DNA from: Betaproteobacteria bacterium | GTDB lineage: Bacteria > Pseudomonadota > Gammaproteobacteria > Burkholderiales > SG8-39 | DNA length: 64,000 nucleotides | NCBI GenBank assembly: GCA_947467435.1 | Contig: CANIIA010000003.1 | Location: 12,215 to 76,214 of the forward strand | Direction: 5' to 3' | Shown here: piece after piece, positions 1 through 64,000 of the stretch | Layout: each line of letters begins with the position of its first letter | Position numbering within the stretch: position 1 is the first letter of the stretch | Position numbers and translations under genes: made by a program | Notes under the pieces: generated by a model | Told to the model about the DNA's origin: nothing | The model's input: the letters and a program-made list of their open reading frames with translations, nothing else | Database searches by the model: none

Positions 1-359
1 CACGCACCGAGCACCTCGCGTAACAATCGAAAGTACGCGCGACGATCGCGTGGTTGTGTCGTTGGTTGTGTCGTTGGTTGTGTCGTTGCGTGCGCAGCAA
101 GCAACAACTCCGCCTGATACTCATTCAGTGCTGGGCGCACTAGCGGCGTGTGTGTCCACTGCGCAGCCTGCGCAATCCCTTGCCAGGTTTCACGGTGACG
201 TCGCAAATTACCCATGTAGACCGCATCAAATCGCACCTCGTGCTCTGCAAAATATTCACCCAACCACTGCGCCTGTTGGTGTCCGAGCGGCGTGAGCCGA
301 TCGTAATCGTCTGTACCAAACGCGGCTTGTCCGTGTCGTACCAAATAAATTGCACCCAT
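1..359 (-). CDS. histidine phosphatase (phosphoglycerate mutase-like) family protein; N-terminal part only, the C-terminus lies beyond the left window edge
   Basis: Absent from the ORF track because it runs off the edge. My own translation from ATG 359..357 gives MGAIYLVRHGQAAFGTDDYDRLTPLGHQQAQWLGEYFAEHEVRFDAVYMGNLRRHRETWQG... It has the RHG catalytic motif and a second Arg/His block. The frame has no stop down to base 1. Confidence 0.75.
   Translation of the reverse strand, partial: MGAIYLVRHGQAAFGTDDYDRLTPLGHQQAQWLGEYFAEHEVRFDAVYMGNLRRHRETWQGIAQAAQWTHTPLVRPALNEYQAELLLAAHATTQPTTQPTTQPRDRRAYFRLLREVLGA
51..86. repeat. perfect 12-bp tandem repeat, 3 copies (tggttgtgtcgt)x3
   Basis: Direct reading: 51-62, 63-74 and 75-86 are identical. 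On the minus strand the repeat is in frame with the phosphatase CDS and encodes TTQP-TTQP-TTQP. Confidence 0.95.
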
Positions 360-390
360 AAGGATATTTCGCTGACGTGTTGTGGATCGA

Positions 391-1266
391 TTACAAGAAA
401 GTGACGACGGCTTCAATTTGATCGGCATGCAAAAAGGTTGGGGCATGTCCTACACCGGCAAACTCGATCACCTCAGTCCGAGGACCGCGCTGTTGCATTT
501 GCACGCACGTGTCAGTAAGCAACAAATCCGACGCGGCGCCACGTAACACGCGTACCGGACAGCGGATCGCGTCCCACACCGACCACAGCGCTAGATCTTG
601 CGCTGGCAAAGCACGTGCGTAGGCATCGGCGATCCGCGGATCGTAATGCATGCGCCATCCGCCGTCGTCGTTTTGTCGTACCACCACCTCAGTAAGAAAT
701 CGCCATTGCGCATCCGAGTGTGGGCCAAACGGTGCGCTGACGGTACGCACATAGGTGACCGCTTGCTCAAACGTTTCAAACAAGGGCGCTTTACCTAAGT
801 ATTGTCCAATGCGCTGTAAGGCACGTAGCGTAATCACCGGACCGGCATCATTGATCAACATGCGCGAGATCGGGCTGTTTGGCATCGCGGCGAGTGCCAT
901 GCCAATTAACGCACCCATCGAGGTCCCCACCCAGCGCACTTGCGGCACATCTAAACGCGCTAACAAAGTCACCATATCTGATACATATTGCGGCACGTGG
1001 TAATGCGTTGGATCGACCAGCCAATCAGACGCACCGCGCCCAACCACATCTGGACAAATCACCCGAAAGCGTGACGCCAGTGTTTGCGCTAACTGGTCAA
1101 AGTCGCGCCCAGCACGCGTGAGTCCATGCACACAAATCACCACCTCAGGATTGCGTGGATCACCCCACTCAAGATAAGCCATGTGATGTAGTCCTCCAGG
1201 GGAAAGACATTGCACACGACGCGATTGGGCTTGCATAAAGGGGCGCTCCAATAAACGAACCCGCAA
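391..1266 (-). CDS. alpha/beta-fold hydrolase
   Basis: 291-aa ORF with 'VICVHGLTRAGRDF' (HG oxyanion region), nucleophile elbow 'GTSMGA' (G-x-S-x-G) and a C-terminal 'GVGHAP' His. The start may instead be the internal Met (MQAQ...). Confidence 0.8.
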   Translation of the reverse strand: MRVRLLERPFMQAQSRRVQCLSPGGLHHMAYLEWGDPRNPEVVICVHGLTRAGRDFDQLAQTLASRFRVICPDVVGRGASDWLVDPTHYHVPQYVSDMVTLLARLDVPQVRWVGTSMGALIGMALAAMPNSPISRMLINDAGPVITLRALQRIGQYLGKAPLFETFEQAVTYVRTVSAPFGPHSDAQWRFLTEVVVRQNDDGGWRMHYDPRIADAYARALPAQDLALWSVWDAIRCPVRVLRGAASDLLLTDTCVQMQQRGPRTEVIEFAGVGHAPTFLHADQIEAVVTFL

Positions 1267-1302
1267 ATGCTAACAGAGCGCGCGTAAACAGCGTTGTGGT
1301 GT

Positions 1303-3816
1303 TTACTCGTTGGGGAGATGCCAATAACGCGCACGCAATTGTCTTTGTGTGGCGAGTGTCACACCTTGGGCGCCGAGCTGGACATCAATCGCGCCATCCT
1401 GGTCTGTGCGCAACACCTTGGCACCGAGTTCGCGATAGCGCGCCACAATCTCAGCGCGCGGGTGACCAAATCGATTGCGATAACCCGCCGACACCAATAC
1501 CCAACGCGGCTTGACCGCTGCTAAAAACGTCGGCGTTGAAGAGGTACGACTCCCATGGTGCGGCGCGAGTAACACTTGAGCATGTAACGATTGTTCATCG
1601 TTTGCCACCAAAGACGCTTCGGCTTGCGCTTCAATGTCACCAGTGAATAACATGCGCGCACCAGAAGCATCAATACGCAACACGCACGAACGATTGTTTT
1701 GACGTCTCACACGATCCTCGGAGGCTTGCGCCGTTGGATGCAACACCTCAAACACCACACCATCCCACAGCCAACGCATGCCTCGCTCACACGCTAAAGA
1801 CTGTGGTGCAAAAGCTAACACCGGATGATCTGGCGTCAAACTAGATATCACCGTGTCGACGTTGAGTTGCTCCAGCACAGCAATCGCACCACCACTATGG
1901 TCGAGGTCATCGTGCGATAACAGCAAGGTATCGAGCCGCGTCTCACCCAACGCGAGTAAATGTGGGACGATCACTCGCTCACCACTATCTGACTCGTTGC
2001 CGATTTGCGGACCGGCATCGTAGAGCAGCGCATGATGTGCCGTTTGCACTAACACCGCCAAGCCTTGACCAACATCGAGCACACGCACCCATGCCACCCC
2101 CGCTGGCGGACGCGCTGGTGTGTGCCACAACACCGGCACCAATAGCAGCACACCCGCCCAACGGCCAGGAAAACCGCGTGGCGCAAGCAACAGCACCACA
2201 CCCAATGCAGCACTACCTATGGCCCACCCTGCAGGTGCTGCGTGTTGCCACATCGCCCAAGGCCGCCACGCACACCACGTAAGAAATTTGATCAGCCACT
2301 GCATCAACAATGCAGTCAGCTGTAACAACGCATCAACAGGGACAATGGCAGCCAACAAGGCCAACGGCGTCACCACCACACTCACCCAAGGAATCGCGAT
2401 CGCGTTTGCCAGCGGCGCGACAAGAGAAATCTGACTAAACAACAACAATGAAGCGGGTGCCAGTCCCAGTGTGATTGCCCACTGTGTCTGCACCCATTGC
2501 AATGCGCTCTGCTGCAGACGCTGCAACCAATGTGCGTTGGGTGCGGTGTGTACAAACCATCCTTGTGTGACATAAAAAATTAATGCAACCGCAGTGAATG
2601 ACAACCAAAAACCTGGCGCCAATACCGCCCAAGGATCGATCAATAGCACCACGGCCATCGCTAACAACAACACGCGTGTTGCAGCGGGCACTGCAGACAA
2701 CCACATCGCAATCGCGACACTCGCCAACATAAAAAAAGTGCGCTGCGCTGGCACGCCAAAGCCAGCAAGTAAGGTGTAGCACCATGCGCCCATCACTGCA
2801 GCCAGTGCACCCGCCTTGCGTGTGGGTAAACCAAGCGTCAGGCGTGGCCAGCATCGCCAACACCACGTGACTAACCAAGCACACAACGCAGCGACCATGG
2901 TCACATGCAACCCAGAAATACTCATGAGGTGCGTGACACCGGTGCGATTAAAAATCCACCATTGGTTGGGATCAATCGCCCGCTGCTCACCAATGACTAA
3001 CGCAATCAGCACCGCTGCTGCAGGCGTTTGTCCTAACACCGTCGTAAACCGATCGCGAATCGACTCACGCAAACGTTCGATACCGTCATGCCAAGTACGT
3101 CGCATCCCCAATCGTTGCGCTAGCTGGGACGTGCGCACCACACCAGTTGCACCGATGCCTTGCGCGAATAACCACCCGGTGTAATCCATGTCACCTGGAT
3201 TAAGCTGACTATGCACGCGTCGCAAGCGCACTGGCAATTGCCAACGCTCACCCACACGCGGCAGTGATGTGCCCTCCATACGATCCGCAAGCAGACGATC
3301 GATAGGGGTCACGTCAAGCGACACCGCGGGATGTTGATACCACGTTAATCGCACACGTTGTGGCACCACAGTTGCGTGACTCAGTGTGGTTTGCGCACGT
3401 GAATCATCTTGTGGATTTGGCACACGCAAATCGCGCATTGATTCGACTTCAAATTCAAATCGCACCCCGCGCTCGATGCGCACCGGTAACGCACGCACAA
3501 CGCCAGTCAGCACTAGATCAACACCCTCAAGCTGGATTGGTAATCGATCGGCCAATCGTGCCTGTGCGCGCCACGTGGCATAGCTCGCCCCCAACACCGC
3601 GCAGAAGGCACACAGCACACAGCGCGCCAATATCTTGCGTTGATGACGATAAAACATCAGCATTAATAGGCTGCAGAGCACGGCAAGACTCCACAGTTGC
3701 GTGGCTGTCGGTAACTGCGCCTGACATTGCAGCCACCCCACGCCGAGCGCAAAGCCCAGCAGCGCAAGATTCAGTGGCATGATGTACAAGACCGCGCAAT
3801 CAACATGCTCGATCAA
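1303..3816 (-). CDS. comEC: DNA internalization-related competence protein ComEC/Rec2
   Basis: 837-aa ORF with a long polytopic membrane region and a C-terminal metallo-beta-lactamase domain ('LLLSHDDLDHSGG', 'LLAPHHGS'). The likely true start is Met13 (about 3780). Confidence 0.85.
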   Translation of the reverse strand: MIEHVDCAVLYIMPLNLALLGFALGVGWLQCQAQLPTATQLWSLAVLCSLLMLMFYRHQRKILARCVLCAFCAVLGASYATWRAQARLADRLPIQLEGVDLVLTGVVRALPVRIERGVRFEFEVESMRDLRVPNPQDDSRAQTTLSHATVVPQRVRLTWYQHPAVSLDVTPIDRLLADRMEGTSLPRVGERWQLPVRLRRVHSQLNPGDMDYTGWLFAQGIGATGVVRTSQLAQRLGMRRTWHDGIERLRESIRDRFTTVLGQTPAAAVLIALVIGEQRAIDPNQWWIFNRTGVTHLMSISGLHVTMVAALCAWLVTWCWRCWPRLTLGLPTRKAGALAAVMGAWCYTLLAGFGVPAQRTFFMLASVAIAMWLSAVPAATRVLLLAMAVVLLIDPWAVLAPGFWLSFTAVALIFYVTQGWFVHTAPNAHWLQRLQQSALQWVQTQWAITLGLAPASLLLFSQISLVAPLANAIAIPWVSVVVTPLALLAAIVPVDALLQLTALLMQWLIKFLTWCAWRPWAMWQHAAPAGWAIGSAALGVVLLLAPRGFPGRWAGVLLLVPVLWHTPARPPAGVAWVRVLDVGQGLAVLVQTAHHALLYDAGPQIGNESDSGERVIVPHLLALGETRLDTLLLSHDDLDHSGGAIAVLEQLNVDTVISSLTPDHPVLAFAPQSLACERGMRWLWDGVVFEVLHPTAQASEDRVRRQNNRSCVLRIDASGARMLFTGDIEAQAEASLVANDEQSLHAQVLLAPHHGSRTSSTPTFLAAVKPRWVLVSAGYRNRFGHPRAEIVARYRELGAKVLRTDQDGAIDVQLGAQGVTLATQRQLRARYWHLPNE

Positions 3817-3850
3817 CGAAACGTACTGTATTTAGAAGACACCTAACCCG

Positions 3851-4402
3851 ATGCCACGCAAGTTTTTACGTCTACACGTACCCAGTCCATCGCGCGTCTT
3901 ACAGCATCGGTGGTTGGCGCGTTACGCGCACTTTTTACAACACCCAAATTTGTGGCATCTCAACCGTCGCTCGGTCGCGGGCGGTGTCGCGATTGGTTTG
4001 TTGACTGGTCTGATTCCTGGGCCATTTCAAATGCCTGGTGCGGTGTTGCTGGCCGTGCCTTTGAAAAAAAATCTGCCGGTTGCACTCGCTACCACGCTGT
4101 ATTCCAACCCGCTGACCATCGTGCCACTTTATCTTGCCGCCTATGAAATTGGCGCATGGCTGATACACGATGCCTCGAGCGGCGTGGCGCCACAACCGTT
4201 TCATATCGACTGGATGCACCCCGCCGACGCCTTGATCGCTTTTGGGGATTGGGTGCTTGGCTTAGGTCCACCGTTATTGATTGGCCTCCCGGTACTCGCA
4301 ATCGCGCTTGCCATCAGCGGTTATGTTCTGGTGCGACTGGGTTGGCGTGCACACGTGCTGTGGTCTTGGCAACAACGCGCCCGCAGACGCCGACACCATT
4401 AA
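3851..4402 (+). CDS. DUF2062-like small membrane protein (function unknown)
   Basis: 183-aa ORF with a basic N-terminus, then 3-4 hydrophobic helices and a basic tail. It is divergent from comEC. The family assignment is from memory of the N-terminal block 'LQHPNLWHLNRRSVAGGVAIGL'. Confidence 0.55.
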   Translation: MPRKFLRLHVPSPSRVLQHRWLARYAHFLQHPNLWHLNRRSVAGGVAIGLLTGLIPGPFQMPGAVLLAVPLKKNLPVALATTLYSNPLTIVPLYLAAYEIGAWLIHDASSGVAPQPFHIDWMHPADALIAFGDWVLGLGPPLLIGLPVLAIALAISGYVLVRLGWRAHVLWSWQQRARRRRHH

Positions 4403-5091
4403 AGCGATACGTGCTGCGGTGAAATCAAACCATCTTCAATACGAATCACGCGTTGCGTGCGTGCCGCAAGCGCCATGTCGTGTGTAACGATGACAAAACT
4501 CGTTTGATGCGAGATCGATAACCCCACCATGGTCTCGAACACCGCATCCGCGGTTGCGGTATCTAGATTGCCAGTCGGCTCATCGGCTAACACGCACGCG
4601 GGTTTTGTAACTAAGGCACGCGCAAACGCGGCGCGCTGACGTTCACCCCCCGATAACTCTCCGGGGCGATGCGTCAAGCGTGCGCCCAAGCCCACCTCGT
4701 TGAGAACGCTGGCCGCACGCGCGAGCGCTTCGTCGCGCGGCATGCGTCGGATCAATAGCGGCATGGCCACGTTTTCAAGCGCTGAAAATTCCATCAATAG
4801 ATGATGAAACTGATACACAAAGCCCAGTGTTTGATTGCGCAGTTGGCTGCGCTGCGTCTCGGTGAGCGTTGCCAGATCACGGCCTTGCACCTCGACGCGT
4901 CCTGCGCTAGGAGCATCAAGGCCGCCTAACACATGCAGCAACGTGGATTTACCCGAACCCGATTTGCCGATAATCGCAATGCGCTCACCTGGAGCCACGC
5001 TCAAATCAATCCCGCGCAATACGTTCACGGGCGCAGTGCTGGTGTGATAGACCTTGGTCAACCCCACACAACGCAAAACCGGTTCATTCAT
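4399..5091 (-). CDS. lolD: lipoprotein-releasing ABC transporter ATP-binding protein LolD
   Basis: Walker A 'GKSGSGKST', signature 'LSGGERQR', Walker B 'VLADEPTG'. It overlaps the upstream LolC/E-type permease gene by 8 nt. Confidence 0.85.
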   Translation of the reverse strand: MNEPVLRCVGLTKVYHTSTAPVNVLRGIDLSVAPGERIAIIGKSGSGKSTLLHVLGGLDAPSAGRVEVQGRDLATLTETQRSQLRNQTLGFVYQFHHLLMEFSALENVAMPLLIRRMPRDEALARAASVLNEVGLGARLTHRPGELSGGERQRAAFARALVTKPACVLADEPTGNLDTATADAVFETMVGLSISHQTSFVIVTHDMALAARTQRVIRIEDGLISPQHVSL

Positions 5092-6409
5092 GGCGCAACG
5101 CCTCCGCCGGATTCACACGCGAGGCACGCCAACTGGGATACAACGTGGCAAAAAACGATAACAACAACGACACACCCGCAATACTGAATACGTCATTCCA
5201 ATGCACATCCGATGGCAAATCAGAAATGTAGTACACATCTTTAGCTAAAAATTGGACGTGAAAGGCACGCTCAATCGCAGGCACCACCACATCAATATTC
5301 AAGGCGAGTGTCACGCCAGCCAATAAGCCAAGCAGCGTACCGATCACACCAATGAGCGCACCCTGCACCATAAAAATTTGCATGATTCCCAATGGTGAAG
5401 CACCCAGGGTGCGCAAGATCGCAATATCTGCTTGCTTATCGGTCACCGCCATCACCAAGGTCGACACAATGTTAAAAGCTGCGACAGCCACAATCAGCAA
5501 CAAGATGATGAACATCACGCGTTTTTCGATTTCAACAGCACGAAAAAAATTGGCGTGACTACGGGTCCAATCGGCTGCATACACACCAGCGGGTAAATCC
5601 ACCATCAACTCACGTGCCACGGTGCGCGCAGCAAACAGGTCATCCAACTTTAACCGCACCCCAGAGACTGCATCGCCCATTTGATACAAACGCTGTGCGT
5701 CTTGCATGTGAATGAGCGCTAGCGAGGCGTCGTACTCAAACATGCCCATTTCAAACACACCGACCACGGTAAATTGTTTGATCCGGGGCATCACACCGGC
5801 TGGCGTCACCTGCCCTTGCGGCGCAATCAGCGCAACCCGATCTCCCGTGGTTACGGCCAATGCACGTGCCAATTCACTGCCCAACACAATGCCAAAGGCG
5901 CCTGGTTGCAACGCGCCGAGCGTGCCGCTACGCATTTGCTGGCCCATCCGCACAACGGTTTCTTCTTGTTCGGGCAACACGCCACGAATCACCGCACCAC
6001 GTACGGTTTGCCCAACACTTAACATCCCTTGTGCATTCACAAACGGTGCCGTCGCTTGCACGCGTGGGTGACGCGCTGCCTGCGCCGCGACCGCCGGCCA
6101 ATCCATCAGCTGATTCTCGGCGCTGGTGATCTGCACATGCGAGGCCACACCCAGAATGCGCGAACGCAATTCTTTTTGAAATCCATTCATCACAGACAAC
6201 ACGACCACGAGCGCGGCCACGCCCAAGGCAATGCCCGCCATGGAAATCAATGAAATAAAAGAAATGAAGTGATTGCGCCCATCTTGGCGCACATTCGCCC
6301 GCGTATAACGCAGGCCGACCAACCATTCATAGCGTGACAAGAGCATGAGTATCGAGCGCGAAAGGGGCATCGAGGATACTACAATGTGAACTCTGCGCTG
6401 CCGCGGCAT
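5084..6409 (-). CDS. lolC: lipoprotein-releasing system transmembrane subunit (LolC/LolE family, FtsX-like permease)
   Basis: 'LLSRYEWLVGLRYTR' N-terminus, a large periplasmic loop and a C-terminal FtsX-type 3-TM bundle. The real start is probably an internal Met (6370 or 6346). Confidence 0.8.
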   Translation of the reverse strand: MPRQRRVHIVVSSMPLSRSILMLLSRYEWLVGLRYTRANVRQDGRNHFISFISLISMAGIALGVAALVVVLSVMNGFQKELRSRILGVASHVQITSAENQLMDWPAVAAQAARHPRVQATAPFVNAQGMLSVGQTVRGAVIRGVLPEQEETVVRMGQQMRSGTLGALQPGAFGIVLGSELARALAVTTGDRVALIAPQGQVTPAGVMPRIKQFTVVGVFEMGMFEYDASLALIHMQDAQRLYQMGDAVSGVRLKLDDLFAARTVARELMVDLPAGVYAADWTRSHANFFRAVEIEKRVMFIILLLIVAVAAFNIVSTLVMAVTDKQADIAILRTLGASPLGIMQIFMVQGALIGVIGTLLGLLAGVTLALNIDVVVPAIERAFHVQFLAKDVYYISDLPSDVHWNDVFSIAGVSLLLSFFATLYPSWRASRVNPAEALRHE

Positions 6410-6448
6410 GCATCTGCTGCAGTTTGTGTTTTTTTCAGGAGCCCCCCC

Positions 6449-7444
6449 ATGGACCGACGTTTTTTCTCCGTGCGTTTGATGCTGAATGTGCTACTGACTG
6501 CCCTGGTTGGGTGTGGCATGTGCCTCACCTCGGTTGGCCTTGCGCAAACCTACCCTACGCGTAGCGTCAAAATGATTGTGCCGTTCCCGCCGGCGGGCGC
6601 CACCGACATCATTGGGCGCGTGGTGGCACAAAAACTCAGTGACCGCTGGGGGCAACCCGTGGTGGTTGAAAATAAACCCGGTGCAGGCGGCACGATTGGG
6701 TCCGAACAAGCCGCACGAGCGACGGCCGATGGGTACACCCTCCTCATGTCCACGGTGAGTACGCATGCTATCGGCCCATCGTTATCCAAATTACCCTATG
6801 ACGCGGTGAAAGATTTCGCGCCCATCTCATTGGTGGCGGATAGCGCCAACGTGTTGGTGGTAAGTCCTAAATTAGGCGTGAATTCATTGCGCGAATTTAT
6901 TGCATTGGCCAAAAAACAACCTGGCGTACTCACGTTTGCTTCGAGCGGTAACGGCACCAACCCGCATCTCACCGGCGAACTATTTAAACTGATGGCGGGG
7001 CTCGACCTCACCCATGTGCCTTACAAAGGCACCGCGTTATCGATTCCAGATTTAGCCAACGGTGGCGTGTCGTCGTTGTTTGATATCACCGTATCGGCGA
7101 TGCCACCGATAAAAGCTGGCCAAGTGAAACCCTTGGCCGTGACCAGCGCCAAACGCGCCGCGGCACTTCCCGATCTGCCGACGATGGCCGAAGCCGGCGT
7201 ACCCGGATTTGAATCCAGCGCGTGGTTCGGTTTATTTGCACCGGCCGGAACGCCGCGCGAGCTGATCAACCGCATTCATCAAGAGGTGGTCATCGTTTTA
7301 AAAGATCCTGAGCTACGCCAACGCTTTGCCAATGCTGGCGCAGATCCGGTGGGCAACACCCCCGAACAATTTGCGGCAGTGATCAAAGCGGATACCGAAA
7401 AATGGGCACGCGTCATCAAAGCGGGCAACATCCGCGTGCAATAA
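6449..7444 (+). CDS. Bug family (TctC-like) tripartite tricarboxylate transporter substrate-binding protein
   Basis: Signal peptide, then 'YPTRSVKMIVPFPPAGATDIIGR' and 'KLPYD' blocks typical of Bug proteins. The start is refined to MDRRFF (the ORF-track start at 6386 overlaps lolC). Confidence 0.8.
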   Translation: MDRRFFSVRLMLNVLLTALVGCGMCLTSVGLAQTYPTRSVKMIVPFPPAGATDIIGRVVAQKLSDRWGQPVVVENKPGAGGTIGSEQAARATADGYTLLMSTVSTHAIGPSLSKLPYDAVKDFAPISLVADSANVLVVSPKLGVNSLREFIALAKKQPGVLTFASSGNGTNPHLTGELFKLMAGLDLTHVPYKGTALSIPDLANGGVSSLFDITVSAMPPIKAGQVKPLAVTSAKRAAALPDLPTMAEAGVPGFESSAWFGLFAPAGTPRELINRIHQEVVIVLKDPELRQRFANAGADPVGNTPEQFAAVIKADTEKWARVIKAGNIRVQ

Positions 7445-7471
7445 CGTCGTCACCTAAAAAATTACCGCCCC

Positions 7472-8983
7472 GTGCAAGCCGTCGATTCTGAACAACTTGG
7501 TGTACAAGCCAATCAACTGCTGGCGAGTCCATTAGCGATCATTGATCTCGAAACCACAGGGGGTCATGCCCACTTAGATCGCATTACCGAAATCGCGGTC
7601 ATTGAAGTGGATGCAGGCGTCATCACCAACGTCTGGCAAACGTTGGTCAACCCGCACACCGGCATTCCACCGACGATTCAATCACTCACTGGCATCACCA
7701 ACGCCATGGTGGCGGATGCGCCCAGCTTTGCAACGCTTGCCCCGGACTTACTCGAGCGGCTGACTAACCGCATCGTGATTGCGCATAACGTGCGCTTTGA
7801 TTACGGCTTTTTAAAAGCGGCGTTCGCGCAAGCCGGCCTCACTTACCAAGCACGCACGCTGTGTACGGTGCGACTCTCACGCGCGTTGTATCCAGCATCA
7901 CCACGACACAACCTCGATACGTTGATCGCGCGCCATCAACTGCAATGCCCAGCGCGACATCGTGCACTAGGTGATGCGCAAGTACTTTGGCAATTCTTGC
8001 AATGCGCGCTCAGCGAACAAGGCCATCGTGCGGTGGATGCAGCCGTACGCGCACAGCTGAAACAGCCCAGCCTGCCACCTGCGTTAGATCGCGCGCAGAT
8101 CGACGCTATTCCAGATGCACCTGGTGTGTATTTTTTTTACGGCGACAACGACACGCCGCTATACATCGGTAAAAGCATTCACTTACGTTCGCGCGTGCTC
8201 TCCCATTTTTCTGCCGATCTCCGCTCGAGTAGAGAAATGCAAATCGCGCGTGCCGTGCGTCGTGTGGACTGGATCCGCACCGCAGGCGAACTCGGTGCTC
8301 TACTCAAAGAAGCACAACTGGTCAAAACGCATTTACCTATTTTTAATCGACAACTACGTCGCACTGGTACGCTCACCAGCATTGTGCTCAACCCACGCGA
8401 AGATTCAACCAACACCCGCGTCGCGCCACATGCACATCGCACTGTGCAGTTACACATTGAAGATCTGGCCAAACCACTCGATCATTCTGGCGCGATCCGC
8501 TACGGGTTATTTCGCTCGAAACGTACCGCGCTCAACACGCTGCGTACGTTGGCCGATACACATCAACTGTGCTTACAAACACTCGGGCTAGAACAAAGTA
8601 ATACTAACGGTGCGTGTTTTCGTCACCAAATTCAGCGCTGCGCAGGCGTGTGTGCCGGCAAAGAAAGCGCGATCGCCCATGACACCCGATTGCGTCTGGC
8701 GTTAAGTGCCATGCAATTTGTGCGTTGGCCTTGGCCAGGTCCGATTGGCATTCGCGAACAAGATCAAACCACAGAACACGAAGAGATGCATGTGATTGAC
8801 CAATGGTGCTATCTGGGCACAGCCACAGACGACACCGAGCTGCAGACCTTACTGCAACGCAGACAGCTAAGTATGCGTTTTGATCCGGATCAATACAAAT
8901 TACTCGTGCGCTATCTGACCCCGGCGCGGCGTGCGCGCGTCATTGACTTACACGAACACGCGCAACAAGCGCAGGCGGCTTAA
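7472..8983 (+). CDS. DnaQ-like 3'-5' exonuclease fused to a GIY-YIG (UvrC-N/Cho-like) nuclease domain
   Basis: DEDDh motifs: 'AIIDLETTG', 'IAHNVRFDYGFL', 'HRALGDAQV'. These are followed by the GIY-YIG block 'GVYFFYGDNDTPLYIGKSIHLRSRVLSHF'. GTG start. Confidence 0.75.
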   Translation: MQAVDSEQLGVQANQLLASPLAIIDLETTGGHAHLDRITEIAVIEVDAGVITNVWQTLVNPHTGIPPTIQSLTGITNAMVADAPSFATLAPDLLERLTNRIVIAHNVRFDYGFLKAAFAQAGLTYQARTLCTVRLSRALYPASPRHNLDTLIARHQLQCPARHRALGDAQVLWQFLQCALSEQGHRAVDAAVRAQLKQPSLPPALDRAQIDAIPDAPGVYFFYGDNDTPLYIGKSIHLRSRVLSHFSADLRSSREMQIARAVRRVDWIRTAGELGALLKEAQLVKTHLPIFNRQLRRTGTLTSIVLNPREDSTNTRVAPHAHRTVQLHIEDLAKPLDHSGAIRYGLFRSKRTALNTLRTLADTHQLCLQTLGLEQSNTNGACFRHQIQRCAGVCAGKESAIAHDTRLRLALSAMQFVRWPWPGPIGIREQDQTTEHEEMHVIDQWCYLGTATDDTELQTLLQRRQLSMRFDPDQYKLLVRYLTPARRARVIDLHEHAQQAQAA

Positions 8984-8984
8984 G

Positions 8985-10094
8985 ATGCATTACACCTTGT
9001 GGATTCCGGGGCTCTTGCCTGCACCCATGCATCCGGGCGAACAACATGCACGTGCCTTACGCGACGCAGTCACAGCACTGCGTTTACCCGCGCTCGAGCA
9101 ACTCCTTGCGCGCGGTAGAACCACCCATCGACCGGGTGCATCACTTGAACACGCGCTCCTCCATCAAGCGCAAGCAACATCACCAACCGACACACCAAAC
9201 ATCGACGCAGACGAGTTACCTGCCGGCGTACTGAGTCTGGCTGCAATTGGCGAAACCGCCGATGCTCACACACATTGGTTGCGCGCTGATCCCGTGCATT
9301 TAAAAGTCAATCGCGACACACTCCAAGTCATTCCTGCGACACTGTTTGATTTTTCTGCAACCGAAGCGCACGCGCTGATTCAAACACTGAATCAGCATTT
9401 TTCTCCTGCACTGACGTTTCGTTTCATCAGCCCACAACATTGGGTCGTGCGTATACAGCCTGAAGTGCAATCAAGCTTAGCGCTCACGCAACTGCGCACA
9501 CAGCCGCTCTCGGCGGTCGTGGGACAAGACCTGCAGTCTCACTTACCGTCAGGACCTACAGCGAAGCATTGGCACAGTCTCATGAATGAGCTGCAAATGT
9601 TGCTGTATGCCGATGCCATCAACGATGCACGCGAGCAACGCGGCGCACCGGTGATCCATGGGGTATGGTTCTGGGGGCATGCACCGCTACCGGCATGGAT
9701 CTCAACCGATGGAGGCACGCGCACGCATTGGTATAGCGATGATTTATTTGTCTGCGGTTTAGCGGCCGCGTTAGGCGAAGCGCACAGCGCATTACCGCAA
9801 CACGCCGCGCGCGTTTTACCGTCTCAACCGACCGCGGGCCGTGCGAACGTGGTGCTGGATACCTTACGTCACCCACTCGCGATTGGTGATCTGCACATTT
9901 GGCATGAACGCATGCAACAACTAGAGCGCGATTGGTTTGCGCCGATGCTCGAGGCACTACGCCGCGAACACATTGGGATGCTCACACTGATCGATCCCAA
10001 CCACACCCGCCAAGTACAAATCGAAACCACCCGTCAAGACTTACGACGTTTTTGGCGTCGAATCAAACCACTTACACACTATCTACCGAACTAA
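8985..10094 (+). CDS. conserved hypothetical protein (possibly RpfE-type, by context only)
   Basis: 369-aa ORF starting at MHYTLWIPGL, 1 nt after the upstream stop (TAAgATG) and ending 8 nt before recJ. I recognise no catalytic motif. The ORF-track start at 8931 overlaps the preceding gene. Confidence 0.6.
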   Translation: MHYTLWIPGLLPAPMHPGEQHARALRDAVTALRLPALEQLLARGRTTHRPGASLEHALLHQAQATSPTDTPNIDADELPAGVLSLAAIGETADAHTHWLRADPVHLKVNRDTLQVIPATLFDFSATEAHALIQTLNQHFSPALTFRFISPQHWVVRIQPEVQSSLALTQLRTQPLSAVVGQDLQSHLPSGPTAKHWHSLMNELQMLLYADAINDAREQRGAPVIHGVWFWGHAPLPAWISTDGGTRTHWYSDDLFVCGLAAALGEAHSALPQHAARVLPSQPTAGRANVVLDTLRHPLAIGDLHIWHERMQQLERDWFAPMLEALRREHIGMLTLIDPNHTRQVQIETTRQDLRRFWRRIKPLTHYLPN

Positions 10095-10102
10095 ACTACC
10101 TC

Positions 10103-11821
10103 ATGCGTTTGCACGTGCGTCCGACCAATGAACAAGCCCGTCTGCAGTTAGTGCGGGCTGGCTTACATCCGCTGCTTGCGCGTTTGTATGCCGCACGTGC
10201 GGTGTCCTCGACGGATGCACTTCAGCTTGATCCGGCGCGCTTAATTGATCCACAACAACTCACGCATGTACAACACGCGGCAGTTTTACTCGCCGATGCA
10301 CTGCATGCAGGCAAACGCTTACTTATCGTGGCCGATTACGATTGCGACGGTGCCACCGCTTGCGCCGTCGGGCTGCGTGCCCTGCGCGCCATGATTCACG
10401 CCACCGGTTCAACTGCACGCGTCGATTATTTTGTGCCAGACCGCTTCAAACTCGGCTACGGACTCTCACCCGAATTGGTCGACATTGTGGCTGCACAACA
10501 ACCCGATATGCTCATCACCGTTGATAACGGTATTGCGAGTGTGGAAGGCGTCGCACGCGCCAATCACTATGGCATCACTACGCTGATTACGGATCACCAT
10601 TTGCCTGGTGCGGCACTGCCTGCAGCGGCGTGTATCGTGAACCCCAATCAACCCGGCTGCCAATTTCCTTCCAAACATTTAGCCGGTGTTGGCGTGATGT
10701 TTTATGTGATGCTCGCGCTGCGCGCCGAATTACGTCACCGCAATGCATTTACACACGGCGAAGCACCCAACCTGGGGCGACTCACCGATTTAGTTGCACT
10801 CGGTACCGTTGCCGACGTGGTGCCCTTAGATCACAACAATCGCATCCTGGTTGCGCAAGGCTTAAAGCAACTGCGTTCGGGGCAAGGCAATGTCGGTATG
10901 CAAGCACTACTGACCATCGCCGGGCGCGCAACACGCACCGTGTCGGCGTTTGATTTTGGTTTTGTCATGGGGCCGCGCTTAAACGCGGCCGGGCGTCTCA
11001 CCGACATGGGCTTAGGCATTGAATGTTTAATCACGGACGACCCCGCACGCGCAGCCAATTGCGCACAAGCCCTAGATCAACTCAACCGAGAGCGTCGACG
11101 TATTGAATCTGACATGCTCGATCAAGCACTCGAGGTCACCGCTGCATTGCCTGATACGCCCGCCGCGGGTCTGGCGCTGTTTCATCCCGAATGGCATCAA
11201 GGGGTGGTAGGTATTCTTGCCTCGCGTATCAAAGAACGTTTACATCGTCCGGTCATTGCCTTTGCTCGCGTCACTGAAGGCAATGAAGCAGGCATGCTAC
11301 GCGGTTCTGGACGATCGATTCCCGGACTGCATTTACGTGATTGCTTAGACCGCGTGGTCAAACATGCCCCAACGCTGGTGCGTCGGTTTGGCGGGCACGC
11401 GCAAGCTGCGGGGCTCACCATTCAAGAAAGCGATTTCGATGCGTTTGCACAAGCCTTTGCGGTCGCAGCCGATGCGTTGTTACCCGAAGAAGCACGCGCA
11501 CGTCAGCTCGACACCGATGGCGCGCTTGAAACGGCCTACTGGACGTTAGAGGTAGCGCAAATGCTCGAGGCCGAAATTTGGGGGCAAAGCTTTCCGCCCC
11601 CGGTGTTCTGCGATACATTTCGTGTTGAAAGCCAGCGTGTTGTCGGTGAAAAACATCTGCGCTTGCGTCTGACATGTGCAGATCGACGTATCGATGCCAT
11701 GCGCTTTAACGCCAACGATGCTTTGCCCCCGCGCATCCGAGCAGCCTATCGCTTGGGTGTCAACGAATTCAACGGAATACGCACCCCGCAGCTCACGATC
11801 GAATACGCCGAACCGGCATAA
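10103..11821 (+). CDS. recJ: single-stranded-DNA-specific exonuclease RecJ
   Basis: DHH family motifs 'VADYDCDGATA', 'ITVDNG', 'ITDHHLP' plus a DHHA1 region 'GGHAQAAG'. The start is refined to MRLHVRP (10103). Confidence 0.9.
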   Translation: MRLHVRPTNEQARLQLVRAGLHPLLARLYAARAVSSTDALQLDPARLIDPQQLTHVQHAAVLLADALHAGKRLLIVADYDCDGATACAVGLRALRAMIHATGSTARVDYFVPDRFKLGYGLSPELVDIVAAQQPDMLITVDNGIASVEGVARANHYGITTLITDHHLPGAALPAAACIVNPNQPGCQFPSKHLAGVGVMFYVMLALRAELRHRNAFTHGEAPNLGRLTDLVALGTVADVVPLDHNNRILVAQGLKQLRSGQGNVGMQALLTIAGRATRTVSAFDFGFVMGPRLNAAGRLTDMGLGIECLITDDPARAANCAQALDQLNRERRRIESDMLDQALEVTAALPDTPAAGLALFHPEWHQGVVGILASRIKERLHRPVIAFARVTEGNEAGMLRGSGRSIPGLHLRDCLDRVVKHAPTLVRRFGGHAQAAGLTIQESDFDAFAQAFAVAADALLPEEARARQLDTDGALETAYWTLEVAQMLEAEIWGQSFPPPVFCDTFRVESQRVVGEKHLRLRLTCADRRIDAMRFNANDALPPRIRAAYRLGVNEFNGIRTPQLTIEYAEPA

Positions 11822-11847
11822 GCATCCCTATTATTCAAGAGACCATC

Positions 11848-12783
11848 ATGAACTTTCGCCACATCCCTGCATACCAACGGACAATTGTCGTGGCATGTAT
11901 CACGAGCATTTTCACACTCACCGCGCTCGCACAAACACCCGCTGCGCCGGCAACGCCCACCACACCTGCCGCAGCGACCAGCAAAGGCACACCGGCCGCA
12001 GCTGCGCCCGTCAATGCGGGCCCGTACGTGCCGTCGCCAGAAACTGCCGTTGCCGAATTACTCAAGCTCGCCAATATTGGCCCCAATGATGTGGTGATCG
12101 ACCTCGGTTCAGGCGATGGACGTATCGTTCTCACCGCAGCCAAGGTGTACGGCGCACGTGGCTTCGGCGTGGAAATTCAAGAAAACCTCGTCAAACTCTC
12201 TAACGAAGCAGCCAAAAAAGAAGGGCTAGCTGAGCGGGTTAAATTTATCAATCAAGATTTATTCAAAACCGATATCAGCAGCGCGACCGTGCTGACCATG
12301 TATTTGCTACCGGATACGGTCAACATGCTCTCGCCAAAATTACAAAAAGAACTCAAACCAGGCACACGGATTTTGTCGCACGACTATCCCTTGGCTGGCT
12401 GGCAAGAAGAAATGTATCGCCAGTTTGATCTCGAAGAAAAAGTTCAAATTAGTGGTGTCAAAACCACCATCGTTTATTTGTACATTGTGCCGGCACGCGT
12501 TGGCGGACAATGGAACGCACGTGTGAGCAACACCGTATTAAAAGAATCGCTGCGACTTGAATTGCGCCAAGAATTTCAAAAAATTTCCGGCATCGCACGC
12601 ATTGGTGCACGTGAAGTGCCGCTTGAAGAACTCAAGTTACGTGGCACTGAGCTCACGTTTCGCATTCCGGTTGAGCGTAGCCGCAGCTTAAATTTTCGTG
12701 GTGAAGTCAATGGCGTAAACATCGAGGGTATGGTCGAGCTCAGCGGTGCGCGCACGCCTTGGAGTGCCGCACTAGTGAAGTAA
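11848..12783 (+). CDS. class I SAM-dependent methyltransferase-fold protein with N-terminal signal peptide
   Basis: Signal-like 'TIVVACITSIFTLTALA|QT', a Pro/Ala/Thr-rich linker, then SAM motif I 'VVIDLGSGDGRIV', 'GFGVEI' and 'INQDLF', plus an uncharacterised C-terminal domain of about 110 aa. Confidence 0.7.
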   Translation: MNFRHIPAYQRTIVVACITSIFTLTALAQTPAAPATPTTPAAATSKGTPAAAAPVNAGPYVPSPETAVAELLKLANIGPNDVVIDLGSGDGRIVLTAAKVYGARGFGVEIQENLVKLSNEAAKKEGLAERVKFINQDLFKTDISSATVLTMYLLPDTVNMLSPKLQKELKPGTRILSHDYPLAGWQEEMYRQFDLEEKVQISGVKTTIVYLYIVPARVGGQWNARVSNTVLKESLRLELRQEFQKISGIARIGAREVPLEELKLRGTELTFRIPVERSRSLNFRGEVNGVNIEGMVELSGARTPWSAALVK

Positions 12784-12819
12784 ACACAGCGCACACGATA
12801 CGCACGACGGGCCCGCCGC

Positions 12820-13383
12820 ATGGCGCTCAAAGCCACCATCTGCAAAGCCAATTTGCGTATCGCTGATATCGATCGCGGCTATTACGCAGACCACGCACTG
12901 ACGCTGGCGCGTCATCCCTCCGAAACCGATGAACGCATGATGGTCCGGCTCTTGGCGTTTGCTTTTCACGCCACGCAGGCGTTGCGCTTTGGTGCTGGGC
13001 TGTCAACCGACGATGAGCCCGATGTATGGTGTAAAGACCTCACAGGCACGATCGAACAATGGATTGAAGTTGGTTTACCCGACGAACGACGCCTGCGGCG
13101 AGCGTGTGGACGCGCGCAGTCAGTCATTGTCTATGCCTATGGCGGACACACCGTTGGGTTGTGGTGGAAGCAAGTTGGCAAGCTGCTTTCTAAACAACAC
13201 AACCTCAGCGTGTATCAGCTCGACGCAACGCAGACGCGCGCACTCGCCGCCCAAGCGGATCGTACGATGCAGTTTGATTGCAACTTACAAGACGGTGTAC
13301 TCACCCTCAGCCAAAGCGCGCTGGCACAGCACGATCCATTGCCCATTGAACGCCAAGTGCTTCAACGCGCGGAGCGTGACTAG
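12820..13383 (+). CDS. yaeQ: YaeQ family protein
   Basis: 'MALKATICKANLRIADIDRGYYADHALTLARHPSETDERMMVRLLAFA' is the characteristic YaeQ N-terminus. Confidence 0.85.
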   Translation: MALKATICKANLRIADIDRGYYADHALTLARHPSETDERMMVRLLAFAFHATQALRFGAGLSTDDEPDVWCKDLTGTIEQWIEVGLPDERRLRRACGRAQSVIVYAYGGHTVGLWWKQVGKLLSKQHNLSVYQLDATQTRALAAQADRTMQFDCNLQDGVLTLSQSALAQHDPLPIERQVLQRAERD

Positions 13384-13455
13384 CGCACGCACATACTGAG
13401 TCACAGGCCCACGTGCTGCGTGACACCCAGACGTGTTGAATCACTCTGCCGCGCG

Positions 13456-14433
13456 TTAGTTACTAGCGCGAAACCCTGTGGCTCTGACCACGCGTGCCCA
13501 GCGGGCTTCCCCATCGCGCAGCGCTTGATTCAACTCTGGACCAGTTTGCGCCGAAACATCAAAGCCCATTGCTTCTAATTTTTCGCGCACGCTCGGTTCA
13601 AGGTGCGCGCGCCGCGCAGCGTCCACCAAGCGTTGCATCAATTCGGGCGGCGTACCGGTGCGCGCAACCAAACCAAACCAGGTGCTTGCAGTAAATTCTG
13701 CATGACCCGATTCTGCCAACGTGGGCACTTGGGGCAATTGGCGCCAACGCGTTGCACCCGACACCGCCAGTGCGTGTAATTTTCCAGCCTGAACGTGCGG
13801 TAACGCTGTTTGAATTTGCGAAAAGCCCAACGGCACGTGCCCACCTAACAAGGCTTGCACTTGCGGGCCCGAACCCTTGTAAGTGATGTGCGGCATATCC
13901 AGCCCCAATTTTTCGTTGAGCTGATGGGCCAGAAAATGCGACAACGTTCCCGCGCTAAACGAGGCGTACGACACTTTGCCTGGGTTGGCTTTCACCCACG
14001 CGCTCATTTCAGCCAAGGTGCGTGCCGGCACACTGGGGTGCACGACGAACACCAAGGGCGCCTCAACACCTTTAATCACCCCAACAAAATCCGCCGTCTT
14101 CCAGCGTAAATCGGTGTATGCGCTAGGATTAATTTCCATTTGTGATTGCGCAGGTACCCACAGTGCATAGCCATCGGCGGGTGCGCGTGCGACAAACTCA
14201 GCAGCAATATTGGCGTTGGCACCGGCGCGGTTATCGATGATCACCGTGGTACCAAGTAAACGGCCCACGGGTTCAGCAATCGTGCGCGCATACACATCTG
14301 GCGCGCTACCCGGAGCGCTGCCCACCACAAGCGCGATCGGCTTACTGGGCCATGCTTGCGCCCAAACACCGAGACTCACGCAGCATAAGCTGAGCAAGAT
14401 GCAAATACGGCGTTGAATTTTTAAACCAAGCAT
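13456..14433 (-). CDS. Bug family (TctC-like) substrate-binding protein
   Basis: Signal peptide (MLGLKIQRRICILLSLC...), then 'WPSKPIALVVGSAPGSAPDVYAR' and the Bug fold. The start is refined from 14523 to 14433 (AAGGAG 8 nt upstream). Confidence 0.8.
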   Translation of the reverse strand: MLGLKIQRRICILLSLCCVSLGVWAQAWPSKPIALVVGSAPGSAPDVYARTIAEPVGRLLGTTVIIDNRAGANANIAAEFVARAPADGYALWVPAQSQMEINPSAYTDLRWKTADFVGVIKGVEAPLVFVVHPSVPARTLAEMSAWVKANPGKVSYASFSAGTLSHFLAHQLNEKLGLDMPHITYKGSGPQVQALLGGHVPLGFSQIQTALPHVQAGKLHALAVSGATRWRQLPQVPTLAESGHAEFTASTWFGLVARTGTPPELMQRLVDAARRAHLEPSVREKLEAMGFDVSAQTGPELNQALRDGEARWARVVRATGFRASN

Positions 14434-14627
14434 GCGCTTCTCCTTAGATCGACAACGCACATTAAAGCCGAAGCGCGACAACAAAGGGTCAAGACGATCA
14501 CAATGCGTCCCAGCGTTTCGCAATCACCGCGATCTCGCCGCGCTGCGCCAACATAAAGTAATGCCGCGCTAGCGCCCCTGAGGAACGCACGCGGCATTTC
14601 AATTCACGTCAACGCACGCCACGCCGG

Positions 14628-14633
14628 TATAAT
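14628..14633 (+). promoter_or_regulatory. candidate -10 box (TATAAT) upstream of prfB
   Basis: A perfect TATAAT lies 39 nt upstream of the prfB ATG. Only a weak -35 (TTCACG, 19-nt spacing) is present. Confidence 0.35.
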
Positions 14634-14671
14634 CAACGATTACACATCACCACTTGTTGTGACCCGCCCCC

Positions 14672-15776
14672 ATGGAAGCCGAACGCATCAACCAGCTCGC
14701 CGCCTTGCTCACCGACCTTGATGCTCGCTCGGGTGAGCTTCGGAGGTATCTTTGACTTCGATGCAAAAGAAGCCCGCCTCGCCGAAGTCGCCTCACAACT
14801 TGAAGATGCCAACGTTTGGAACGACCCCAAAAAAGCACAAGAACTGGGGCGCGAACAAAAAACACTCACCGCCACGGTTGACGCACTGCGTAACATCGCC
14901 AGCGGTCTATCCGATGCCCACGAACTCTTTGAGCTCGCACGCAACGAAGATGACGATGACACCTTAATAAGCGTTGAAGCAGACAGCGCGCAGTTGCGCG
15001 GCAAAGTCGAGGCGCTCGAATTTCAGCGTATGTTTGCTAATCCGCTCGATCCGAATAATTGCTTTCTCGACATCCAATCCGGTTCTGGTGGCACGGAAGC
15101 GCAAGACTGGGCCTCGATGCTCGAACGCATGTACCTCAAATACTGCGACAAACGTGGTCTACGCGCCGAACTGCTAGAGCATTCCGACGGTGAGGTTGCA
15201 GGCATCAAAAGCGCCACCATCAAAATCAGCGGTGATTACGCCTATGGTTATTTACGCACCGAAACTGGTGTGCATCGCTTAGTACGTAAATCCCCATTTG
15301 ACTCGAACGCGCGTCGCCACACCTCCTTTGCTAGCGTGTTCGTCTATCCCGAAGTCGATGACTCGATTGAAGTGGATATCAACCCAGCCGATTTGCGCAT
15401 TGATACTTATCGCGCATCGGGCGCGGGTGGTCAGCACATCAACAAGACGGACTCCGCGGTACGGATTACCCACGTGCCGACGAACATCGTTGTACAGTGT
15501 CAAAACGATCGCTCACAGCATCGCAATCGCGCCGAAGCGATGTCGATGTTAAAAGCCAAGCTCTACGAACTCGAGCTACGTAAGCGCCAAAACGAGCAAC
15601 AAAAACTCGAAGACGCCAAAACTGATATCGGCTGGGGGCACCAGATCCGCTCTTACGTCTTGGATCAATCACGCATCAAAGATTTACGTACCAACGTCGA
15701 AGTGGGCAATACCCAATCCGTACTTGATGGCGATCTGGATGGTTTTATTAGCGCCAGTTTGAAACAGGGAGTCTAG
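14672..15776 (+). CDS. prfB: peptide chain release factor 2, expressed via programmed +1 ribosomal frameshift at 14753
   Basis: Frame 0 runs ATG 14672 ... [27 protein letters not shown], then TGA at 14753. The +1 frame continues [12 protein letters not shown]... with the 'SPF' and 'GGQ' motifs. The ORF track shows only the downstream frame (14718..15776). Confidence 0.93.
14742..14756 (+). promoter_or_regulatory. RF2 autoregulatory frameshift site (SD-like GGAGG, TAT, CTT TGA C)
   Basis: The sequence ggagg-tat-ctt-tga-c matches the canonical E. coli-type prfB recoding cassette. This includes the 3-nt spacing and the C after the TGA. Confidence 0.9.
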
Positions 15777-15778
15777 GC

Positions 15779-17308
15779 ATGAGCGAAGCACAGCACGAAC
15801 CCGTACAAGACGAAAATAAAATCATTGCCGAGCGGCGTGAAAAACTTACGCGCCTACGCAGCGAAGGCGCGGTGTTTCCTAACGATTTTGTGCGCCAACA
15901 CGGCATGGCAGCCTTAGCCGCACAGTACGGCGAACTCGACAAACCCACGCTTGAAGCAAAACAAATTCAAGTCAGCGTGGCTGGACGCATGATCTTAAAA
16001 CGCGTGATGGGTAAAGCCAGTTTTGCCACGCTGCAAGATGGCTCTGATGCTGGTTCTGGTATCGCAGGACGCGTGCAGATTTACATTACCAACGATGTCA
16101 CCGGAGCCGATGCTCACGAAGCCTTTAAGCATTGGGATATGGGCGATATTTTGGGGGTAACCGGCACGCTATTTAAAACCAACAAAGGCGAACTCACGGT
16201 CAATGCCAGCAGCGTGCGACTCCTCACCAAGTCGCTGCGCCCACTGCCCGAAAAATTTCATGGGCTCACTGACCATGAAGTGCGCTATCGCCAACGCTAT
16301 GTCGATCTTATCGTCAATGAAAGCGCGCGCAAAGTGTTTGCGGCCCGGTCCAAGGTCGTGCAATCCATTCGCGAGACCATGACCGGTGAAGGCTACCTCG
16401 AAGTCGAAACCCCCATGATGCACACCATTCCTGGTGGGGCCGCTGCGCGACCATTTAAAACGCATCACAACGCGCTCGATATGGAACTGTATCTGCGCAT
16501 TGCCCCAGAGCTCTATCTCAAGCGCTTAGTGGTGGGTGGCATGGAAAGGGTATTTGAGATTAACCGCAACTTTCGCAACGAAGGGATGTCTACTCGCCAT
16601 AACCCCGAATTCACCATGATGGAAATGTACTGCGCTTATGAAAATGTGCACTATATGATGGACCTGACCGAACGCATCATTCGCAACGCTGCGGCCAAGG
16701 CCTGTCAGGGCGCAACGACGCTGTCTTATCAAGGCCAGTCGATTGATCTTGGCAAACCCTTTGCGCGTCTCGCCATCCCCGATGCCATTCGTCAATTTGA
16801 TCCACAAAGTGACACCATGGACTTGCGTGATCGCAAATCGCTCGCCGCCCGTTTGTACCGGATGGGGGTGAGCACCACCAAACATCAAGGTTGGGGCGCG
16901 CTACAACTCATGCTGTTTGAAACCGTGGCAGAAAAGCATCTCATCGATCCCACCTTTGTCACCGACTACCCGGCCGAAGTCTCTCCGCTTGCGCGTCGTA
17001 ACGATGCGGATCCTGAGTTAGTCGATCGCTTTGAACTTTTTATTGATGCGAAAGAAATCGCCAATGGCTTTTCTGAGCTGAATGACCCTGAAGATCAAGC
17101 TGCGCGCTTTCACGAACAAGCCAAGAAAAAAGATGCCGGCGATCACGAAGCGATGTACTACGACGCCGATTACATCCGCGCGTTGGAATATGGATTGCCG
17201 CCGACCGCCGGTGCGGGGATCGGCGTCGATCGTATGGTGATGTTACTCACCGATAGTCCGAGTATTCGAGATGTGATTTTGTTTCCGCACATGCGCCACG
17301 AGAGCTAA
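15779..17308 (+). CDS. lysS: lysine--tRNA ligase (class II)
   Basis: 509 aa with an OB anticodon-binding N-domain and class II motifs ('FRNEG', '[14 protein letters not shown]'). It starts 2 nt after prfB, the classic prfB-lysS operon. Confidence 0.93.
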
Positions 17309-17351
17309 TCACTTCTCTCAACCCGTCCACTCACAAAACGTCCCCGCCCCC

Positions 17352-18302
17352 ATGGAACTCTACTGGCTACAAGATTTTCTCTCACTCGTGCGCAACGGCA
17401 ATTTCTCGCGCGCAGCGGCAGAGCGTCATGTCACGCAATCGGCATTTAGTCGTCGCATTCAAGCTTTAGAAGATTGGGCGGGTGCCCCGCTGTTTGATCG
17501 CGCCACACACCCCATCGAGCTGACCGAAGTCGGTCAAAAATTATTGCCCATCGCTGTGAGTAGTGTTGGGCCATTACTCGACTTTCGTCTGGCCACACGC
17601 AGTAACGCAACCGATGCGGCGCCCACCATTAGCTTCATCATGCCCACAGCGCTTTCTTCTGGGGTGTTCCCGCAACTACTGGGACGACTCAAACGAGAAA
17701 TTGGTCCAATGATTGGTCGCTGCGCCGTGCGCCGTATCGATGAAATCGCCAGCCATTGCGCCTCTGGAGAAGCGGATCTCGCACTCAACTATCGTCACCC
17801 TGCGCTGCCACGTCCGGTGCAATTTGATGAGCTCGATGCCATTGAAGTTGGTGATGACCCGCTGATTCCAGTGTGCGCACCACAACACCGTGACCACCCA
17901 GATTTTTGTTTACCGCTAGCGCCACAAGCCACACTCAATTACTTACCCTATGGAAGAAACTCCTACATCGGGCAGGCGGTTGATGCGGAGATCGCACAGC
18001 GTGTGTCACGCGTGCGCCAACAAAAACTCTTTGATGACCCATTAATTTTCGTACTCAAAGAGCTCGCGCAACAAGGCATCGGCGTGGCGTGGTTACCGCG
18101 CTGCGCGATTCAACGCAATTTGGCAGATGGCACCCTCATCCGCGCGGGGGGGGCAGAATGGGACATTCCACTCACGGTGGAGTTACTGCGTCGCCGTAAA
18201 AAATTAAGCGACACTGCAGAGGCCATTTGGTCTTTATTATCCCTGGGCGCAGCGCCACTCGATCGGCGGCCGGTCAAGCACCTGCGCGCGGTCGAAAAAT
18301 AA
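17352..18302 (+). CDS. LysR family transcriptional regulator
   Basis: N-terminal wHTH 'LQDFLSLVRNGNFSRAAAERHVTQSAFSRRIQALE' plus a LysR substrate-binding domain. Confidence 0.85.
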   Translation: MELYWLQDFLSLVRNGNFSRAAAERHVTQSAFSRRIQALEDWAGAPLFDRATHPIELTEVGQKLLPIAVSSVGPLLDFRLATRSNATDAAPTISFIMPTALSSGVFPQLLGRLKREIGPMIGRCAVRRIDEIASHCASGEADLALNYRHPALPRPVQFDELDAIEVGDDPLIPVCAPQHRDHPDFCLPLAPQATLNYLPYGRNSYIGQAVDAEIAQRVSRVRQQKLFDDPLIFVLKELAQQGIGVAWLPRCAIQRNLADGTLIRAGGAEWDIPLTVELLRRRKKLSDTAEAIWSLLSLGAAPLDRRPVKHLRAVEK

Positions 18303-18347
18303 ATCGCTGCCCCTAGATGAGTGCGGGGAGGGTCGGTGCGTTGCGGT

Positions 18348-19358
18348 TCAACTAGACAGCGCTTCGACCTGCACTGTCCAGGGTGGTAAGACGTCTTCAG
18401 GTTCTAAACCACGCACAATCATCACCACGCGGCTTCGCGTGGGTGGTGCAAGTTGCAACACATCAGGCGCGCCCACTAAATGTTGAATCGCATGCAGCGC
18501 CACTGCACATGGAATCTCTGTAACAGCCACAATACCTTTCACACGCAATAGGCGCGCACCGTGTTGCGTTGTTATGGCATGCAGCCAATCACCCATCGTT
18601 GTCATGGAGGTGCGCGTTTCCCAAGCCAACACAAAACTGCGCGTCTGATCATCGTGCTGCGTGCGCAAAGTCTTCGGATCAACGCGCTGACCTTGCGGCA
18701 AGTCGGGTTGCTGAAAGTGATTCACTTGCATGTGTGCGGGTTGTATCAAACGCACACACTCGGCTTGCGGATTGATTTCTGATAGCCGCGCATGCAAAGC
18801 GTCTAGGGCTACGGCCGATTGCAACGCGCATTTGTTGATGATCAATCGATCCGCGAGCAACACTTGTCGCCACTCTGTTGACTCGGATTGCAACGCCGCT
18901 TCACCAAGTAACGCATCGACCACTGTGACCACGGCATCAAGCCGGAAACGGCCCTGCAAGGCCGGCGATTCAGCAAACAGCTGTAGGATCGGCGCGGGTT
19001 CAGCAAGGCCACTGGTTTCAATCACGATGCGATTAAACGCGGGCATCTCGCCACGATGTACTGCGCGCTCAAGTTGCAAGATTGCTTGCACTAAATCGCT
19101 ACGCACCGCACAGCACACACAACCACCTGGCAGTAACACCACCTCTTCACTCGAGGATTGCACTAACACATCATCAATCCCAACTGCACCAAATTCATTG
19201 ACGATGATTGCCAAGCGTTGGTTGGGGGCAACCACTTGGCGTAACACAGCGTTTAAGAGCGTGGTCTTACCCGCACCCAAGGCCCCAGTAAGTACCGTGA
19301 CGGGGATCAGTGGTTTGATTGACTGCATGCCGTGGCTCGATGCGTCGCGCGTGATCAA
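18348..19358 (-). CDS. COG0523 / CobW-type G3E family GTPase (metallochaperone-like)
   Basis: Walker A 'GALGAGKTTLLN', metal motif 'GCVCCAV' (CxCC), 'ETSGLAEP', and a C-terminal CobW_C-like domain. Confidence 0.8.
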   Translation of the reverse strand: MITRDASSHGMQSIKPLIPVTVLTGALGAGKTTLLNAVLRQVVAPNQRLAIIVNEFGAVGIDDVLVQSSSEEVVLLPGGCVCCAVRSDLVQAILQLERAVHRGEMPAFNRIVIETSGLAEPAPILQLFAESPALQGRFRLDAVVTVVDALLGEAALQSESTEWRQVLLADRLIINKCALQSAVALDALHARLSEINPQAECVRLIQPAHMQVNHFQQPDLPQGQRVDPKTLRTQHDDQTRSFVLAWETRTSMTTMGDWLHAITTQHGARLLRVKGIVAVTEIPCAVALHAIQHLVGAPDVLQLAPPTRSRVVMIVRGLEPEDVLPPWTVQVEALSS

Positions 19359-19373
19359 CGCATCGCGTACAAA

Positions 19374-19865
19374 TTAAGTCGTTAAGCGTTTCACGATCAG
19401 CGTCAGTGCCGCACCGACGGCAGACAAGCGCACTGCATCGCGATCACCAGAAAACACATGGCGCTCAACGAGGGTGGGTTTACCGGTCGCCGCAGCAGCA
19501 ATGTAGCAAGTGCCCACTGGATTTTTTTCATTACCACCACCAGGTCCTGCGTAACCGGTCACCGCGACGCTCACGCCTGCTGTGGAATGCGCGAGTGCGC
19601 CTTCTGCGAGGCCTTGCGTGACCTCGGCACTCACCGCACCGTGGGCCTTCGAAATGTCATCTGATACACCCAAGCCGGTGGCCTTGGCGGAATCGTGATA
19701 CAGCACAAAACCACGTTCAAAAATTTTTGACGCACCCGATACGGAGGTAATGCACCCCGAAACCAATCCGGCAGTGCAAGTTTCTGCGGTCACGATACGC
19801 ACACCCGCAGCGCTCGCCGCTTGTAAAGCGCTCGACGCTTTTTGCAATAGTTCGGTTTCAAACAT
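19374..19865 (-). CDS. CinA C-terminal domain protein (PncC-like nicotinamide-nucleotide amidohydrolase family)
   Basis: 163 aa; 'TAETCTAGLV', 'GFVLYHDSAK' and 'TGYAGPGGG' are typical of stand-alone CinA-C/PncC proteins. Confidence 0.7.
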   Translation of the reverse strand: MFETELLQKASSALQAASAAGVRIVTAETCTAGLVSGCITSVSGASKIFERGFVLYHDSAKATGLGVSDDISKAHGAVSAEVTQGLAEGALAHSTAGVSVAVTGYAGPGGGNEKNPVGTCYIAAAATGKPTLVERHVFSGDRDAVRLSAVGAALTLIVKRLTT

Positions 19866-19884
19866 CGACAGTTCCTAAAATAAA

Positions 19885-21141
19885 TTACAAGGTGTTGGTG
19901 TACGCGCGACCGGCTTGCATCACCAACTTTAAGCGTTGGCGTTCTTCTAGCACACGAATATTGTCGAGTGGATCGCCATCGACCACGAGCACATCGGCAA
20001 TTTTTCCTGGTGCGATGACGCCCAAATCCTCCCGTCCAATGCATGCTGCGGCTTGCTGCGTCGCCGACACGAGCGCTTGCATTGGCGTCATGCCTAACCA
20101 ATCGACCATGAAGCGTAACTCGACTAAATTTTCACCGACCAACAGTCGATGCGATTGGTCGGTGCCAAACGCGACTTTCACCCCGCGCTTGACCGCCTCT
20201 TTCCACAACGGAATTTGTTGCTGCATGCGATCAAAAATTTCGCGCTCTTTCACGTCTTCGCTAGCTAACTGTTGTTTATCCCATGCGGTATTTTTTTTGC
20301 GATGTTCAAGTGATAACGGCACCAAGGCCAAGGTTGGCACCCACCACGTGCCGTGCTTTAGCATCAACGCGATACTTTCTTCGTCAATAAACCAGCCATG
20401 CTCAAGCGAGTGGATGTTGGCGTGTAGCGCCATGTTGATACCATCAATGCCTTCGGCATGCACCGCCACAGTTTTACGTCGAGCGCGCGCTTCGGTCACC
20501 GCCACTGCAATTTCTTCGGTTGAAAATTGCGGCTCATCCCAGGAATCAGTCACTGAGGTAATGCCTCCGGTTGCGCAGATCTTGATGAAATCTGCACCGG
20601 CCATGAGTAGATGACGCACCAGTCGACGCACTTCATCGGGACCATCGGCCACTGGGCTAGGCAACCAAGCCCGTTTTTGAATACGTAAGCCCGCAGGCAC
20701 CCACGCATCACCGTGACCACCGGTTTGCGAGACCATCGCGATGGCAATTTGCAAACGCGGCCCAGCAATCACCCCTTCTTCAATGGCGGCTCGGAATCCA
20801 GCATCGGCCCCGCCCATATCGCGCGCTGTGGTGACACCACACGCCAAGGTTTCTTCGAGCACCGTAGTAGAACGCAATACGTTATAGGTTGGCGTATTGA
20901 GTAAATGTTGTCGCATATCACGTGCACGATAGGTGCCGTGCACGTGACAATCAATCATGCCTGGCAGCACCGTGCGGCCGGCGGCATCGAGAACGTTGGC
21001 GCCCTTGGGTACGCTGACGTTGCTCCCAACAGCGCTGATACGCTCGCCTTCGATTAATACCGTCGTGTTACGTTGCGGGTCACGGCCACTGCCATCAATA
21101 AGTGTCGCGCCTGTAATTGCCACTACGTTGGCCGTTGTCAC
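19885..21141 (-). CDS. metal-dependent amidohydrolase (COG1228-like, imidazolonepropionase-related)
   Basis: 'ITGATLIDGSG', 'LPGMIDCHVHG' (HxH) and downstream His/Asp ligand blocks ('VAVHAEG', 'FGTDQ'). The start is refined to GTG 21141, directly after the upstream stop. The ORF-track N-terminal extension overlaps the ALDH gene. Confidence 0.75.
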   Translation of the reverse strand: MTTANVVAITGATLIDGSGRDPQRNTTVLIEGERISAVGSNVSVPKGANVLDAAGRTVLPGMIDCHVHGTYRARDMRQHLLNTPTYNVLRSTTVLEETLACGVTTARDMGGADAGFRAAIEEGVIAGPRLQIAIAMVSQTGGHGDAWVPAGLRIQKRAWLPSPVADGPDEVRRLVRHLLMAGADFIKICATGGITSVTDSWDEPQFSTEEIAVAVTEARARRKTVAVHAEGIDGINMALHANIHSLEHGWFIDEESIALMLKHGTWWVPTLALVPLSLEHRKKNTAWDKQQLASEDVKEREIFDRMQQQIPLWKEAVKRGVKVAFGTDQSHRLLVGENLVELRFMVDWLGMTPMQALVSATQQAAACIGREDLGVIAPGKIADVLVVDGDPLDNIRVLEERQRLKLVMQAGRAYTNTL

Positions 21142-21142
21142 G

Positions 21143-22612
21143 TTAATTCTCCAAATCCACAAAGACGTTTTTAATTTCGGTGTAAAGAGCCAACGCGTGT
21201 AAGCCCAATTCACGACCCAAGCCCGAGCGTTTATACCCACCAAAGGGCGCAAGATAACCATAGCGGCTCGCACTGCCGTGTGAGTTAATGCTGATCATGC
21301 CGCTTTTCAAAGCACGCGCCACACGCAAGCCACGTGCAATATCTCGCGTCCACACCGAACCGTTCAAGCCATATATATTGTCATTGGCCATCGCCACGAC
21401 GTCACTTTCTGTCTCAAAAGCGATCACCACCACCACGGGACCAAATATTTCTTCTTGTGCAACACGCATGTCGTTGCGCGCATTGGCAAGAATGGTCGGG
21501 GCGTAAAACGCAGCGCCATCCAATCCCTTCGGGCGCGCACCGCCAATCGCCAAGGTACATCCCTCGGCTAGACCCAATTGCACATAACCATGCACACTGT
21601 CCCACTGCGATTGCGAAATCAATGGACCAATCTCGGTGCTGGCTTGCAGCGGATCACCTAACTTTACTTCTTTGGTTGCCGCAACAAAGCGCGCTAAAAA
21701 TTGATCGTAAACCGAGCGTTCAACAAATACACGCGTGCGTGCTGAGCAACTTTGTCCGGCGTTCCCAAATCCGGCTTTGACCGCTTGCACTGCGGCTTTT
21801 TCTAAATCGGCATCAGCAAAAATAATATTCGGGCTTTTACCGCCGAGCTCGAGGGTGATGCGCTTAATGTCATCGGCCCCCAGCTTTAGTAAGGTGGCGC
21901 CCGTTTTTGTTTCGCCAGTGAAGGTGATTTTGTCGATGCCTGGATGCGTCGCGATACGCTCACCTAAGGTGGCGCCCGGCCCCGGCAAAATATTCAGTAC
22001 ACCCGCGGGGACACCTGCATCGATCACGATTTGCCCCAGGGCCAAGGCAGTGAGTGGTGAGTAACTGGCCGGTTTTAAAATCATGGTGCAGCCGGCTGCC
22101 AGTGCAGGCGCCACTTTCCATGCCGCAGCCATGAATGGAAAATTCCAAGGCGTGATCGCTGCAATCACGCCAATCGGTTCGCGTAACGTAAAGTCAAGTA
22201 CAGCATCACCCATGGGGATGGTGTCGCCGTAAAACTTATCCATCGCCCCGGCGTAGTAATCAAACACATTGGCTGCAGCATCGACTTCATTTAAGGCATT
22301 GCCAATCGTTTTACCGCTATTTCGGGTTTCAAGTTCGGCGATTGCGCGTGATTGATCGCGAATCCGTTGCGCGATCTCGCGCAAAAAACGACCGCGTTGT
22401 GTGGGTTGCATGCCGGACCAACGTCCATCCTCAAACGCGCGACGCGCAGCAACGACTGCTCGATCTAAATCTTGTAAGCCAGCTTTTGCCACTTCTGCAA
22501 GGGGCTGCAAGTTGCAGGCGCTATAGGTGGTGAAGGTTTGCCCTGATTGCGCAGGAACAAATTGTCCATCAATGAGTAATTCAGTGCGAAGTAGATTCAT
22601 AAAAATAGGCAC
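21143..22612 (-). CDS. NAD(P)-dependent aldehyde dehydrogenase
   Basis: 'ELGGKSP' and the catalytic Cys block 'FGNAGQSCSA'; 'EEIFGPV'. The start is either GTG 22612 or ATG 22600. Confidence 0.85.
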   Translation of the reverse strand: MPIFMNLLRTELLIDGQFVPAQSGQTFTTYSACNLQPLAEVAKAGLQDLDRAVVAARRAFEDGRWSGMQPTQRGRFLREIAQRIRDQSRAIAELETRNSGKTIGNALNEVDAAANVFDYYAGAMDKFYGDTIPMGDAVLDFTLREPIGVIAAITPWNFPFMAAAWKVAPALAAGCTMILKPASYSPLTALALGQIVIDAGVPAGVLNILPGPGATLGERIATHPGIDKITFTGETKTGATLLKLGADDIKRITLELGGKSPNIIFADADLEKAAVQAVKAGFGNAGQSCSARTRVFVERSVYDQFLARFVAATKEVKLGDPLQASTEIGPLISQSQWDSVHGYVQLGLAEGCTLAIGGARPKGLDGAAFYAPTILANARNDMRVAQEEIFGPVVVVIAFETESDVVAMANDNIYGLNGSVWTRDIARGLRVARALKSGMISINSHGSASRYGYLAPFGGYKRSGLGRELGLHALALYTEIKNVFVDLEN

Positions 22613-22627
22613 AGACCGAAGAGCGAA

Positions 22628-23380
22628 TCATGAAAATAAACGCGCGCAGTGCGCAGGAAGTTCTGCCAACGTGCGTAGGTGCACATCCACCTCAGCCGGA
22701 ACATTTTGCGCAGTCGGTGCGAGCCACGCCGTATGCAAACCGAGCGCTTTACCACCACGCACATCATTATTGAAATCATCGCCCACATACAGGGTGCGCG
22801 AGGGCACAGCTTGCATCGCGGCGAGGGCTGGCGCAAAACATTCTCCGTGGGGCTTCATCCATCCGGTTTCGGACGACACCACAACCACCTCAAAGTATTG
22901 CAGCAAAGCAAAACGCGCCAGCGTCGCGCTCACCACCGGACCATGCGGGTAGTTCGAGACCACCCCCAATCGATAGTGCTGCGCCAACTGCGGAATGACT
23001 TCTGCGCTGTCAGCAAGCAGTCGGGCTTCACGCGTGACTTCCTCACCCAATGCATCGGCCAATGCATCGAGAAATTCGCGCGGAGGCACACTGACTTGCG
23101 CCATCGAAAATGCCATCGCGAAGCGATCGGCAAAGCTGTGTTCGCGCTGCGATTGTTTGGATTGTCGAATCTGCGCCGCGCACGCGGCTAAGTAATGCGG
23201 CCGAAATTGCGCAAACGGTAACGTGACGTTTGCCTCGCGCAGCGCTTGCATCATCGACCCGTCATACACGCGTGCAAGACACGCCACATGGGCATCGGGA
23301 TCATGAACCATCCCAGGAATCCACATCAGCGTTTCGCCCCAGTCAAACAACACCACTGGACGCGTTGCGCTGTGGGTCAT
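22628..23380 (-). CDS. HAD superfamily hydrolase (subfamily IA-like) with atypical motif I
   Basis: Motif I is 'VLFDWGETL' and motif IV is 'YVGDDFNNDVRG'. The Asp+2 of the DxDxT phosphatase motif is replaced (D-W-G-E-T). Confidence 0.7.
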   Translation of the reverse strand: MTHSATRPVVLFDWGETLMWIPGMVHDPDAHVACLARVYDGSMMQALREANVTLPFAQFRPHYLAACAAQIRQSKQSQREHSFADRFAMAFSMAQVSVPPREFLDALADALGEEVTREARLLADSAEVIPQLAQHYRLGVVSNYPHGPVVSATLARFALLQYFEVVVVSSETGWMKPHGECFAPALAAMQAVPSRTLYVGDDFNNDVRGGKALGLHTAWLAPTAQNVPAEVDVHLRTLAELPAHCARLFS

Positions 23381-23382
23381 GT

Positions 23383-24114
23383 TCAGGCCGCCGCCAGCGC
23401 TTGGTCTGCAAGCGCCATTGCTGCCGCACGTGGATCAGGTGCGTCATACACCGCACGCCCAACCACACCAATCACGCTACAACCCGGGGCGGCCTTGACT
23501 AACTCATCTAATTTGCCGCCCAGCGGACCAATGCCAGGCACCACAAAGACGGTGTCTTTGCCGCGCGCGTTCATTTCTGCGCTGATCCAGTGTGCGTGAT
23601 AGCGCAATTTATCGGTGGTGTTTCCGGGAACAATAAAGTGTGCACAACCGACTTCGAGGGAGGTTTTAAAAATCCGCTCGAGCGCATCATCCGCAATATA
23701 ACCACCGCCACTCACGTTGTAATCAGGAAACGGCAAATCACCACCGACAATCGGCAGCATGCCGTGTTTGATGGTTTCGCCAACAAACCCCTGCACAGCG
23801 CGGGTCCCTGCCGTCGGAAATAAGATCAAGCCATCGACCTTTGCTTCGGCGCATAACTTGGCAAACTTCGCGGCCATATCAAACACATCAGGGCCGGCTT
23901 TTTGGTGGTCATACAGCAACGGCAAATCGGTATGGGCGCGCATCTGTCGGACTGTTTCTGCCAAGCCTAGACGCAACACCGTGGTCATCCCCAACTTGTA
24001 ACCCACCACGCCCTGCACGGGCGTGGTCAGATCGATGGTGCGTTTGCACGCATCAACGGTCTCGGCATCCAGCGCCACAATCAAACCGTGCCGCGCACGA
24101 AACTGCACGGTCAT
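23383..24114 (-). CDS. orotidine 5'-phosphate decarboxylase-like (OMPDC/KGPDC superfamily) protein
   Basis: 'LIVALDAE' start of the barrel, 'GYKLG', 'LLYDHQKAGPDV', and a C-terminal phosphate-loop-like 'VVGRAVYDAPDP'. The start is refined to MTVQFRA (24114), 1 nt after the upstream stop. Confidence 0.6.
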   Translation of the reverse strand: MTVQFRARHGLIVALDAETVDACKRTIDLTTPVQGVVGYKLGMTTVLRLGLAETVRQMRAHTDLPLLYDHQKAGPDVFDMAAKFAKLCAEAKVDGLILFPTAGTRAVQGFVGETIKHGMLPIVGGDLPFPDYNVSGGGYIADDALERIFKTSLEVGCAHFIVPGNTTDKLRYHAHWISAEMNARGKDTVFVVPGIGPLGGKLDELVKAAPGCSVIGVVGRAVYDAPDPRAAAMALADQALAAA

Positions 24115-24115
24115 C

Positions 24116-25006
24116 TCAACCGCCGCTTTGCAAACGGCCAATCGTGCGCAACGCGCTGGGCTTGATATCTTTCACATCCAAACTGATATCCACCGCACGC
24201 ACCGAGTGCGTGAGATCGCCCACTGAAATCACATCGACGCCGGTCTCAGCGATTTCTACAATGGTCGACTCATTGACGCCCCCCGAGGCCTCAGTAATCG
24301 CACGGCGATTCACCAGCTTTAAACCTGCGCGCATTTCATCGAGATCCATGTTGTCGAACATAATCACCTCCACCCCACAATCCAGCGCTTCTTGCACCAT
24401 CTCTAGGGTTTCGCATTCGACTTCAAACTTAAACGTGTGCTGTGCACGTGCACGCAATATTTCGACCGCTTTGGTGATGCTGCCTGCTAACTTGATGTGA
24501 TTGTCTTTCACCAACACGCAATTGGTGAGATTAAAAATATGGTTGTGCGCCCCACCCACACGCACCGCATATTTCTGCACCATGCGTAGACCTGGCCATC
24601 CTTTGCGCGTATCTGTCACACGTACATTGGTGTGCTTCACCAAGTCCAAATAGCGACGGGTTTTGGTGGCGATACCGGACAGTTGCTGAACCCAATCGAG
24701 CGCTGCACGTTCAATACAAAAAAAGGTTGAGGCCTTGGCGCGAATCTTTAACAACACCGTGCCGGGCTGAATCGGATCGCCTTCACGCACACCGTAGTCG
24801 ACACTGGCTTCGGGCTCGACGAGCTTGATGGTCTCTTCAGCAAACATCAGTCCGCACGCCACACCCACGCCTTTGGCGTAAATCTGTCCGGTCAGTACAG
24901 GATCGTCTTGCCACACCAAAAAACCACCAGTGGTATCACCGGCATTGAGTTCTTCACGTAAGCCAGCTTCTACGAGGGGGCGAATCATAAAACGGTTCAA
25001 ATGCAT
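24116..25006 (-). CDS. type II phosphoribosyltransferase, nicotinate-nucleotide pyrophosphorylase (NadC/QAPRTase)-like
   Basis: Collinear with NadC: 'ERAALDW', 'TDTRKGWPGLR', 'KYAVRVGGAHNHIFNL', 'LVKDNHI', 'MFDNM', 'EASGGV', 'ISVGDLTHS'. The conserved N-H-R reads N-H-I. Confidence 0.75.
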   Translation of the reverse strand: MHLNRFMIRPLVEAGLREELNAGDTTGGFLVWQDDPVLTGQIYAKGVGVACGLMFAEETIKLVEPEASVDYGVREGDPIQPGTVLLKIRAKASTFFCIERAALDWVQQLSGIATKTRRYLDLVKHTNVRVTDTRKGWPGLRMVQKYAVRVGGAHNHIFNLTNCVLVKDNHIKLAGSITKAVEILRARAQHTFKFEVECETLEMVQEALDCGVEVIMFDNMDLDEMRAGLKLVNRRAITEASGGVNESTIVEIAETGVDVISVGDLTHSVRAVDISLDVKDIKPSALRTIGRLQSGG

Positions 25007-25183
25007 GTTGCTCTCCGGACAAGCCCGACTGGGCGGGGGTTATTTTTTTATCAATACACGATAGCCACTGTAGCCGACTGACGGCCAATTCGGCGCACCA
25101 TGTAAAGCCTGCATCATGCGCGCTGCGCATACCACCGAAGCTGCATCGGCTGTGGCTCGCGTGAAAAATCGCTGCGTCTATTT

Positions 25184-25828
25184 TTAAAATGCATCGGCCT
25201 GCGTCGAGGGTTCGACTGAGCGAACTGCCGGCAGCGCAGCCCCCGCTTCAAAAACGCGCATCACCGTCGGGTAAGCCGACAAATCACAATCAAAACGCTG
25301 CGCGTTAAATACTTGCGGAATCAGGCACACATCCGCCATCGTGAACTGATCGCCCAAGCAATACCGGCCCACGCGCTGTTGTGACAGCAAAAATGCTTCA
25401 AGACTTTTCATGCCCTCAGCAATCCAATGCGGATACCACTGACGGTTGACGCCAGCATCATCCATACCGCAATGCGCTTTTAAATACTTCAATACCCGCA
25501 CGTTATTCAAGGGATGAATTTCGCAGCCAATAATTTGCGAGACTGCGCGTACATACCATTTCTCTTCAGCCCCCTTAGGCATCAGCGCGGGTTCTGGGTG
25601 CACGTCATCCAAATACTCAATCATCGCCATCGATTGCGTAAATACACGCCCCGCTTCATCGATCAGAGCAGGCACCAAGCCTTGCGGATTTTTTGCAAGG
25701 TACGTCGGATCGTGATGTGCCATTTTGGGCAAGCTCACGTATTTAGGCGTCCAAGCCAGACCCTTATAGGCAAGCGCAATACGCAAGCGAAACGAGGTCG
25801 ATGAACGAAAAAAGGTATAGAGCTCCAC
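25184..25828 (-). CDS. maiA: maleylacetoacetate/maleylpyruvate isomerase (glutathione S-transferase zeta class)
   Basis: Zeta-class signature 'RSSTSFRLRIAL' and 'NPQGLVPAL'. Confidence 0.75.
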   Translation of the reverse strand: MELYTFFRSSTSFRLRIALAYKGLAWTPKYVSLPKMAHHDPTYLAKNPQGLVPALIDEAGRVFTQSMAMIEYLDDVHPEPALMPKGAEEKWYVRAVSQIIGCEIHPLNNVRVLKYLKAHCGMDDAGVNRQWYPHWIAEGMKSLEAFLLSQQRVGRYCLGDQFTMADVCLIPQVFNAQRFDCDLSAYPTVMRVFEAGAALPAVRSVEPSTQADAF

Positions 25829-25835
25829 GTGAACC

Positions 25836-26204
25836 TCAGGCCGACGATTTATCTAACAGGTGTTGCGGCGTACTTGAAATGACTTTGGCGTAGTGCGGAA
25901 TAAACCCACTGCCTTTGATGTGTTTGATAAACGCCGGCTTCAGCTCTTCGGCCAAAATCTTGCGAATACGTGCATGCTCTTCGATGTCTTTCCACTCAGC
26001 AATCAACCAAAAATGCGTGGGATCTTTCACGTCTTGGCACAGCACGCCATCCTTTACTTGCGCCCAAGATTTATGCATCGGGTTGTTATCGCCATAATCA
26101 AATTCATTGAACAAAGCCACAAACTCATCGATGTGATTGGCATCCACAATAAAGTCGTAGATGTGAAGAAAATTCCCTTCGGAAGCTAACGGTACCAATG
26201 CCAT
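25836..26204 (-). CDS. small ABM-like (antibiotic biosynthesis monooxygenase / ferredoxin-fold) protein
   Basis: About 122 aa after refining the start to MALVPL (AGGAGA 6 nt upstream). The composition and 'WLIAEWKDIEEHARIRK' resemble ABM-domain proteins. This is a weak assignment. Confidence 0.4.
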   Translation of the reverse strand: MALVPLASEGNFLHIYDFIVDANHIDEFVALFNEFDYGDNNPMHKSWAQVKDGVLCQDVKDPTHFWLIAEWKDIEEHARIRKILAEELKPAFIKHIKGSGFIPHYAKVISSTPQHLLDKSSA

Positions 26205-26221
26205 GCGAAGTCTCCTAAAAA

Positions 26222-27433
26222 TTAAAACCAGCTCTTGATGGTGCTCACCATCCAGCGCCAAAACACACCTGCTGCATCCATGGGACTCATCGGCGCAGCA
26301 CCCGCCGGTGCGGCGACAGCTTCGCCCGGTGCTCCGCTTGCGCTTGATCCGGCACCTAAGCGTGCGTTGAGATTGGCGGCAAAATCAGCCACCATTTTTT
26401 TCACGAACTCCTTCACTAATCCACCGCGTGAAAATTGCGCTAACGGACCTTGCAAACTGTATTCAATGGCAACTGCAACCCGTGTGCGACCATTGCCTGC
26501 ATCAGAGAGGGCGTACGTAATGTCGCCACGTGCGCGCGAATTCGATAACGAATCAGTGCCTGCACCACGTATGGAACCAGCATGGGTCGCTGCATTGCGC
26601 TCTAACGCAGCAGAGCCCACAAAGGCCGCGCGCATCGGACCAAACTTGGTGCTGATCTTGCCTTTAATACTGGTGGGCGTGTGTTCGGTAATTTCGGCAC
26701 CGGGCAAACAGGCCGCGACTTTAGGCATGTCTGCAAACGCTTCCCACACCACATCGATCGGATGATCCACCTCAAACGCGTCTTCGATGCGTGTACCTGG
26801 CTTTTTATTTGCAGTGTCGCTTGGTGTTGCCGCAGCGGCTGTCGGTGAAGCCGTAGCGGGTGCAACGGAGGCTGCAGCGGATGCTTGATTTGCAACCGCT
26901 TGAAACGACGGCAGCGGTGCACGCGCGGCCGTCGCGACAGGCTCGACGCGATCGGCATTGGCTGCGCGTCGCGATTCGATCACCGAGACAATCGCGTTGA
27001 TGATGCCTTGATAACCAGTGCAACGACACAAATTACCTGACATCTGTACGCGCACTTCGTGGGCGTCTGCTGTTGGACAACGCAACACGACATCGCGCGC
27101 GCTAATCAACATGCCGGGTGTACAAAAGCCACACTGCAAGGCATGAAAGCGACTAAACGCAGTTCGCAGTTGCGCCATCACCTCGTCTTCTTCAAAGCCC
27201 TCGATGGTGCGTACTTGCTGACCATCACAGGCCACTGCATACGCAATACAAGCACGAGAGGGCACCCCCTCAATAAGTACCGTACATGCACCGCACACAC
27301 CGTGTTCGCAACCCAAGTGCGTACCGGTGAGTCGCTGGTTATCGCGTAAAAAATCGCCTAAATGGGTGCGTGGTTCGACCAAGGCTTGAATTTTTTCGCC
27401 ATTGATGGTCATGTTGATTGCTTGCATAGACAT
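26222..27433 (-). CDS. molybdenum hydroxylase [2Fe-2S] small subunit (CoxS-like) fused to a CoxG/SRPBCC domain
   Basis: N-terminal 'CEHGVCGACTV', 'CGFCTPG' and 'CRCTGY'. An Ala/Pro/Thr linker follows. The C-terminal part, 'FEVDHPIDVVWEAFADMPKVAACLPGAEI...', resembles carbon monoxide dehydrogenase subunit G. Confidence 0.8.
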   Translation of the reverse strand: MSMQAINMTINGEKIQALVEPRTHLGDFLRDNQRLTGTHLGCEHGVCGACTVLIEGVPSRACIAYAVACDGQQVRTIEGFEEDEVMAQLRTAFSRFHALQCGFCTPGMLISARDVVLRCPTADAHEVRVQMSGNLCRCTGYQGIINAIVSVIESRRAANADRVEPVATAARAPLPSFQAVANQASAAASVAPATASPTAAAATPSDTANKKPGTRIEDAFEVDHPIDVVWEAFADMPKVAACLPGAEITEHTPTSIKGKISTKFGPMRAAFVGSAALERNAATHAGSIRGAGTDSLSNSRARGDITYALSDAGNGRTRVAVAIEYSLQGPLAQFSRGGLVKEFVKKMVADFAANLNARLGAGSSASGAPGEAVAAPAGAAPMSPMDAAGVFWRWMVSTIKSWF

Positions 27434-27450
27434 CTGTTACATCCTTTGTT

Positions 27451-28272
27451 TCATGCCGTCGCGAGTTGCACTGCGCGGCGGACTGCGGTTTGGTGCAAAC
27501 GGCGTTGCGCGGCATCGATTTTTCCAAGCACGGGTTCAAGCGCTTGACTCACTGAAAGATCGGAGATCGCTAAAAATCCACGCTGCGCAATATCGACAGC
27601 GAGCGCATTGAGCGATTGCGGCGCGCCGTTCAGTGCACCGATCCACACACGCGCAACTTTGCGTTGTGGATCGAGCAACACGGCAGCGCTCGCTTCAGGA
27701 AACTCACCCGTCTTGCGACAAAACTTCCAATAACCCCAACGCGCGTCGGCCGAAATTTTTGGGACCTCCACGGCGGCGATGATTTCATCTTCTGCAAGGG
27801 CAGTACCAAACGCCGCGGTCATAAACGATTCAGCCGCCACACGTCGTTCACCGGATACGCCAGCAATCACGATCGTTGCGCCCAATGCAGGCATGGTGAG
27901 CGGCCAATCCGCAGCGGGGTCCGCATGCGCCAAGCTACCGCCAACCGTGCCGCGATTTCGAATGGCACGATACGCAATACCGCGCGCTACTTGTGCCAAA
28001 GGCTCACATCCAACGAGCACACGATCTTCGAGCATGGCGTGGGTCACACCACCACCGATACGCCATGCAGTGCCAAGGTCTTCAATCACCTTCAGTGCGG
28101 GTAGTGTGGACACATCCAGAATTTTTTTCGGGCGTGCCAAACGCAAATTCAACATCGGGCCGAGCGACTGTCCACCGCCAAATAATTTGGCTTCGCCATT
28201 CGATGCGCGTAACGCGCTCACCACGGCGCTTAACTCGGTGGGCTTTTGATATTCAAATGCGGCTGCTTTCAT
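27451..28272 (-). CDS. molybdenum hydroxylase FAD-binding medium subunit (CoxM-like)
   Basis: 'MKAAAFEYQKP...LFGGGQSLGPMLNLRLARP'. The start is refined to 28272 (AAGGAGA upstream). The ORF-track extension overlaps the large-subunit gene. Confidence 0.85.
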   Translation of the reverse strand: MKAAAFEYQKPTELSAVVSALRASNGEAKLFGGGQSLGPMLNLRLARPKKILDVSTLPALKVIEDLGTAWRIGGGVTHAMLEDRVLVGCEPLAQVARGIAYRAIRNRGTVGGSLAHADPAADWPLTMPALGATIVIAGVSGERRVAAESFMTAAFGTALAEDEIIAAVEVPKISADARWGYWKFCRKTGEFPEASAAVLLDPQRKVARVWIGALNGAPQSLNALAVDIAQRGFLAISDLSVSQALEPVLGKIDAAQRRLHQTAVRRAVQLATA

Positions 28273-28282
28273 TGCATTCTCC

Positions 28283-30661
28283 TTAAGCCGCTTCGCGTTT
28301 AGGTAAGGTGCCGCTACGTGCGCGTTCGATCGCCTCGAGCAAACGATGCGGCGTGAGCGGTGTGCGATTGACTTCGACACCCGTGCTACGCAGCGCATCG
28401 TTGACCGCATTAAAAATAGCTGCCGGTGGCGCAATCGCACCGCCTTCGCCCATGCCCTTGATGCCAAATTCAGTGTAAGGCGAGGGCGTTTCCATATGGA
28501 AAATTCGCATATGAGGCACTTCGGTAGGACCAGGCAAGGTGTAATCAGCGAGTGTGGAGGCATTCGGCTGACCGTTCACGTCGTACTCGATTTCTTCGTA
28601 CATCGCCGTGCCAATACCTTGTGCGATTCCTCCAATGGTCTGACCTTCGACCACCATCGGATTCACCACCGTGCCGCAGTCTTCAACGATCACATAATCC
28701 AAAATCTCGACCTGCCCGGTGTCTGTATCGACGGCCACAGCCACTGCATGTGAAGCGTAGCTAAACGCACCACTATCGCGTTCGGGTTTGTAGCTCACGC
28801 TACATTCCAATCCGCGACGATCAACATCCAACGGCGCTTTATCTGGTCGCAGATACCAAGCTTCGCAAATCGACTTCAAGCTCATTTGTTTGCCATCGGG
28901 CGCAATCACACCCACACCTTTTTCAAAGCGCGCTTCGCTTTCTTTACAACCCAGCAAATGCGCACCGATCTTCACGATACGCGGCACTAACTCGCGGCAC
29001 GCGTTGGCTGTTGCACCACCGGCCATCACGATCGAACGAGACGCATACGTCCCTGTGGAATACGGCGTGGTTCCAGTGTCGCCGTGTGTGACATGAATGC
29101 GCGACACATCGATACCTAAGATTTCGTGGGCCATTTGCGCAAGCGTGGTCTCCATGCCTTGACCATGCGAATGGATACCCACACGCACTTCCAATCCACC
29201 ATCCGGTGTCATCTTCACTGCGGCCTGATCAAACCCTGGTACCAGTGGTAACCCCCATGACGCAAACACGGAGGTGCCGTGCGCGGATTGTTCGCAATAA
29301 CTCGCAAAGCCGATCCCAATCTTGCGGCCATCGGCCTCACCTTTTTCTTGACGTGCACGCCAGGCCTCAATGCCTAATTTTTCGCGCGCCGTGGTCAGTG
29401 CCTGAGGGTAATCACCGCTGTCATAGTGTTTTTTCATGACATTGTCATAGGGCATTTGCTCTGGACGTACTAAATTGTCCATGCGCACATCGTACGGATC
29501 GCGATCGACCGCGCGCGCAATACCTTCCATCAACAACTCCATCGCAAAACACACGCCGGTCCGCGCGACACCGCGATAAGGCATAAAGCCTGGCTTGTTG
29601 GTGGCGACACAACGCGTGGTGCAACGGTAGCCACGAAAATCGTAAGGCCCCGGTAAATTGCCAATCGCTTGACCGGGTTCTAACCCAATCGTGAACGGCC
29701 AATTGGAATAAGCACCACCATCGATCGTGATTTCTGCATCTAATGCAAGTAAGCGACCTTTGTCGTCCGCGTAACCGGTGAGTTGATATTTATGTTGACG
29801 TGCATTGGCCCCAGAGACCAGGTGCTCGCGACGATCTTCAATCCAACGAAATGGTTTACGGAATTTCCACGCTAGCCACGCCACTGACAGCTCTTCTGGA
29901 TGCACGATGACTTTATACCCAAAACCGCCCCCCACATCGGGCGCAATAATTCTGACTTGGCCTTCACTTAATCCGAGAAACTGCGCAATACCCGTACGCA
30001 CCACGTGCGGTGTTTGCGTGGAGTAGTACATGACCAATTGATCGGTGCGCTCATCCCAGTGCGCCACCACCGCTTTGCCTTCCATCGGGACCATCGCTTG
30101 GCGCGAGAGCTCGACTTCGCGCTTGACCACGACCGTGGCTTGTTTGGATAAGCGATCAAAGTCGTTATCCACCGACAACGTCACAAAGACGTTGTCTTCC
30201 CATTCTTCGTGCACGCGCACGTTTTTTTCGCGTAAGGCTGCCATCGATTCAACTAACGGTGGCAGCTCTTCAATATCTAACACAATGCGTTCAGCCAAGT
30301 CTTCTGCTTCGGCGCGCGTTTTAGCCACGCACATCGCCATCGCTTCGCCCACAAAACGCACCTTACCTTCGGCTAAAGGCGGTTGCGCAGACACGCGATA
30401 GCTCGGAATCGATGAGGTCGAAATAATCGACTTTGCCTCTGGCATATCCGCACGCACAAACACTGCGCCCTCAGAACCAGCTGGTTTTTGAATGGCACGA
30501 ATCCGTCCATGCGCAATCGGGCTGCGCAAGAATGCAACCTCGAGTTGCCCAGGAATCACCATATCGGAAACGTACTGACCTCGACCATGCAAATGGCGTG
30601 AGTCTTCTTTGCGCTTGACGCGTGCGCCGATGCCCTGACCGGGCTTGCCGTGCTCTTCCAT
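28283..30661 (-). CDS. xanthine dehydrogenase family molybdopterin-binding large subunit (CoxL-like)
   Basis: 'RVKRKEDSRHLHGRGQYVSD' N-terminus, 'GGGFG' and a C-terminal 'GMGEGG' block. The start is refined to MEEHG (30661), preceded by GGAGGGG. Confidence 0.88.
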   Translation of the reverse strand: MEEHGKPGQGIGARVKRKEDSRHLHGRGQYVSDMVIPGQLEVAFLRSPIAHGRIRAIQKPAGSEGAVFVRADMPEAKSIISTSSIPSYRVSAQPPLAEGKVRFVGEAMAMCVAKTRAEAEDLAERIVLDIEELPPLVESMAALREKNVRVHEEWEDNVFVTLSVDNDFDRLSKQATVVVKREVELSRQAMVPMEGKAVVAHWDERTDQLVMYYSTQTPHVVRTGIAQFLGLSEGQVRIIAPDVGGGFGYKVIVHPEELSVAWLAWKFRKPFRWIEDRREHLVSGANARQHKYQLTGYADDKGRLLALDAEITIDGGAYSNWPFTIGLEPGQAIGNLPGPYDFRGYRCTTRCVATNKPGFMPYRGVARTGVCFAMELLMEGIARAVDRDPYDVRMDNLVRPEQMPYDNVMKKHYDSGDYPQALTTAREKLGIEAWRARQEKGEADGRKIGIGFASYCEQSAHGTSVFASWGLPLVPGFDQAAVKMTPDGGLEVRVGIHSHGQGMETTLAQMAHEILGIDVSRIHVTHGDTGTTPYSTGTYASRSIVMAGGATANACRELVPRIVKIGAHLLGCKESEARFEKGVGVIAPDGKQMSLKSICEAWYLRPDKAPLDVDRRGLECSVSYKPERDSGAFSYASHAVAVAVDTDTGQVEILDYVIVEDCGTVVNPMVVEGQTIGGIAQGIGTAMYEEIEYDVNGQPNASTLADYTLPGPTEVPHMRIFHMETPSPYTEFGIKGMGEGGAIAPPAAIFNAVNDALRSTGVEVNRTPLTPHRLLEAIERARSGTLPKREAA

Positions 30662-30680
30662 CACCCCTCCAATTGCCGCG

Positions 30681-30704
30681 CCGAACAGCCCGCAGGCTGT
30701 TCGG
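30681..30704 (-). other. perfect 10-bp stem / 4-nt loop hairpin in the dctP-to-coxL intercistronic spacer
   Basis: ccgaacagcc-cgca-ggctgttcgg read directly. It lies about 20 nt upstream of the large-subunit start, with no U-tract. Confidence 0.8.
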
Positions 30705-30815
30705 TCTTCGGTACAACAAGTCACGCCGATTCAGTCGGGCCAAAGCGCCGACGGCGCATCAGCGTGACTCAAACAACATCAAACTCATGTGCTGCATGTC
30801 ACGACTGCGCGCGAC

Positions 30816-31907
30816 TTATTTCTTCCCTGCGGCCACTGAGAAACGGTAGCTATCGAGGTTGTATTCAGCCACACGGAACCACAAGTTTTGATCGTCGCGG
30901 AACTTTGACCACTGCTCGTAGATTTTCTTGAACTCTGGGCTCTTGGCCGACAGTTCTGACATGACCTCTTGCGTCGTCTTGTAAGCGGCGTCCATCACTG
31001 GCTTAGGGAAAGCGCGCAACTGCGTGCCTGAGCCCACCAGCTTTTTCAATGCCACCGGATTTTTTGCGTCGTAATCGGCGGTCATCATGGTGTCTTGTTC
31101 ACGCGCGGCGCAAATCAAGGCCTCTTGGAACTGTTTGGGCAACGCCTCCCAAGCTTTTAAGCTCACCAACATGGTGTTCTGGGCGCTGCCTTCCCACCAA
31201 CCTGGGTAGTAATAAAACTTGGCCACTTTGTTCAAGCCGAGCTTTTCATCGTCATGCGGTCCGATAAATTCGGCGGCATCGATGGTGCCTTTTTCGAGCG
31301 ATGCATAGATATCACCCGGTGGTAATTGTTGCGGCGTGACGCCCAAGCGCGAAAGAATCGTGCCGCCAATGCCACCAATGCGCATCTTCAGACCCTTGAG
31401 ATCGGCCACGCTCTTAATTTCTTTGCGATACCAACCGCCCATTTGCACGCCGGTGTTACCGCAAGGAATGTTCATCATGCCGTATTGCTTGAACACATCG
31501 CGCAGCAACTCAGCGCCACCGCCCCAGTTAAACCAGGCGGCTTGTTGACGTGCATTCAAACCAAACGGAATGCCAGCATCAAATGCAAAGGCGGGGTTCT
31601 TGCCAATAAAAAAGCTCGACAAGGTGTGTGCGGCTTCCATGGTGCCTTTTTCGACGGCATCAAACACTTGGTTGCCCGGCACGATTTCGCCAGCAGCCAA
31701 CACGCGAATTTCAAACTTACCATCGGTCATGGCCAGAATGCGTTTGGCCATTAACTCCACGCCACCGTGGGTGGTGTCTAAGCTTTTTGGCCAGCTGGTT
31801 TGCAAGCGCCATTTCACCGTGGGGGTGGACTGTGCAATCGCTGGTGCGGCAATAGCACCGAGGGCAGCACCGGCGCCTGCTTTGGTCAGAAACTCGCGTC
31901 TCTTCAT
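30816..31907 (-). CDS. TRAP transporter substrate-binding protein (DctP-type, COG4663-like) with Tat-type signal
   Basis: 'MKRREFLTKAGAGAALGAIAAPAIAQS' fits the twin-arginine motif RRxFLK, followed by a DctP-type fold. Confidence 0.85.
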   Translation of the reverse strand: MKRREFLTKAGAGAALGAIAAPAIAQSTPTVKWRLQTSWPKSLDTTHGGVELMAKRILAMTDGKFEIRVLAAGEIVPGNQVFDAVEKGTMEAAHTLSSFFIGKNPAFAFDAGIPFGLNARQQAAWFNWGGGAELLRDVFKQYGMMNIPCGNTGVQMGGWYRKEIKSVADLKGLKMRIGGIGGTILSRLGVTPQQLPPGDIYASLEKGTIDAAEFIGPHDDEKLGLNKVAKFYYYPGWWEGSAQNTMLVSLKAWEALPKQFQEALICAAREQDTMMTADYDAKNPVALKKLVGSGTQLRAFPKPVMDAAYKTTQEVMSELSAKSPEFKKIYEQWSKFRDDQNLWFRVAEYNLDSYRFSVAAGKK

Positions 31908-32092
31908 GCTTTACTCCTTGGAATAACCGGCGATGCCGGTGGTTATAAAAAACAACAACAAAACCTTCGATCACAACAAGACGTTCAGCCGCTACAAGAC
32001 ATCGCATCACGTCTAACAGCTAAATATTTTCTACAATCCAACCGTCACGTAGCAAGCCACGGTCACAAAAAAATCTTGCGCAACAACCTCGC

Positions 32093-33577
32093 CTACTTAG
32101 TCGCTTTACTCGCGCGCTCGAGTTGTTTTTGCAAATCGTTGTCCGATTCGCTGGGTCCGACAGGTTGCTCTGGTGTGTCTGATGAATCGGGCATGACCTC
32201 AGGTGCCTCGAGCTCGATCTTAACCTTGTCCACGTCAATCACCTGCTCTTTATCCAAGAACGCAGTGATTTGATCCGGGAAAATAATCACCAAAGCCACC
32301 ATCAATAATTGCAAGCCAACCCACGGAATCGCCCCAAGATAAATATCTTTGCTCTTCACTTCGCGCGGTGCGATACCCCGCAGATAAAACAAGGCATAAC
32401 CAAACGGGGGATGCATGTACGAGGTCTGCAAATTCACGCATAGCAGCACGCCAAACCAGACCAAATCAACGCCGAGTTTTTGCGCCACCGGCGCAAGTAA
32501 GGGCACAACGATAAAAGCGATCTCAAAGAAATCTAAAAAGAACGCCAGCACAAATACAAAGAGCATCACCACGACCAAAAAGCCGGTGCGCCCACCAGGT
32601 AAATCAGACAGCAAATGCTCAATCCACAGTCCGCCATCAAAGCCCTGAAACACCAGCGAAAACACGCTTGAGCCAATCAAGATAAAGATCACCATGGCGG
32701 TAATGCGCATGGTCGACTCCATGCCTTCCCAGACGAGCTTGCGCGTTAAGCGGCCACGCAACGCGGCCAGAATCATTGCACCAACCGCACCCATGGCACC
32801 CGATTCGGTGGGTGTGGCTAAGCCCATAAAAATGGTGCCCAACACCAAAAAGATTAAGCCCAACGAAGGAACCACACCCCACAGCACACGGGACCACAGC
32901 GCCCAGCCACGCAAGGTGCGCGCTTCGGGCGGCAAGGCCGGCACGAGGTTCGGGCGGAAAATAGCAACGATGGCGATAAAACCAATAAACAACAACGTTT
33001 GCACAATCGATGGGCCAATCGCACCAGCGTACATATCACCGACTGAACGACCCAACTGGTCCGCTAACACCACCAGCACCAATGAGGGTGGAATCAACTG
33101 CGTAATGGTGCCCGATGCAGCGATCACGCCAGTGGCGATGCGCATGTCATAGCCATAACGCATCATGGCTGGCAACGCGATCATGCCCATCGCAATCACT
33201 GAGGCAGCCACCGTTCCAGTAATGGCGCCCAAAATAGCCCCCACCACAATCACTGAATACGCCAAGCCACCTGGTAGTGCACCAAACGCTTGCCCCATAC
33301 TCTCGAGCAGATCTTCAGCTAAACCGCAACGCTCGAGAATGCATCCCATAAACGTAAAAAACGGGATCGCCAACAACAAATCATTCGATACGATGCCAAA
33401 CACACGCAAGGGCAAGTTGGCTAAAAAGTCGGGCACAAAAAAACCAAGCTCCACGCCCAAAATACCAAACGATAAGCCCAACGCGGCGAGTGAAAACGCC
33501 ACCGGAAAACCCACCAGTAAAAATAAGATCATCCCCGCAAACATCAACGGGGCCATGGATTCAGCACTGAGCATCAT
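32093..33577 (-). CDS. TRAP transporter large permease (DctM-type)
   Basis: 494-aa polytopic protein with DctM-like blocks ('AIPFFTFMG', 'GTITQLIPPS'). It overlaps dctQ by 4 nt. Confidence 0.85.
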   Translation of the reverse strand: MMLSAESMAPLMFAGMILFLLVGFPVAFSLAALGLSFGILGVELGFFVPDFLANLPLRVFGIVSNDLLLAIPFFTFMGCILERCGLAEDLLESMGQAFGALPGGLAYSVIVVGAILGAITGTVAASVIAMGMIALPAMMRYGYDMRIATGVIAASGTITQLIPPSLVLVVLADQLGRSVGDMYAGAIGPSIVQTLLFIGFIAIVAIFRPNLVPALPPEARTLRGWALWSRVLWGVVPSLGLIFLVLGTIFMGLATPTESGAMGAVGAMILAALRGRLTRKLVWEGMESTMRITAMVIFILIGSSVFSLVFQGFDGGLWIEHLLSDLPGGRTGFLVVVMLFVFVLAFFLDFFEIAFIVVPLLAPVAQKLGVDLVWFGVLLCVNLQTSYMHPPFGYALFYLRGIAPREVKSKDIYLGAIPWVGLQLLMVALVIIFPDQITAFLDKEQVIDVDKVKIELEAPEVMPDSSDTPEQPVGPSESDNDLQKQLERASKATK

Positions 33578-34113
33578 TGCAGCGGCCTTTCATAGTGCAG
33601 ATCGGCCGTCAGGTGGCCCGTCAACATGGCAATACGTTTGATGAGTTCGGACAAGCCTTGCAAGGTCATCAATGCAAAACCAATCGGTAAAGCAAGACGC
33701 GCAGGCCAACGCAACAAACCACCCGCATTCGGCGAAATTTCACCCGTGCGCATCGCATCCAGCGCCGGTGGCCAGCACAACATCAATAAATAAATCATCG
33801 CTGGTAATAAAAACACCGACAAACCGAACAGATCCACCCAAATCCGACCGCGTGTGCTCAACGAACCGTAGATCAAATCAACGCGCACGTGTTCATTCAC
33901 CTTCAGCACATGGGCTGCACCGAGCATGACCAAGTAGGCAAACAAATACCATTGCATTTCCAGCCAAGCATTCGAGCCCAAGCTAAAGGTGTAGCGCAAT
34001 CCGGCGTTGCCGGCACTCACCAAACAAGCAATCAATACACAGGCTGAAGCGATGTAGCCAAACCAGCGACTCAGGTGATCGACCGCATCTGCGGCCTTTA
34101 AAAATGCATGCAT
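33574..34113 (-). CDS. TRAP transporter small permease (DctQ-type)
   Basis: 179 aa with 4 TM helices, immediately upstream of and overlapping the DctM gene. Confidence 0.8.
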   Translation of the reverse strand: MHAFLKAADAVDHLSRWFGYIASACVLIACLVSAGNAGLRYTFSLGSNAWLEMQWYLFAYLVMLGAAHVLKVNEHVRVDLIYGSLSTRGRIWVDLFGLSVFLLPAMIYLLMLCWPPALDAMRTGEISPNAGGLLRWPARLALPIGFALMTLQGLSELIKRIAMLTGHLTADLHYERPLQ

Positions 34114-34116
34114 AAA

Positions 34117-35112
34117 TCAGCTCGCTTTTTGGTCACGGGTGACGTTGTATTTATAGTCACGGAATTCACCAGAACGTACTGGTGCATAACGCGGCGACTC
34201 GCCAGGACGCAAACAACTTGGAATGCATTCCACCAGCGCGTCGTAATTGGGATGCTGAAAAAAACCAATCGAGATACGGCTCGTGCTGCGCGCGATTTCT
34301 CGCGGTGGATTAAGCACACGATGCACATTCGACACCCAGAGGTCATTCGTCCAGCGCATGAGCAGATCACCGATGTTGCACACAAACCGATGCGGATCGG
34401 TCGGCACATCGACCCAAGCTCCAGCACGTGTACGCACTTGCAGACCACCCGGTGCATTTTCACCAGACAAAATTGTCAACATGCCAAAGTCGGTGTGCGC
34501 ACCGGCGCGCAGTTGACCTTCTTCGGGCGGATTGTCTTGCCTCGGGTAATAGTTGATGCGCGTCGCCGTGATGTGACGATCAATTTTATTTTGGAAAAAG
34601 AATTCGTCTAAGTCCAGTGCCAGCGCCGCGATACGACACAAATCGGCGGCGAGCCGTTCCATCGCTTGGTAATACGCATCTGCTGCAATGGCAAACCCAG
34701 CCGGTTCGTTGGGCCAGATGTTGCGATGAAAATATTGTTGGCCTTCGGCACTCGTGTAATACGCATCATTGGTGGGCCAGTCCGCACGACCGAAGTGGTA
34801 ATACTCTTTAAGATCGGTCGGGGTGGCACTGTCATTGCCAAACGACAAGGCCTCAAAGCCCACCGCCTTCCAACCACGTGGATACGTTGCAGTGGGCGGC
34901 GCGACCAACGATTTTTGTGCTTCGGTTTGCGAAAAAAACAAACGTGCTTGGGCATACAGCTCGTCAATGATTTCTGGCGCAACGCCATGACCGGTCACGG
35001 CAAAAAATCCGATTTCTTCGGCAGCGCTACGCAATGCACGCACCACGGTATCACGCCCCGCAGGATCTCCGGCAAGGAATGGGGCAATATCAATAATCGG
35101 TGCGCGGTCCAT
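34117..35112 (-). CDS. 2-oxoglutarate/Fe(II)-dependent oxygenase (isopenicillin N synthase family)
   Basis: N-terminal 'IIDIAPF...EIGFFAVTGHGV', the HxD...H facial triad ('AHTDFG', 'SNVHRV') and 'RISIGFF'. Confidence 0.8.
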   Translation of the reverse strand: MDRAPIIDIAPFLAGDPAGRDTVVRALRSAAEEIGFFAVTGHGVAPEIIDELYAQARLFFSQTEAQKSLVAPPTATYPRGWKAVGFEALSFGNDSATPTDLKEYYHFGRADWPTNDAYYTSAEGQQYFHRNIWPNEPAGFAIAADAYYQAMERLAADLCRIAALALDLDEFFFQNKIDRHITATRINYYPRQDNPPEEGQLRAGAHTDFGMLTILSGENAPGGLQVRTRAGAWVDVPTDPHRFVCNIGDLLMRWTNDLWVSNVHRVLNPPREIARSTSRISIGFFQHPNYDALVECIPSCLRPGESPRYAPVRSGEFRDYKYNVTRDQKAS

Positions 35113-35267
35113 GTTAGGCTTGGGTTGGTTCGTTGATAAACAGTGCCGGGCTCAGTTTCAACCCGGCGAAATGCGAATCATGCACTGATTTTAGGCAATG
35201 GGTACTGTCAGCAATGAACGTGCCCAAGGCAAAGTGGTATTCGACGATTGCATACTGAAACAAGATC

Positions 35268-36047
35268 ATGAAAAACACCCCCGAAACCCCCACCAAACTC
35301 GCGGGCAAAACCGCCGTTGTCACAGGGGCCGGCAGCGGTATTGGCCGCGCCATCGCCGGCGCGCTGAGCGCAGCCGGTGCAAATATCGTGATCGCCGATT
35401 TGCACCATGCTGACGCAGCTGCACAAAGCCTGCGCAACAACGGGGCGCACGCGGTAGGCATCACTGCCGATATTGCCTCCGAAACTGGCAGTCTCGCCCT
35501 CGCTGAAACTGCGCAACGCGAATTTGGCGGCGCCGATATTTTGGTGAACAACGCAGCGATTTTCTCCAGCTTGATTCCCAAACCGTTTGAAGAAATCAGC
35601 GCAGAAGAATGGCGTCGAGTCATGGAGGTCAACACGTTAGGGCCGTTTCTGTGTTGCAAGGCACTACTGCCGTTACTGAAACAATCCAATGCAGCACGCA
35701 TCATCAACATCAGCTCGGGTGTCGCCTTTAAAGGCAACCCGTTGTATTTGCATTACGTGGCCAGCAAAGGTGCAGTGCTGTCGATGACCCGATCGCTGGC
35801 ACGCGAGCTCGGCGCGTATGGCATTTTGGTGAATGGCATTGCCCCGGGCTTTACCCTATCTGAGGGCGTACAAGCCAACGCCGCGTTGGTCGCTGGCGCG
35901 CGTGGCCCATCGTTGGCCGGACGCGTCTTGAACCGTGACATGTACCCCGATGATTTGTTGGGCGCTGCTGTCTTTTTTGCTGGACCCGACGCAGGGTTCA
36001 TCACCGGACAAACCTTGGTGATTGATGGCGGAGCGTATTTTCATTAA
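35268..36047 (+). CDS. short-chain dehydrogenase/reductase (SDR)
   Basis: 'VTGAGSGIGRAIA' (TGxxxGxG), 'NNAA' and 'YVASKGA' (YxxxK). Confidence 0.88.
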   Translation: MKNTPETPTKLAGKTAVVTGAGSGIGRAIAGALSAAGANIVIADLHHADAAAQSLRNNGAHAVGITADIASETGSLALAETAQREFGGADILVNNAAIFSSLIPKPFEEISAEEWRRVMEVNTLGPFLCCKALLPLLKQSNAARIINISSGVAFKGNPLYLHYVASKGAVLSMTRSLARELGAYGILVNGIAPGFTLSEGVQANAALVAGARGPSLAGRVLNRDMYPDDLLGAAVFFAGPDAGFITGQTLVIDGGAYFH

Positions 36048-36055
36048 CAACAATG

Positions 36056-37501
36056 TCACACCAGTATCGGTGGTCGATGCGCACGTAAATCAACACACTG
36101 CATCAGTCGATCAGCCAGACCCAAGAGTTGTGCATCAGAATTCCAGCGTCCAACCAATTGCAATCCCACAGGCAAGCCGCTGCGCGTAAAGCCAATCGGT
36201 ACGCTGATGGCTGGATGTCCGGTGAGATTAAATAAATTCAAGTAAGGCGCCCATGCTTCGCGCGGATCGCCTGCCATCGCACCATTGATCTGAATCGGCT
36301 CACTCGGCCCATGGGTGGCCAATAACGGCGCACAGGCGGTGACTGGTGTTGCCAACCACGCATGCTGATCGAACCAGGTTTGCACCGTGCGAAAGAGCGC
36401 GGTGCGCTTGTAGGTAGCCGCTAATAATTGTTGGCCACTGATTGCGCCGCCAGCACGGATGCCCTCAACAAAACCAGGGTCGAGTTGATCCTGCACTTGA
36501 TCAATTTGACTGAAGTAGCGCGCAGCCCAATTCGATTGTTGCAGCACGCGCCATGCCGGATCAGCGGATTCAACAGGCGTGGTGATCGGCTCAACCACTG
36601 CACCCGCGGCAGAAAGTTTGGCCAAGGCCGATTCACACAGTGCACGAATTTCATCATCGAGTACGCTATTACCCAACAAAGGTCGCCAAGCGATGCGCGC
36701 GCCTTGCGTGACAAACGGCGTACGCAAACTAGCCACAGCATGGGGCGCGGGCACACCAATCGAATGCGGATCGGCAGCATGCGCACCCGCTAGCACATCG
36801 AGCATCAATGCCACGTCGGGAACGCTTTTAGCCATCACGCCCAAATGAATGAAGTTATTAAAACCATCGGGCACTTGATTGTGTGGCACCAAACCCAAGG
36901 TGGGTTTTAACCCAAGCACACCACAACAAGCTGCAGGCAATCGCGTTGAGCAACCCGCATCGGTTGCCAAGGCAAGTGGCCCCATGTCGCAGGCCACAGC
37001 CACGGCAGCTCCCCCGGACGAACCACCGGGTGTATGCGCAGGATTCCATGGGTTACGCGTCACACCGGTGAGCGGCGAATCGGTGAGCAACTTAAAGGCA
37101 AATTCCGAGGTGGTGGTTTTACCTAATAAAATCGCGCCCGCTGACTTTAAACGTACCACCGCGGCCGCATCCACATCCGGTACGTTGTTGGCCATCAAAC
37201 GTGATCCCCAAGCAGTACGCACGCCTTTGGTGTTGATGATGTCTTTGACTGAAAACGGCACACCTGCTAACGGCCCCACCGCTTGACCGGCTTGAATCGC
37301 TGCATCCACCGCATCTGCCTGCGCCAGCGCGCTGTCATGGCACACCGTCACAAACGCATTGAGCGAGGCTTGAAGCGCATCAATACGCGCGAGCGCTGCA
37401 GACACCACATCGCGTGCACGCAAACGACCTGCGTGAATTTCGCGCGCCATGTCGATCGCGTTGAGCGGCATCGTGTTGGTAGATTGGGTATGATCGTTCA
37501 T
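36056..37501 (-). CDS. amidase signature (AS) family amidase
   Basis: 'GGSSGGAAVAVA' and the upstream 'KD...T' block of the Ser-cisSer-Lys triad. The start is refined to MNDHTQ (37501). Confidence 0.85.
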   Translation of the reverse strand: MNDHTQSTNTMPLNAIDMAREIHAGRLRARDVVSAALARIDALQASLNAFVTVCHDSALAQADAVDAAIQAGQAVGPLAGVPFSVKDIINTKGVRTAWGSRLMANNVPDVDAAAVVRLKSAGAILLGKTTTSEFAFKLLTDSPLTGVTRNPWNPAHTPGGSSGGAAVAVACDMGPLALATDAGCSTRLPAACCGVLGLKPTLGLVPHNQVPDGFNNFIHLGVMAKSVPDVALMLDVLAGAHAADPHSIGVPAPHAVASLRTPFVTQGARIAWRPLLGNSVLDDEIRALCESALAKLSAAGAVVEPITTPVESADPAWRVLQQSNWAARYFSQIDQVQDQLDPGFVEGIRAGGAISGQQLLAATYKRTALFRTVQTWFDQHAWLATPVTACAPLLATHGPSEPIQINGAMAGDPREAWAPYLNLFNLTGHPAISVPIGFTRSGLPVGLQLVGRWNSDAQLLGLADRLMQCVDLRAHRPPILV

Positions 37502-37530
37502 TGAAATTCTTTCACAACTGATGGTTAAAG

Positions 37531-38067
37531 GTGCAGAACAAACCACGTACAACTAAACGCACGCACGTGACGGCGCGCCAAGCGCGGGCGGTGGCACCCA
37601 AGCTGCCGCTGTGGTCGCGTCCGGGCTACTTGATTCGTCGCTTGCATCAATTGCACGATGCGTTGTGGGCCGAAGAATGCCGAGAAGCCAATCTCACGCC
37701 GGTGCAATACGGGTTGCTCTCGGCACTGGCCGTACGAGGTGAACTGGATCAAACCTCGCTCGCCGAAGCCTTGGGGTTGGATCGCACGAATGTGGCCGAA
37801 GTGTTGACGCGTTTGGCGCGTCGACAACTGATTCGACGCAAACCCGACCCTGCCGATGCGCGGGCACGCTTGGCGAGTTTGACCCCGCGAGGTCGCACCT
37901 TGACGGCGCGAATGTTTGCCGACATGCAACGTGCGCAAGACCGCTTGCTCGCGCCACTCAAGCAAACCGAGCGCGATCAATTTATGCACACGCTGCGCCA
38001 ATTGATCGAGGCCAACAACGATCACGGCCGCGCGCCCTTGCATCCGAAAAAAATTCAAACCGGATAA
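37531..38067 (+). CDS. MarR family transcriptional regulator
   Basis: wHTH core 'LTPVQYGLLSALAVRGELDQTSLAEALGLDRTNVAEVLTRLARRQLIRRKPDPADARA'. GTG start at 37531; a later start is possible. Confidence 0.85.
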   Translation: MQNKPRTTKRTHVTARQARAVAPKLPLWSRPGYLIRRLHQLHDALWAEECREANLTPVQYGLLSALAVRGELDQTSLAEALGLDRTNVAEVLTRLARRQLIRRKPDPADARARLASLTPRGRTLTARMFADMQRAQDRLLAPLKQTERDQFMHTLRQLIEANNDHGRAPLHPKKIQTG

Positions 38068-38564
38068 ACCAAGTCGTTCGCGATGAGTAGTGTGTCGTAC
38101 ACACACTGGCGGTTTTTGAGTAACAAACGCCCATTGACGCGCACAAACACATCAAAATAACGTCCTGCTTGATGCAATGTTGTGGGGCCATCCACCAGCG
38201 TCTGTAATAACTGGTAGTTCGCGCGCGCACGAATCGTTTCACCCTCCACAGCCACCACACACACATTGGTGACAAAGTGCTGCAAATATCGCGGCGCAAA
38301 CATCTGCGTGTGCTCAATGGCAAACGCACGATCACGAATCATGGCTTTACTATCGGCGTAGACCAAGCCAACGGGTAAGCCTTCATCGGCGTTTTCGCGC
38401 GCGGTAATGCGATACACCGCATCGTCAGTAAAAAACTCTGGCCACTGCTGCAATTGCCCACTGTCTAAGGCATGGGCATAGGCGGTGTGAAATTCTTCAA
38501 TTTCAAAGCGCAGCGCGCGAGCCTGCTGCACATCCACGGAGGTGAGTTCAAAACCAGGGTACAT
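38055..38564 (-). CDS. aromatic-ring-hydroxylating oxygenase beta (small) subunit
   Basis: 169 aa with a SnoaL/NTF2-like small-subunit pattern, 2 nt downstream of the alpha subunit. Confidence 0.8.
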   Translation of the reverse strand: MYPGFELTSVDVQQARALRFEIEEFHTAYAHALDSGQLQQWPEFFTDDAVYRITARENADEGLPVGLVYADSKAMIRDRAFAIEHTQMFAPRYLQHFVTNVCVVAVEGETIRARANYQLLQTLVDGPTTLHQAGRYFDVFVRVNGRLLLKNRQCVYDTLLIANDLVYPV

Positions 38565-38566
38565 GT

Positions 38567-39865
38567 TTAAAGCTCCATGATGTCGCGGTAATGGTGGTAC
38601 ATCGCACGAATGGCGGATTCGTCAATCAACGACGCCGTGGTGCCTTCGGTGGTGCCGCCTAACTTGAGAATGCCGCGATCGGCTGTCGAACGACGTACAC
38701 CTTCTTGCATGAATTTAATGGCCTCGTTGTCTTCTAAACCCAAAAATCCAGATGGCCCCATCAAATTTCCTTGACGCAAACGATGCGCTTGCATGTCCTC
38801 GGTATCGCCCTCATAACCAAACATGGTCCACAACATGATCATGCTGTGTGGCCCGTTCGGCACGATGTGACGTATTCCCAGGGTATTGAGTTCGCGCTGC
38901 ACGATGAGGTTAGGCCAGATGGTTTGCATGGTGACTGACCAAGGTGAATCAAACTCACGCACGTAATCAAGAAATCGCGGATCAGCGAGTTTGAAGTCAT
39001 CGCGATACGCACGCATCTGCGCTTTACTACTCTCATCGACAACACTCGCTACATCGTCGGGCTTGGCCGCCGCCATGGTGCCGTGTCGACCCACTGGACA
39101 TGCAATCATCGCGTTTTTGCTACCGGCCACCAGCAGACCAAAGCTCACTAAAAAGGAATGCAGCAACGTGGCGTGATACGGATCTTTTAAGTTCTCGTGA
39201 TACATCTTCCAGTTGCCCGGAAGTTCGTTGCGATAAAAACCCAGCACCTTTAACTTGCGGCCCTTAAACACCACCTCAAAGTCTTTCAGGATTTCTGGTG
39301 TGAGATAGTCCTCTAACGGCTCGACATCCTCTTTAAACGACGCAAACACCACGCCGTGTAATATGGCCACGCGCAATTTGCGCGGGTTGTGCTCTTCATT
39401 ACGAAAATCTTTCGGCATTCCACCGCCCACGCCTTTGATGCCGCGCTTAAACGGAATGCCTTGTAAATTACCTTTTAAGTCGTAAGACCAATTGTGATAC
39501 GGACACACTAACTCGGTGGCGTTACCGCGTTGTTTGCGACAAAACTCCACGCCGCGATGCGAACAACGATTTTCAAACACATGTACCGAACCATCGGTAT
39601 CGCGCGACACCACCACCGGGGTGGGTCCGACAAACGAGCGCTTGAAGTCACCGGCATTCGGAATCTCTGCTTCTAACGCCACAAAATTCCAAGTGCGGCC
39701 ATGAAAAATGCGTTCGACTTCACGCGCATAGATAGCGGGACTGGTGTATACCCAGTCAGGTATTTCCGTCAGACCCGCTGCGGGCCATTTGTATTCAACG
39801 TGTTCGTCCATCCGGTCTTTCGGGAACTGTCCGGGCTGACCAATCACAATGTCTGCGTTAAACAT
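38567..39865 (-). CDS. Rieske non-heme iron oxygenase alpha subunit, NagG (salicylate 5-hydroxylase)-like
   Basis: Rieske motif 'CSHRGVEFC...CPYHNWSY'. The blocks 'EAEIPNAGDFKR', 'GGGMPKDF' and 'PGNWKMYHENLKDPYH' recall NagG-type monooxygenases. Confidence 0.85.
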   Translation of the reverse strand: MFNADIVIGQPGQFPKDRMDEHVEYKWPAAGLTEIPDWVYTSPAIYAREVERIFHGRTWNFVALEAEIPNAGDFKRSFVGPTPVVVSRDTDGSVHVFENRCSHRGVEFCRKQRGNATELVCPYHNWSYDLKGNLQGIPFKRGIKGVGGGMPKDFRNEEHNPRKLRVAILHGVVFASFKEDVEPLEDYLTPEILKDFEVVFKGRKLKVLGFYRNELPGNWKMYHENLKDPYHATLLHSFLVSFGLLVAGSKNAMIACPVGRHGTMAAAKPDDVASVVDESSKAQMRAYRDDFKLADPRFLDYVREFDSPWSVTMQTIWPNLIVQRELNTLGIRHIVPNGPHSMIMLWTMFGYEGDTEDMQAHRLRQGNLMGPSGFLGLEDNEAIKFMQEGVRRSTADRGILKLGGTTEGTTASLIDESAIRAMYHHYRDIMEL

Positions 39866-39880
39866 GACGTGCTCCTACGA

Positions 39881-41140
39881 TCAATGCGTTGATGTCGATG
39901 GGGGTCCTGCGAGCAACTCTTTAAGCTTTAAGGTGGGGTCTGCGAGTTGCTCTGCGGACACCACGCGTTTTGATTCGATGAGTTTTTTTGCAAAACGAAT
40001 CTCTGCACCCTGATTCAAGGCAACCGCACACACCACGCGGCCCTCAACCAACGCAAACGCCAGCGCGCGTTCGGCGTTGGGCGCACCACGCCACACCGTC
40101 TGCGCAGTGGGTTCCCATGCGCCCGCCACTTGAATGTTGACGCCATGTTGATCGGACCAAAACCACGGCACTTCTGCGTAGGCCACTGGATTGGCGAGGA
40201 GCATATTTTGTGCAACTGTAATGGCCTGGTTTTGTGCGTTTTGCCACGATTCAAGTCGCACGCGACGACCCAACACCGCGTTTGGATGGTTGGTCACATC
40301 ACCCGCTGCCCATAGGCCCGAGACCGTGGTCCGACCGTAGGCATCCACCACGACCCCATCTGCAGACTGTGCGCCCGCCGCTTCGGCTAATTCGGTGTTT
40401 GGAATAATGCCAATGCCAATCACCACGACCTCTGCTGCGATGCGTGTTCCATCTGTGAGCCGCACAGCCGACACACCCAAGCCATCTTCGGTCGGTTCAA
40501 TGCTTGAGACTTGCGCATGGGTGTGCAGCGTCACGCCCTTTGCACGATGCAGCTGTGCAATTTGATCGGCAAGCGCTGCAGGTAAGGCACGCGCTAACAG
40601 CGTGGCTTCACGCTCTAACACACTCACCTGCATACCGCGTGCACACGCACTGGAAGCGACCTCTAAGCCGATGAACCCGCCACCAATGATCACCATCGAT
40701 CGTCCCGCTTGCATCTCGGTCGACAATCGTGCGCAATCGTCTAATGTGCGTAAGTAATACACGCCGGCACGCGGCGTTGGTGCGCAAGGTAAAGGACGCA
40801 CGCGACTCCCTGTCGTGAGCAAAAATTGGTCGCCCTGCAATCGTGATCCATCGGCCAATTGCACATAGCCTTCATGGGGCGCGATGGCCTCGACACGCAC
40901 ACCGGTACGCAAATCGATGCGTTGCGTTGACCAATACGTCGACGTTTCAACCAAGGCGCTGTCTGGCGATGCTTCGCCCAGTAACACCGCTTTAGAGAGC
41001 GCAGGACGCTCGTACGGCGGTGCGGTTTCTTCACCGATCAAGGTAATTTGTAGATCGGTATCGGCTGCGCGCAATGCTTGCGCGGCGCGCGCTCCCGCTT
41101 GACCGGCACCCACAATCACGATGTGTTGAATTCTAGACAT
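39881..41140 (-). CDS. FAD/NAD(P)H-dependent ferredoxin reductase
   Basis: 'VIVGAGQAGARAA' and a second 'IIGGGFIGLEVA' dinucleotide fold, plus a reductase C-terminal domain. Confidence 0.85.
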   Translation of the reverse strand: MSRIQHIVIVGAGQAGARAAQALRAADTDLQITLIGEETAPPYERPALSKAVLLGEASPDSALVETSTYWSTQRIDLRTGVRVEAIAPHEGYVQLADGSRLQGDQFLLTTGSRVRPLPCAPTPRAGVYYLRTLDDCARLSTEMQAGRSMVIIGGGFIGLEVASSACARGMQVSVLEREATLLARALPAALADQIAQLHRAKGVTLHTHAQVSSIEPTEDGLGVSAVRLTDGTRIAAEVVVIGIGIIPNTELAEAAGAQSADGVVVDAYGRTTVSGLWAAGDVTNHPNAVLGRRVRLESWQNAQNQAITVAQNMLLANPVAYAEVPWFWSDQHGVNIQVAGAWEPTAQTVWRGAPNAERALAFALVEGRVVCAVALNQGAEIRFAKKLIESKRVVSAEQLADPTLKLKELLAGPPSTSTH

Positions 41141-41145
41141 CGTGG

Positions 41146-41457
41146 TTAATCACCTAACTCAACCCAAACCTTACCTTCCTCGACTTTCACCGGGTACACA
41201 CGTAACGTACCGCTCACCGGTGCGCCGCACGCCGCACCTGTTTTGATCTCGAAGCGACCTTGATGCAACGGACATTCAATACAACCGTCTTCGATATAGC
41301 CATCGGACAAGCGCGCGTATTGGTGCGTACAGATGTTGTGGATCGCGTAAATCTGTCCGTCCAAACGACAAATCGCAATGTCGTGCGACCCAATCTGCAC
41401 GCCCAGCGCTTCCTCCTCTTGAATCGCCGCTTCATCTGCTAACGCTTGCCAAGCCAT
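41146..41457 (-). CDS. Rieske [2Fe-2S] ferredoxin
   Basis: 'CTHQYARL...CPLHQGRF'. The start is refined to MAWQAL (41457). Confidence 0.85.
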   Translation of the reverse strand: MAWQALADEAAIQEEEALGVQIGSHDIAICRLDGQIYAIHNICTHQYARLSDGYIEDGCIECPLHQGRFEIKTGAACGAPVSGTLRVYPVKVEEGKVWVELGD

Positions 41458-41628
41458 ACGCACCCCCGAATAATTGATCAGTGTACCGCGTATTTTAAGC
41501 CAAGGACGATCCAGAGGGCGTCTGTGGCGCAATGTGTAACGAGATAGGTGGCGTGATGACCCGCCGCGGGGCAGCGCTGCAAACACGCGCCCGCAACACG
41601 CCGATGCCACGTAGGGCTGCCAGCAGGT

Positions 41629-42489
41629 CTAGAAGAAATCGCTTGGTAAACGCAAACTCAGTAAGCCAAGTAAGACCAAAGTGCTGGCGAAGATTTTTTT
41701 TCGGGTCAATCGTTCGCCCAGAAATAGCGCAGCAAATACGGCACCAAACACCACCGCGGTTTCTCGTAAACACGCCACCAAGGCCACGGGGGCTTGGGTC
41801 ATCGCCCATAGCGCCGTGCCATAGGCACCAATCGAGCACAGCGCACCCATGCAAGCACGCAACCAATGGGCGCGGACATAGCGCAGCACGGGCGTGGCAT
41901 CGCGCCACAATCCAACGCCACCTTGCGTGAGTCCGTTGAGGACAAAGAACCACAGCACATAAGAAAACGCTGCCCCAGACAGGCGCACGCCTTGGGCATC
42001 AATTAAGGTGTAGGCCGCAATGACGACAGCATTGGCTAAGGCAAAGCGCAAGGCACTTGAAAAACGCGCAGGTTCACGCGAAGCCAATGTCGCAAAAGCC
42101 AAAATGCCGCCGCAGATCAGCACCAACGCCAGCACCTGAGAAGCGCCGAGGTGCTCATCAAATAACATCACTGCAGCCAACGCCGAGATCAGTGGACCGC
42201 CACCACGCATGATCGGATACGCAAAGGTCATCTCACCTTCTTGGTATGCGCGTGCGAGCAAATGAAAGTACGCGATGTGCACCAGCGCCGACGCCACAAT
42301 CCACGGCCAGGCCGCTTGCGCGGGCAAGGGCAGCCACAACACCGCAACGCTGGCCAACAGGCCGCGCATCAAATTGGTGGCGACGGTATCCAGTTGTGGG
42401 TCGCGCGATGCCTTCAGCAACACATTCCAACTGGCGTGCAAGATGGCCGAGGCCAACACCGCCGACATCACCCAAGGTGAAATTTCCAT
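41629..42489 (-). CDS. EamA/DMT superfamily transporter
   Basis: 10-TM profile with duplicated EamA halves. The start is refined to MEISPW (42489). Confidence 0.75.
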   Translation of the reverse strand: MEISPWVMSAVLASAILHASWNVLLKASRDPQLDTVATNLMRGLLASVAVLWLPLPAQAAWPWIVASALVHIAYFHLLARAYQEGEMTFAYPIMRGGGPLISALAAVMLFDEHLGASQVLALVLICGGILAFATLASREPARFSSALRFALANAVVIAAYTLIDAQGVRLSGAAFSYVLWFFVLNGLTQGGVGLWRDATPVLRYVRAHWLRACMGALCSIGAYGTALWAMTQAPVALVACLRETAVVFGAVFAALFLGERLTRKKIFASTLVLLGLLSLRLPSDFF

Positions 42490-42524
42490 CGTGTGAGTGT
42501 AGCGTCTCGCGCGACAATAGCGGC

Positions 42525-43415
42525 ATGCGCACACTGCATCGCCTGCCCCGTCACCCCGCACTTCGCGGCATCCTACTCATGGTGCTTGCCTTGGGTGCGT
42601 TTGCCATGATGGACACCATCGCAAAATATTTATCGCGCTGGTATCCGGTGCCCTCGATTGTTTGGGCACGCTACGCTTGTAATTTAGCGGTGCTGTGCGT
42701 GTATTTGGTGTTGACGCGCCGGTTTCATGTTTGGCGCACGCAACGCCCAACATTGCAAATTGCGCGCGGCGCGTTGTTGGCTGGTGCCACCACCATGTAC
42801 TTCACGTCGTTGTCCGTGATGCCGCTGACCGAAGCAGCGAGCATTGGCTTTGTGTTGCCCTTGTTTGTGGCTGCCTTGGCGGTTCCATTGCTCAAGGAAT
42901 ATCTTGATATGCCACGGCTACTCGCCATTCTGGCCGGCTTAGGGGGCGCGTTGATTATTGTGCGACCCGGTAGTGGTGTGTTTACTTGGTACGCCATTTT
43001 GCCGGTGGGCATGGCGCTCTGTAATGCGTTGTATCAAATCCTAACGCGCATGTTATCGGGCGTGGATGGATCGTTTACTTCGTTGTTTTATGGTTCGTTG
43101 GTTGGTGCGCTATTACTTTCATGCGCAGCGCCATGGTTTTGGGCGCCGCCAGAAAATCTTTGGCATGGTGGCTTGTTATTGGTGATGGGCATTTTGGCGA
43201 CGCTCGGGCATTTGGCCTTGATTCGGGCTTATGAGAGTGCCACCGCAACACTCCTTGCGCCGTTTGTGTATTCGCAACTGGTGTGGGTGATGATGTTGGG
43301 TTGGGTGGTGTTTGGTGACTTTCCAGATGGATGGTCACTTCTAGGCATGGGGATCATCGTTGCCTCTGGCTTATATACCGCCAACCGGCAACGCCTCACC
43401 GCTCGACGCAGCTAG
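42525..43415 (+). CDS. EamA/DMT superfamily transporter
   Basis: 'GILLMVLALGAFAMMDTIAKYL' and duplicated EamA halves. The start is refined to MRTLHRL (42525). The ORF-track N-terminal extension is antisense to the neighbouring gene. Confidence 0.75.
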   Translation: MRTLHRLPRHPALRGILLMVLALGAFAMMDTIAKYLSRWYPVPSIVWARYACNLAVLCVYLVLTRRFHVWRTQRPTLQIARGALLAGATTMYFTSLSVMPLTEAASIGFVLPLFVAALAVPLLKEYLDMPRLLAILAGLGGALIIVRPGSGVFTWYAILPVGMALCNALYQILTRMLSGVDGSFTSLFYGSLVGALLLSCAAPWFWAPPENLWHGGLLLVMGILATLGHLALIRAYESATATLLAPFVYSQLVWVMMLGWVVFGDFPDGWSLLGMGIIVASGLYTANRQRLTARRS

Positions 43416-43427
43416 ACCCAAGCGATC

Positions 43428-43456
43428 CATCGCAGCGCTTCATTGGCGCCGCGATG
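43428..43456. terminator. hairpin between convergent genes (possible bidirectional terminator, no clear U-tract)
   Basis: catcgc-a-gcgc ttcattg gcgc-c-gcgatg: 10 bp with one A/C mismatch. It sits between the stops of the DMT gene (43415) and the thiolase gene (43463). Confidence 0.3.
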
Positions 43457-43462
43457 CATTGA

Positions 43463-44647
43463 TTACATGCGTTCGAATATGGCGGCAATCCCTTGTCCAC
43501 CGCCAATGCACATCGTCACGAGTGCATAGCGTTTTTGTACGCGTTGCAATTCGTATAACGCTTTCACGGTCAGCACCGCGCCTGTGGCACCAATCGGATG
43601 ACCTAAGGCCACCGCGCCACCATTGGGATTCACCTGAGCTGGATCTAATTCCAAATCGCGTGTCACCGCCATGGCTTGCACCGCAAACGCTTCATTGGAC
43701 TCGACCACGTCCATATCTGCAGGCTTTAGACCCGATTTACGAAAGACTTCGCGCACCGCAGGGATCGGACCCAGCCCCATCACTTCGGGTTGCACACCAG
43801 CGTGGGCATAGGCCACCAATCGTGCCATCGGTTGCACACCGGCTTGAAGCGCTGCTGTTGCCTCCATCATCATAATCGCTGCACCCGCATCGTTTAAGCC
43901 AGAGGCGTTGCCGGCAGTGACGGTACCTTCTTTTTTGAATACTGCCTTGAGTTTTTGCAGGTCTTCAATTTTTGCATTGGGTCGCACGTGCTCATCAGCG
44001 GTGTACGCCACTGGACCTTGTTTTGATTTCAATGCAATCGGCGTGATCTGGCTCACAAAATATCCGGCGGCGTTGGCGCGCGCAGCGCGGTGATGGCTCT
44101 CGAGCGCGTACGCATCTTGTTCTTCACGCGTGATGCCATAACGCGCCGCGATATTTTCAGCAGTGATTCCCATATGACCATGACCAAATGGATCATGTAG
44201 CGCACCAGTCATGGCATCAACGACCGCACCATCGCCCATGCGTTGGCCCCAACGACCTGCCGGCAAAAAATACGCCGCACGGCTCATGCTTTCAGCACCA
44301 CCACCAATCACTGTATCGGTGTCACCCAGCAGAATATGTTGAGCTGCAGAGACAATGGCTTGCAGACCAGAACCGCACAATCGATTCACCGTTAAGCACG
44401 GCGTACCAACCGCGAGCCCTGCATCCATCGCTGCCACCCGCGACAAATACATATCGCGTGCTTCGCCATGAATCACACTGCCCATCACCACATGCCCAAC
44501 ACGCGCGGGATCAATGCCCGCGCGATCCACCACCGCACGAATGGCTGTGGCACCCAACTGGGTGGCCGGAATGTCTTTGAGTGCACCACCATAATCGCCA
44601 ATGCCTGTGCGCACCCCGGCTACAACCACCACCTCACGTTGTCCCAT
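43463..44647 (-). CDS. acetyl-CoA C-acyltransferase (thiolase II, BktB-like second copy)
   Basis: 'NRLCGSGLQA' active-site Cys and C-terminal 'CIGGGQGIA'. The start is refined to MGQREVV (AAAGGAG upstream). Confidence 0.88.
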   Translation of the reverse strand: MGQREVVVVAGVRTGIGDYGGALKDIPATQLGATAIRAVVDRAGIDPARVGHVVMGSVIHGEARDMYLSRVAAMDAGLAVGTPCLTVNRLCGSGLQAIVSAAQHILLGDTDTVIGGGAESMSRAAYFLPAGRWGQRMGDGAVVDAMTGALHDPFGHGHMGITAENIAARYGITREEQDAYALESHHRAARANAAGYFVSQITPIALKSKQGPVAYTADEHVRPNAKIEDLQKLKAVFKKEGTVTAGNASGLNDAGAAIMMMEATAALQAGVQPMARLVAYAHAGVQPEVMGLGPIPAVREVFRKSGLKPADMDVVESNEAFAVQAMAVTRDLELDPAQVNPNGGAVALGHPIGATGAVLTVKALYELQRVQKRYALVTMCIGGGQGIAAIFERM

Positions 44648-44648
44648 C

Positions 44649-46052
44649 TCAAGCTCCTTTACGCGTTGATTTTTTATCGACCACCAGCAAACCTGACAGG
44701 TCATGCGCGTCGGCGCGATCAATCTGCACATCGACAAACGTGCCAGGCTTTAATTTGGCGCCATTGCGAATGCGCACTGCACCGTCAATTTCAGGGGCAT
44801 CGGCCATGGAGCGTGCAGTGGCACCTTTGGTATCCACGTGATCGACAATCACACGCAAGGTACGGCCAACTTTTTGTGAGAGCTTACGCGCACTAATTGC
44901 TGCTTGGGTTTGCATAAACCGTGCACGACGCTCTTCTTGCACTTGGTGAGGCACGGGGTCCGGCAAATCATTCGCCGCTGCACCGTCCACCGGCGAATAA
45001 GCAAAGCATCCCACGCGATCTAATTGCGCGGCCTCAAGAAAACCGAGTAAGGCTTCAAACTCCGCCTCCGTCTCACCCGGAAAGCCAACGATAAACGTGC
45101 TGCGCAAGGTGATCTCTGGACACAACGTCCGCCAAGTCTGAATGCGCTCTAAGGTGCGTTCCGCATCAGCCGGACGCTTCATCAATTTAAGAATGCGCGG
45201 ACTGGAGTGCTGAAACGGTACATCCAGATAAGGCAGGATGCGTCCTTGTTGCATGAGCGCAATCACCTCATCGACATGCGGGTACGGATAAACGTAATGC
45301 AAACGCACCCAAATATCGTTAGCCACGCCACCCAATTCGCCAAGCGCCTCGCACAATTGGGTGATCCGTGTTTTCACTGGTCGACCTTGCCAAAACCCGG
45401 TGCGGTATTTCACGTCCACACCGTACGCGCTGGTGTCTTGTGAAATCACTAACAACTCACGCACACCGGCATCCACTAAGGTTTGCGCTTCCGTCATCAC
45501 CTCACCAACCGGTCGCGAGACCAAGTCGCCGCGCATGGCAGGAATGATGCAAAAGGTGCAACGATGGTTACAGCCTTCTGAAATTTTTAAATAGGCGTAG
45601 TGCTTGGGTGTGAGCCGAATCCCTTGCGGCGGCACCAAATCCACATACGGATCGTGGGGGCGAGGCAAATGTGCATGCACCGCTTGCATCACGGCAGGTA
45701 CATCATGAGGACCAGTCACAGCCAAGACACTCGGATGGGCACCTTGCACAACGCCTTCACGTGCACCCAAACAACCTGTGACGATGACTTTACCGTTTTC
45801 GGCGAGCGCTTCACCAATCGCATCAAGCGATTCTTCGACTGCGGCATCAATAAATCCGCACGTATTGACCACCACCAAATCGGCACCTTGATAGGAAGGC
45901 GCGATGCGATAACCTTCAGCGCGTAGCTGCGTGAGGATTAACTCTGAATCAACCAACGCTTTGGGGCAGCCCAGTGATACAAACCCAACTTGCGGGGCGG
46001 CTTGCTGCGCCACCGGCGCAGCGCCGCGCCGGGGGCGAGCCGCGGAACTCAC
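44649..46052 (-). CDS. rimO: ribosomal protein S12 methylthiotransferase RimO
   Basis: '[16 protein letters not shown]', radical-SAM '[11 protein letters not shown]' and a TRAM C-terminus. The start is assigned to GTG 46052, which overlaps the phaR stop (GTGA). Confidence 0.88.
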
Positions 46053-46624
46053 GCTTTGTCTTCGGGGCCCGATCCGGGCTTGGTGGCGTTCGGAAATCCC
46101 GGAAACTGAAATCCAGTAAACATGTTGCGCGCCTGACCCTGCATTTGTTCTTGTAGTTGCGCAAACATCTTTTGGCTGTTTTCCATATAAGCCTGCATGA
46201 GGCCTTGCATAGCCGGACCCTGCATGCTCATAAACTGGGTCCACATTTCAGCAGGAACCTTCGCGCCATCACCATAGAGCTTTTGTGATTGTGCTTGTAG
46301 TGATTTTTGCATGTCTTGAAATGCTGTGACATTGCGCTCGAGGTAGGTCCCCATCATGCCTTGCATGGCATCGCCATAAGTGCGAATGAGTTGCGATAGC
46401 ACATCCGCAGAGAACATCGGCGAACCGCTCGACTCTTCTTCGAGAATAATCTGCAGCAAGATTGGGCGTGTCAGATCATCACCGCTTTTAGCATCAATGA
46501 CTTGAAACTCTTCGTGCTTCAACACCATCTGCTTCACATCAGCCAAAGTGATGTAACTCGAGGTACGTGTATCGTACAAACGGCGATTCGGATATTTTTT
46601 GATCAGTCGCAATTGCGTTTCCAT
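46049..46624 (-). CDS. phaR: polyhydroxyalkanoate synthesis repressor PhaR
   Basis: '[20 protein letters not shown]' is the PhaR N-terminal signature. Confidence 0.9.
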
Positions 46625-46635
46625 GGGTTACTCCA

Positions 46636-47382
46636 TCAATACATGTGTTGACCACCGTTGATCGAAATATTGGCGCCCGTCACGAACGCCGCTTCTTCCG
46701 AACACAGGTAGATGATGAGACCTGCAACTTCATCGGGTTTACCCAGACGACCCACAGGAATTTGCGGCAAAATTTTTGAATCGAGAATTTCTTTCGGGAT
46801 TGCCGTGACCATTTTGGTGCCGATGTAACCAGGAGAGATGGTGTTCACCGTGACACCTTTTTTGGCCACTTCTAAGGCCAAAGCTTTGGTAAAGCCATGA
46901 ATACCGGCTTTCGCTGCAGAGTAATTCGTCTGACCAAACGCGCCCTTTTGGCCGTTCACCGAGGACACATTGATCACCCGCCCCCAGCCCCGGTCGACCA
47001 TGCCATCCATCACCTGCTTGGTCATATTGAAGCAGGAATCCAAATTGGTATGCATCACCGCATCCCAATCGCCTTTGCTCATTTTTTTGAAGGTCATATC
47101 ACGCGTGATTCCCGCGTTATTAACCAAAATATCGACGGCGCCAATTTCGTTTTGGATTTTCGCGACTTTATCTGCGCAATCCTCAAAGCTCGCGACATCT
47201 AAAGGATAGGCGCCAAAGTTGTAGCCACGCCCCCTCATTTCATCGATCCAAGACTTCCACTTGGTATTCGATGGCGAATAGGTCACTACCACCTTATAGC
47301 CTGCATCCGCCATTTTGGTTGAAATGGACTCACCCAGACCGCCCATACCGCCGGTAACAACAGCGATTTTATTGTGTGCCAT
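46636..47382 (-). CDS. phaB: acetoacetyl-CoA reductase
   Basis: SDR with 'VTGGMGGLG' and 'YSAAKAG'; typical PhaB length (248 aa) and context. Confidence 0.88.
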   Translation of the reverse strand: MAHNKIAVVTGGMGGLGESISTKMADAGYKVVVTYSPSNTKWKSWIDEMRGRGYNFGAYPLDVASFEDCADKVAKIQNEIGAVDILVNNAGITRDMTFKKMSKGDWDAVMHTNLDSCFNMTKQVMDGMVDRGWGRVINVSSVNGQKGAFGQTNYSAAKAGIHGFTKALALEVAKKGVTVNTISPGYIGTKMVTAIPKEILDSKILPQIPVGRLGKPDEVAGLIIYLCSEEAAFVTGANISINGGQHMY

Positions 47383-47418
47383 TTTTTACCCCCCTTAAAT
47401 GCAACGCTTCGTGACCGA

Positions 47419-48162
47419 CTAAACCATGTACATGCCGCCGTTGATGGCGATGTTTGCACCAGTAATATAACCTGCTTCTTCCGAGGCCAGAAAACCGACC
47501 AACGCGGCGATTTCTGCCGGCTCAGCCAATCGGCCAATTGGGATACTGGCCACGAGTTTATCCAATACGTCGGGACGAATTGCTTTGACCATGTCTGTGG
47601 CCACGTAACCCGGAGACACCGAGTTCACCGTCACCCCCTTGCGGATCACCTCTTGGGCCAGCGCCTTCGCAAAGCCATGTAATCCTGCTTTTGCCGCCGA
47701 GTAATTGGTTTGGCCAAATTGCCCCTTTTGACCGTTTACCGAAGAAATATTGATCACCCGGCCCCAACCGCGCTCGGTCATCGAGTCGATGACATGTTTG
47801 GTGACAAACCACGCGCTACTCAAATTGCTGTTCAACACGGCCAACCAATCTTCTACTGGCATACGCCGCATGACGTTGTCGCGAATAATGCCAGCATTGT
47901 TGATCACGATATCAATCGGTCCGAGCTCGGCCACAATGTTCTGCACCATCGCGCCAGTGGCTGCAAAGTCAGACACATCAGCGTCATACACATGGATGTG
48001 TGCGAACCCCGCTTTGCGTTGTTCTGCTAACCACGCGTCTTTTCGCGGATCACCTGGCAATCCATTGGCCACCACCACGTGACCCGCCTGTGCTAAGCGC
48101 CGACAAATAGCGGTACCAATACCACCCATACCACCCGTCACCAGCGCAATCCGTTGCGTCAT
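47419..48162 (-). CDS. acetoacetyl-CoA reductase paralogue (second tandem PhaB-like SDR)
   Basis: 'VTGGMGGIG' and 'YSAAKAG'. It is collinear with the downstream PhaB, roughly half the positions identical by eye. The start is refined to MTQRIAL (48162). Confidence 0.85.
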   Translation of the reverse strand: MTQRIALVTGGMGGIGTAICRRLAQAGHVVVANGLPGDPRKDAWLAEQRKAGFAHIHVYDADVSDFAATGAMVQNIVAELGPIDIVINNAGIIRDNVMRRMPVEDWLAVLNSNLSSAWFVTKHVIDSMTERGWGRVINISSVNGQKGQFGQTNYSAAKAGLHGFAKALAQEVIRKGVTVNSVSPGYVATDMVKAIRPDVLDKLVASIPIGRLAEPAEIAALVGFLASEEAGYITGANIAINGGMYMV

Positions 48163-48163
48163 A

Positions 48164-49342
48164 TCACGCGCGCTCCACCGCCAACGCCACGCCCATCCCG
48201 CCGCCAATGCACAGCGAAGCCAGGCCTTTTTTAGCATCACGTCGCATCATTTCGTGCAACAAACTCACCAACACGCGGCAACCTGAAGCGCCAATCGGAT
48301 GACCCAAGGCAATCGCGCCACCATTGACATTTACTTTATTGGTGTCCCAACCCATTTGCTGATTGACCGCAATGGCTTGTGCCGCGAAAGCTTCATTGAT
48401 CTCGAGCACATCCAAGTCTTTAGGTGACCAACCCGCGCGCGACAAACAACGCGTCGATGCTGGCACTGGCCCCATCCCCATGATTTTTGGATCCAAGCCA
48501 GCCGAGGCGTACGCTTTAATACGTGCAAGCGGCGTTAAGCCCATGGCTTTCGCAGTTTGCGCAGACGTCAGTAACACAGCAGCAGCCCCATCATTAATGC
48601 CAGAGGCATTACCCGCAGTCACCGTACCGTCTTTTTTAAACGCCGGCTTTAAATTTGCAAGCGACTCAAGCGTTGCGCCCAAACGCGGATACTCATCGGT
48701 ATCGACCACCACGGTCCCTTTGCGCGTGACGATTTCAAACGGAACGATTTCATCTTTAAATCGACCCGCTTTAATGGCCGCTTCTGCTTTGTGCTGGCTG
48801 GCCAGTGCAAAGGCATCTTGCGCTTGTCGTGTCACGCCATGCGCGGCCGCCACATTTTCTGCCGTAATGCCCATGTGATATTGGTTGTACACATCCCACA
48901 ACCCATCCACGATCATCGTATCAACCATCTTGGCATCGCCCATGCGAAAGCCATCGCGTGAACCATTGAGCACATGCGGAGACATACTCATCGATTCTTG
49001 CCCACCGGCAATCACAAACTCCGCATCACCACAGGCAATCGCCTGTGCGCCTAACATGGCTGCTTTTAAACCTGAGCCACACACCTTGTTGATCGTCATG
49101 GCCGGAACCATGTCGGGCAAACCCGCTTTGATCGCCGCTTGTCGCGCCGCGTTTTGTCCCACACCAGCGGTGAGGACTTGGCCCAAAATCACTTCAGAAA
49201 TTTTTTCTGCAGGCACGCCAGAACGCGCCAGCAACGCGCGAATCACTGCCGCACCTAAATCCGACGCAGGTGTTTGCGCAAAGCCACCACCAAACTTACC
49301 GATTGCCGTACGAGCTGCTCCCACAATCACGATCTCTTGCAT
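48164..49342 (-). CDS. phaA: acetyl-CoA acetyltransferase (beta-ketothiolase)
   Basis: '[10 protein letters not shown]' and 'CIGGGMGVA'; lies between phaC and phaB. Confidence 0.9.
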
Positions 49343-49360
49343 GTCGATCTCCCAACAGAT

Positions 49361-51088
49361 TTATTGCCAAGATTCTTTCACGTAACGGCCCGGGGCGGGC
49401 TCAATCACAGGGTGCGCCTTGTTACCCAGCGTTTTGGGCGCGGCACGCTCTCCACCTTTGAACTGCGCCAACCATTCCATCCAAACCGGCCACCAACTGC
49501 CCGCATGTTGCGTGGCCTGATTCAACCACGCATCCGCAGACGCAGGATACCGCGGACTGACCCAATAATGCCGCTTTGCTTTCGCCGCCGGATTAATCAC
49601 CCCCGCGACATGCCCTGCCGCACCAAGCACAAATTGCGTTTGCGCATGACCCAATAACTGCACCGATGCATACGCACTTTTCCAAGGCACGATGTGGTCA
49701 TCGTGCGCGGCGAAAATAAAACTTGGTAACCCCACACGCGACAGATCAACCGGCACACCGCAATTGGTCACTCCCCCAGGCAAGCGCAAGCGATTTTCTA
49801 AATACATGTTGCGCACGTACCAACAATACATCGGCCCAGGCAGATTGGTGCTATCAGCGTTCCAATACAACAAATCAAACGCTGGCGGCGTTTCACCCTT
49901 AAGGTAGTTATTCACGACATACGGCCACACGAGGTCATTGGCGCGCAGCGCTGAAAACACCATCGCTAAATCCGAGCCTGGCAGCAATCCACCCGCACCC
50001 AGTTGTTGTTCACGCAAGCGCACCGATTGTTCATCGATCAAACAACCCAGCTGACCGCTATCAGAAAAATCGAGCAACGTGGTTAAGTAAGTTGCGCTGG
50101 CCACCATCGAGGCTTGTCGTGCCGCCATCACCGCCAAGGCTGCCGCCAACATCGTCCCGCCGACACAAAACCCCAGGGCATTCACTTGTCGAGCACGGGT
50201 GATGTCGCGTGCCACATGCAAGGCACGAATCACACCCTCCTCAAGGTAATGATCCCAATGCAAGTGGCTCTCGCTTTCTTTGGGATTTTTCCAAGACACC
50301 ACAAACACCGTGTGACCCGCTTCGACCACGTAACGTACGAGCGAGTTCTCGGGCTGTAGATCGAGGATATAAAACTTATTGATACACGGCGGCACCATCA
50401 CCAACGGTTGTCGCCCCACTTGCGCTGTCGTGGGCGTGTACTGAATCAACTGCATGAGCGCGTTTTCAAAGACAACCGCACCGGGCGTGGTGGCTAAGTT
50501 TTGGCCTAAGGTAAACGCCTGTGCGTCGGTTTGTGTAATGCGCCGATGCGCTAAATCAGAGAGCAAATTCGTCAAGCCGCGCGTCAAACTCTCACCAGAG
50601 GATTCGCGTGCAGCGCGTAACACTTCGGGGTTAGTTGCCGCAAAATTACTCGGCGAGGTGGCGTGAATCCATTGGCTCACCGCAAAACGTAACCGCGCAC
50701 GCGTGGGCTCAGGCAAATCGGCTGCGTTCACGAGTGCTTCAAGATGCTGCGCGCCCAGTTGATACGCGTGGTGAAGGTACGCGTAGTACGGATCGCGCTG
50801 CCATTGAGGATCGCGAAAACGTTTATCTTTGCTCTCTAAACTATCGACCTCCGCGGAGGTTTTTTTTCTGCTGCCAAGGTCCTGCCACAGGGCAAGGTAT
50901 TGCGCTGCGTATTGCGCCTGTAAGTCGGCGAAGGTTTGCGGCTGTGCTTGCCAAGCTTGCGCCCAAGCCTGTGCATCTTCTGCCCAAGGCAATTGCGCCA
51001 GCAGACCAGACCAGTGTGCGCGCATCTGCTCGAGCAGTTGCGCCATGGCTTGACTCGACGCGTCGTTCTGAGATTGTGTCGAAGTCAT
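49361..51088 (-). CDS. phaC: class I poly(R)-hydroxyalkanoate synthase
   Basis: 575 aa with the lipase-like box 'GFCVGG' and N-terminal PhaC domain. Confidence 0.9.
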   Translation of the reverse strand: MTSTQSQNDASSQAMAQLLEQMRAHWSGLLAQLPWAEDAQAWAQAWQAQPQTFADLQAQYAAQYLALWQDLGSRKKTSAEVDSLESKDKRFRDPQWQRDPYYAYLHHAYQLGAQHLEALVNAADLPEPTRARLRFAVSQWIHATSPSNFAATNPEVLRAARESSGESLTRGLTNLLSDLAHRRITQTDAQAFTLGQNLATTPGAVVFENALMQLIQYTPTTAQVGRQPLVMVPPCINKFYILDLQPENSLVRYVVEAGHTVFVVSWKNPKESESHLHWDHYLEEGVIRALHVARDITRARQVNALGFCVGGTMLAAALAVMAARQASMVASATYLTTLLDFSDSGQLGCLIDEQSVRLREQQLGAGGLLPGSDLAMVFSALRANDLVWPYVVNNYLKGETPPAFDLLYWNADSTNLPGPMYCWYVRNMYLENRLRLPGGVTNCGVPVDLSRVGLPSFIFAAHDDHIVPWKSAYASVQLLGHAQTQFVLGAAGHVAGVINPAAKAKRHYWVSPRYPASADAWLNQATQHAGSWWPVWMEWLAQFKGGERAAPKTLGNKAHPVIEPAPGRYVKESWQ

Positions 51089-51093
51089 GCTGC

Positions 51094-51864
51094 TTAATGC
51101 CCATGGCCTAAAAAGAGTCGTACCAATGCAACCGCTGCCACGCCCATCGCGATCAAGAAGGTTTGCGAAAACGCAGCGCGTAATTCAGTGCGCTTATGTA
51201 ATCCAGGAATTAAATCCGCTACAGCAACATAAATCATGCTCGCGGCCACAATACCCAGCAGCACCTGCGTCGCACCGGCGATGGACTGCAAGGTGAAATA
51301 GCCAATCAACCCACCGATGAGTGTCGCTAGCGAAGACAACGCATTTAACGCGAGGGCACGTAAGCGTGAATAACCTGAGTTTAATAAGATCAGAAAATCG
51401 CCGACTTCTTGCGGAATTTCGTGCGCGACGATCGCCATCGCGGTCACCACACCCAGCTGCGTGCTCTCAAGAAACGCCGCGGCAATCAGCACGCCATCGA
51501 CCAAGTTATGCACCGCATCGCCAATCACGATCAATGTACCGCTGCGCCCGTGATCATGCGTTGCGCCGTGATGGTCATGCACTTCGCAATGCTCGGTATG
51601 ACAGTGCCGCCACAACACGAGTTTTTCAAGAATAAAAAATAGCAGAATGCCCGCCAGAATCGTCAACGCTGCGGTATGGGCATTGCTGTGCTCGAACGCA
51701 TGCGGAATCACTTCAAGAAACGCAGCACCCAACATCGTGCCAATCGCAAACGACACCGACATCGGAATCCAAGCGGCACGCAACGCCCAAGAGAGCGCGG
51801 CGGCGCTACCTACAGAAATAAAGCCACCGGCCAAACAAGCGGCCATGATCCAAAAAAGCGTCAT
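51094..51864 (-). CDS. ZIP family metal (Zn/Fe) transporter
   Basis: 8-TM profile, His-rich loop 'HCHTEHCEVHDHHGATHDHG' and the 'HNLVDG' / 'HEIPQEVGDF' ZIP motifs. Confidence 0.8.
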   Translation of the reverse strand: MTLFWIMAACLAGGFISVGSAAALSWALRAAWIPMSVSFAIGTMLGAAFLEVIPHAFEHSNAHTAALTILAGILLFFILEKLVLWRHCHTEHCEVHDHHGATHDHGRSGTLIVIGDAVHNLVDGVLIAAAFLESTQLGVVTAMAIVAHEIPQEVGDFLILLNSGYSRLRALALNALSSLATLIGGLIGYFTLQSIAGATQVLLGIVAASMIYVAVADLIPGLHKRTELRAAFSQTFLIAMGVAAVALVRLFLGHGH

Positions 51865-51913
51865 GTGATTGATTTAGGTTGGACTGCGGTCGCGCCGCAT
51901 AAAGGAAGCAGAA

Positions 51914-52615
51914 TTATACGCGCCACACACACGCAGCCATGCGTCCTGCCGCAGCGCCATCACGTCGAAACGAATCAAAAGACATCGCCTCGCTCAAGGT
52001 GCACCGATCACCGCCAAACACTGCGGTGATCCCCAACGCAGCCAATCGCTGTCGCGCGATAGCGGCTAAATCTAGTAACCAATGCCCAGCACGTGTCGGT
52101 ACAAACGCAGTGTTCGCGGCAACATCGTGCGCTAAAAAAGCAGCGCGAACTTCCGCACCCACTTCGTAAACGCGCGCGCCGATGGCTGGGCCCAACCAGG
52201 CCATCACGCGCTGCGGATCACAGCGCATTGCCGCGACGGTCGATTCGATAACGCCAGCGGACAAACCACGCCAACCCGCATGCGCCGCCGCAACCACCTG
52301 CCCATCTTGCGTGGTCAATAAGACCGGCATGCAATCGGCGGCCATCACCACACAGACCACCTGCGGCGTACGTGTTGTGGAGGCATCTGCCTCGGGTGGT
52401 TGTTGCGGTGCTGGGGTATCGGCATCGATCACACGAATCCCATGCACTTGTTTTAACCAGCGCGGCGTTTGTGGAACATGCGCAGATAACTGTGCGCGCA
52501 CTGTCGGTTGGCGTACATCACCAAACGAACGTAAGGTCAGAAACGCGCGAACATTGGTTGGCGCGGGCCAATCGGGCAGTAACAAGCCAGAAGAAAGTTG
52601 CGCTGTTGTGTGCAT
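51914..52615 (-). CDS. pgeF: peptidoglycan editing factor PgeF (YfiH / laccase-domain protein)
   Basis: 'LKQVHG', 'ADCMPVLL' and 'HAGWRG'. The start is refined to MHTTAQ (52615), 1 nt after the rluD stop. Confidence 0.85.
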   Translation of the reverse strand: MHTTAQLSSGLLLPDWPAPTNVRAFLTLRSFGDVRQPTVRAQLSAHVPQTPRWLKQVHGIRVIDADTPAPQQPPEADASTTRTPQVVCVVMAADCMPVLLTTQDGQVVAAAHAGWRGLSAGVIESTVAAMRCDPQRVMAWLGPAIGARVYEVGAEVRAAFLAHDVAANTAFVPTRAGHWLLDLAAIARQRLAALGITAVFGGDRCTLSEAMSFDSFRRDGAAAGRMAACVWRV

Positions 52616-52616
52616 A

Positions 52617-53609
52617 TCAATCTGTTGCGCGTAGTTGTGCAAGCAACGCAAGAAAATCCTCGGGTAAGGGCGACTCCCAGCGCATGGGTTTTGCATTTTT
52701 GGGGTGATCGAGCTCAAGCACCGCTGCATGCAGCGCTTGGCGCGCAAAGCCCTCTAATTGCAGCGTGCGTGCCCCCTTGCGATACACCGGATCACCAACC
52801 AACGGTAATCCGATCGATTGGAGATGCACGCGAATTTGATGTGTACGTCCAGATTCGAGTTTACAAGCCAACAAACTCAACTGACCAATGCGCTCGATTA
52901 ACGTGTATGCAGTCCGCGCTGGTTTCCCGCGGGTGGTGACCGCCATGCGTGTGCGACTGCGTGGATCACGGCCAATCGGTGCATCGACCACCCCACGCGA
53001 ACTGCGCGGCGCGCCATGCACTAGCGCAGTGTAAGTCCGCCCCATGGTGCGCGCTTGCAGCTGTCGCACTAAATGCGTTTGCGCTTCTAAGGTTTTAGCC
53101 ACGACCAGTAATCCGCTGGTGTCTTTATCCAACCGATGCACGATCCCTGCACGTGGAATCTGTGCAAGCGCCGGTGCATGGGCGAGTAACGCATTGAGTA
53201 AGGTGCCATCCGGGTTGCCTGCACCTGGATGCACCACTAACCCAGGCGGTTTGTTAATCACCAGAATCTGCGCATCCTCAAATACGATGTCTAAATCAAT
53301 TGACTGGGGTTGCGCAGTGCTTGGCTCTGGATTGGGTGGATCAAACTCAACCCGCTCACCACCAAGTACGGCACGTTTGGCTTGGGCCGCACCGCCGTCA
53401 ACACGCAAGGTGCCCGCCTTCAGACAAATTTGTAAACGACTGCGCGAATGCTCCGGAAACAAGCGCGCCAATGCCTGATCCAGTCGCAAGCCTGCAAAGT
53501 CAGCTGGAATAACACACACACGCGGCGGATCAATCCCCTGCACTTGAGGCACGGGGCTATAATTTCTTGCTGCGCGTTTTGGTGCGCGTTTTTTAGAAGG
53601 TGTTGCCAT
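52617..53609 (-). CDS. rluD: 23S rRNA pseudouridine synthase RluD
   Basis: S4 domain 'GLRLDQALARLFPEHSRSRLQ' and catalytic 'HRLDKDTSGLLVVAK'. The start is uncertain: ATG 53609 overlaps the bamD ATG, and an in-frame GTG lies at 53520..53518. Confidence 0.85.
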   Translation of the reverse strand: MATPSKKRAPKRAARNYSPVPQVQGIDPPRVCVIPADFAGLRLDQALARLFPEHSRSRLQICLKAGTLRVDGGAAQAKRAVLGGERVEFDPPNPEPSTAQPQSIDLDIVFEDAQILVINKPPGLVVHPGAGNPDGTLLNALLAHAPALAQIPRAGIVHRLDKDTSGLLVVAKTLEAQTHLVRQLQARTMGRTYTALVHGAPRSSRGVVDAPIGRDPRSRTRMAVTTRGKPARTAYTLIERIGQLSLLACKLESGRTHQIRVHLQSIGLPLVGDPVYRKGARTLQLEGFARQALHAAVLELDHPKNAKPMRWESPLPEDFLALLAQLRATD

Positions 53610-54429
53610 GGTGGTCAGTTTACTCAGTCGCATTGCGATCGTCGCGCTGTTTGCGAGCACGCTGGTCCTGAGCGCATGCAGCGGCATGGATGATAAGCCA
53701 GATGAAACCGTGGGCTGGTCGGCCAACAAACTATATGGCGAAGCCAAAGACGCCATGAACGAAGGGCAATGGACCAAAGCCATTAAGTACTTCGAAAAAC
53801 TCGAGGCACGTTACCCCTACGGTCGTTTCGCGCAACAAGCGCAAATTGAAATCGCCTATGCCTATTACAAAGATAACGAACGCGCCTCAGCTGTCGCCGC
53901 AGCCGACCGATTTATCAAGCTGCACCCCAATCATCCCAACGTCGATTACATGTACTACCTCAAGGGATTGGTGAACTTTAACGAAAGCAACAGCGTTTTC
54001 GACAAACTGTCTTCACAGGACATGACCGAGCGTGATCCGAAAGCAACGCGCGAATCGTTTCTTGCCTTCAAAGAATTGGTGCAACGTTTTCCTGATTCAA
54101 AATATGCGCCTGACGCATCAGCCCGCATGAAGTATCAAGTCAATGCGCTTGCCTCGGCTGAAGTGCATGTGGCACGGTATTACATGAAGCGCGGCGCCTA
54201 TGTAGCCGCCGCCAATCGCGCGCAATTTGCGCTACAAAATTATCCGCAAGCACCCGCCATCGAAGAGGCCGTGTTTCTTTTAGTCAAGGCCTACGATGCG
54301 CTCAAAATGACCGAACTACGTGACGGCGCAGATAAAGTCATGCGGACAAATTTTCCGCAAAGCAAATACCTCACCGGACGCGTGAAAAAAGATGTGCCTT
54401 GGTGGCGATTATGGGACCCGGAATGGTAA
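53608..54429 (+). CDS. bamD: outer membrane protein assembly factor BamD (lipoprotein)
   Basis: Lipobox 'LVLSAC' and TPR-like repeats ('LYGEAKDAMNEGQWTKAIKYFEKLEARYP'). Confidence 0.88.
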   Translation: MVVSLLSRIAIVALFASTLVLSACSGMDDKPDETVGWSANKLYGEAKDAMNEGQWTKAIKYFEKLEARYPYGRFAQQAQIEIAYAYYKDNERASAVAAADRFIKLHPNHPNVDYMYYLKGLVNFNESNSVFDKLSSQDMTERDPKATRESFLAFKELVQRFPDSKYAPDASARMKYQVNALASAEVHVARYYMKRGAYVAAANRAQFALQNYPQAPAIEEAVFLLVKAYDALKMTELRDGADKVMRTNFPQSKYLTGRVKKDVPWWRLWDPEW

Positions 54430-54502
54430 TCCACTCAACAGGCGTTTGATGCCTCTCGGTGCGTGCGCGGCAGACTGCTCCATCCATCTACACCCAACCC
54501 CA

Positions 54503-56452
54503 CTAAGCGTCCTGTACTCGCGCAAAAAATGTCGCGACATCTGACAATACGCGGGTCGCTGGCATGGGCGGTAAGCTCGCGCGAATTTGTCGTCCATAGG
54601 GTTTAGAAAATAATCGCGTGTCACAGAGCATCAACACGCCACGATCCGTATGATCACGGATCAAACGGCCTGCACCTTGTTTTAACTGCAAGATCGCTTG
54701 CGGTAATTGCAACGCCATAAATGGATTGCCACCTGTCGCACGCAATGCATCGATGCGTGCGGCAAGCACCGGATCATCGGGCGGTGCAAACGGTAATTTA
54801 TCAATCACCACCAACGACAGCGCTTCCCCGCGTACATCCACGCCCTCCCAAAAAGATTGGCTCCCCAGCAAGATTGGGTGCGCGAGCTGCCGAAACTGTG
54901 CAAGCAATGCGCTACGCGAACCTTGTCCTTGCACTAACAACGGCCAATCCAAATTGGCCTCGGCCAAGCGCGCCGAGAGCAGTTCTCGCGCGCGGCGTAA
55001 TGCGCGCAATGTGGTGAACAACAAAAATGCTCGGCCGCGACTGGCTTGCAATACCGGCCACGCCGCATCGATCACCGCTTCGGTAAATGCCGGATCGTTG
55101 GGATCAGGCAAATCTTTCGGCACGTATAACAACGCTTGTTTAGAAAATTCAAACGGGCTATCCCAGCGTACTGTGGGCGCATCTTCAATACCTAACTCAC
55201 GCGTGAAGTGCGAAAAATCTTCGCCCACCGCCAGCGTTGCCGAGGTAAAAATCCAAGCCCGCGGATGGTCGAGCATTTGCTTGCGAAAAATTTCTCCACT
55301 CGACAAAGGTGTGGTGTGTAACAAAACACTCGATGCAAACACCTCCACCCATCGTACGGTTTTAGTTGCCTCGGCGGTTTGCCAAGCATCGAGTCGGCTG
55401 CGCGCCTCTTCAGCACGTCTCGAGCACGCAGCTAATCCATCACTTCTTTCTGCATGTCGCGCGAGTTGTCCACGCAAGCCCTCGAGTGATTGCGCCAGTG
55501 TGTGTACCGCAGGAAAAAACGCCGGCGAACGCGCGGCTTGGGCAGCGGACATGCGCGTACTGTCTTCACGAAATACCAAACGTAAATCGCGCGTATCTTT
55601 ATCTAATTGCACCGCCGCGCGATCAAACTCAGGCGTTGCACCGCCAGCGGCACGCACCTCCATACGTGCATCGCGCGCTAACTCGATCAATTGATGCGTA
55701 CTCACCGTCTCGCCAAAAAATAACCGCGCGGTATCGGGTAACTGATGTGCTTCATCAAAGATCACGGTGTTGCATGCAGGGAGCAATTCAGCCATTCCCT
55801 CATCGCGCAACATCACGTCTGCAAAAAATAAATGATGATTGACCACAACGACGTCGGATTCTTGTGCGTTTTTTCGTGCCTTCACGACAAAGCAATCTTT
55901 GTAATCAGGGCAGTCTTGGCCGAGACAATTCTCACGTGTTGAGCTCGCGTGTTGCCACACCGCGGCATCCTCCGGCACTTCCGCTAAATCAGCGCGATCA
56001 CCGGTGCGCGTGGATTTTGCAAACGCTTGGATTCGTGCCAGATGCGTGGCGTCTTCACGCGCACCGAACCGGGCCTCAATGGAAGCGCGGGCTAAGCGGT
56101 ATAGACACACATAGTTCGCGCGGCCTTTGAGTAACGCGATACTGACGCCAGAAGCAATGGCATCGCGCACCGCTGGCAGATCACGATCAAACAACTGATC
56201 TTGTAGCGTTTTCGTGCCCGTCGAAATAATGACTTTGCCACCGGCCAGTAATGCGGGCGCCAAGTAGGCAAACGTTTTTCCCGTGCCAGTACCTGCCTCC
56301 GCGACTAACAAGTCGGTGTGCTCGATGGCATGCAGAATTTGGCGCGCGAGTTCCACTTGCTGCTCGCGCTGCGCGTAGCCAGGAATCGCGCGCTGTAGGT
56401 CGCCACCGTTTGCAAAAACGCGCTCAAGTGCGACCGATGCGGGGGAGGACAG
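54503..56452 (-). CDS. ATP-dependent DNA helicase, DinG/YoaA (XPD/Rad3-like Fe-S) family; start codon non-canonical or unresolved
   Basis: Walker A 'AGTGTGKT', DEAH box 'FDEAHQL', and 4 Cys ('YVCLY', 'NCLGQDCPDYKDC'). The conserved N-terminal block 'DLQRAIPGYAQREQQ' lies upstream of the only in-frame canonical start (GTG 56356). The 5' end is therefore set tentatively at CTG 56452. Confidence 0.8.
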   Translation of the reverse strand: MSSPASVALERVFANGGDLQRAIPGYAQREQQVELARQILHAIEHTDLLVAEAGTGTGKTFAYLAPALLAGGKVIISTGTKTLQDQLFDRDLPAVRDAIASGVSIALLKGRANYVCLYRLARASIEARFGAREDATHLARIQAFAKSTRTGDRADLAEVPEDAAVWQHASSTRENCLGQDCPDYKDCFVVKARKNAQESDVVVVNHHLFFADVMLRDEGMAELLPACNTVIFDEAHQLPDTARLFFGETVSTHQLIELARDARMEVRAAGGATPEFDRAAVQLDKDTRDLRLVFREDSTRMSAAQAARSPAFFPAVHTLAQSLEGLRGQLARHAERSDGLAACSRRAEEARSRLDAWQTAEATKTVRWVEVFASSVLLHTTPLSSGEIFRKQMLDHPRAWIFTSATLAVGEDFSHFTRELGIEDAPTVRWDSPFEFSKQALLYVPKDLPDPNDPAFTEAVIDAAWPVLQASRGRAFLLFTTLRALRRARELLSARLAEANLDWPLLVQGQGSRSALLAQFRQLAHPILLGSQSFWEGVDVRGEALSLVVIDKLPFAPPDDPVLAARIDALRATGGNPFMALQLPQAILQLKQGAGRLIRDHTDRGVLMLCDTRLFSKPYGRQIRASLPPMPATRVLSDVATFFARVQDA

Positions 56453-56515
56453 GATGCGGCTCCGAAAACCGCGGGGCTTTACAGCCCGCCCCGCCTCGTC
56501 TAGATTGCTCGAATT

Positions 56516-57082
56516 ATGCGTTCCAAGTTGATGTTTTGTCTAATCTTTAATCTCCTGCTGAGCGGTTGCGGCGGGTGGATTGGTGCACGTGCGCCGGTGG
56601 AGGATCTGGGCACCAAAACATCTGCGATGGGAAAATCTTCGCGCGCGAATGGCAGCCCGCAGCAGAGCCCAACACCCTCGATGCAACGTGCACCCGATGA
56701 GGCCTCTGAGGCGCTGTTTCAAACCATCAGCGCCCTTGGCGTGGATTACCGCTATGGAGGCAGCTCACACGTCAACGGATTCGACTGTAGTGGACTCGTC
56801 GCGCATGTGTTTCGTACCGCGTATGGCATTCAATTGCCTCGGCACACGCAAGGACAAAGTGAGGCGGGCATTCCCATTGACGCCGAAGCGCTACAAGCCG
56901 GCGACCTGGTGTTTTACAACACGCAGAATCGACCGTTTTCGCACGTGGGCATCTACATTGGCGATGGCCGCTTCATCCACGCACCACGTACAGGTGCCGC
57001 CGTTCGTATCGAGCGGCTGAGTAGTCAATATTGGAGCCAGCGTTGGAACGGCGCGCGGCGCGTTCAGGTCACGCGCGGTTAA
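56516..57082 (+). CDS. NlpC/P60 family peptidoglycan endopeptidase lipoprotein
   Basis: Lipobox 'LLLSGC', catalytic 'FDCSGLVAHVF' and 'HVGIYIGDGRFIHAP'. Confidence 0.85.
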   Translation: MRSKLMFCLIFNLLLSGCGGWIGARAPVEDLGTKTSAMGKSSRANGSPQQSPTPSMQRAPDEASEALFQTISALGVDYRYGGSSHVNGFDCSGLVAHVFRTAYGIQLPRHTQGQSEAGIPIDAEALQAGDLVFYNTQNRPFSHVGIYIGDGRFIHAPRTGAAVRIERLSSQYWSQRWNGARRVQVTRG

Positions 57083-57139
57083 CCCCGTTGTGATACGCCA
57101 GCGAACAGCTGGCCGATGGTGAAGGACAACCTGATTTTT

Positions 57140-57158
57140 GATGAGAATTAATCTCATC
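57140..57158 (+). promoter_or_regulatory. 7-5-7 palindrome GATGAGA-ATTAA-TCTCATC (weak Fur-box-like, 11/19 to consensus)
   Basis: Read directly. It sits just upstream of the fbpA -35 element. Confidence 0.4.
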
Positions 57159-57161
57159 TAT

Positions 57162-57190
57162 TTGACGACACAAATGATAATGAGTATCAT
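57162..57190 (+). promoter_or_regulatory. sigma70-type promoter for fbpA: TTGACG, 17 nt, TATCAT
   Basis: -35 at 57162-57167, a 17-nt spacer, -10 at 57185-57190, 30 nt before the fbpA ATG. Confidence 0.6.
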
Positions 57191-57194
57191 TTGA
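57176..57194 (+). promoter_or_regulatory. Fur box (GATAATGAGTATCATTTGA, 14/19 to GATAATGATAATCATTATC)
   Basis: Position-by-position comparison with the classical 19-bp Fur consensus. It overlaps the -10 hexamer. Confidence 0.7.
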
Positions 57195-57220
57195 AAATCA
57201 TATTTTTAATCGTCTAGCCA

Positions 57221-58267
57221 ATGAACTCGATGAATATTCAACGCATTCGCCGAACGCTCCGCGGCCTCTGCGTGCTTTGGGCAATGTTTTCAGTTAGCGC
57301 ATACTCTCAAGAAAACGTTATTAATCTCTACTCATCGAGGCACTACAACACCGATGAGGCCCTGTATACCAACTTCACCCGCCAAACTGGGATTCGGATC
57401 AACCGAATCGAAGCGCCCGAAGACGCATTGATCGAACGTTTGCGTAATGAAGGCACCGCCAGCCCCGCGGATGTGTTGATCACCGTAGATGCGGGACGAC
57501 TCACCCGCGCCGAGGAACTCGGCTTACTCCAGGGCGTGCAATCGAGCACGTTAGAGTCACGCATTCCTGCCCATTTACGACATCCGGCAGGACTTTGGTT
57601 CGGCTTTTCGACGCGTGCGCGCGTCATCGTTTACAACAAGTCGGCCGTCAATCCAACAGAGATCACCTCTTACGAAGGACTGGCTGATCCAAAATGGAAA
57701 TCGCGCATTTGCATGCGCTCCTCTACCAACATGTACAACTTATCGTTAATGAGTGCGCTCATCGAGCACCATGGCGAAGCCCAAGCGCAGCAATGGGCGC
57801 AAGGTGTCGTCGCAAATTTTGCACGCGCACCCAAAGGCGGTGACACCGACCAACTCAAATCGGTCGCCGCAGGCGAATGCGCCCTCACCTTGGCGAATAC
57901 GTACTACGTTGTACGACTCATGAAATCCACGCGCCCTGATGAGCGCGCCATCATTGAAAAACTTGGTGTCATTTGGCCGAATCAAGACAGCACGGGCACA
58001 CACATCAATATTTCTGGCGCGGGTGTCGTACGTAATGCACCGCACCGCGCTGCGGCGATTAAATTTTTAGAGTATCTGGCCAGCGATGAAGCGCAACGTT
58101 ACTTTGCCGATGGCAACAACGAATTCACTGTTGTGACCACCACCAAGGTAGAGAACCGCGAACTCAGCGCACTTGGACGCTTTAAGCCAGACACACTCAA
58201 CGTGCGTCGCTTGGGACAACATCAAGCGAGCGCGCAAAAAATTTACGATCGCGCAGGTTGGCGCTAA
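57221..58267 (+). CDS. fbpA: Fe(3+) ABC transporter substrate-binding protein (FbpA/AfuA-like)
   Basis: Signal peptide, then 'VINLYSSRHYNTDEALY' and a type II binding-protein fold. A Fur-box promoter lies upstream. Confidence 0.8.
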   Translation: MNSMNIQRIRRTLRGLCVLWAMFSVSAYSQENVINLYSSRHYNTDEALYTNFTRQTGIRINRIEAPEDALIERLRNEGTASPADVLITVDAGRLTRAEELGLLQGVQSSTLESRIPAHLRHPAGLWFGFSTRARVIVYNKSAVNPTEITSYEGLADPKWKSRICMRSSTNMYNLSLMSALIEHHGEAQAQQWAQGVVANFARAPKGGDTDQLKSVAAGECALTLANTYYVVRLMKSTRPDERAIIEKLGVIWPNQDSTGTHINISGAGVVRNAPHRAAAIKFLEYLASDEAQRYFADGNNEFTVVTTTKVENRELSALGRFKPDTLNVRRLGQHQASAQKIYDRAGWR

Positions 58268-59920
58268 TCATTCCTTGGCATGTGGCGTACGTCTCATTTG
58301 CCGAGCCAGCAACAACACGGGCAATAAGCCGACCAGCACCAAAGCAAATGCCATCACGGCCGCTTCTGATAAGCGCTCATCTTTTGCGAAGTGATACGTC
58401 TGCACAGCGAGCGTATCCAAATTAAACGGTCGCAAGGCGAGCGTTGCTGGCAGCTCTTTCATCACATCCACAAACACCAACAATGTAGCTGTCAGCAAAC
58501 TGCGTGCTAATAACGGCGCATGCACAAACCAAAGCGTCTTTGAGGCAGACAAACCCAAGCTACGCGAAGCATCATCCATGCTGGCGCGTATGCGTGACAA
58601 ACCCGCCGTCAGCGTTTGCAACGCTATCGATACAAAGCGCACCAAATACGCAAACATCAACGCGATGAGCGTGCCACTGAGCCACAATTGCGGAGCTGTG
58701 CCAAACAAGAAAGCAAACAAGGCACTTAAGCCACGATCGAGCCACGCCAAGGGCACCAGTACACCCAGCGCAATGACCACACCAGGTAACGCATAACCCA
58801 AGCCAGCGACGCGCTGTGCCAGCCGTGCACTCAGACCAAGCTGTAAGCGTGCCGCATACGCAATCAGTAACGCACAACAGACACACAACACGGCGGCCAA
58901 CGAAGCCAAGGTCACGCTATTTTTTGCATACGACAAAAAACGAGGCGCCATTTCTAATTCAACACCTTGCATCACCAAACGCAATAGCAGCATGGCAGGT
59001 ACAACGAATCCCAAGAGTAATGGCATCACACACACGATCACGGCACCAAGCGCACGCAGGCCACGTAAGCGATACGGATAATGCATCCGCGTGGTTGTCG
59101 GGTGATAGCGCGCAGCTCCTCGTAAGCGTTGCTCCAAGACCAATACCGCGCCGATCCCAAACAGCAATAACGCACCCAGTTGCGAGGCTGCAACTGGATC
59201 ACCGAATGAAAACCACGCCCGAAATACGCCCGTTGAAAACGTATCCACACCAAAATAATCCACCGTGCCGTAATCGGCGAGCGTTTCCATTAAGGCGAGC
59301 GCCACACCAGCCACAATCGCTGGACGCGCGAGCGGTAAAGCAATACGCCCAAACGCCCCCCAGGCACTTAACCCGAGCACACGCGCTGATTCAAGGCTCG
59401 CGCCAGATTGCTCTAGAAAGGCTGTGCGCGCTAACAAATAAACATACGGATACAACACCATCGTCAACACCAACGCCGCGCCACCCAAGGAGCGAATCTG
59501 CGGAAAAAAATCACCCGCCATCGGCCAACCGAGCGTCGCACGCAAGGCGGTTTGCACTGGTCCCGCAAACTGCAAGGCATCGGTGTAAACACAGGCCAAC
59601 ACGTACGCCGGAAAGGCGATCGGCAAGATTAAGGCCCACTGCATCACGCGCTGTCCAGGAAACGTACACATGGCACAGACCCATGCACTGGCCACGCCCA
59701 CGACAGTGACCCCAACGCCAACGAACAACGCCAACAGGCCCGTATTGATCACATAGCCAGGTAACACCGTCTCGATGAGATGTACCCAAGTCTGCCAACG
59801 GGGCACGAATAGGTTCAGCACCACCACCACCACCGGCGTGACCAATAGCAAGGCGAGCAAGGCAGCGCAGGCGCGCAAGCGCCAATGTTTGCGTTGAAGC
59901 AATCCCCCGCTGGTCGCCAT
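58268..59920 (-). CDS. fbpB: Fe(3+) ABC transporter permease (FbpB-like, duplicated BPD domain)
   Basis: About 550 aa and 12 TM, with two binding-protein-dependent permease halves. The likely start is MATSGG (59920); the ORF-track TTG at 59983 would run into the fbpC promoter. Confidence 0.8.
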   Translation of the reverse strand: MATSGGLLQRKHWRLRACAALLALLLVTPVVVVVLNLFVPRWQTWVHLIETVLPGYVINTGLLALFVGVGVTVVGVASAWVCAMCTFPGQRVMQWALILPIAFPAYVLACVYTDALQFAGPVQTALRATLGWPMAGDFFPQIRSLGGAALVLTMVLYPYVYLLARTAFLEQSGASLESARVLGLSAWGAFGRIALPLARPAIVAGVALALMETLADYGTVDYFGVDTFSTGVFRAWFSFGDPVAASQLGALLLFGIGAVLVLEQRLRGAARYHPTTTRMHYPYRLRGLRALGAVIVCVMPLLLGFVVPAMLLLRLVMQGVELEMAPRFLSYAKNSVTLASLAAVLCVCCALLIAYAARLQLGLSARLAQRVAGLGYALPGVVIALGVLVPLAWLDRGLSALFAFLFGTAPQLWLSGTLIALMFAYLVRFVSIALQTLTAGLSRIRASMDDASRSLGLSASKTLWFVHAPLLARSLLTATLLVFVDVMKELPATLALRPFNLDTLAVQTYHFAKDERLSEAAVMAFALVLVGLLPVLLLARQMRRTPHAKE

Positions 59921-59984
59921 GGTTAGACTCAACATTCCCTTAAAAAACAGCCCGATGGTAGCAGGGGGGCTTGACGGGGACAAC

Positions 59985-60003
59985 CGAAATGGGAATCATT
60001 ATC
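59985..60003. promoter_or_regulatory. Fur box (CGAAATGGGAATCATTATC, 14/19) in the divergent fbpB/fbpC region
   Basis: The right half, GAATCATTATC, is a near-perfect consensus. TTGACG at 59971-59976 lies 17 nt upstream of AATCAT (59994-59999). Confidence 0.6.
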
Positions 60004-60006
60004 AAA

Positions 60007-61095
60007 ATGGAACAACCCGTCCTCGCCGTACACGATTTAGAGCAAGCCTACGGCGCCGACGGGGTCGTGCGTGGGCTATCGCTGACGCTTAAGCGAGGAC
60101 AAATCGGCTGCATTCTTGGTCCCAGCGGTTGCGGAAAGACCACGCTCTTACGCTGTATCGCGGGCTTTGAACCGGTCATGGCTGGACGCATTGAGCTGGC
60201 GGGGGTCACGGTCTCCTCAGCGAATACCTTAATCCCCACCGAACATCGCCGCATCGGCATGGTGTTTCAGGATTACGCGCTATTTCCTCACCTGTCTGTG
60301 GCAAATAACATCGGATTTGGATTACGCGCACTCGATCAGACCGCACGAACAGCACGCATCACCGAAATGGCGGCATTGGTTGGCTTAACAGAGCGTTTGA
60401 CCCGCTATCCACACGAATTGTCTGGTGGGCAACAACAGCGCGTGGCATTAGCGCGCGCGCTCGCACCAAAACCTGAATTGCTATTGATGGATGAGCCGTT
60501 TTCCAATCTCGATATCGCCTTACGCGAGCGACTAACGCTCGAAGTGCGCGACATTTTGCACGCCAGTGGAACGACCGCCATTTTGGTGACGCATGATCAA
60601 CACGAAGCCTTCGCCATCGCCGATGAAATTGGCGTCATGCAAGACGGGCGCATCGTGCAATGGGACACCGCCTGGAATTTATATCATCGTCCAGTCAATC
60701 GATTTGTCGCCAACTTTGTTGGCCAAGGCGCATTTGTGCCAGCCCGCGTTCTCAACGACCATCAAGTTGAAATTGAGCTTGGCATACTCGAGGGCGATAT
60801 TCCACCAGCTTGTCATGTCGGATGTGACATATGCAGCGGCGGCTGCACCGCCGACGTGTTGCTACGACCCGATGATGTGGTTCACGATGATGCCTCGCCA
60901 CTGCAAGCCGAAGTGATTCATAAAGCATTTCGTGGCGCCGAAATTCTGTACACACTCAAACTACAAAGCGGAAGAAAAGTGCTTGCGATGGTGCCCAGCC
61001 ATCACAATCACGCCACTGGAGAGCGCATCGGCATTCGTCTGGACGTGGATCATGTGGTGGCTTTCGCGCCAGAACACCCCAACGCAGCACACTAG
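60007..61095 (+). CDS. fbpC: Fe(3+) ABC transporter ATP-binding protein (FbpC-like)
   Basis: Walker A 'GPSGCGKTT', signature 'LSGGQQQRVALARA', Walker B 'LLLMDEPFSNLD', and a C-terminal TOBE-like domain. The start is refined to MEQPVLAV (60007). Confidence 0.85.
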   Translation: MEQPVLAVHDLEQAYGADGVVRGLSLTLKRGQIGCILGPSGCGKTTLLRCIAGFEPVMAGRIELAGVTVSSANTLIPTEHRRIGMVFQDYALFPHLSVANNIGFGLRALDQTARTARITEMAALVGLTERLTRYPHELSGGQQQRVALARALAPKPELLLMDEPFSNLDIALRERLTLEVRDILHASGTTAILVTHDQHEAFAIADEIGVMQDGRIVQWDTAWNLYHRPVNRFVANFVGQGAFVPARVLNDHQVEIELGILEGDIPPACHVGCDICSGGCTADVLLRPDDVVHDDASPLQAEVIHKAFRGAEILYTLKLQSGRKVLAMVPSHHNHATGERIGIRLDVDHVVAFAPEHPNAAH

Positions 61096-61904
61096 CCGCC
61101 GGTTTCCTCGCGCAAGTTATAAATCACTGGAATATCGAGCGTAAACGCACGGCCGCGCAAAGTGTCGGGTAATGGGACATTTGTGCGCCCGAGCATGTCG
61201 ATGGCTTGTTGATCGAGCACGCTGTGACCAGAACTTTTTAATACGCTAATGCCCAAGCGTTTGCCCTCCACAGAAAAACTCACGCGTAACTCAACGCGGC
61301 CCTCCCAGTCGTTATCTAAAGCGAGTCGTGGATAGCGTTTAAAGCGACGTGCATTACTCATCAGCTCGAGTCGGTAACGCGCCACTGCTCCTGCATCCAA
61401 GGCATCCGACTGCGGCGCGGATGGACCCGTCGTCGCGGTGGAAGGTGCAGCCGATACCGTGCTACGTGCAGGCTCTACGAGTTTTGTTGTTTCCGTTGCT
61501 TTACTTGATTCGGTGACGCTGACTCGCGGCGGTTCGGGCGTGGCAATCACGGGTCGCGCGACTTCAACCGAACGCGGAACCTCGCTCGGCATTTGCAGCA
61601 CCGGCGTGACAGGCGTCACCGATGGGGACACTGCGCCCGCAGTCTTGGGCGTTGCAACAGCAGGCGGTTGTCGCGCGGACGGTGTTGGCGTGACTTGGGG
61701 TGAGCGCACCGGCGATGGCGCCGGCTGCAAGCGAGTCACCAAACGTGGCGGCACCAACGGCGTGTCAGCCGGCTGTAAAGCCCACCACGAAAGCGCGCCA
61801 ACGAAACACAGATGCGCCAACACAGAAAACAATAATGCACGCGTTAAATTCAGCGTCATCTCTGGGCGCACTTGCCATGCGACGTTCAGGGCTTGTGTTG
61901 ACAT
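61092..61904 (-). CDS. tonB: TonB family energy transducer
   Basis: N-terminal TM anchor, a long Pro/Thr/Ser-rich spacer, and a C-terminal TonB domain ('YPRLALDNDWEGRVELRVSF...'). Confidence 0.8.
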   Translation of the reverse strand: MSTQALNVAWQVRPEMTLNLTRALLFSVLAHLCFVGALSWWALQPADTPLVPPRLVTRLQPAPSPVRSPQVTPTPSARQPPAVATPKTAGAVSPSVTPVTPVLQMPSEVPRSVEVARPVIATPEPPRVSVTESSKATETTKLVEPARSTVSAAPSTATTGPSAPQSDALDAGAVARYRLELMSNARRFKRYPRLALDNDWEGRVELRVSFSVEGKRLGISVLKSSGHSVLDQQAIDMLGRTNVPLPDTLRGRAFTLDIPVIYNLREETGG

Positions 61905-61928
61905 ACCAAACTCACACCAAGCGGTGAC

Positions 61929-64000
61929 TTAGGTGTGCAACAAACGCCAGATCTTTTCAGCCGTGATCGGCATTTCAATTTGCGTCACACCGTGTTCAGC
62001 CAATGCATCGATGACTGCATGCACGATCGCCGGAACTGCACCAATTGTTCCGATCTCACCACATCCTTTCACGCCAAGTAAGTTGGTCGTGCACGGCACG
62101 GTTTCATCGAAATGGCTCTCTAACTGCATCGGCATATCGTCTGCACGTGGCACGGTGTAATCCATCAGCGAGCCCGTGAGCAACTGACCGGAATCGGCAT
62201 CGTATGTCACCGCCTCCATCAATGCTTGACCAAGGCCTTGGGCAATGCCTCCTTGCACCTGACCTTCGACAATCATGTGATTGATGATCCGTCCGATGTC
62301 ATCGACCGAAGTCATCGCCACCACCTGAACCACACCAGTTTCAGGATCGATTTCAACCTCGGCCACTTGTGCACCATTAGGCCACGAGGGCGATGATGGC
62401 GTTTCGGTGGCTGTGACGCGAATACGTTTTTCGGATTGCTGACTTGCCAGTTGCGCTAAACCGATTTGACGATCGGTGCCTGAAATATGAAATACGCCTG
62501 CACGATATTCGATATCACTGAGCGCCGCTTCCATTGCATCAGCGGCCAATTCTTTTCCACGCGCAATCACTTTACGGCCCGCAGACACGACGGCGGATCC
62601 ACCCACAAATGCAGAGCGCGAACCAACACTCCCCACCCCATTGGCACGATCGGTATCACCTTGCACCAACTGCACTGATTTCGCGGGCAGCTGAAGCACT
62701 TCAGTAATCAGTTGAGTGTAAGTCGTTTGCAAACCCTGCCCCATGGCCATGGTGCCGGAAAAGACCGTCACATGACCTTCAGCATCGACTTCAATATCTA
62801 CGGTCTCGGTCAGTAGCGCACCGGTCCATTCGATATAACTCGACAAACCACGACCACGCAACTGACCACGCTTTAACGAGGCCGCCCGACGCGCTTCAAA
62901 TCCCGACCAATCGGCCGCCTCAACAGCGCGTTGTAACACGCGCGCGAACTCACCTGTATCAAACACATCACCCAACGGTGCGCGGTACGGAAACGCGTTT
63001 GGCGTGATCATGTTTTTTTGACGCAACAGCACTGGATCGATGCGCATTTCACGCGCAGCACTTTCAATCAAGCGCTCCATCAAGTAATTGGCCTCCGGAC
63101 GACCCGCGCCGCGATAAGCCCCGGTGGCCATGGTGTTCGTCAGCACACATCGAATACGGTAATCAACCGTCGGTATGTCGTATACCGACGTCTGCACTTT
63201 GGGGCCAAGCATCAATGGGACCATCGCCGATGAACCCACCGGTAATGCGCCGATGTTGCAAATCATGTCCATCTTCAACGCCAGAATGCGGCCCGTTGCA
63301 TCTAACGCCATCGCGGCGTCGAAATGTTGATCACGGCCCATGTGTCCTGCCAAAAACTCTTCACTGCGATCGGCACGCCAACGCACAGCACGTGCGAGTT
63401 GACGCGCGGCAAAACACAACACGGCATCTTCTGGATATAAACCCGTCTTCATGCCAAAGCCACCACCCATATCACCAACCATCACACGAAAATCTTCGGG
63501 TTTGGTTTTAAACACTGCGGCTAATAAGTCGCGTGTCCCGGTGGGCTGTTGCGATTGTGTGTGCAAGGTCCATCGACCGCCTTCAAACTGCGCCATGCTT
63601 GCGCGCGGCTCAAGGGCAAACGCCATCAATCGCTGGTTGTGTAATTTGAGATGCGTGACATGTGCGGCCTTTGCAAACGCAGCAGCTGTTTTGTCGGCAT
63701 CACCATGCCGCGTCTCTGCAGCAATATTGTCCGGCGCTTGTGGCCAAATCACCGGGGCATCGGCGAGCAGTGCACGATGTGGTTCGACCACGCAAGGTAA
63801 CTCCACGTAATCAATCATGACCTGTTCTGCGGCGTCCTGTGCTTGCGCTCGCGTGTTGGCTACGATGGCAACCACCGGGTGTCCCACATACAGCACACGA
63901 TCTTGCGCCAACGGCGTACGCAAGGGCGCGGCCATCGGCGTTCCGTCAGCACGCTTAAAGATTGGTGGCACGGGAATGTGCCCCACGCCGTGCGCCGCAA
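61929..64000 (-). CDS. xanthine dehydrogenase family molybdopterin-binding large subunit (second copy); N-terminus beyond the right window edge
   Basis: 'GGGFGMK' and C-terminal 'VKGCGEIG' blocks. The frame is open from 63986 to base 64000, so the gene is truncated by the window. Confidence 0.85.
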   Translation of the reverse strand, partial: AAHGVGHIPVPPIFKRADGTPMAAPLRTPLAQDRVLYVGHPVVAIVANTRAQAQDAAEQVMIDYVELPCVVEPHRALLADAPVIWPQAPDNIAAETRHGDADKTAAAFAKAAHVTHLKLHNQRLMAFALEPRASMAQFEGGRWTLHTQSQQPTGTRDLLAAVFKTKPEDFRVMVGDMGGGFGMKTGLYPEDAVLCFAARQLARAVRWRADRSEEFLAGHMGRDQHFDAAMALDATGRILALKMDMICNIGALPVGSSAMVPLMLGPKVQTSVYDIPTVDYRIRCVLTNTMATGAYRGAGRPEANYLMERLIESAAREMRIDPVLLRQKNMITPNAFPYRAPLGDVFDTGEFARVLQRAVEAADWSGFEARRAASLKRGQLRGRGLSSYIEWTGALLTETVDIEVDAEGHVTVFSGTMAMGQGLQTTYTQLITEVLQLPAKSVQLVQGDTDRANGVGSVGSRSAFVGGSAVVSAGRKVIARGKELAADAMEAALSDIEYRAGVFHISGTDRQIGLAQLASQQSEKRIRVTATETPSSPSWPNGAQVAEVEIDPETGVVQVVAMTSVDDIGRIINHMIVEGQVQGGIAQGLGQALMEAVTYDADSGQLLTGSLMDYTVPRADDMPMQLESHFDETVPCTTNLLGVKGCGEIGTIGAVPAIVHAVIDALAEHGVTQIEMPITAEKIWRLLHT

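Follow-up and report, generated by a model that had tools for sequence, protein, structure and literature searches.

We tentatively read the segment at about 17.3-41.6 kb of the window (the whole 64-kb stretch of DNA analysed) as a composite catabolic island of two units, possibly serving the degradation of picolinate or a very close pyridine-2-carboxylate. In this reading, which we favor while holding it short of even confidence, uptake and hydroxylation by pic-like enzymes of unit 1 would be followed by breakdown at the nucleotide level by the module of unit 2 (Table 1).

Table 1. Features of the two units, in the order of their coordinates in the window.
Feature	Coordinates	Strand	Unit	Basis
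LysR-type regulator	17352-18302	+	2	Pfam HTH_1 + LysR_substrate; divergent from module
COG0523 (CobW/ZigA-like) GTPase metallochaperone	18348-19358	-	2	Pfam cobW + CobW_C; start codon uncertain
CinA/PncC-domain hydrolase (NMN-deamidase-like)	19374-19865	-	2	TIGR00199, 127 bits vs cut-off 68.9
Amidohydro_1 metal hydrolase (COG1228-like; HutI/Xaa-Pro dipeptidase relatives)	19885-~21150	-	2	Pfam + NCBIfam
NAD(P)-dependent aldehyde dehydrogenase (ALDH)	21143-22612	-	2	Pfam Aldedh, E = 7e-168
HAD-IA hydrolase, atypical motif I (D-W-G-E/D-T)	22628-23380	-	2	Pfam HAD_2
OMP-decarboxylase-fold (OMPDC-like) protein, divergent subfamily	23383-24114	-	2	Pfam OMPdecase, E = 1e-12
NadC-like type II phosphoribosyltransferase, distinct subfamily	24116-25006	-	2	TIGR00078, 286 bits vs cut-off 198
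GST-zeta, maleylacetoacetate/maleylpyruvate-type isomerase	25184-25828	-	1	TIGR01262, 241 bits vs cut-off 171
ABM-fold (dimeric alpha+beta barrel) small protein	25836-26204	-	1	weak Pfam ABM match, E = 0.007
Mo hydroxylase, three subunits, PicA-like	26222-30661 (large 28283-30661; FAD 27451-~28280; [2Fe-2S]+CoxG 26222-27433)	-	1	Pfam
TRAP transporter	30816-34113 (DctP 30816-31907; DctM 32093-33577; DctQ 33574-34113)	-	1	Pfam
2OG/Fe(II)-oxygenase superfamily protein	34117-35112	-	1	Pfam DIOX_N + 2OG-FeII_Oxy
Short-chain dehydrogenase (SDR)	35268-36047	+	1	Pfam adh_short
Amidase-signature (AS) family amidase	36056-37552	-	1	Pfam Amidase
MarR regulator, PicR-like	37531-38067	+	1	Pfam MarR; 50% identical to MarR of canonical pic cluster (G121)
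Four-component Rieske oxygenase, PicB-like	38055-41610 (beta 38055-38564; alpha 38567-39865; reductase 39881-41140; Rieske ferredoxin 41146-41610)	-	1	Pfam

A preliminary description of this DNA had proposed a single 16-gene supraoperon for N-heteroaromatic acid catabolism. All 16 open reading frames between 18348 and 35112 indeed lie on the minus strand, and profile searches (Pfam and NCBIfam) placed them in the families it had named. Exactly three spacers exceed 150 nt (185, 154 and 177 nt), the remaining gaps being at most 19 nt or overlaps, and the SDR, AS amidase, MarR and Rieske oxygenase genes flank the array as described. However, these bounds are too narrow, as the functional unit extends to the LysR gene at 17352 on one side and to the Rieske oxygenase at about 41610 on the other. 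The genes do not form one indivisible supraoperon: each unit is found alone in other genomes, and the island is therefore a composite of separable units, which also adjoin different regulators (MarR and LysR). Promoter and terminator scans of the region gave 5 promoter-like sites against 12.4 expected. That the array is more than a chance arrangement follows from the synteny in locus L099, described below, rather than from strand statistics.

In its upper half, the gene set matches a pathway that can be named. A pic cluster for picolinic acid degradation has been described in Alcaligenes faecalis JQ135 and Bordetella bronchiseptica RB50 (Qiu et al., 10.1101/530550; PMC10142695), with bb0268-bb0283 assigned to it (PMC10142695). 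The canonical cluster of genome G121, which agrees with this published organisation (10.1101/530550; PMC10142695), comprises DctQM, the S, M and L subunits of the Mo hydroxylase and DctP, with the genes for ferredoxin, reductase, RHO alpha and RHO beta oriented divergently. After RHO beta follow an isochorismatase (PicF), a NicX-type dioxygenase (PicD, 425 bits to 7CN3), an alpha/beta hydrolase (PicE), an Amdase-fold protein (PicG), an Amidohydro_2 protein (PicC) and MarR (PicR). G121 holds two identical PicD copies, and picGEDF was likewise reported in two copies in strain RB50 (PMC10142695).

As in the pic cluster, the window places a TRAP binding protein beside a three-subunit Mo hydroxylase with a [2Fe-2S]+SRPBCC/CoxG fusion as small subunit, accompanied by a four-component Rieske monooxygenase and a MarR regulator. 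Identities between its proteins and those of G121 span 37-68%: 59-68% for DctP (59%), the Mo large subunit (65%) and Rieske alpha (68%) and beta (59%), and 37-50% for the other components, namely the FAD (45%) and [2Fe-2S]+CoxG (50%) subunits, ferredoxin (48%), reductase (37%) and MarR. Judged by their sequences, these genes are homologues of picT, picA, picB and picR. The earlier statement that no pathway could be named thus no longer applies to the upper half. PicC (the Amidohydro_2 decarboxylase), PicD, PicE, PicF and PicG are all missing from the 64-kb window, which also holds neither a NicX-type dioxygenase nor a deformylase, as had been reported. In contrast to the pic cluster, the window instead carries the ABM, GST-zeta, AS amidase, SDR and 2OG oxygenase genes and the nucleotide module, and the later steps appear to be replaced by uncharacterised genes. 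Across the source genome, the best match to PicC is only 29-31% identical, and contig C90, outside the window, contains a NicX-like 2,5-dihydroxypyridine cluster.

The window DctP starts with MKRREFL, a Tat-type signal, and is 60% identical to the protein of PDB entries 4YIC/4YZZ; the 4YIC protein is in turn 87.6% identical to the G121 binding protein. We take the ligand in 4YIC to be picolinate, for which a literature look-up gave nothing. For a TakP-family binding protein, an identity of 60% does not prove the ligand; many paralogues in the order score 52-66%.

The best PDB match of the Rieske oxygenase is the salicylate 5-hydroxylase NagG, and that of the Mo hydroxylase is quinoline 2-oxidoreductase (503 bits, against at most 416 bits for CO dehydrogenases). 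Public sources label orthologues of the Mo hydroxylase "carbon-monoxide dehydrogenase large subunit", and its top NCBIfam match is CODH group 5, which could suggest a dehydrogenase for CO, aldehydes or other non-heterocyclic substrates in an array unrelated to N-heteroaromatic acids. We consider this very improbable: the match reaches 580 bits where the cut-off is 950, the copper-binding loop of CODH is missing from the window enzyme, and the large subunit resembles a hydroxylase from inside a canonical pic cluster as closely as given above. The preliminary description's assignments of an N-heterocycle-type Mo hydroxylase and an N-heteroaromatic acid catabolic island are supported.

Among the companions of unit 1, the ABM fold of the small protein was confirmed with a predicted structure (AlphaFold pLDDT 78.8) whose Foldseek matches are ABM, LsrG and SnoaB proteins. 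Of 301 genomes sampled across the order, 4 encode this protein, and its gene is followed by GST-zeta in L098, L099, L001 and genome G015. In L099, there is an overlap between the AS amidase gene and the start of the gene for the Mo large subunit; in G015, the AS amidase gene precedes DctP. In L098, the SDR occupies the equivalent position, and a 2OG/Fe(II) oxygenase gene also lies ahead of DctQMP; none was found in 84 module loci.

Unit 2 contains a NadC-like protein which shares about 45% identity with Thermus NadC (alignment judged by eye). About 70 members of its subfamily read NHI instead of NHR and TRKGWPG instead of TRKTTPG, compared with none of three housekeeping copies. In QAPRTase structures, the Arg of NHR helps to bind a quinolinate carboxylate. 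The model of the OMPDC-like protein (pLDDT 86.7) finds OMPDC structures as its best Foldseek matches (TM 0.79/0.87), and the 5'-phosphate loop PGIGxLGG and VGRAxY are retained, while an invariant YDHQKAGxD stands in place of DxKxxD. It scores 30 bits against the pyrF cut-off of 92, and an ordinary pyrF is present elsewhere in the source genome. The motif I of the HAD protein is conserved in 31 members and lacks the Asp+2 residue; this is the least conserved member of the module and is frequently missing from the 84 loci. Without DxKxxD and Asp+2, respectively, neither of these two proteins is a textbook enzyme, a point against the reading favored here.

The CinA protein scores under the cut-off of the equivalog NF002975, and its family-wide motif reads TAE-T-CT, the PncC counterpart presumably being TAESCT. 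The amidohydrolase keeps the metal ligands HxH, K, H, H and D in 56 family members. COG0523 adjoins the module in 23 loci, among them loci from alphaproteobacteria and mycobacteria, and a LysR protein of 65-72% identity takes the same position beside it in 15 betaproteobacterial loci. The LysR protein probably regulates the module.

The module is a conserved, widespread and uncharacterised unit, with 502 confirmed matches across several phyla in a set of species-representative genomes, and no published description of it was found in the literature. The 84 loci examined contain NadC-like (70), amidohydrolase (55), ALDH (51) and CinA (at least 29) genes. Mo hydroxylases of three different kinds lie beside it in at least 25 of these loci, as counted from gene maps. 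Firmicute variants add a PRPP synthase, a nucleoside hydrolase and a HisI-like cyclohydrolase, and mycobacterial variants carry the HisI-like cyclohydrolase and an MFS transporter. In the Firmicute, mycobacterial and Rubrobacteraceae variants, this PRA-CH (HisI-like) gene is found where proteobacterial modules have CinA.

The module might alternatively belong to NAD metabolism, with the NadC-like protein and a PncC-like deamidase producing NaMN from another pyridine dicarboxylate or from damaged (pyridone) nicotinamide nucleotides, or disposing of such nucleotides, and supplying NAD where the aspartate route is missing. The source genome has no NadA and its sole TIGR00078 match is the module protein, an equal nadC situation exists in G002 and G005, and both proteins score above their nadC and PncC-domain cut-offs. 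We nevertheless regard this as unlikely. The Arg to Ile exchange is subfamily-wide, whereas the housekeeping copies in G001 and G003 keep Arg; ALDH and a metal amidohydrolase play no part in NAD synthesis; and a patchy spread (3 of 301 genomes of the order) is unlike a housekeeping function. Furthermore, the linkage to uptake systems, Mo hydroxylases and, in Firmicutes, PRPP synthase and nucleoside hydrolase suggests a stoichiometric flux.

Whether both units serve one pathway is a harder question. In L099, whose Mo subunit is only 72% identical to that of the window, one strand carries with tiny gaps the Rieske oxygenase, amidase, Mo hydroxylase, ABM, GST, NadC-like, OMPDC-like, HAD, ALDH, amidohydrolase, CinA, COG0523 and DctQ genes; GST and NadC-like are 26 nt apart, and some genes overlap. 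Similar fusions occur in L025, L029 and L032; the module operon of the last two begins with the ABM gene, and no GST, Rieske oxygenase or amidase gene is visible there. TRAP orthologues of 84-87% identity directly abut the module in L030, L042 and L044. All genomes seen here with both units keep them within 25 kb.

These links argue against two independent pathways side by side, brought together only by accretion of catabolic islands. There, the TRAP, PicA-like, PicB-like, ABM, GST-zeta, AS amidase, SDR and 2OG oxygenase genes would form a complete "aza-gentisate" picolinate pathway, and the module, under LysR, would serve a different N-heteroaromatic acid. The ABM or 2OG-type oxygenase would cleave dihydroxypicolinate to a maleyl-type amide or imide for isomerisation by GST-zeta and hydrolysis by the amidase. 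Maleylpyruvate and other cis-4-oxo-2-enoates are substrates of GST-zeta enzymes and represent the type of product expected from oxidative aza-gentisate cleavage; however, cleavage of a pyridine ring is not known to us from any ABM or 2OG oxygenase. The separate flanking regulators, the distance of about 25 kb between the units in L098 and the six unrelated genes that separate them in L001 agree with two pathways. Contig C29 of G015 (81% complete) holds GST, ABM, RHO alpha and beta, MarR, amidase, DctP and Mo hydroxylase L, M and S genes in a genome without the module, PicC or PicD, and G117 (97% complete) has ABM, MarR, DctP and Mo hydroxylase L and M but no module. From these two genomes, unit 1 may be a complete pathway by itself. 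Conversely, most of the 84 loci have the module without a pic-like unit, many pair it with IorAB-type Mo hydroxylases, and outside Betaproteobacteria it mostly occurs without PicA/PicB-like genes. Overall, two pathways seem a serious but rather doubtful alternative.

Homology, gene content, synteny and distribution are shown by the present data; from these, for the linked, picolinate-type island that we prefer, we infer the substrate, the order of steps, the reactions of unit 2 and the transfer of the unit 1 product to unit 2 as follows. The acid would be imported by the Tat-exported binding protein with DctQM and hydroxylated next to the ring nitrogen by the PicA-like enzyme, giving a 6-hydroxy (2-pyridone) acid. 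The PicB-like monooxygenase may add a second hydroxyl, yielding a 3,6-dihydroxypicolinate-type "aza-gentisate", while the ABM protein, GST-zeta cis-trans isomerase and AS amidase would occupy the place of PicCDEFG. The hydroxylated pyridine-2-carboxylate would be a deaza analogue of orotate, onto whose ring nitrogen the NadC-like protein, having lost the NHR Arg, could transfer 5-phosphoribose. The OMPDC-like protein would then remove the carboxylate adjacent to the ribosylated nitrogen, as a functional replacement for PicC. Hydrolysis by CinA and/or the amidohydrolase, similar to that by enamidase or HisI, might then open the pyridone ribonucleotide. The aldehyde set free would be oxidised by ALDH, while HAD may recycle the ribose phosphate and COG0523 may metallate the hydrolase. 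Against this scheme, decarboxylation that depends on PRPP costs more energy than the PicC route, and the NicX-like cluster on contig C90 also weighs against it.

Among known systems, a phosphoribosyltransferase gene followed by an OMPDC-fold gene recalls PyrE/PyrF (orotate to UMP), in which the ring nitrogen is likewise ribosylated before the adjacent carboxylate is removed. The module transferase keeps the fold and most active-site motifs of NadC, and the decarboxylase-like protein the phosphate-binding motifs of OMPDC. In contrast to PyrE, the transferase is of type II, and it differs from NadC in the Arg to Ile exchange; the second protein departs from PyrF in the active-site motif and bit score given above, and the context is catabolic.

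In the HisI reaction (PR-AMP cyclohydrolase) of histidine synthesis and in the yeast URC uracil pathway, a heterocycle is N-phosphoribosylated and then hydrolytically opened. Here, a pyridone would presumably take the place of the purine or pyrimidine, and ring opening is putative. The enamidase of Eubacterium barkeri nicotinate fermentation, a member of the amidohydrolase superfamily, yields an aldehyde by opening a cyclic enamide, and a comparable reaction would explain the conserved pairing of amidohydrolase and ALDH. This likeness concerns the reaction type; the closest NCBIfam families of the module protein are Xaa-Pro dipeptidase and HutI. Finally, GST-zeta above the maiA cut-off and a NagG-like hydroxylase, which would yield a para-dihydroxy acid, resemble the gentisate pathway; unlike that pathway, the island has no cupin gentisate dioxygenase or fumarylpyruvate hydrolase, and would instead combine a nitrogen-containing ring with an AS amidase.

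The array consists of 16 consecutive genes, all on the minus strand according to the ORF list and the Pfam and NCBIfam scans, as the preliminary description had it. The three long spacers measure exactly 185, 154 and 177 nt, and the remaining junctions are at most 19 nt or overlapping. The flanks also agree with what had been claimed, comprising an SDR gene (+), an AS amidase gene (-), a MarR gene (+) and a Rieske oxygenase (-). Below 17.3 kb and past about 42.5 kb, the window contains housekeeping genes. Among them, at 6386-7444 and 13456-14523, are two genes for TctC (Bug-family) binding proteins, a type typical of Burkholderiales genomes. A promoter and terminator scan was uninformative on transcription units, with promoter-like sites rarer than in shuffles. 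The assignment of the 122-aa protein to the ABM proteins is borne out by its structure model (pLDDT 78.8), which has an ABM fold and yields Foldseek matches to ABM, LsrG and SnoaB proteins.

Genes of the array and their neighbours, with the identity of each window protein to its counterpart in the pic cluster of a same-order genome (G121)
Feature	Position	Strand	Identity to G121
Rieske oxygenase: ferredoxin/reductase/alpha/beta	38055-41610	-	48%/37%/68%/59%
MarR	37531-38067	+	50% (PicR-like protein)
Gene 1, 2OG/Fe(II) oxygenase	starts 35112	-	
Genes 2-4, DctQ, DctM, Tat-signal DctP		-	43%, 47%, 59%
Genes 5-7, three-subunit Mo hydroxylase: large, FAD, [2Fe-2S] fused to CoxG		-	65%, 45%, 50%
Gene 8, 122-aa protein		-	
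Gene 9, GST-zeta isomerase (above maiA cut-off)		-	
Gene 10, NadC-like phosphoribosyltransferase (above nadC cut-off)		-	
Gene 11, OMP-decarboxylase (weak match)		-	
Genes 12-14, HAD hydrolase, aldehyde dehydrogenase (ALDH), Amidohydro_1 hydrolase		-	
Genes 15-16, CinA/PncC-domain protein, COG0523 GTPase	last ends 18348	-	
LysR, divergent	17352-18302	+	

A canonical picolinate cluster was searched for among the genomes of the same order and found in G121. There, DctQM, the Mo hydroxylase S, M and L subunits and DctP are divergent from ferredoxin, reductase and Rieske alpha and beta, followed by genes for an isochorismatase, a NicX-type 2,5-dihydroxypyridine dioxygenase (425 bits against 7CN3), an alpha/beta hydrolase, an Amdase-fold protein, an Amidohydro_2 protein and MarR. 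This layout is the PicT, PicA, PicB, PicF, PicD, PicE, PicG, PicC, PicR organisation published for A. faecalis JQ135 and B. bronchiseptica RB50 (10.1101/530550; PMC10142695), and bb0268-bb0283 have been assigned to the pic cluster (PMC10142695). PicD is present twice in G121 in identical copies, which parallels the duplicate picGEDF copies reported for RB50 (PMC10142695). Compared with this cluster, the upper pathway encoded in the window represents a modified form of the known pic system. The earlier statement that the gene set matches no nameable pathway therefore does not hold for the upper half. For the second half, hereafter the module (NadC-like to COG0523), no published account was found in the searchable literature, nor was any found for the set of ABM, GST and amidase.

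The Mo hydroxylase had been proposed to be of the N-heterocycle type, a view that would have to be given up if the enzyme grouped with aldehyde or CO dehydrogenases. This objection fails because quinoline 2-oxidoreductase is the closest solved relative of the large subunit (503 bits, compared with at most 416 bits for CO dehydrogenases) and the copper-binding loop of aerobic CO dehydrogenase (VAYRCSFR) is absent. Against the CO dehydrogenase models, the large subunit scored 580 bits (cut-off 950) and 449 bits (cut-off 991). The window DctP matches PDB 4YIC/4YZZ with 495 bits and 60% identity, and the 4YIC protein is in turn 87.6% identical to the binding protein of the G121 pic cluster. We take 4YIC to be BB0280 crystallised with picolinic acid; no confirmation of this ligand or locus tag was found in the searchable literature. 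The TakP-like family of TRAP binding proteins is large, and DctP identity is a weak proxy for the ligand because paralogues with 52-66% identity are common across the order. Judged by its sequence, the TRAP binding protein alone is insufficient to fix the ligand.

As noted before, the window contains no NicX-type dioxygenase, nor any homologue of PicC, PicD, PicE, PicF or PicG. The best matches in the genome (94% complete, 2.68 Mb) to PicC, the Amidohydro_2 3,6-dihydroxypicolinate decarboxylase, are only 29-31% identical and lie on other contigs. One of these other contigs (C90) encodes homologues of the 2,5-dihydroxypyridine lower-pathway types, namely NicX/PicD-like (41% identical), PicE-like (51%) and PicF-like (36%) proteins. 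They lie at C90:3681-8967 together with a 412-aa FAD monooxygenase and the [2Fe-2S] (S) and FAD (M) subunits of a second Mo hydroxylase, where the cluster is interrupted by the contig end. From its gene content, this looks like a separate nic-type cluster.

The proteins of the module resemble enzymes of nucleotide metabolism with altered active sites. The NadC-like protein scored 285.8 bits against TIGR00078 (cut-off 198.4) and 199 bits against Thermus NadC (PDB 1X1O), which places it in the NadC fold. In about 70 members of its subfamily, however, NHI replaces NHR and TRKGWPG replaces TRKTTPG, while the three housekeeping NadC copies compared (G001, G003 and G004) retain both canonical motifs. 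The arginine of the NHR motif contributes to quinolinate binding in NadC. Two of these genomes (G001 and G003) hold the module besides their canonical NadC. A housekeeping role of the NadC-like protein was considered and rejected on the basis of the conserved Arg-to-Ile change and these canonical second copies. In the 94% complete genome of the window, neither a match to NadA nor a nadC other than the altered cluster copy was found. Because the active site of this copy is altered, the organism probably depends on NAD salvage.

The OMPDC-like protein scored 30.4 bits against TIGR01740 (pyrF), below the cut-off of 92.3, and a normal pyrF is present on another contig of the same genome (C16). All top 50 Foldseek matches of its model are OMPDC structures (TM 0.73-0.80 on the query), the nearest true OMPDC structures reaching TM 0.79/0.87. 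Its homologues share the invariant motifs YDHQKAGxD, GGxLPFxDY, PGIGxLGG and VGRAxY; the phosphate-gripper motifs are retained, but the catalytic DxKxxD is not, with YDHQKAGxD instead. The CinA protein, with 127 bits against TIGR00199 (cut-off 68.9) and 131.8 bits against NF002975 (cut-off 212), has the motif TAE-T-CT with Thr at the position of the catalytic Ser; the PncC motif at this position is TAESCT. Motif I of the HAD hydrolase reads D-W-G-[E/D]-T in 31 members, without the Asp+2 general acid of DxDxT, and motifs II to IV are present. The metal ligands of the amidohydrolase are intact.

A scan of species-representative genomes yielded 502 confirmed module loci in Proteobacteria, Acidobacteriota, Actinobacteria, Firmicutes and Cyanobacteria, including Beta-, Alpha- and Gammaproteobacteria, Rubrobacteraceae, Mycobacterium, Bacillus methanolicus, Aneurinibacillus, Alicyclobacillus and a cyanobacterium. 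The plasmid collection contained no match to the OMPDC-like protein. For the 84 loci examined, ORF families were clustered with a GC3 filter, and the residual antisense artefacts f27 and f38 were disregarded. Among these loci, Tistlia consotensis USBA 355 is the sole proteobacterium represented by a named isolate, and the fused island was found in no isolate. The NadC-like gene occurs in 70 of these loci, its product being 63-89% identical to the window protein except in two loci (49%). The amidohydrolase was found in 55, ALDH in 51, CinA in at least 29 and COG0523 in 23 of the 84, and the HAD hydrolase is weakly conserved and frequently missing. A LysR protein with 65-72% identity is encoded at the same position in 15 betaproteobacterial loci.

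Other loci replace individual components. In Aneurinibacillus danicus (L085, 8397-14206), the module comprises NAPRTase, OMPDC-like and PRA-CH (HisI-like) cyclohydrolase genes with the addition of PRPP synthase, an IU nucleoside hydrolase and a Cof-type HAD. The Mycobacterium variant (L086, 9109-13512) contains NadC-like, OMPDC-like, PRA-CH, MFS transporter and CobW genes, the cyanobacterial one a NAMPT-like gene with OMPDC-like and CinA, and that of Rubrobacteraceae amidohydrolase, NadC-like, OMPDC-like, PRA-CH and ALDH. From the gene content of these variants, the invariant core combines the OMPDC-like protein with a type II phosphoribosyltransferase and with one of two hydrolases, CinA or a HisI-like enzyme. 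Two further proteins were recognised by eye. Family f32, encoded near the module in L035, L038, L048, L065, L066 and L079, is a UbiD-family (prFMN) decarboxylase-like protein of about 500 aa, which may trim a pyridine dicarboxylate to the module substrate. A 558-570-aa protein resembling an Amidohydro_3 (YtcJ-like) hydrolase is encoded directly upstream of the NadC-like gene at L026:7257-8969 and at the same position in L028, two loci without a nearby Mo hydroxylase.

The protein families suggest a chemistry for the module. Picolinate or a close 2-carboxylate is the most likely substrate for import by the pic-like unit, and its ring would be hydroxylated at C6 by the PicA-like and at C3 by the PicB-like enzyme. 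The hydroxylated 2-carboxylate is orotate's deaza analogue; the NadC-like protein would then phosphoribosylate its lactam nitrogen, and the OMPDC-type enzyme would remove the carboxylate alpha to the ribosylated nitrogen, thereby replacing PicC. For hydrolytic ring opening, the amidohydrolase may act jointly with CinA or the HisI-like enzyme, the released aldehyde being oxidised by ALDH and the ribose recycled by HAD (plus the nucleoside hydrolase in some lineages). The GST-zeta isomerase, which scored 240.8 bits against TIGR01262 (maleylacetoacetate/maleylpyruvate isomerase; cut-off 171), would imply a cis-4-oxo-2-enoate intermediate, and the AS amidase an amide or imide intermediate. Our tentative reading, which we regard as possible rather than probable, is that the module represents an undescribed PRPP-handle catabolism, in which a pyridine-2-carboxylate or 2-pyridone-carboxylate is N-ribosylated, decarboxylated without oxygen and opened as a nucleotide, giving an oxygenase-free lower picolinate-type pathway.

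Several loci speak for a functional link between the two halves. In L099, all genes are co-directional, with overlaps or gaps of at most 26 nt where checked, in the order ferredoxin, reductase, RHO alpha, beta, (MarR), amidase, Mo hydroxylase L, M, S, ABM, GST, NadC-like, OMPDC-like, HAD, ALDH, amidohydrolase, CinA, COG0523, DctQ. The arrangement in L025 is similar to that of the window. L029 and L032 each carry an operon running from ABM and NadC-like to COG0523, with DctP, Mo hydroxylase L, M, S and DctQM transcribed divergently from it, and in L030 DctQMP genes (77-87% identical to those of the window) lie directly upstream of the NadC-like gene. Other loci speak for separability. In L098, a pic-like unit of Rieske oxygenase, MarR, SDR, 2OG oxygenase, TRAP, DUF1989, Mo hydroxylase L, M, S, ABM and GST lies about 25 kb away from the module, and in L001 and L027 six opposite-strand genes separate the units. 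Of 301 sampled genomes of the order, three contain the module and four the ABM protein. Two ABM carriers, G015 (81% complete) and G117 (97% complete), contain neither the module nor PicC, and PicD was also not found in G015, where GST, ABM, RHO alpha and beta, MarR, amidase, DctP and Mo hydroxylase L, M, S share one 12.6-kb contig. These genomes favour the main rival explanation, a self-sufficient 'aza-gentisate' lower pathway made up of ABM, GST and the amidase, to which the 2OG oxygenase might also belong, with the module serving another acid; the co-directional order of L099, which joins the ABM, GST and amidase genes to the module, speaks against it. Since the two units are fused in L099 yet apart in L098, L001, L027, G015 and G117, we regard the array as composite, its units being separable but often fused. 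The array is therefore no single, indivisible supraoperon.

In gene maps, Mo hydroxylases were counted next to the module at 25 or more of the 84 loci, which also speaks for a functional link; they are of three kinds: PicA-like, distant XDH-type, and IorAB-type with SoxYZ-like and SoxA-like proteins. The last block comprises, at L001:4250-8908, a 728-aa MoCo and a 149-aa 2Fe-2S subunit with SoxY-like and SoxZ-like proteins and a SoxA/TsdA-type cytochrome c. It recurs in L006, L007, L011, L014, L021, L022 and L027, and many betaproteobacterial loci have it in divergent orientation to the NadC-like gene. This enzyme may supply the module as an alternative hydroxylase. The L098 unit, from a close relative, also holds dihydroorotate-dehydrogenase-like and TctC genes between Rieske alpha and beta (L098:1096-3143) and its DUF1989 gene between DctP and the Mo large-subunit gene (L098:9144-9968).

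Tryptophan and lysine metabolism, spores and plant material commonly give rise to picolinate and related pyridine carboxylates as natural products. To our knowledge, PicABCDEFG is the only complete aerobic picolinate route resolved at the genetic level. The upper pic enzymes, but not the known lower pathway, are retained in many uncultured Burkholderiales from freshwater and groundwater, and the conserved module without a described function matched more than 500 stretches in the species-representative genome set. There is a substantial chance that it embodies a new kind of catabolic logic. If N-heterocycles are indeed degraded as ribonucleotides by the PRPP-handle route, ring activation would follow a new logic with parallels in HisI chemistry and the yeast URC pathway. 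The NadC, OMP decarboxylase and CinA families would gain new functions, and annotations as nadC, pyrF and CO dehydrogenase would be corrected for such genes.

Among known systems, the published dipicolinate (dip) cluster was set aside, as it is GntR-regulated, has 13 genes in mixed orientation and is described with no mention of phosphoribosyl chemistry. The window shares with the pic system the three-component Mo hydroxylase of PicA (MCD, FAD and 2x[2Fe-2S] subunits, with matching Pfam architecture), a predicted four-component Rieske 6-hydroxypicolinate monooxygenase corresponding to PicB, a PicR-type MarR and a TRAP binding protein (picT). Expression of picA1A2A3 in Pseudomonas putida KT2440 has been achieved previously. 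In de novo NAD synthesis, NadC partners with NadA/NadB, whereas the NadC-like gene of the window sits in a catabolic context. The OMPDC-like protein keeps the TIM-barrel fold, the 5'-phosphate-binding loop and the Arg of OMPDC.

Follow-up and report, generated by a model that had tools for sequence, protein, structure and literature searches.

What are relatives of three nucleotide enzymes doing in a tightly packed gene cluster of catabolic type? Seven genes raise this question in the window, by which we mean the whole 64,000-nucleotide stretch of betaproteobacterial DNA that was analyzed. A preliminary description had proposed that an imported heteroaromatic acid or amide is joined to PRPP and then processed as a mononucleotide.

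The cassette, its flanks and its distribution

All seven genes lie on the minus strand, at the coordinates given in the preliminary description. They encode a NadC-like type II phosphoribosyltransferase (NadCl; 24116..25006; 296 aa; Pfam QRPTase_N/C), an OMP-decarboxylase-like TIM-barrel protein (OMPDCl; 23383..24114; 243 aa from ATG; Pfam OMPdecase), a HAD-IA hydrolase and putative nucleotidase (22628..23380; HAD_2), an NAD(P)-dependent aldehyde dehydrogenase (ALDH; 21143..22612; GTG start; Aldedh), a metal-dependent amidohydrolase of the carboxypeptidase/ochratoxinase (COG1228) group (19885..21141; GTG start; Amidohydro_1), a CinA-C/PncC-like putative mononucleotide amidohydrolase (19374..19865; CinA) and an accessory COG0523 GTPase metallochaperone (18348..19358; cobW and CobW_C). 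In this order the intergenic gaps measure 1, 2, 15, 1, 19 and 15 nt, again as first described, and profile searches recovered the QRPTase, OMPdecase and CinA domains together with the other domain calls. The accompanying statement that the three families act only on nucleotides does not hold: Pfam OMPdecase also takes in the HUMPS sugar-phosphate enzymes, and NCBIfam has a CinA-type '2-oxo-tetronate isomerase'.

Convergent with the cassette is an ORF for a LysR-type regulator (17352..18302, plus strand; HTH_1/LysR_substrate domains on its L002 homologue). Homologues 65-71% identical occupy the same position in 15 loci, and this protein is likely the cassette regulator in Burkholderiales; across loci, the regulators are of LysR or GntR types, which are typical of catabolic operons. 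On the other side, a minus-strand block (25184..30724) encodes a MaiA-like GST (25184-25828), a small ABM-like protein (25836-26261), a 2Fe-2S+CoxG subunit (26222-27433), an FAD subunit (27451-28563) and a Mo-hydroxylase large subunit (28283-30724). The Mo hydroxylase had been described as co-transcribed with these genes, a view that needs correction: together with MaiA it forms a lineage-specific add-on present in only a subset of Burkholderiales loci. A gap of 178 nt sets the MaiA block apart from the NadC-like gene, and about 5 kb of other genes on the opposite strand lie between block and cassette in L002, L015, L024 and L030, so that we regard it as a separable unit; other loci have the cassette without any Mo hydroxylase.

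Beyond this block lies a minus-strand TRAP system, the likely importer in this lineage, comprising DctP (30816-31907), DctM (32093-33577) and DctQ (33574-34113), each identified by its Pfam domain. It too had been listed among the co-transcribed genes, and proves to be one of several alternative transporters across genomes, the others being MHS-type MFS, Liv-type ABC and NMT1-type ABC systems. DctQMP proteins 84-87% identical adjoin the cassette in L033, L034, L044 and L045, directly upstream of NadCl in the first two. The TRAP binding protein is a member of the TakP alpha-keto-acid subfamily and shares 60% identity with B. bronchiseptica BB0280 (4yic/4yzz; TM 0.91-0.98), which may bind picolinate.

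Relatives of OMPDCl with a YDHQKAG motif occur in 526 species genomes. Among 48 full loci (at least 6 kb of flank; a PRTase counted within 9 kb of the OMPDC-like gene), 47 have a type II PRTase near OMPDCl, NadC-like in 42 and NAMPT-like in 6, and the pairing first noticed in the window thus recurs in other genomes. Co-clustering extends over beta-, alpha-, gamma- and delta-proteobacteria, Acidobacteriota, Rubrobacteraceae and Mycobacterium; the genes change places from phylum to phylum, yet the set itself is kept, and this arrangement is far beyond chance. The amidohydrolase is found in 39 of the 48 full loci, the PncC-like gene in 38, the ALDH in 37 and a HisI-like gene in 5, the PncC-like and HisI-like genes being mutually exclusive. 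HAD is an accessory member present in about half of the loci. COG0523, originally listed as a member of the set, is indeed present here but is accessory (14/48); in the wider survey it occurs in 27 loci from beta- and alpha-proteobacteria and Mycobacterium.

In its minimal form, seen in Mycobacterium (L087), the cassette consists of NadCl, OMPDCl and an MFS carboxylate-type transporter. Other versions are larger: a PRPP synthetase (L076, L083, L090), an IU-nucleoside hydrolase (L074, L076, L088, L092) and a PfkB kinase (ribokinase; L092) have joined the cluster in unrelated lineages, with HAD accompanying the IU-nucleoside hydrolase and PfkB kinase in L074 and L092. OMPDCl is paired with a canonical-type NadV (562 bits vs a cut-off of 405) in gammaproteobacteria and one cyanobacterium; this PRTase lies beside OMPDCl and CinA in L057, L064, L068, L075 and L088.

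Diverged paralogues and their partners

NadCl passes the NCBI equivalog model for nadC (TIGR00078, 285.8 bits vs a cut-off of 198). Its identity to the solved NadCs 3gnn and 1x1o is 39.5-41.7% (39.5% to the Burkholderia NadC), against 65-78% to the NadCl proteins of Acidobacteriota, Actinobacteria and alpha- and delta-proteobacteria. Compared with canonical NadC, the PRPP-binding residues and the alpha-carboxylate ligand are kept. The 'NHR' motif, however, becomes 'NH[I/L/M]', the equivalent of Arg161 being Ile, Leu or Met in 70 of 70 members; in NadC this arginine is part of the quinolinate 3-carboxylate pocket (PMC3633916). The family further has TRKG where canonical NadC has TRKT, LD in place of LN, and a conserved 'DIKPSALRTI' extension at the C-terminus. 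Since NadCl passes the nadC model and retains Arg138, His160 and Lys171, quinolinate activity may remain. No nadA, nadB or nadQ was found beside NadCl in the loci examined. As far as its sequence tells, NadCl is a diverged NadC paralogue subfamily rather than the housekeeping NadC.

OMPDCl (database protein P0001) scores only 48.7 bits with Pfam OMPdecase, and all pyrF equivalog models failed (17-47 bits vs cut-offs of 92-208). The motif YDHQKAGxD, invariant in the family, stands in place of DxKxxD; D9, K33, D62, H63, Q64, K65, D69 and G212-R213 are invariant. The strand-1 Asp, strand-2 Lys, Asp/Lys/Asp cluster and Gly-Arg phosphate gripper are thus all retained, and the likeness to a phosphate gripper noted earlier is borne out: VVGRAVYDAPDP aligns to Gly202-Arg203 of M. 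thermautotrophicus OMPDC. Where true OMPDC has Gln185, OMPDCl has Leu, and the Ser127 loop has also been replaced. The AF2 model (pLDDT 87.8) finds true OMPDCs as its best Foldseek matches (TM 0.80-0.88). OMPDCl is a diverged OMPDC paralogue rather than the housekeeping PyrF. Public sources label it 'orotidine-5'-phosphate decarboxylase'. More distant YDHQKAG members carry OPRT-like domain fusions in both orders; in P0399 and P0412 the OPRT-like part passes TIGR00336, and in P0391 the YDHQKAG domain is fused to CinA.

The PncC-like protein matches CinA (147.7 bits) and passes TIGR00199 (PncC domain). Across its family ESCTGG has become ETCTAG, which places Thr at the catalytic Ser31 and Ala at G34; Y58, K63, T105/G106 and R145 are kept, the NMN phosphate ligands being Y58, S48 and R145 (roles of Ser31, Lys63 and the phosphate ligands from PMC5384747). 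It, too, is a diverged paralogue rather than the housekeeping PncC. The HisI-like gene directly follows OMPDCl in 7 loci; its product has all metal ligands and scores below the HisI equivalog cut-offs (97-112 bits vs 126).

The remaining enzymes are less specific. HAD matches HAD_2 (60.9 bits), and its best NCBIfam model is the YjjG non-canonical pyrimidine nucleotidase (82 bits, below cut-off). Its motif I reads DWGET, with Gly family-wide in place of the Asp+2 general acid expected of phosphatases, which counts against a role in dephosphorylation. ALDH (Aldedh, 559 bits) passes no equivalog model, has generic BADH/ALDH1-2 enzymes as PDB neighbors and accompanies the NadC-like gene in most loci. 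The amidohydrolase (Amidohydro_1, 167.7 bits) conserves the metal ligands HxH, His, His and Asp; its nearest solved relatives are the Cc2672 L-Arg carboxypeptidase, prolidase-type enzymes, ochratoxinase and ADH3.

A proposed PRPP-activated route and its alternatives

On balance we lean towards a conserved module that processes a pyridine-type carboxylate as a nucleotide, with the ribose-5-phosphate of PRPP as a temporary activating handle. The PRPP-activated route is the part of the preliminary description best supported by the computed evidence, the enzymes not being housekeeping ones; the Mo hydroxylase and MaiA are not a conserved part of it. Four lines of evidence point this way: synteny is conserved across phyla; the three paralogues show family-wide change of a base-recognizing or catalytic residue and keep their ribose-5-phosphate ligands (PMC3633916, PMC5384747); PRPP synthetase, nucleoside hydrolase and ribokinase were recruited in unrelated lineages; and the OMPDCl family is fused to OPRT-like domains and to CinA. 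Our literature search found no published description of the cluster or pathway, in agreement with the earlier claim of novelty.

We infer both the substrate and the order of steps. The carboxylate would be imported, here through the TRAP system, and NadCl would join its ring nitrogen to PRPP without the arginine that clamps the quinolinate 3-carboxylate. OMPDCl would then remove the carboxylate adjoining the ribosylated nitrogen, by the logic of the OPRT/OMPDC pair, a decarboxylation that N-alkylation should make chemically easy. The PncC-like protein may next hydrolyze an amide on the mononucleotide, a HisI-like cyclohydrolase acting instead in some lineages. HAD would take off the phosphate; elsewhere, nucleoside hydrolase, ribokinase and PRPP synthetase would free the base and recover the ribose for reuse. 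The product (NaMN or similar) may instead enter the NAD pool. For ALDH and the carboxypeptidase-type amidohydrolase we see a probable role in forming the acid from an aldehyde or an amide, or else in the further conversion of a product, and COG0523 probably metallates the amidohydrolase. The place of the amidohydrolase is a guess, its nearest relatives cleaving N-acyl amino acids. As substrates we tentatively suggest picolinate-like acids (pyridine-2-carboxylates), possibly with a carboxamide. Nicotinamide, the normal substrate of NadV, lacks an alpha-carboxylate; in NadV loci the OMPDCl step is accordingly unexplained, unless a carboxylated nicotinamide is used there.

The genes might instead serve NAD salvage only, turning an unusual pyridine precursor (a pyridine dicarboxylate or carboxy-nicotinamide) into NaMN in low-flux vitamin scavenging rather than catabolism. 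Each of the three nucleotide enzymes has its paralogue in the NAD pathway, canonical-type NadV adjoins OMPDCl and CinA in the loci named above, a NUDIX gene follows CinA in L085, and Bordetella salvages quinolinate through NadC with dedicated binding proteins (PMC11452294). We nevertheless consider this reading unlikely, given the high-capacity transporters, the LysR/GntR regulators and the location in a catabolic island. Neither nadD, nadE nor nadR was present in the Pfam-annotated neighborhoods of related loci, nor did an NAD-specific regulator such as NadQ (PMC11452294) adjoin the cassette there. Furthermore, the PRPP synthetase, ribokinase, nucleoside hydrolase and nucleotidase-like HAD of some clusters imply stoichiometric ribose turnover with release of the base, not retention of NaMN.

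Somewhat less probable again is destruction of the ring at the nucleotide level. After N-ribosylation and decarboxylation, the HisI-like protein, the CinA-like protein or the amidohydrolase would open the ring hydrolytically beside the ribosylated nitrogen, ALDH would oxidize the aldehyde formed, and ribosylamine-5-P would yield NH3 and ribose-5-P; if true, this would amount to a cleavage of the pyridine ring that needs no oxygen. In the histidine pathway, HisI opens PR-AMP at the ring bond adjoining its N-ribosylated nitrogen, and RidA proteins, whose genes lie nearby in L088, L090 and L091, deaminate enamines and imines. The HisI-like partner with its metal ligands and the nearby RidA are a hint of ring opening rather than simple trimming, and count against the reading we prefer. 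The near-constant company of ALDH and NadCl, and the cis-trans isomerase MaiA upstream in the window, are also consistent with ring opening. However, ring destruction on the ribose would leave nucleoside hydrolase, ribokinase and nucleotidase-like HAD without a purpose, ALDH is missing from the Bacillus versions that carry the HisI-like gene, and no glutaconate or aminomuconate genes are conserved downstream. CinA chemistry, moreover, concerns an exocyclic amide (PMC5384747).

We give very little credence to ordinary housekeeping nadC, pyrF and pncC lying by chance near catabolic genes, or to OMPDCl as an unrelated HPS/KGPDC-type sugar-phosphate enzyme. The passing nadC and PncC-domain models and the public label of OMPDCl speak for housekeeping genes; against them stand the loss of the Arg161 equivalent, the failed pyrF models with the replaced DxKxxD, and the co-clustering of the same gene set across phyla. 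Carriers such as Bacillus presumably possess a standard pyr operon besides. KGPDC and HPS have a metal-binding Glu on strand 2, where OMPDCl has Lys, and its fold is nearest to true OMPDCs. A biosynthetic role, in which a pyridine acid would be built into a modified nucleoside, a nucleotide natural product or a cofactor, is just as improbable, for although PRTase, decarboxylase and phosphatase follow a nucleoside-building logic and a LarC-like Ni-insertion gene lies 3.5 kb off in L001, that neighbor was seen only once, the transporters are importers rather than exporters, there are no tailoring or resistance genes, the regulators are of catabolic type, and phyletic spread is very broad with high conservation. 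With processing on a PRPP-derived handle as the preferred reading, the cassette is a strong candidate for experiment.

Comparison with known systems

A close parallel in logic is OPRT with OMPDC (PyrE/PyrF, UMP synthase), where an OMPDC-fold enzyme comes directly after a PRPP-dependent transferase; the OPRT-like fusions of distant YDHQKAG members recall UMP synthase itself. The cassette transferase, however, is of type II (NadC or NAMPT fold), not type I, OMPDCl departs from PyrF in DHQKAGxD, the Leu for Gln185, the Ser127 loop and the failed pyrF models, and the surrounding cluster, of catabolic type, includes ALDH, amidohydrolase and a PncC-like gene. With NadC, including quinolinate salvage in Bordetella and S. 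pyogenes (PMC11452294), the cassette shares the fold, the PRPP-binding residues, a binding-protein-dependent importer beside the PRTase and, presumably, transfer of ribose-5-P to a pyridine nitrogen with an alpha-carboxylate present. It differs in the roughly 40% identity of NadCl, its altered Arg161 position and C-terminal extension, and its partnership with a separate putative decarboxylase, no nadA, nadB or nadQ being present with it in the loci examined.

The cycle of NadV (NAMPT) and PncC resembles the cassette in the NMN phosphate ligands and catalytic Lys63 kept by the CinA-like protein, and in the canonical-type NadV adjoining it in gammaproteobacteria and a cyanobacterium. The CinA-like family nonetheless has Ser31 to Thr and G34 to Ala changes, and is always accompanied by an OMPDC-like gene, for which the known cycle has no place. 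The nic (nicotinate) and pic (picolinate) routes likewise involve an imported pyridine acid, a three-subunit Mo hydroxylase such as lies upstream in the window, a cis-trans isomerase and amidases. These routes attack the free base by way of monooxygenases and ring-cleaving dioxygenases, and we know of none in which PRPP, a NadC paralogue or an OMPDC-fold enzyme takes part; the cassette, for its part, also occurs without a Mo hydroxylase. Finally, in the C-P lyase system (PhnI/PhnM and others) and in histidine biosynthesis (HisG-HisI), attachment of ribose-phosphate enables a hard bond cleavage. Enzyme families, substrates and bonds cleaved all differ from those of the cassette, whose HisI-like protein fails the HisI cut-offs, but the proposed ribose-phosphate handle, the HisI-like cyclohydrolase of some versions and the adjoining genes for ribose and PRPP recycling are common ground.

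The cassette and its genomic setting

Seven genes packed on the minus strand at 18348-25006 make up the cassette: a NadC-like type II phosphoribosyltransferase (PRTase; 24116-25006), an OMP-decarboxylase-like protein (OMPDC-like; 23383-24114), a HAD protein (22628-23380), an ALDH (21143-22612), an amidohydrolase (19885-21141), a CinA-C/PncC-like protein (19374-19865) and a COG0523 protein (18348-19358). The reading frames lie where the preliminary description had placed them, with intergenic gaps of 1, 2, 15, 1, 19 and 15 nt, and Pfam and NCBIfam profile searches recovered every domain it had assigned to them. With its ATG start, the OMPDC-like gene encodes 243 aa, identical to a database protein (P0001); the amidohydrolase gene starts with GTG.

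Upstream of the cassette, the same strand encodes a MaiA-type GST, a small ABM-like protein, a Mo hydroxylase, a TRAP transporter and a 2OG oxygenase. The Mo hydroxylase comprises three subunits, and its Fe-S subunit is fused to CoxG (2Fe-2S subunit and CoxG/SRPBCC domain in one protein, 26222-27433, minus strand); in a related Burkholderiales locus, L002, gene calling joins the FAD, Fe-S and CoxG parts into a single 1012-aa protein. Beyond the 2OG oxygenase lie a divergent SDR, an amidase (36056-37552, minus strand) and a four-component AndA-like Rieske oxygenase. The region that includes the amidase (36056-42561, minus strand) also encodes the Rieske beta subunit, reductase and ferredoxin as well as an EamA transporter, and its Rieske oxygenase resembles the anthranilate dioxygenase AndAc with a score of 404 bits, under the cut-off. 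This region looks like a further piece of the same catabolic island, and its products possibly act on an amino- or amido-substituted aromatic or heteroaromatic acid. The island extends from about 18.3 to 42.5 kb. It is bordered on one side by prfB and lysS (14718-17308), a placement shared by L002, and on the other by PHB genes, the housekeeping flank at 43463-48240 (minus strand) carrying a bktB thiolase gene, rimO, phaR and two acetoacetyl-CoA reductase paralogues.

The best NCBIfam match of the SDR (35268-36047, plus strand) is an SDR-type pyridoxal 4-dehydrogenase (203.7 bits versus a cut-off of 325), and homologues of this SDR come after CinA in three related loci (L039, L044 and L048). 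A 207-aa reading frame at the operon head ('unk207', 35114-35737, minus strand) was rejected as an antisense artefact: its sequence is of low complexity and the real plus-strand SDR lies opposite. Rfam E-value scans of positions 17000-43000 and of the Bacillus-type loci returned no relevant riboswitch or known RNA element. Promoter and terminator scans of positions 17300-36500 gave counts at or under the shuffled expectation and are thus uninformative on co-transcription.

A pattern scan for the motif [LVI]YDHQKAG, with one genome per species, identified OMPDC-like relatives encoded in 526 genomes. We examined the neighbourhoods of 80 of these loci, together with eight further contexts. The preliminary description had singled out this group of genes as a candidate system, and a set consisting of the NadC-like, OMPDC-like, ALDH, amidohydrolase and CinA genes does recur in many lineages, namely beta-, alpha-, gamma- and delta-proteobacteria, Acidobacteriota, Rubrobacteraceae and Mycobacterium. 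Gene order varies by lineage, examples being amidohydrolase-NadC-OMPDC-ALDH-CinA and OMPDC-HAD-ALDH-[ABC transporter]-amidohydrolase-NadC-CinA. Components were counted in the 48 loci with at least 6 kb of flank on each side, PRTases being counted within 9 kb of the OMPDC-like gene. A type II PRTase is found at this distance in 47 of the 48 loci; NadC-like genes occur in 42, NAMPT-like genes in 6, an amidohydrolase in 39, CinA in 38, ALDH in 37, HAD in 23 and COG0523 in 14. The smallest version, in a Mycobacterium (L087), consists of the NadC-like and OMPDC-like genes and an MFS transporter gene.

The whole operon, as first delineated, does not hold up as a conserved unit. The Mo hydroxylase and MaiA genes are present only in some Burkholderiales, and in four loci (L002, L015, L024 and L030) about 5 kb of opposite-strand genes separate them from the cassette. 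Since these upstream genes are both patchy and separable, the conserved unit is the cassette itself. The inserts between MaiA and the NadC-like gene in these four Burkholderiales MAGs (approximately 4200-8900) encode SoxA, SoxZ and SoxY and a second, two-subunit Mo enzyme. A tblastn search of a plasmid collection with the OMPDC-like protein produced zero matches. Cultivable carriers include Bacillus methanolicus PB1, B. smithii, Aneurinibacillus danicus, Tistlia consotensis and Mycobacterium palustre, which makes the question of function directly testable.

Diverged paralogues and their companions

The NadC-like, OMPDC-like and CinA-like proteins are most probably diverged paralogues and not housekeeping enzymes. 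The NadC-like protein passes the NCBI nadC equivalog TIGR00078 (285.8 bits versus a cut-off of 198.4), with both QRPTase_N and QRPTase_C found, scores 199 bits against T. thermophilus NadC and fails the ModD model TIGR01334 (77.2 bits versus 178.85). Its identity to NadC of B. pseudomallei, itself a beta-proteobacterium (PDB 3gnn), amounts to 39.5%, and that to its NadC-like counterparts in Acidobacteriota, Actinobacteria and alpha- and delta-proteobacteria to 65-78%. The canonical 'NHR' is changed to 'NH[I/L/M]' in 70 members out of 70, the equivalent of Arg161 being Ile157 in the window protein. In pig/human numbering, Arg138, His160, Arg161 and Lys171 form the basic pocket for the 3-carboxylate of NaMN or quinolinate, and Arg161 is reported as key for quinolinate binding (PMC3633916). 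Arg138, His160 and Lys171 are kept in the NadC-like protein, the 3-carboxylate pocket being incomplete by the loss of Arg161 only. Also retained is the 'ER' arginine, which we take to be the 2-carboxylate ligand of NadC. Judging from this pattern of lost and kept residues, the substrate probably still carries a carboxylate beside the ring nitrogen, with something else at position 3. In the loci examined, none of nadA, nadB and nadQ adjoins the NadC-like gene. Two apparent amidohydrolase-NadC fusions (L081 and L069) were discarded, their long reading frames being out-of-frame extensions in high-GC DNA.

OMP decarboxylases are characterized by a DxKxxD catalytic motif and by Ser127 and Gln185, which recognize the pyrimidine (M. 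thermautotrophicus numbering). The OMPDC-like protein matches Pfam OMPdecase with 48.7 bits and fails four pyrF equivalog models (46.9, 30.4, 28.7 and 17.5 bits versus cut-offs of 208, 92.3, 193 and 110.6, respectively). Residues D9, K33, D62, H63, Q64, K65, D69 and G212-R213 are invariant in 19 diverse members. Upon alignment with the M. thermautotrophicus enzyme, D9, K33, D62 and D69 correspond to Asp20, Lys42, Asp70 and Asp75, K65 to Lys72 with a two-residue insertion, and G212-R213 to the phosphate gripper Gly202-Arg203. The family has the motif D62-H-Q-K65-A-G-x-D69 instead of DxKxxD; furthermore, an invariant Leu191 stands at the position of Gln185, and GGxLPFxDY takes the place of the Ser127 loop.

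The preliminary description had raised the alternative that this protein is an HPS/KGPDC-type enzyme. KGPDC and HPS have a metal-binding Glu on strand 2 where OMPDC has Lys, and the OMPDC-like family carries the invariant Lys33 there, as OMPDC does. In an NCBIfam profile search, no HPS or KGPDC model was matched. The AF2 model (pLDDT 87.8) has true OMPDCs for all of its top 50 Foldseek PDB matches (TM 0.76-0.88). The protein is therefore not an enzyme of the HPS/KGPDC type.

The CinA/PncC-like protein passes TIGR00199 (127.3 bits versus 68.9) and fails the NF002975 equivalog (131.8 bits versus a cut-off of 212). Mutagenesis of A. tumefaciens PncC has shown that S48, Y58 and R145 bind the NMN phosphate, that Lys63 is the general base and that Ser31 is catalytic, the S31A variant being inactive (PMC5384747). 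The family keeps the three phosphate ligands, the general base and T105/G106. Its ESCTGG motif is changed to ETCTAG, with Thr in place of Ser31 in at least 95% of 55 members. All three paralogues thus keep the parts holding the ribose 5-phosphate, and each is altered in a part that reads or attacks the base.

The remaining proteins are less specific. In the HAD protein, motif I reads DWGET, so that the Asp+2 general acid is replaced by Gly, followed by Glu, as in 49 family members. The nucleophile Asp and motifs II-IV are present and the YjjG score is 82 bits versus a cut-off of 160; the loss of Asp+2 makes the nucleotidase assignment uncertain. The amidohydrolase scores 170-222 bits against 9kov, 8ihq, 3mtw, 3mkv, 3feq, 2qs8 and 4c5y. 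With its metal ligands conserved (HxH, His, His and Asp), it fits the Cc2672/ochratoxinase (COG1228) group, and among proteins of known structure it is closest to enzymes that cleave N-acyl amino acids and ochratoxin; it passes no equivalog, reaching 286 bits versus 500 for the Xaa-Pro dipeptidase model. The COG0523 protein has cobW (157.9 bits) and CobW_C (36.7 bits) domains and a P-loop, and falls under the cut-offs for the CobW, ZigA and YeiR-type equivalogs. The PDB and NCBIfam neighbours of the ALDH are generic and indicate no substrate class.

Partners of the OMPDC-like family

An exhaustive profile search for OMPDC-like relatives (E<=1e-30) produced 174 cluster representatives. In several of them, the YDHQKAG-type domain is fused to a type I OPRT-like domain, which comes before it in some proteins and after it in others. 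Four such fusions (P0399, P0412, P0392 and P0415) have 444-501 aa; in P0399 and P0412 the OPRT-like domain passes TIGR00336 pyrE, and in P0392 (97.4 bits versus 106.8) and P0415 it is slightly under the pyrE cut-offs. The motif variant in P0415 is IDYQKAG. These fusions may represent an unrecognised type of UMP synthase. Another protein of high GC content, P0391, joins an OMPDC-like domain to a CinA domain with Thr for the catalytic Ser (VETVTAG); an apparent frameshift is seen in its C-terminal part.

Genes of PRPP and ribose metabolism are also found in the clusters. A PRPP synthetase gene lies inside the cluster in an Aneurinibacillus (L076), in a Xanthobacteraceae MAG (L083) and in L090, and an IU-type nucleoside hydrolase gene is present in L074, L076, L088 and L092, followed in L092 by a PfkB kinase gene. 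Together with the HAD protein, these gene products could close a loop in which base and PRPP yield the nucleotide, then the nucleoside, then base and ribose, the latter being returned through ribose-5-P to PRPP. Both the PRPP/ribose genes and the fusions argue for a central place of PRPP chemistry and ribose turnover and for an OMPDC-like family that always works with a phosphoribosyltransferase; the wider family looks like UMP-synthase-type decarboxylases.

The PRTase itself varies. In gamma-proteobacteria and one cyanobacterium, the adjoining PRTase is a canonical-type NadV (L068 also has a NadC-like gene nearby), and in Bacillus it is a divergent NAMPT-like protein (165 bits versus a cut-off of 405). 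The third paralogue is also exchanged: in seven loci, from Rubrobacteraceae, Bacillus and Aneurinibacillus, Mycobacterium and Roseateles-like genomes, CinA is absent and a HisI-like PRA-CH protein directly follows the OMPDC-like protein. This protein keeps all metal ligands, matches Pfam PRA-CH with 70 bits and is under the HisI equivalog cut-offs. CinA and HisI-like genes have zero co-occurrence in the 48 full-flank loci. Transporters differ by genome (TRAP, MHS-type MFS, Liv-type ABC, NMT1-type ABC and TTT), cluster regulators are of the LysR or GntR types, and occasional neighbours encode UbiD decarboxylases, amidases, large Amidohydro_3 proteins, nitrile hydratase and RidA.

Several of these loci have particular features. 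In the gamma-proteobacterial MAG L068 (8461-9757), a nitrile hydratase is encoded between the NadC-like and OMPDC-like proteins; its alpha subunit has a CTLCSC motif, and two small reading frames upstream of the alpha gene look like parts of the beta subunit. This hints at cyanopyridine or amide feedstocks. A divergent Burkholderiales/Roseateles version (L078 and L082, 7133-9057) has a NadC-like protein that is only 49% identical, with the motif PHM; a PsuG/IndA-like C-glycosidase homologue and an alpha/beta hydrolase precede the cassette, and HisI-like and ALDH genes follow it. In Bacillus smithii (L086, 4700-8300), Zur boxes (TCGTAATCATTACGA), some perfect and some nearly so, are found only in front of an S14 paralogue, znuA and a COG0523 gene, these genes and znuABC being located immediately downstream of the NAMPT-like/OMPDC-like/HisI-like/HAD cluster. 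We rejected the idea that the cluster belongs to a Zur (zinc-starvation) regulon: no Zur box precedes the NAMPT-like/OMPDC-like genes in L086, and none is found near the cluster in L080 or L076.

A possible PRPP-dependent route and its relation to known systems

The TRAP binding protein of the window (30816-31907, minus strand) is a member of the TakP alpha-keto-acid subfamily; it shares 60% identity with B. bronchiseptica BB0280 (PDB 4yic/4yzz; TM 0.91-0.98), and its next-closest relatives, TakP and 7ug8, bind alpha-keto acids. The 4YIC entry for BB0280 was presumably deposited with bound picolinic acid. Near-identical TRAP genes are located directly upstream of the NadC-like gene in two related genomes (L033 and L034) and beside the cassette in two others (L044 and L045). 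We infer tentatively from the likeness to BB0280, combined with the lost 3-carboxylate arginine, that picolinate-like acids may be the cassette substrates.

The preliminary description had proposed a PRPP-activated shunt for heteroaromatic acids. In the form that we put forward on the basis of sequence, structure prediction and synteny, an imported acid would be N-phosphoribosylated by the NadC-like enzyme and the product alpha-decarboxylated by the OMPDC-like enzyme. The Thr-type PncC would then hydrolyse an amide, or the HisI-like enzyme would carry out a different hydrolysis. Finally, the product would be dephosphorylated, the base released and the ribose recycled, or it would enter the NAD pool as NaMN. 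N-alkylated pyridine-2-carboxylates decarboxylate readily via an ylide, a reactivity used by QAPRTase and formally similar to that of the OPRT/OMPDC pair, and this chemistry makes the decarboxylation step plausible. OMPDC-like genes beside a canonical NadV, and the HAD protein devoid of Asp+2, would seem to fit the proposed steps poorly. In view of the HisI-like partner and the RidA neighbours, a more radical reaction may also be considered, in which the ring of the nucleotide is itself opened by hydrolysis.

A broader scheme goes further, and we hold it to be rather unlikely in its entirety. Bacteria of many phyla would use PRPP to alkylate the pyridine nitrogen, making otherwise inert substituents or the ring labile; the OMPDC-fold enzyme, with DHQKAGxD as a new active-site motif, would decarboxylate the N-ribosyl pyridinium; the Thr-type PncC or HisI-like enzyme would perform a hydrolysis, possibly an O2-free ring opening; and nucleotidase, nucleoside hydrolase, ribokinase and PRPP synthetase would recycle the ribose. 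It would follow that the OPRT-like/YDHQKAG fusions represent an unrecognised type of UMP synthase.

A PRPP-handle route, if real, would constitute a new logic for the degradation or salvage of N-heterocycles and a new reaction type for the intensively studied OMPDC fold. It would give functions to three widely mis-annotated paralogue families, publicly named or scored as OMP decarboxylase, NadC and PncC/CinA, and would be relevant to what becomes of pyridine acids in soil and water, to the scavenging of NAD precursors and to the biocatalytic decarboxylation of heteroaromatic acids.

To our knowledge, the known bacterial routes for nicotinate, picolinate, quinolinate and similar acids act on the free base and require oxygenases. 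A full-text literature search found no description of the cassette cluster, the nearest paper dealing with canonical NadC quinolinate salvage in Bordetella (PMC11452294). We regard the cassette as a putative, so far undescribed pathway built from paralogues of known enzymes, and there is a real chance that the chemistry itself is new. With the free-base nic/pic pathways it has only context genes in common. Each of its counterparts of NadC, PyrF and PncC fails at least one defining feature of the parent family. Elements of the NadC and NadV-PncC routes appear to have been borrowed, and the system that the cassette would most resemble in its working is the OPRT/OMPDC pair.
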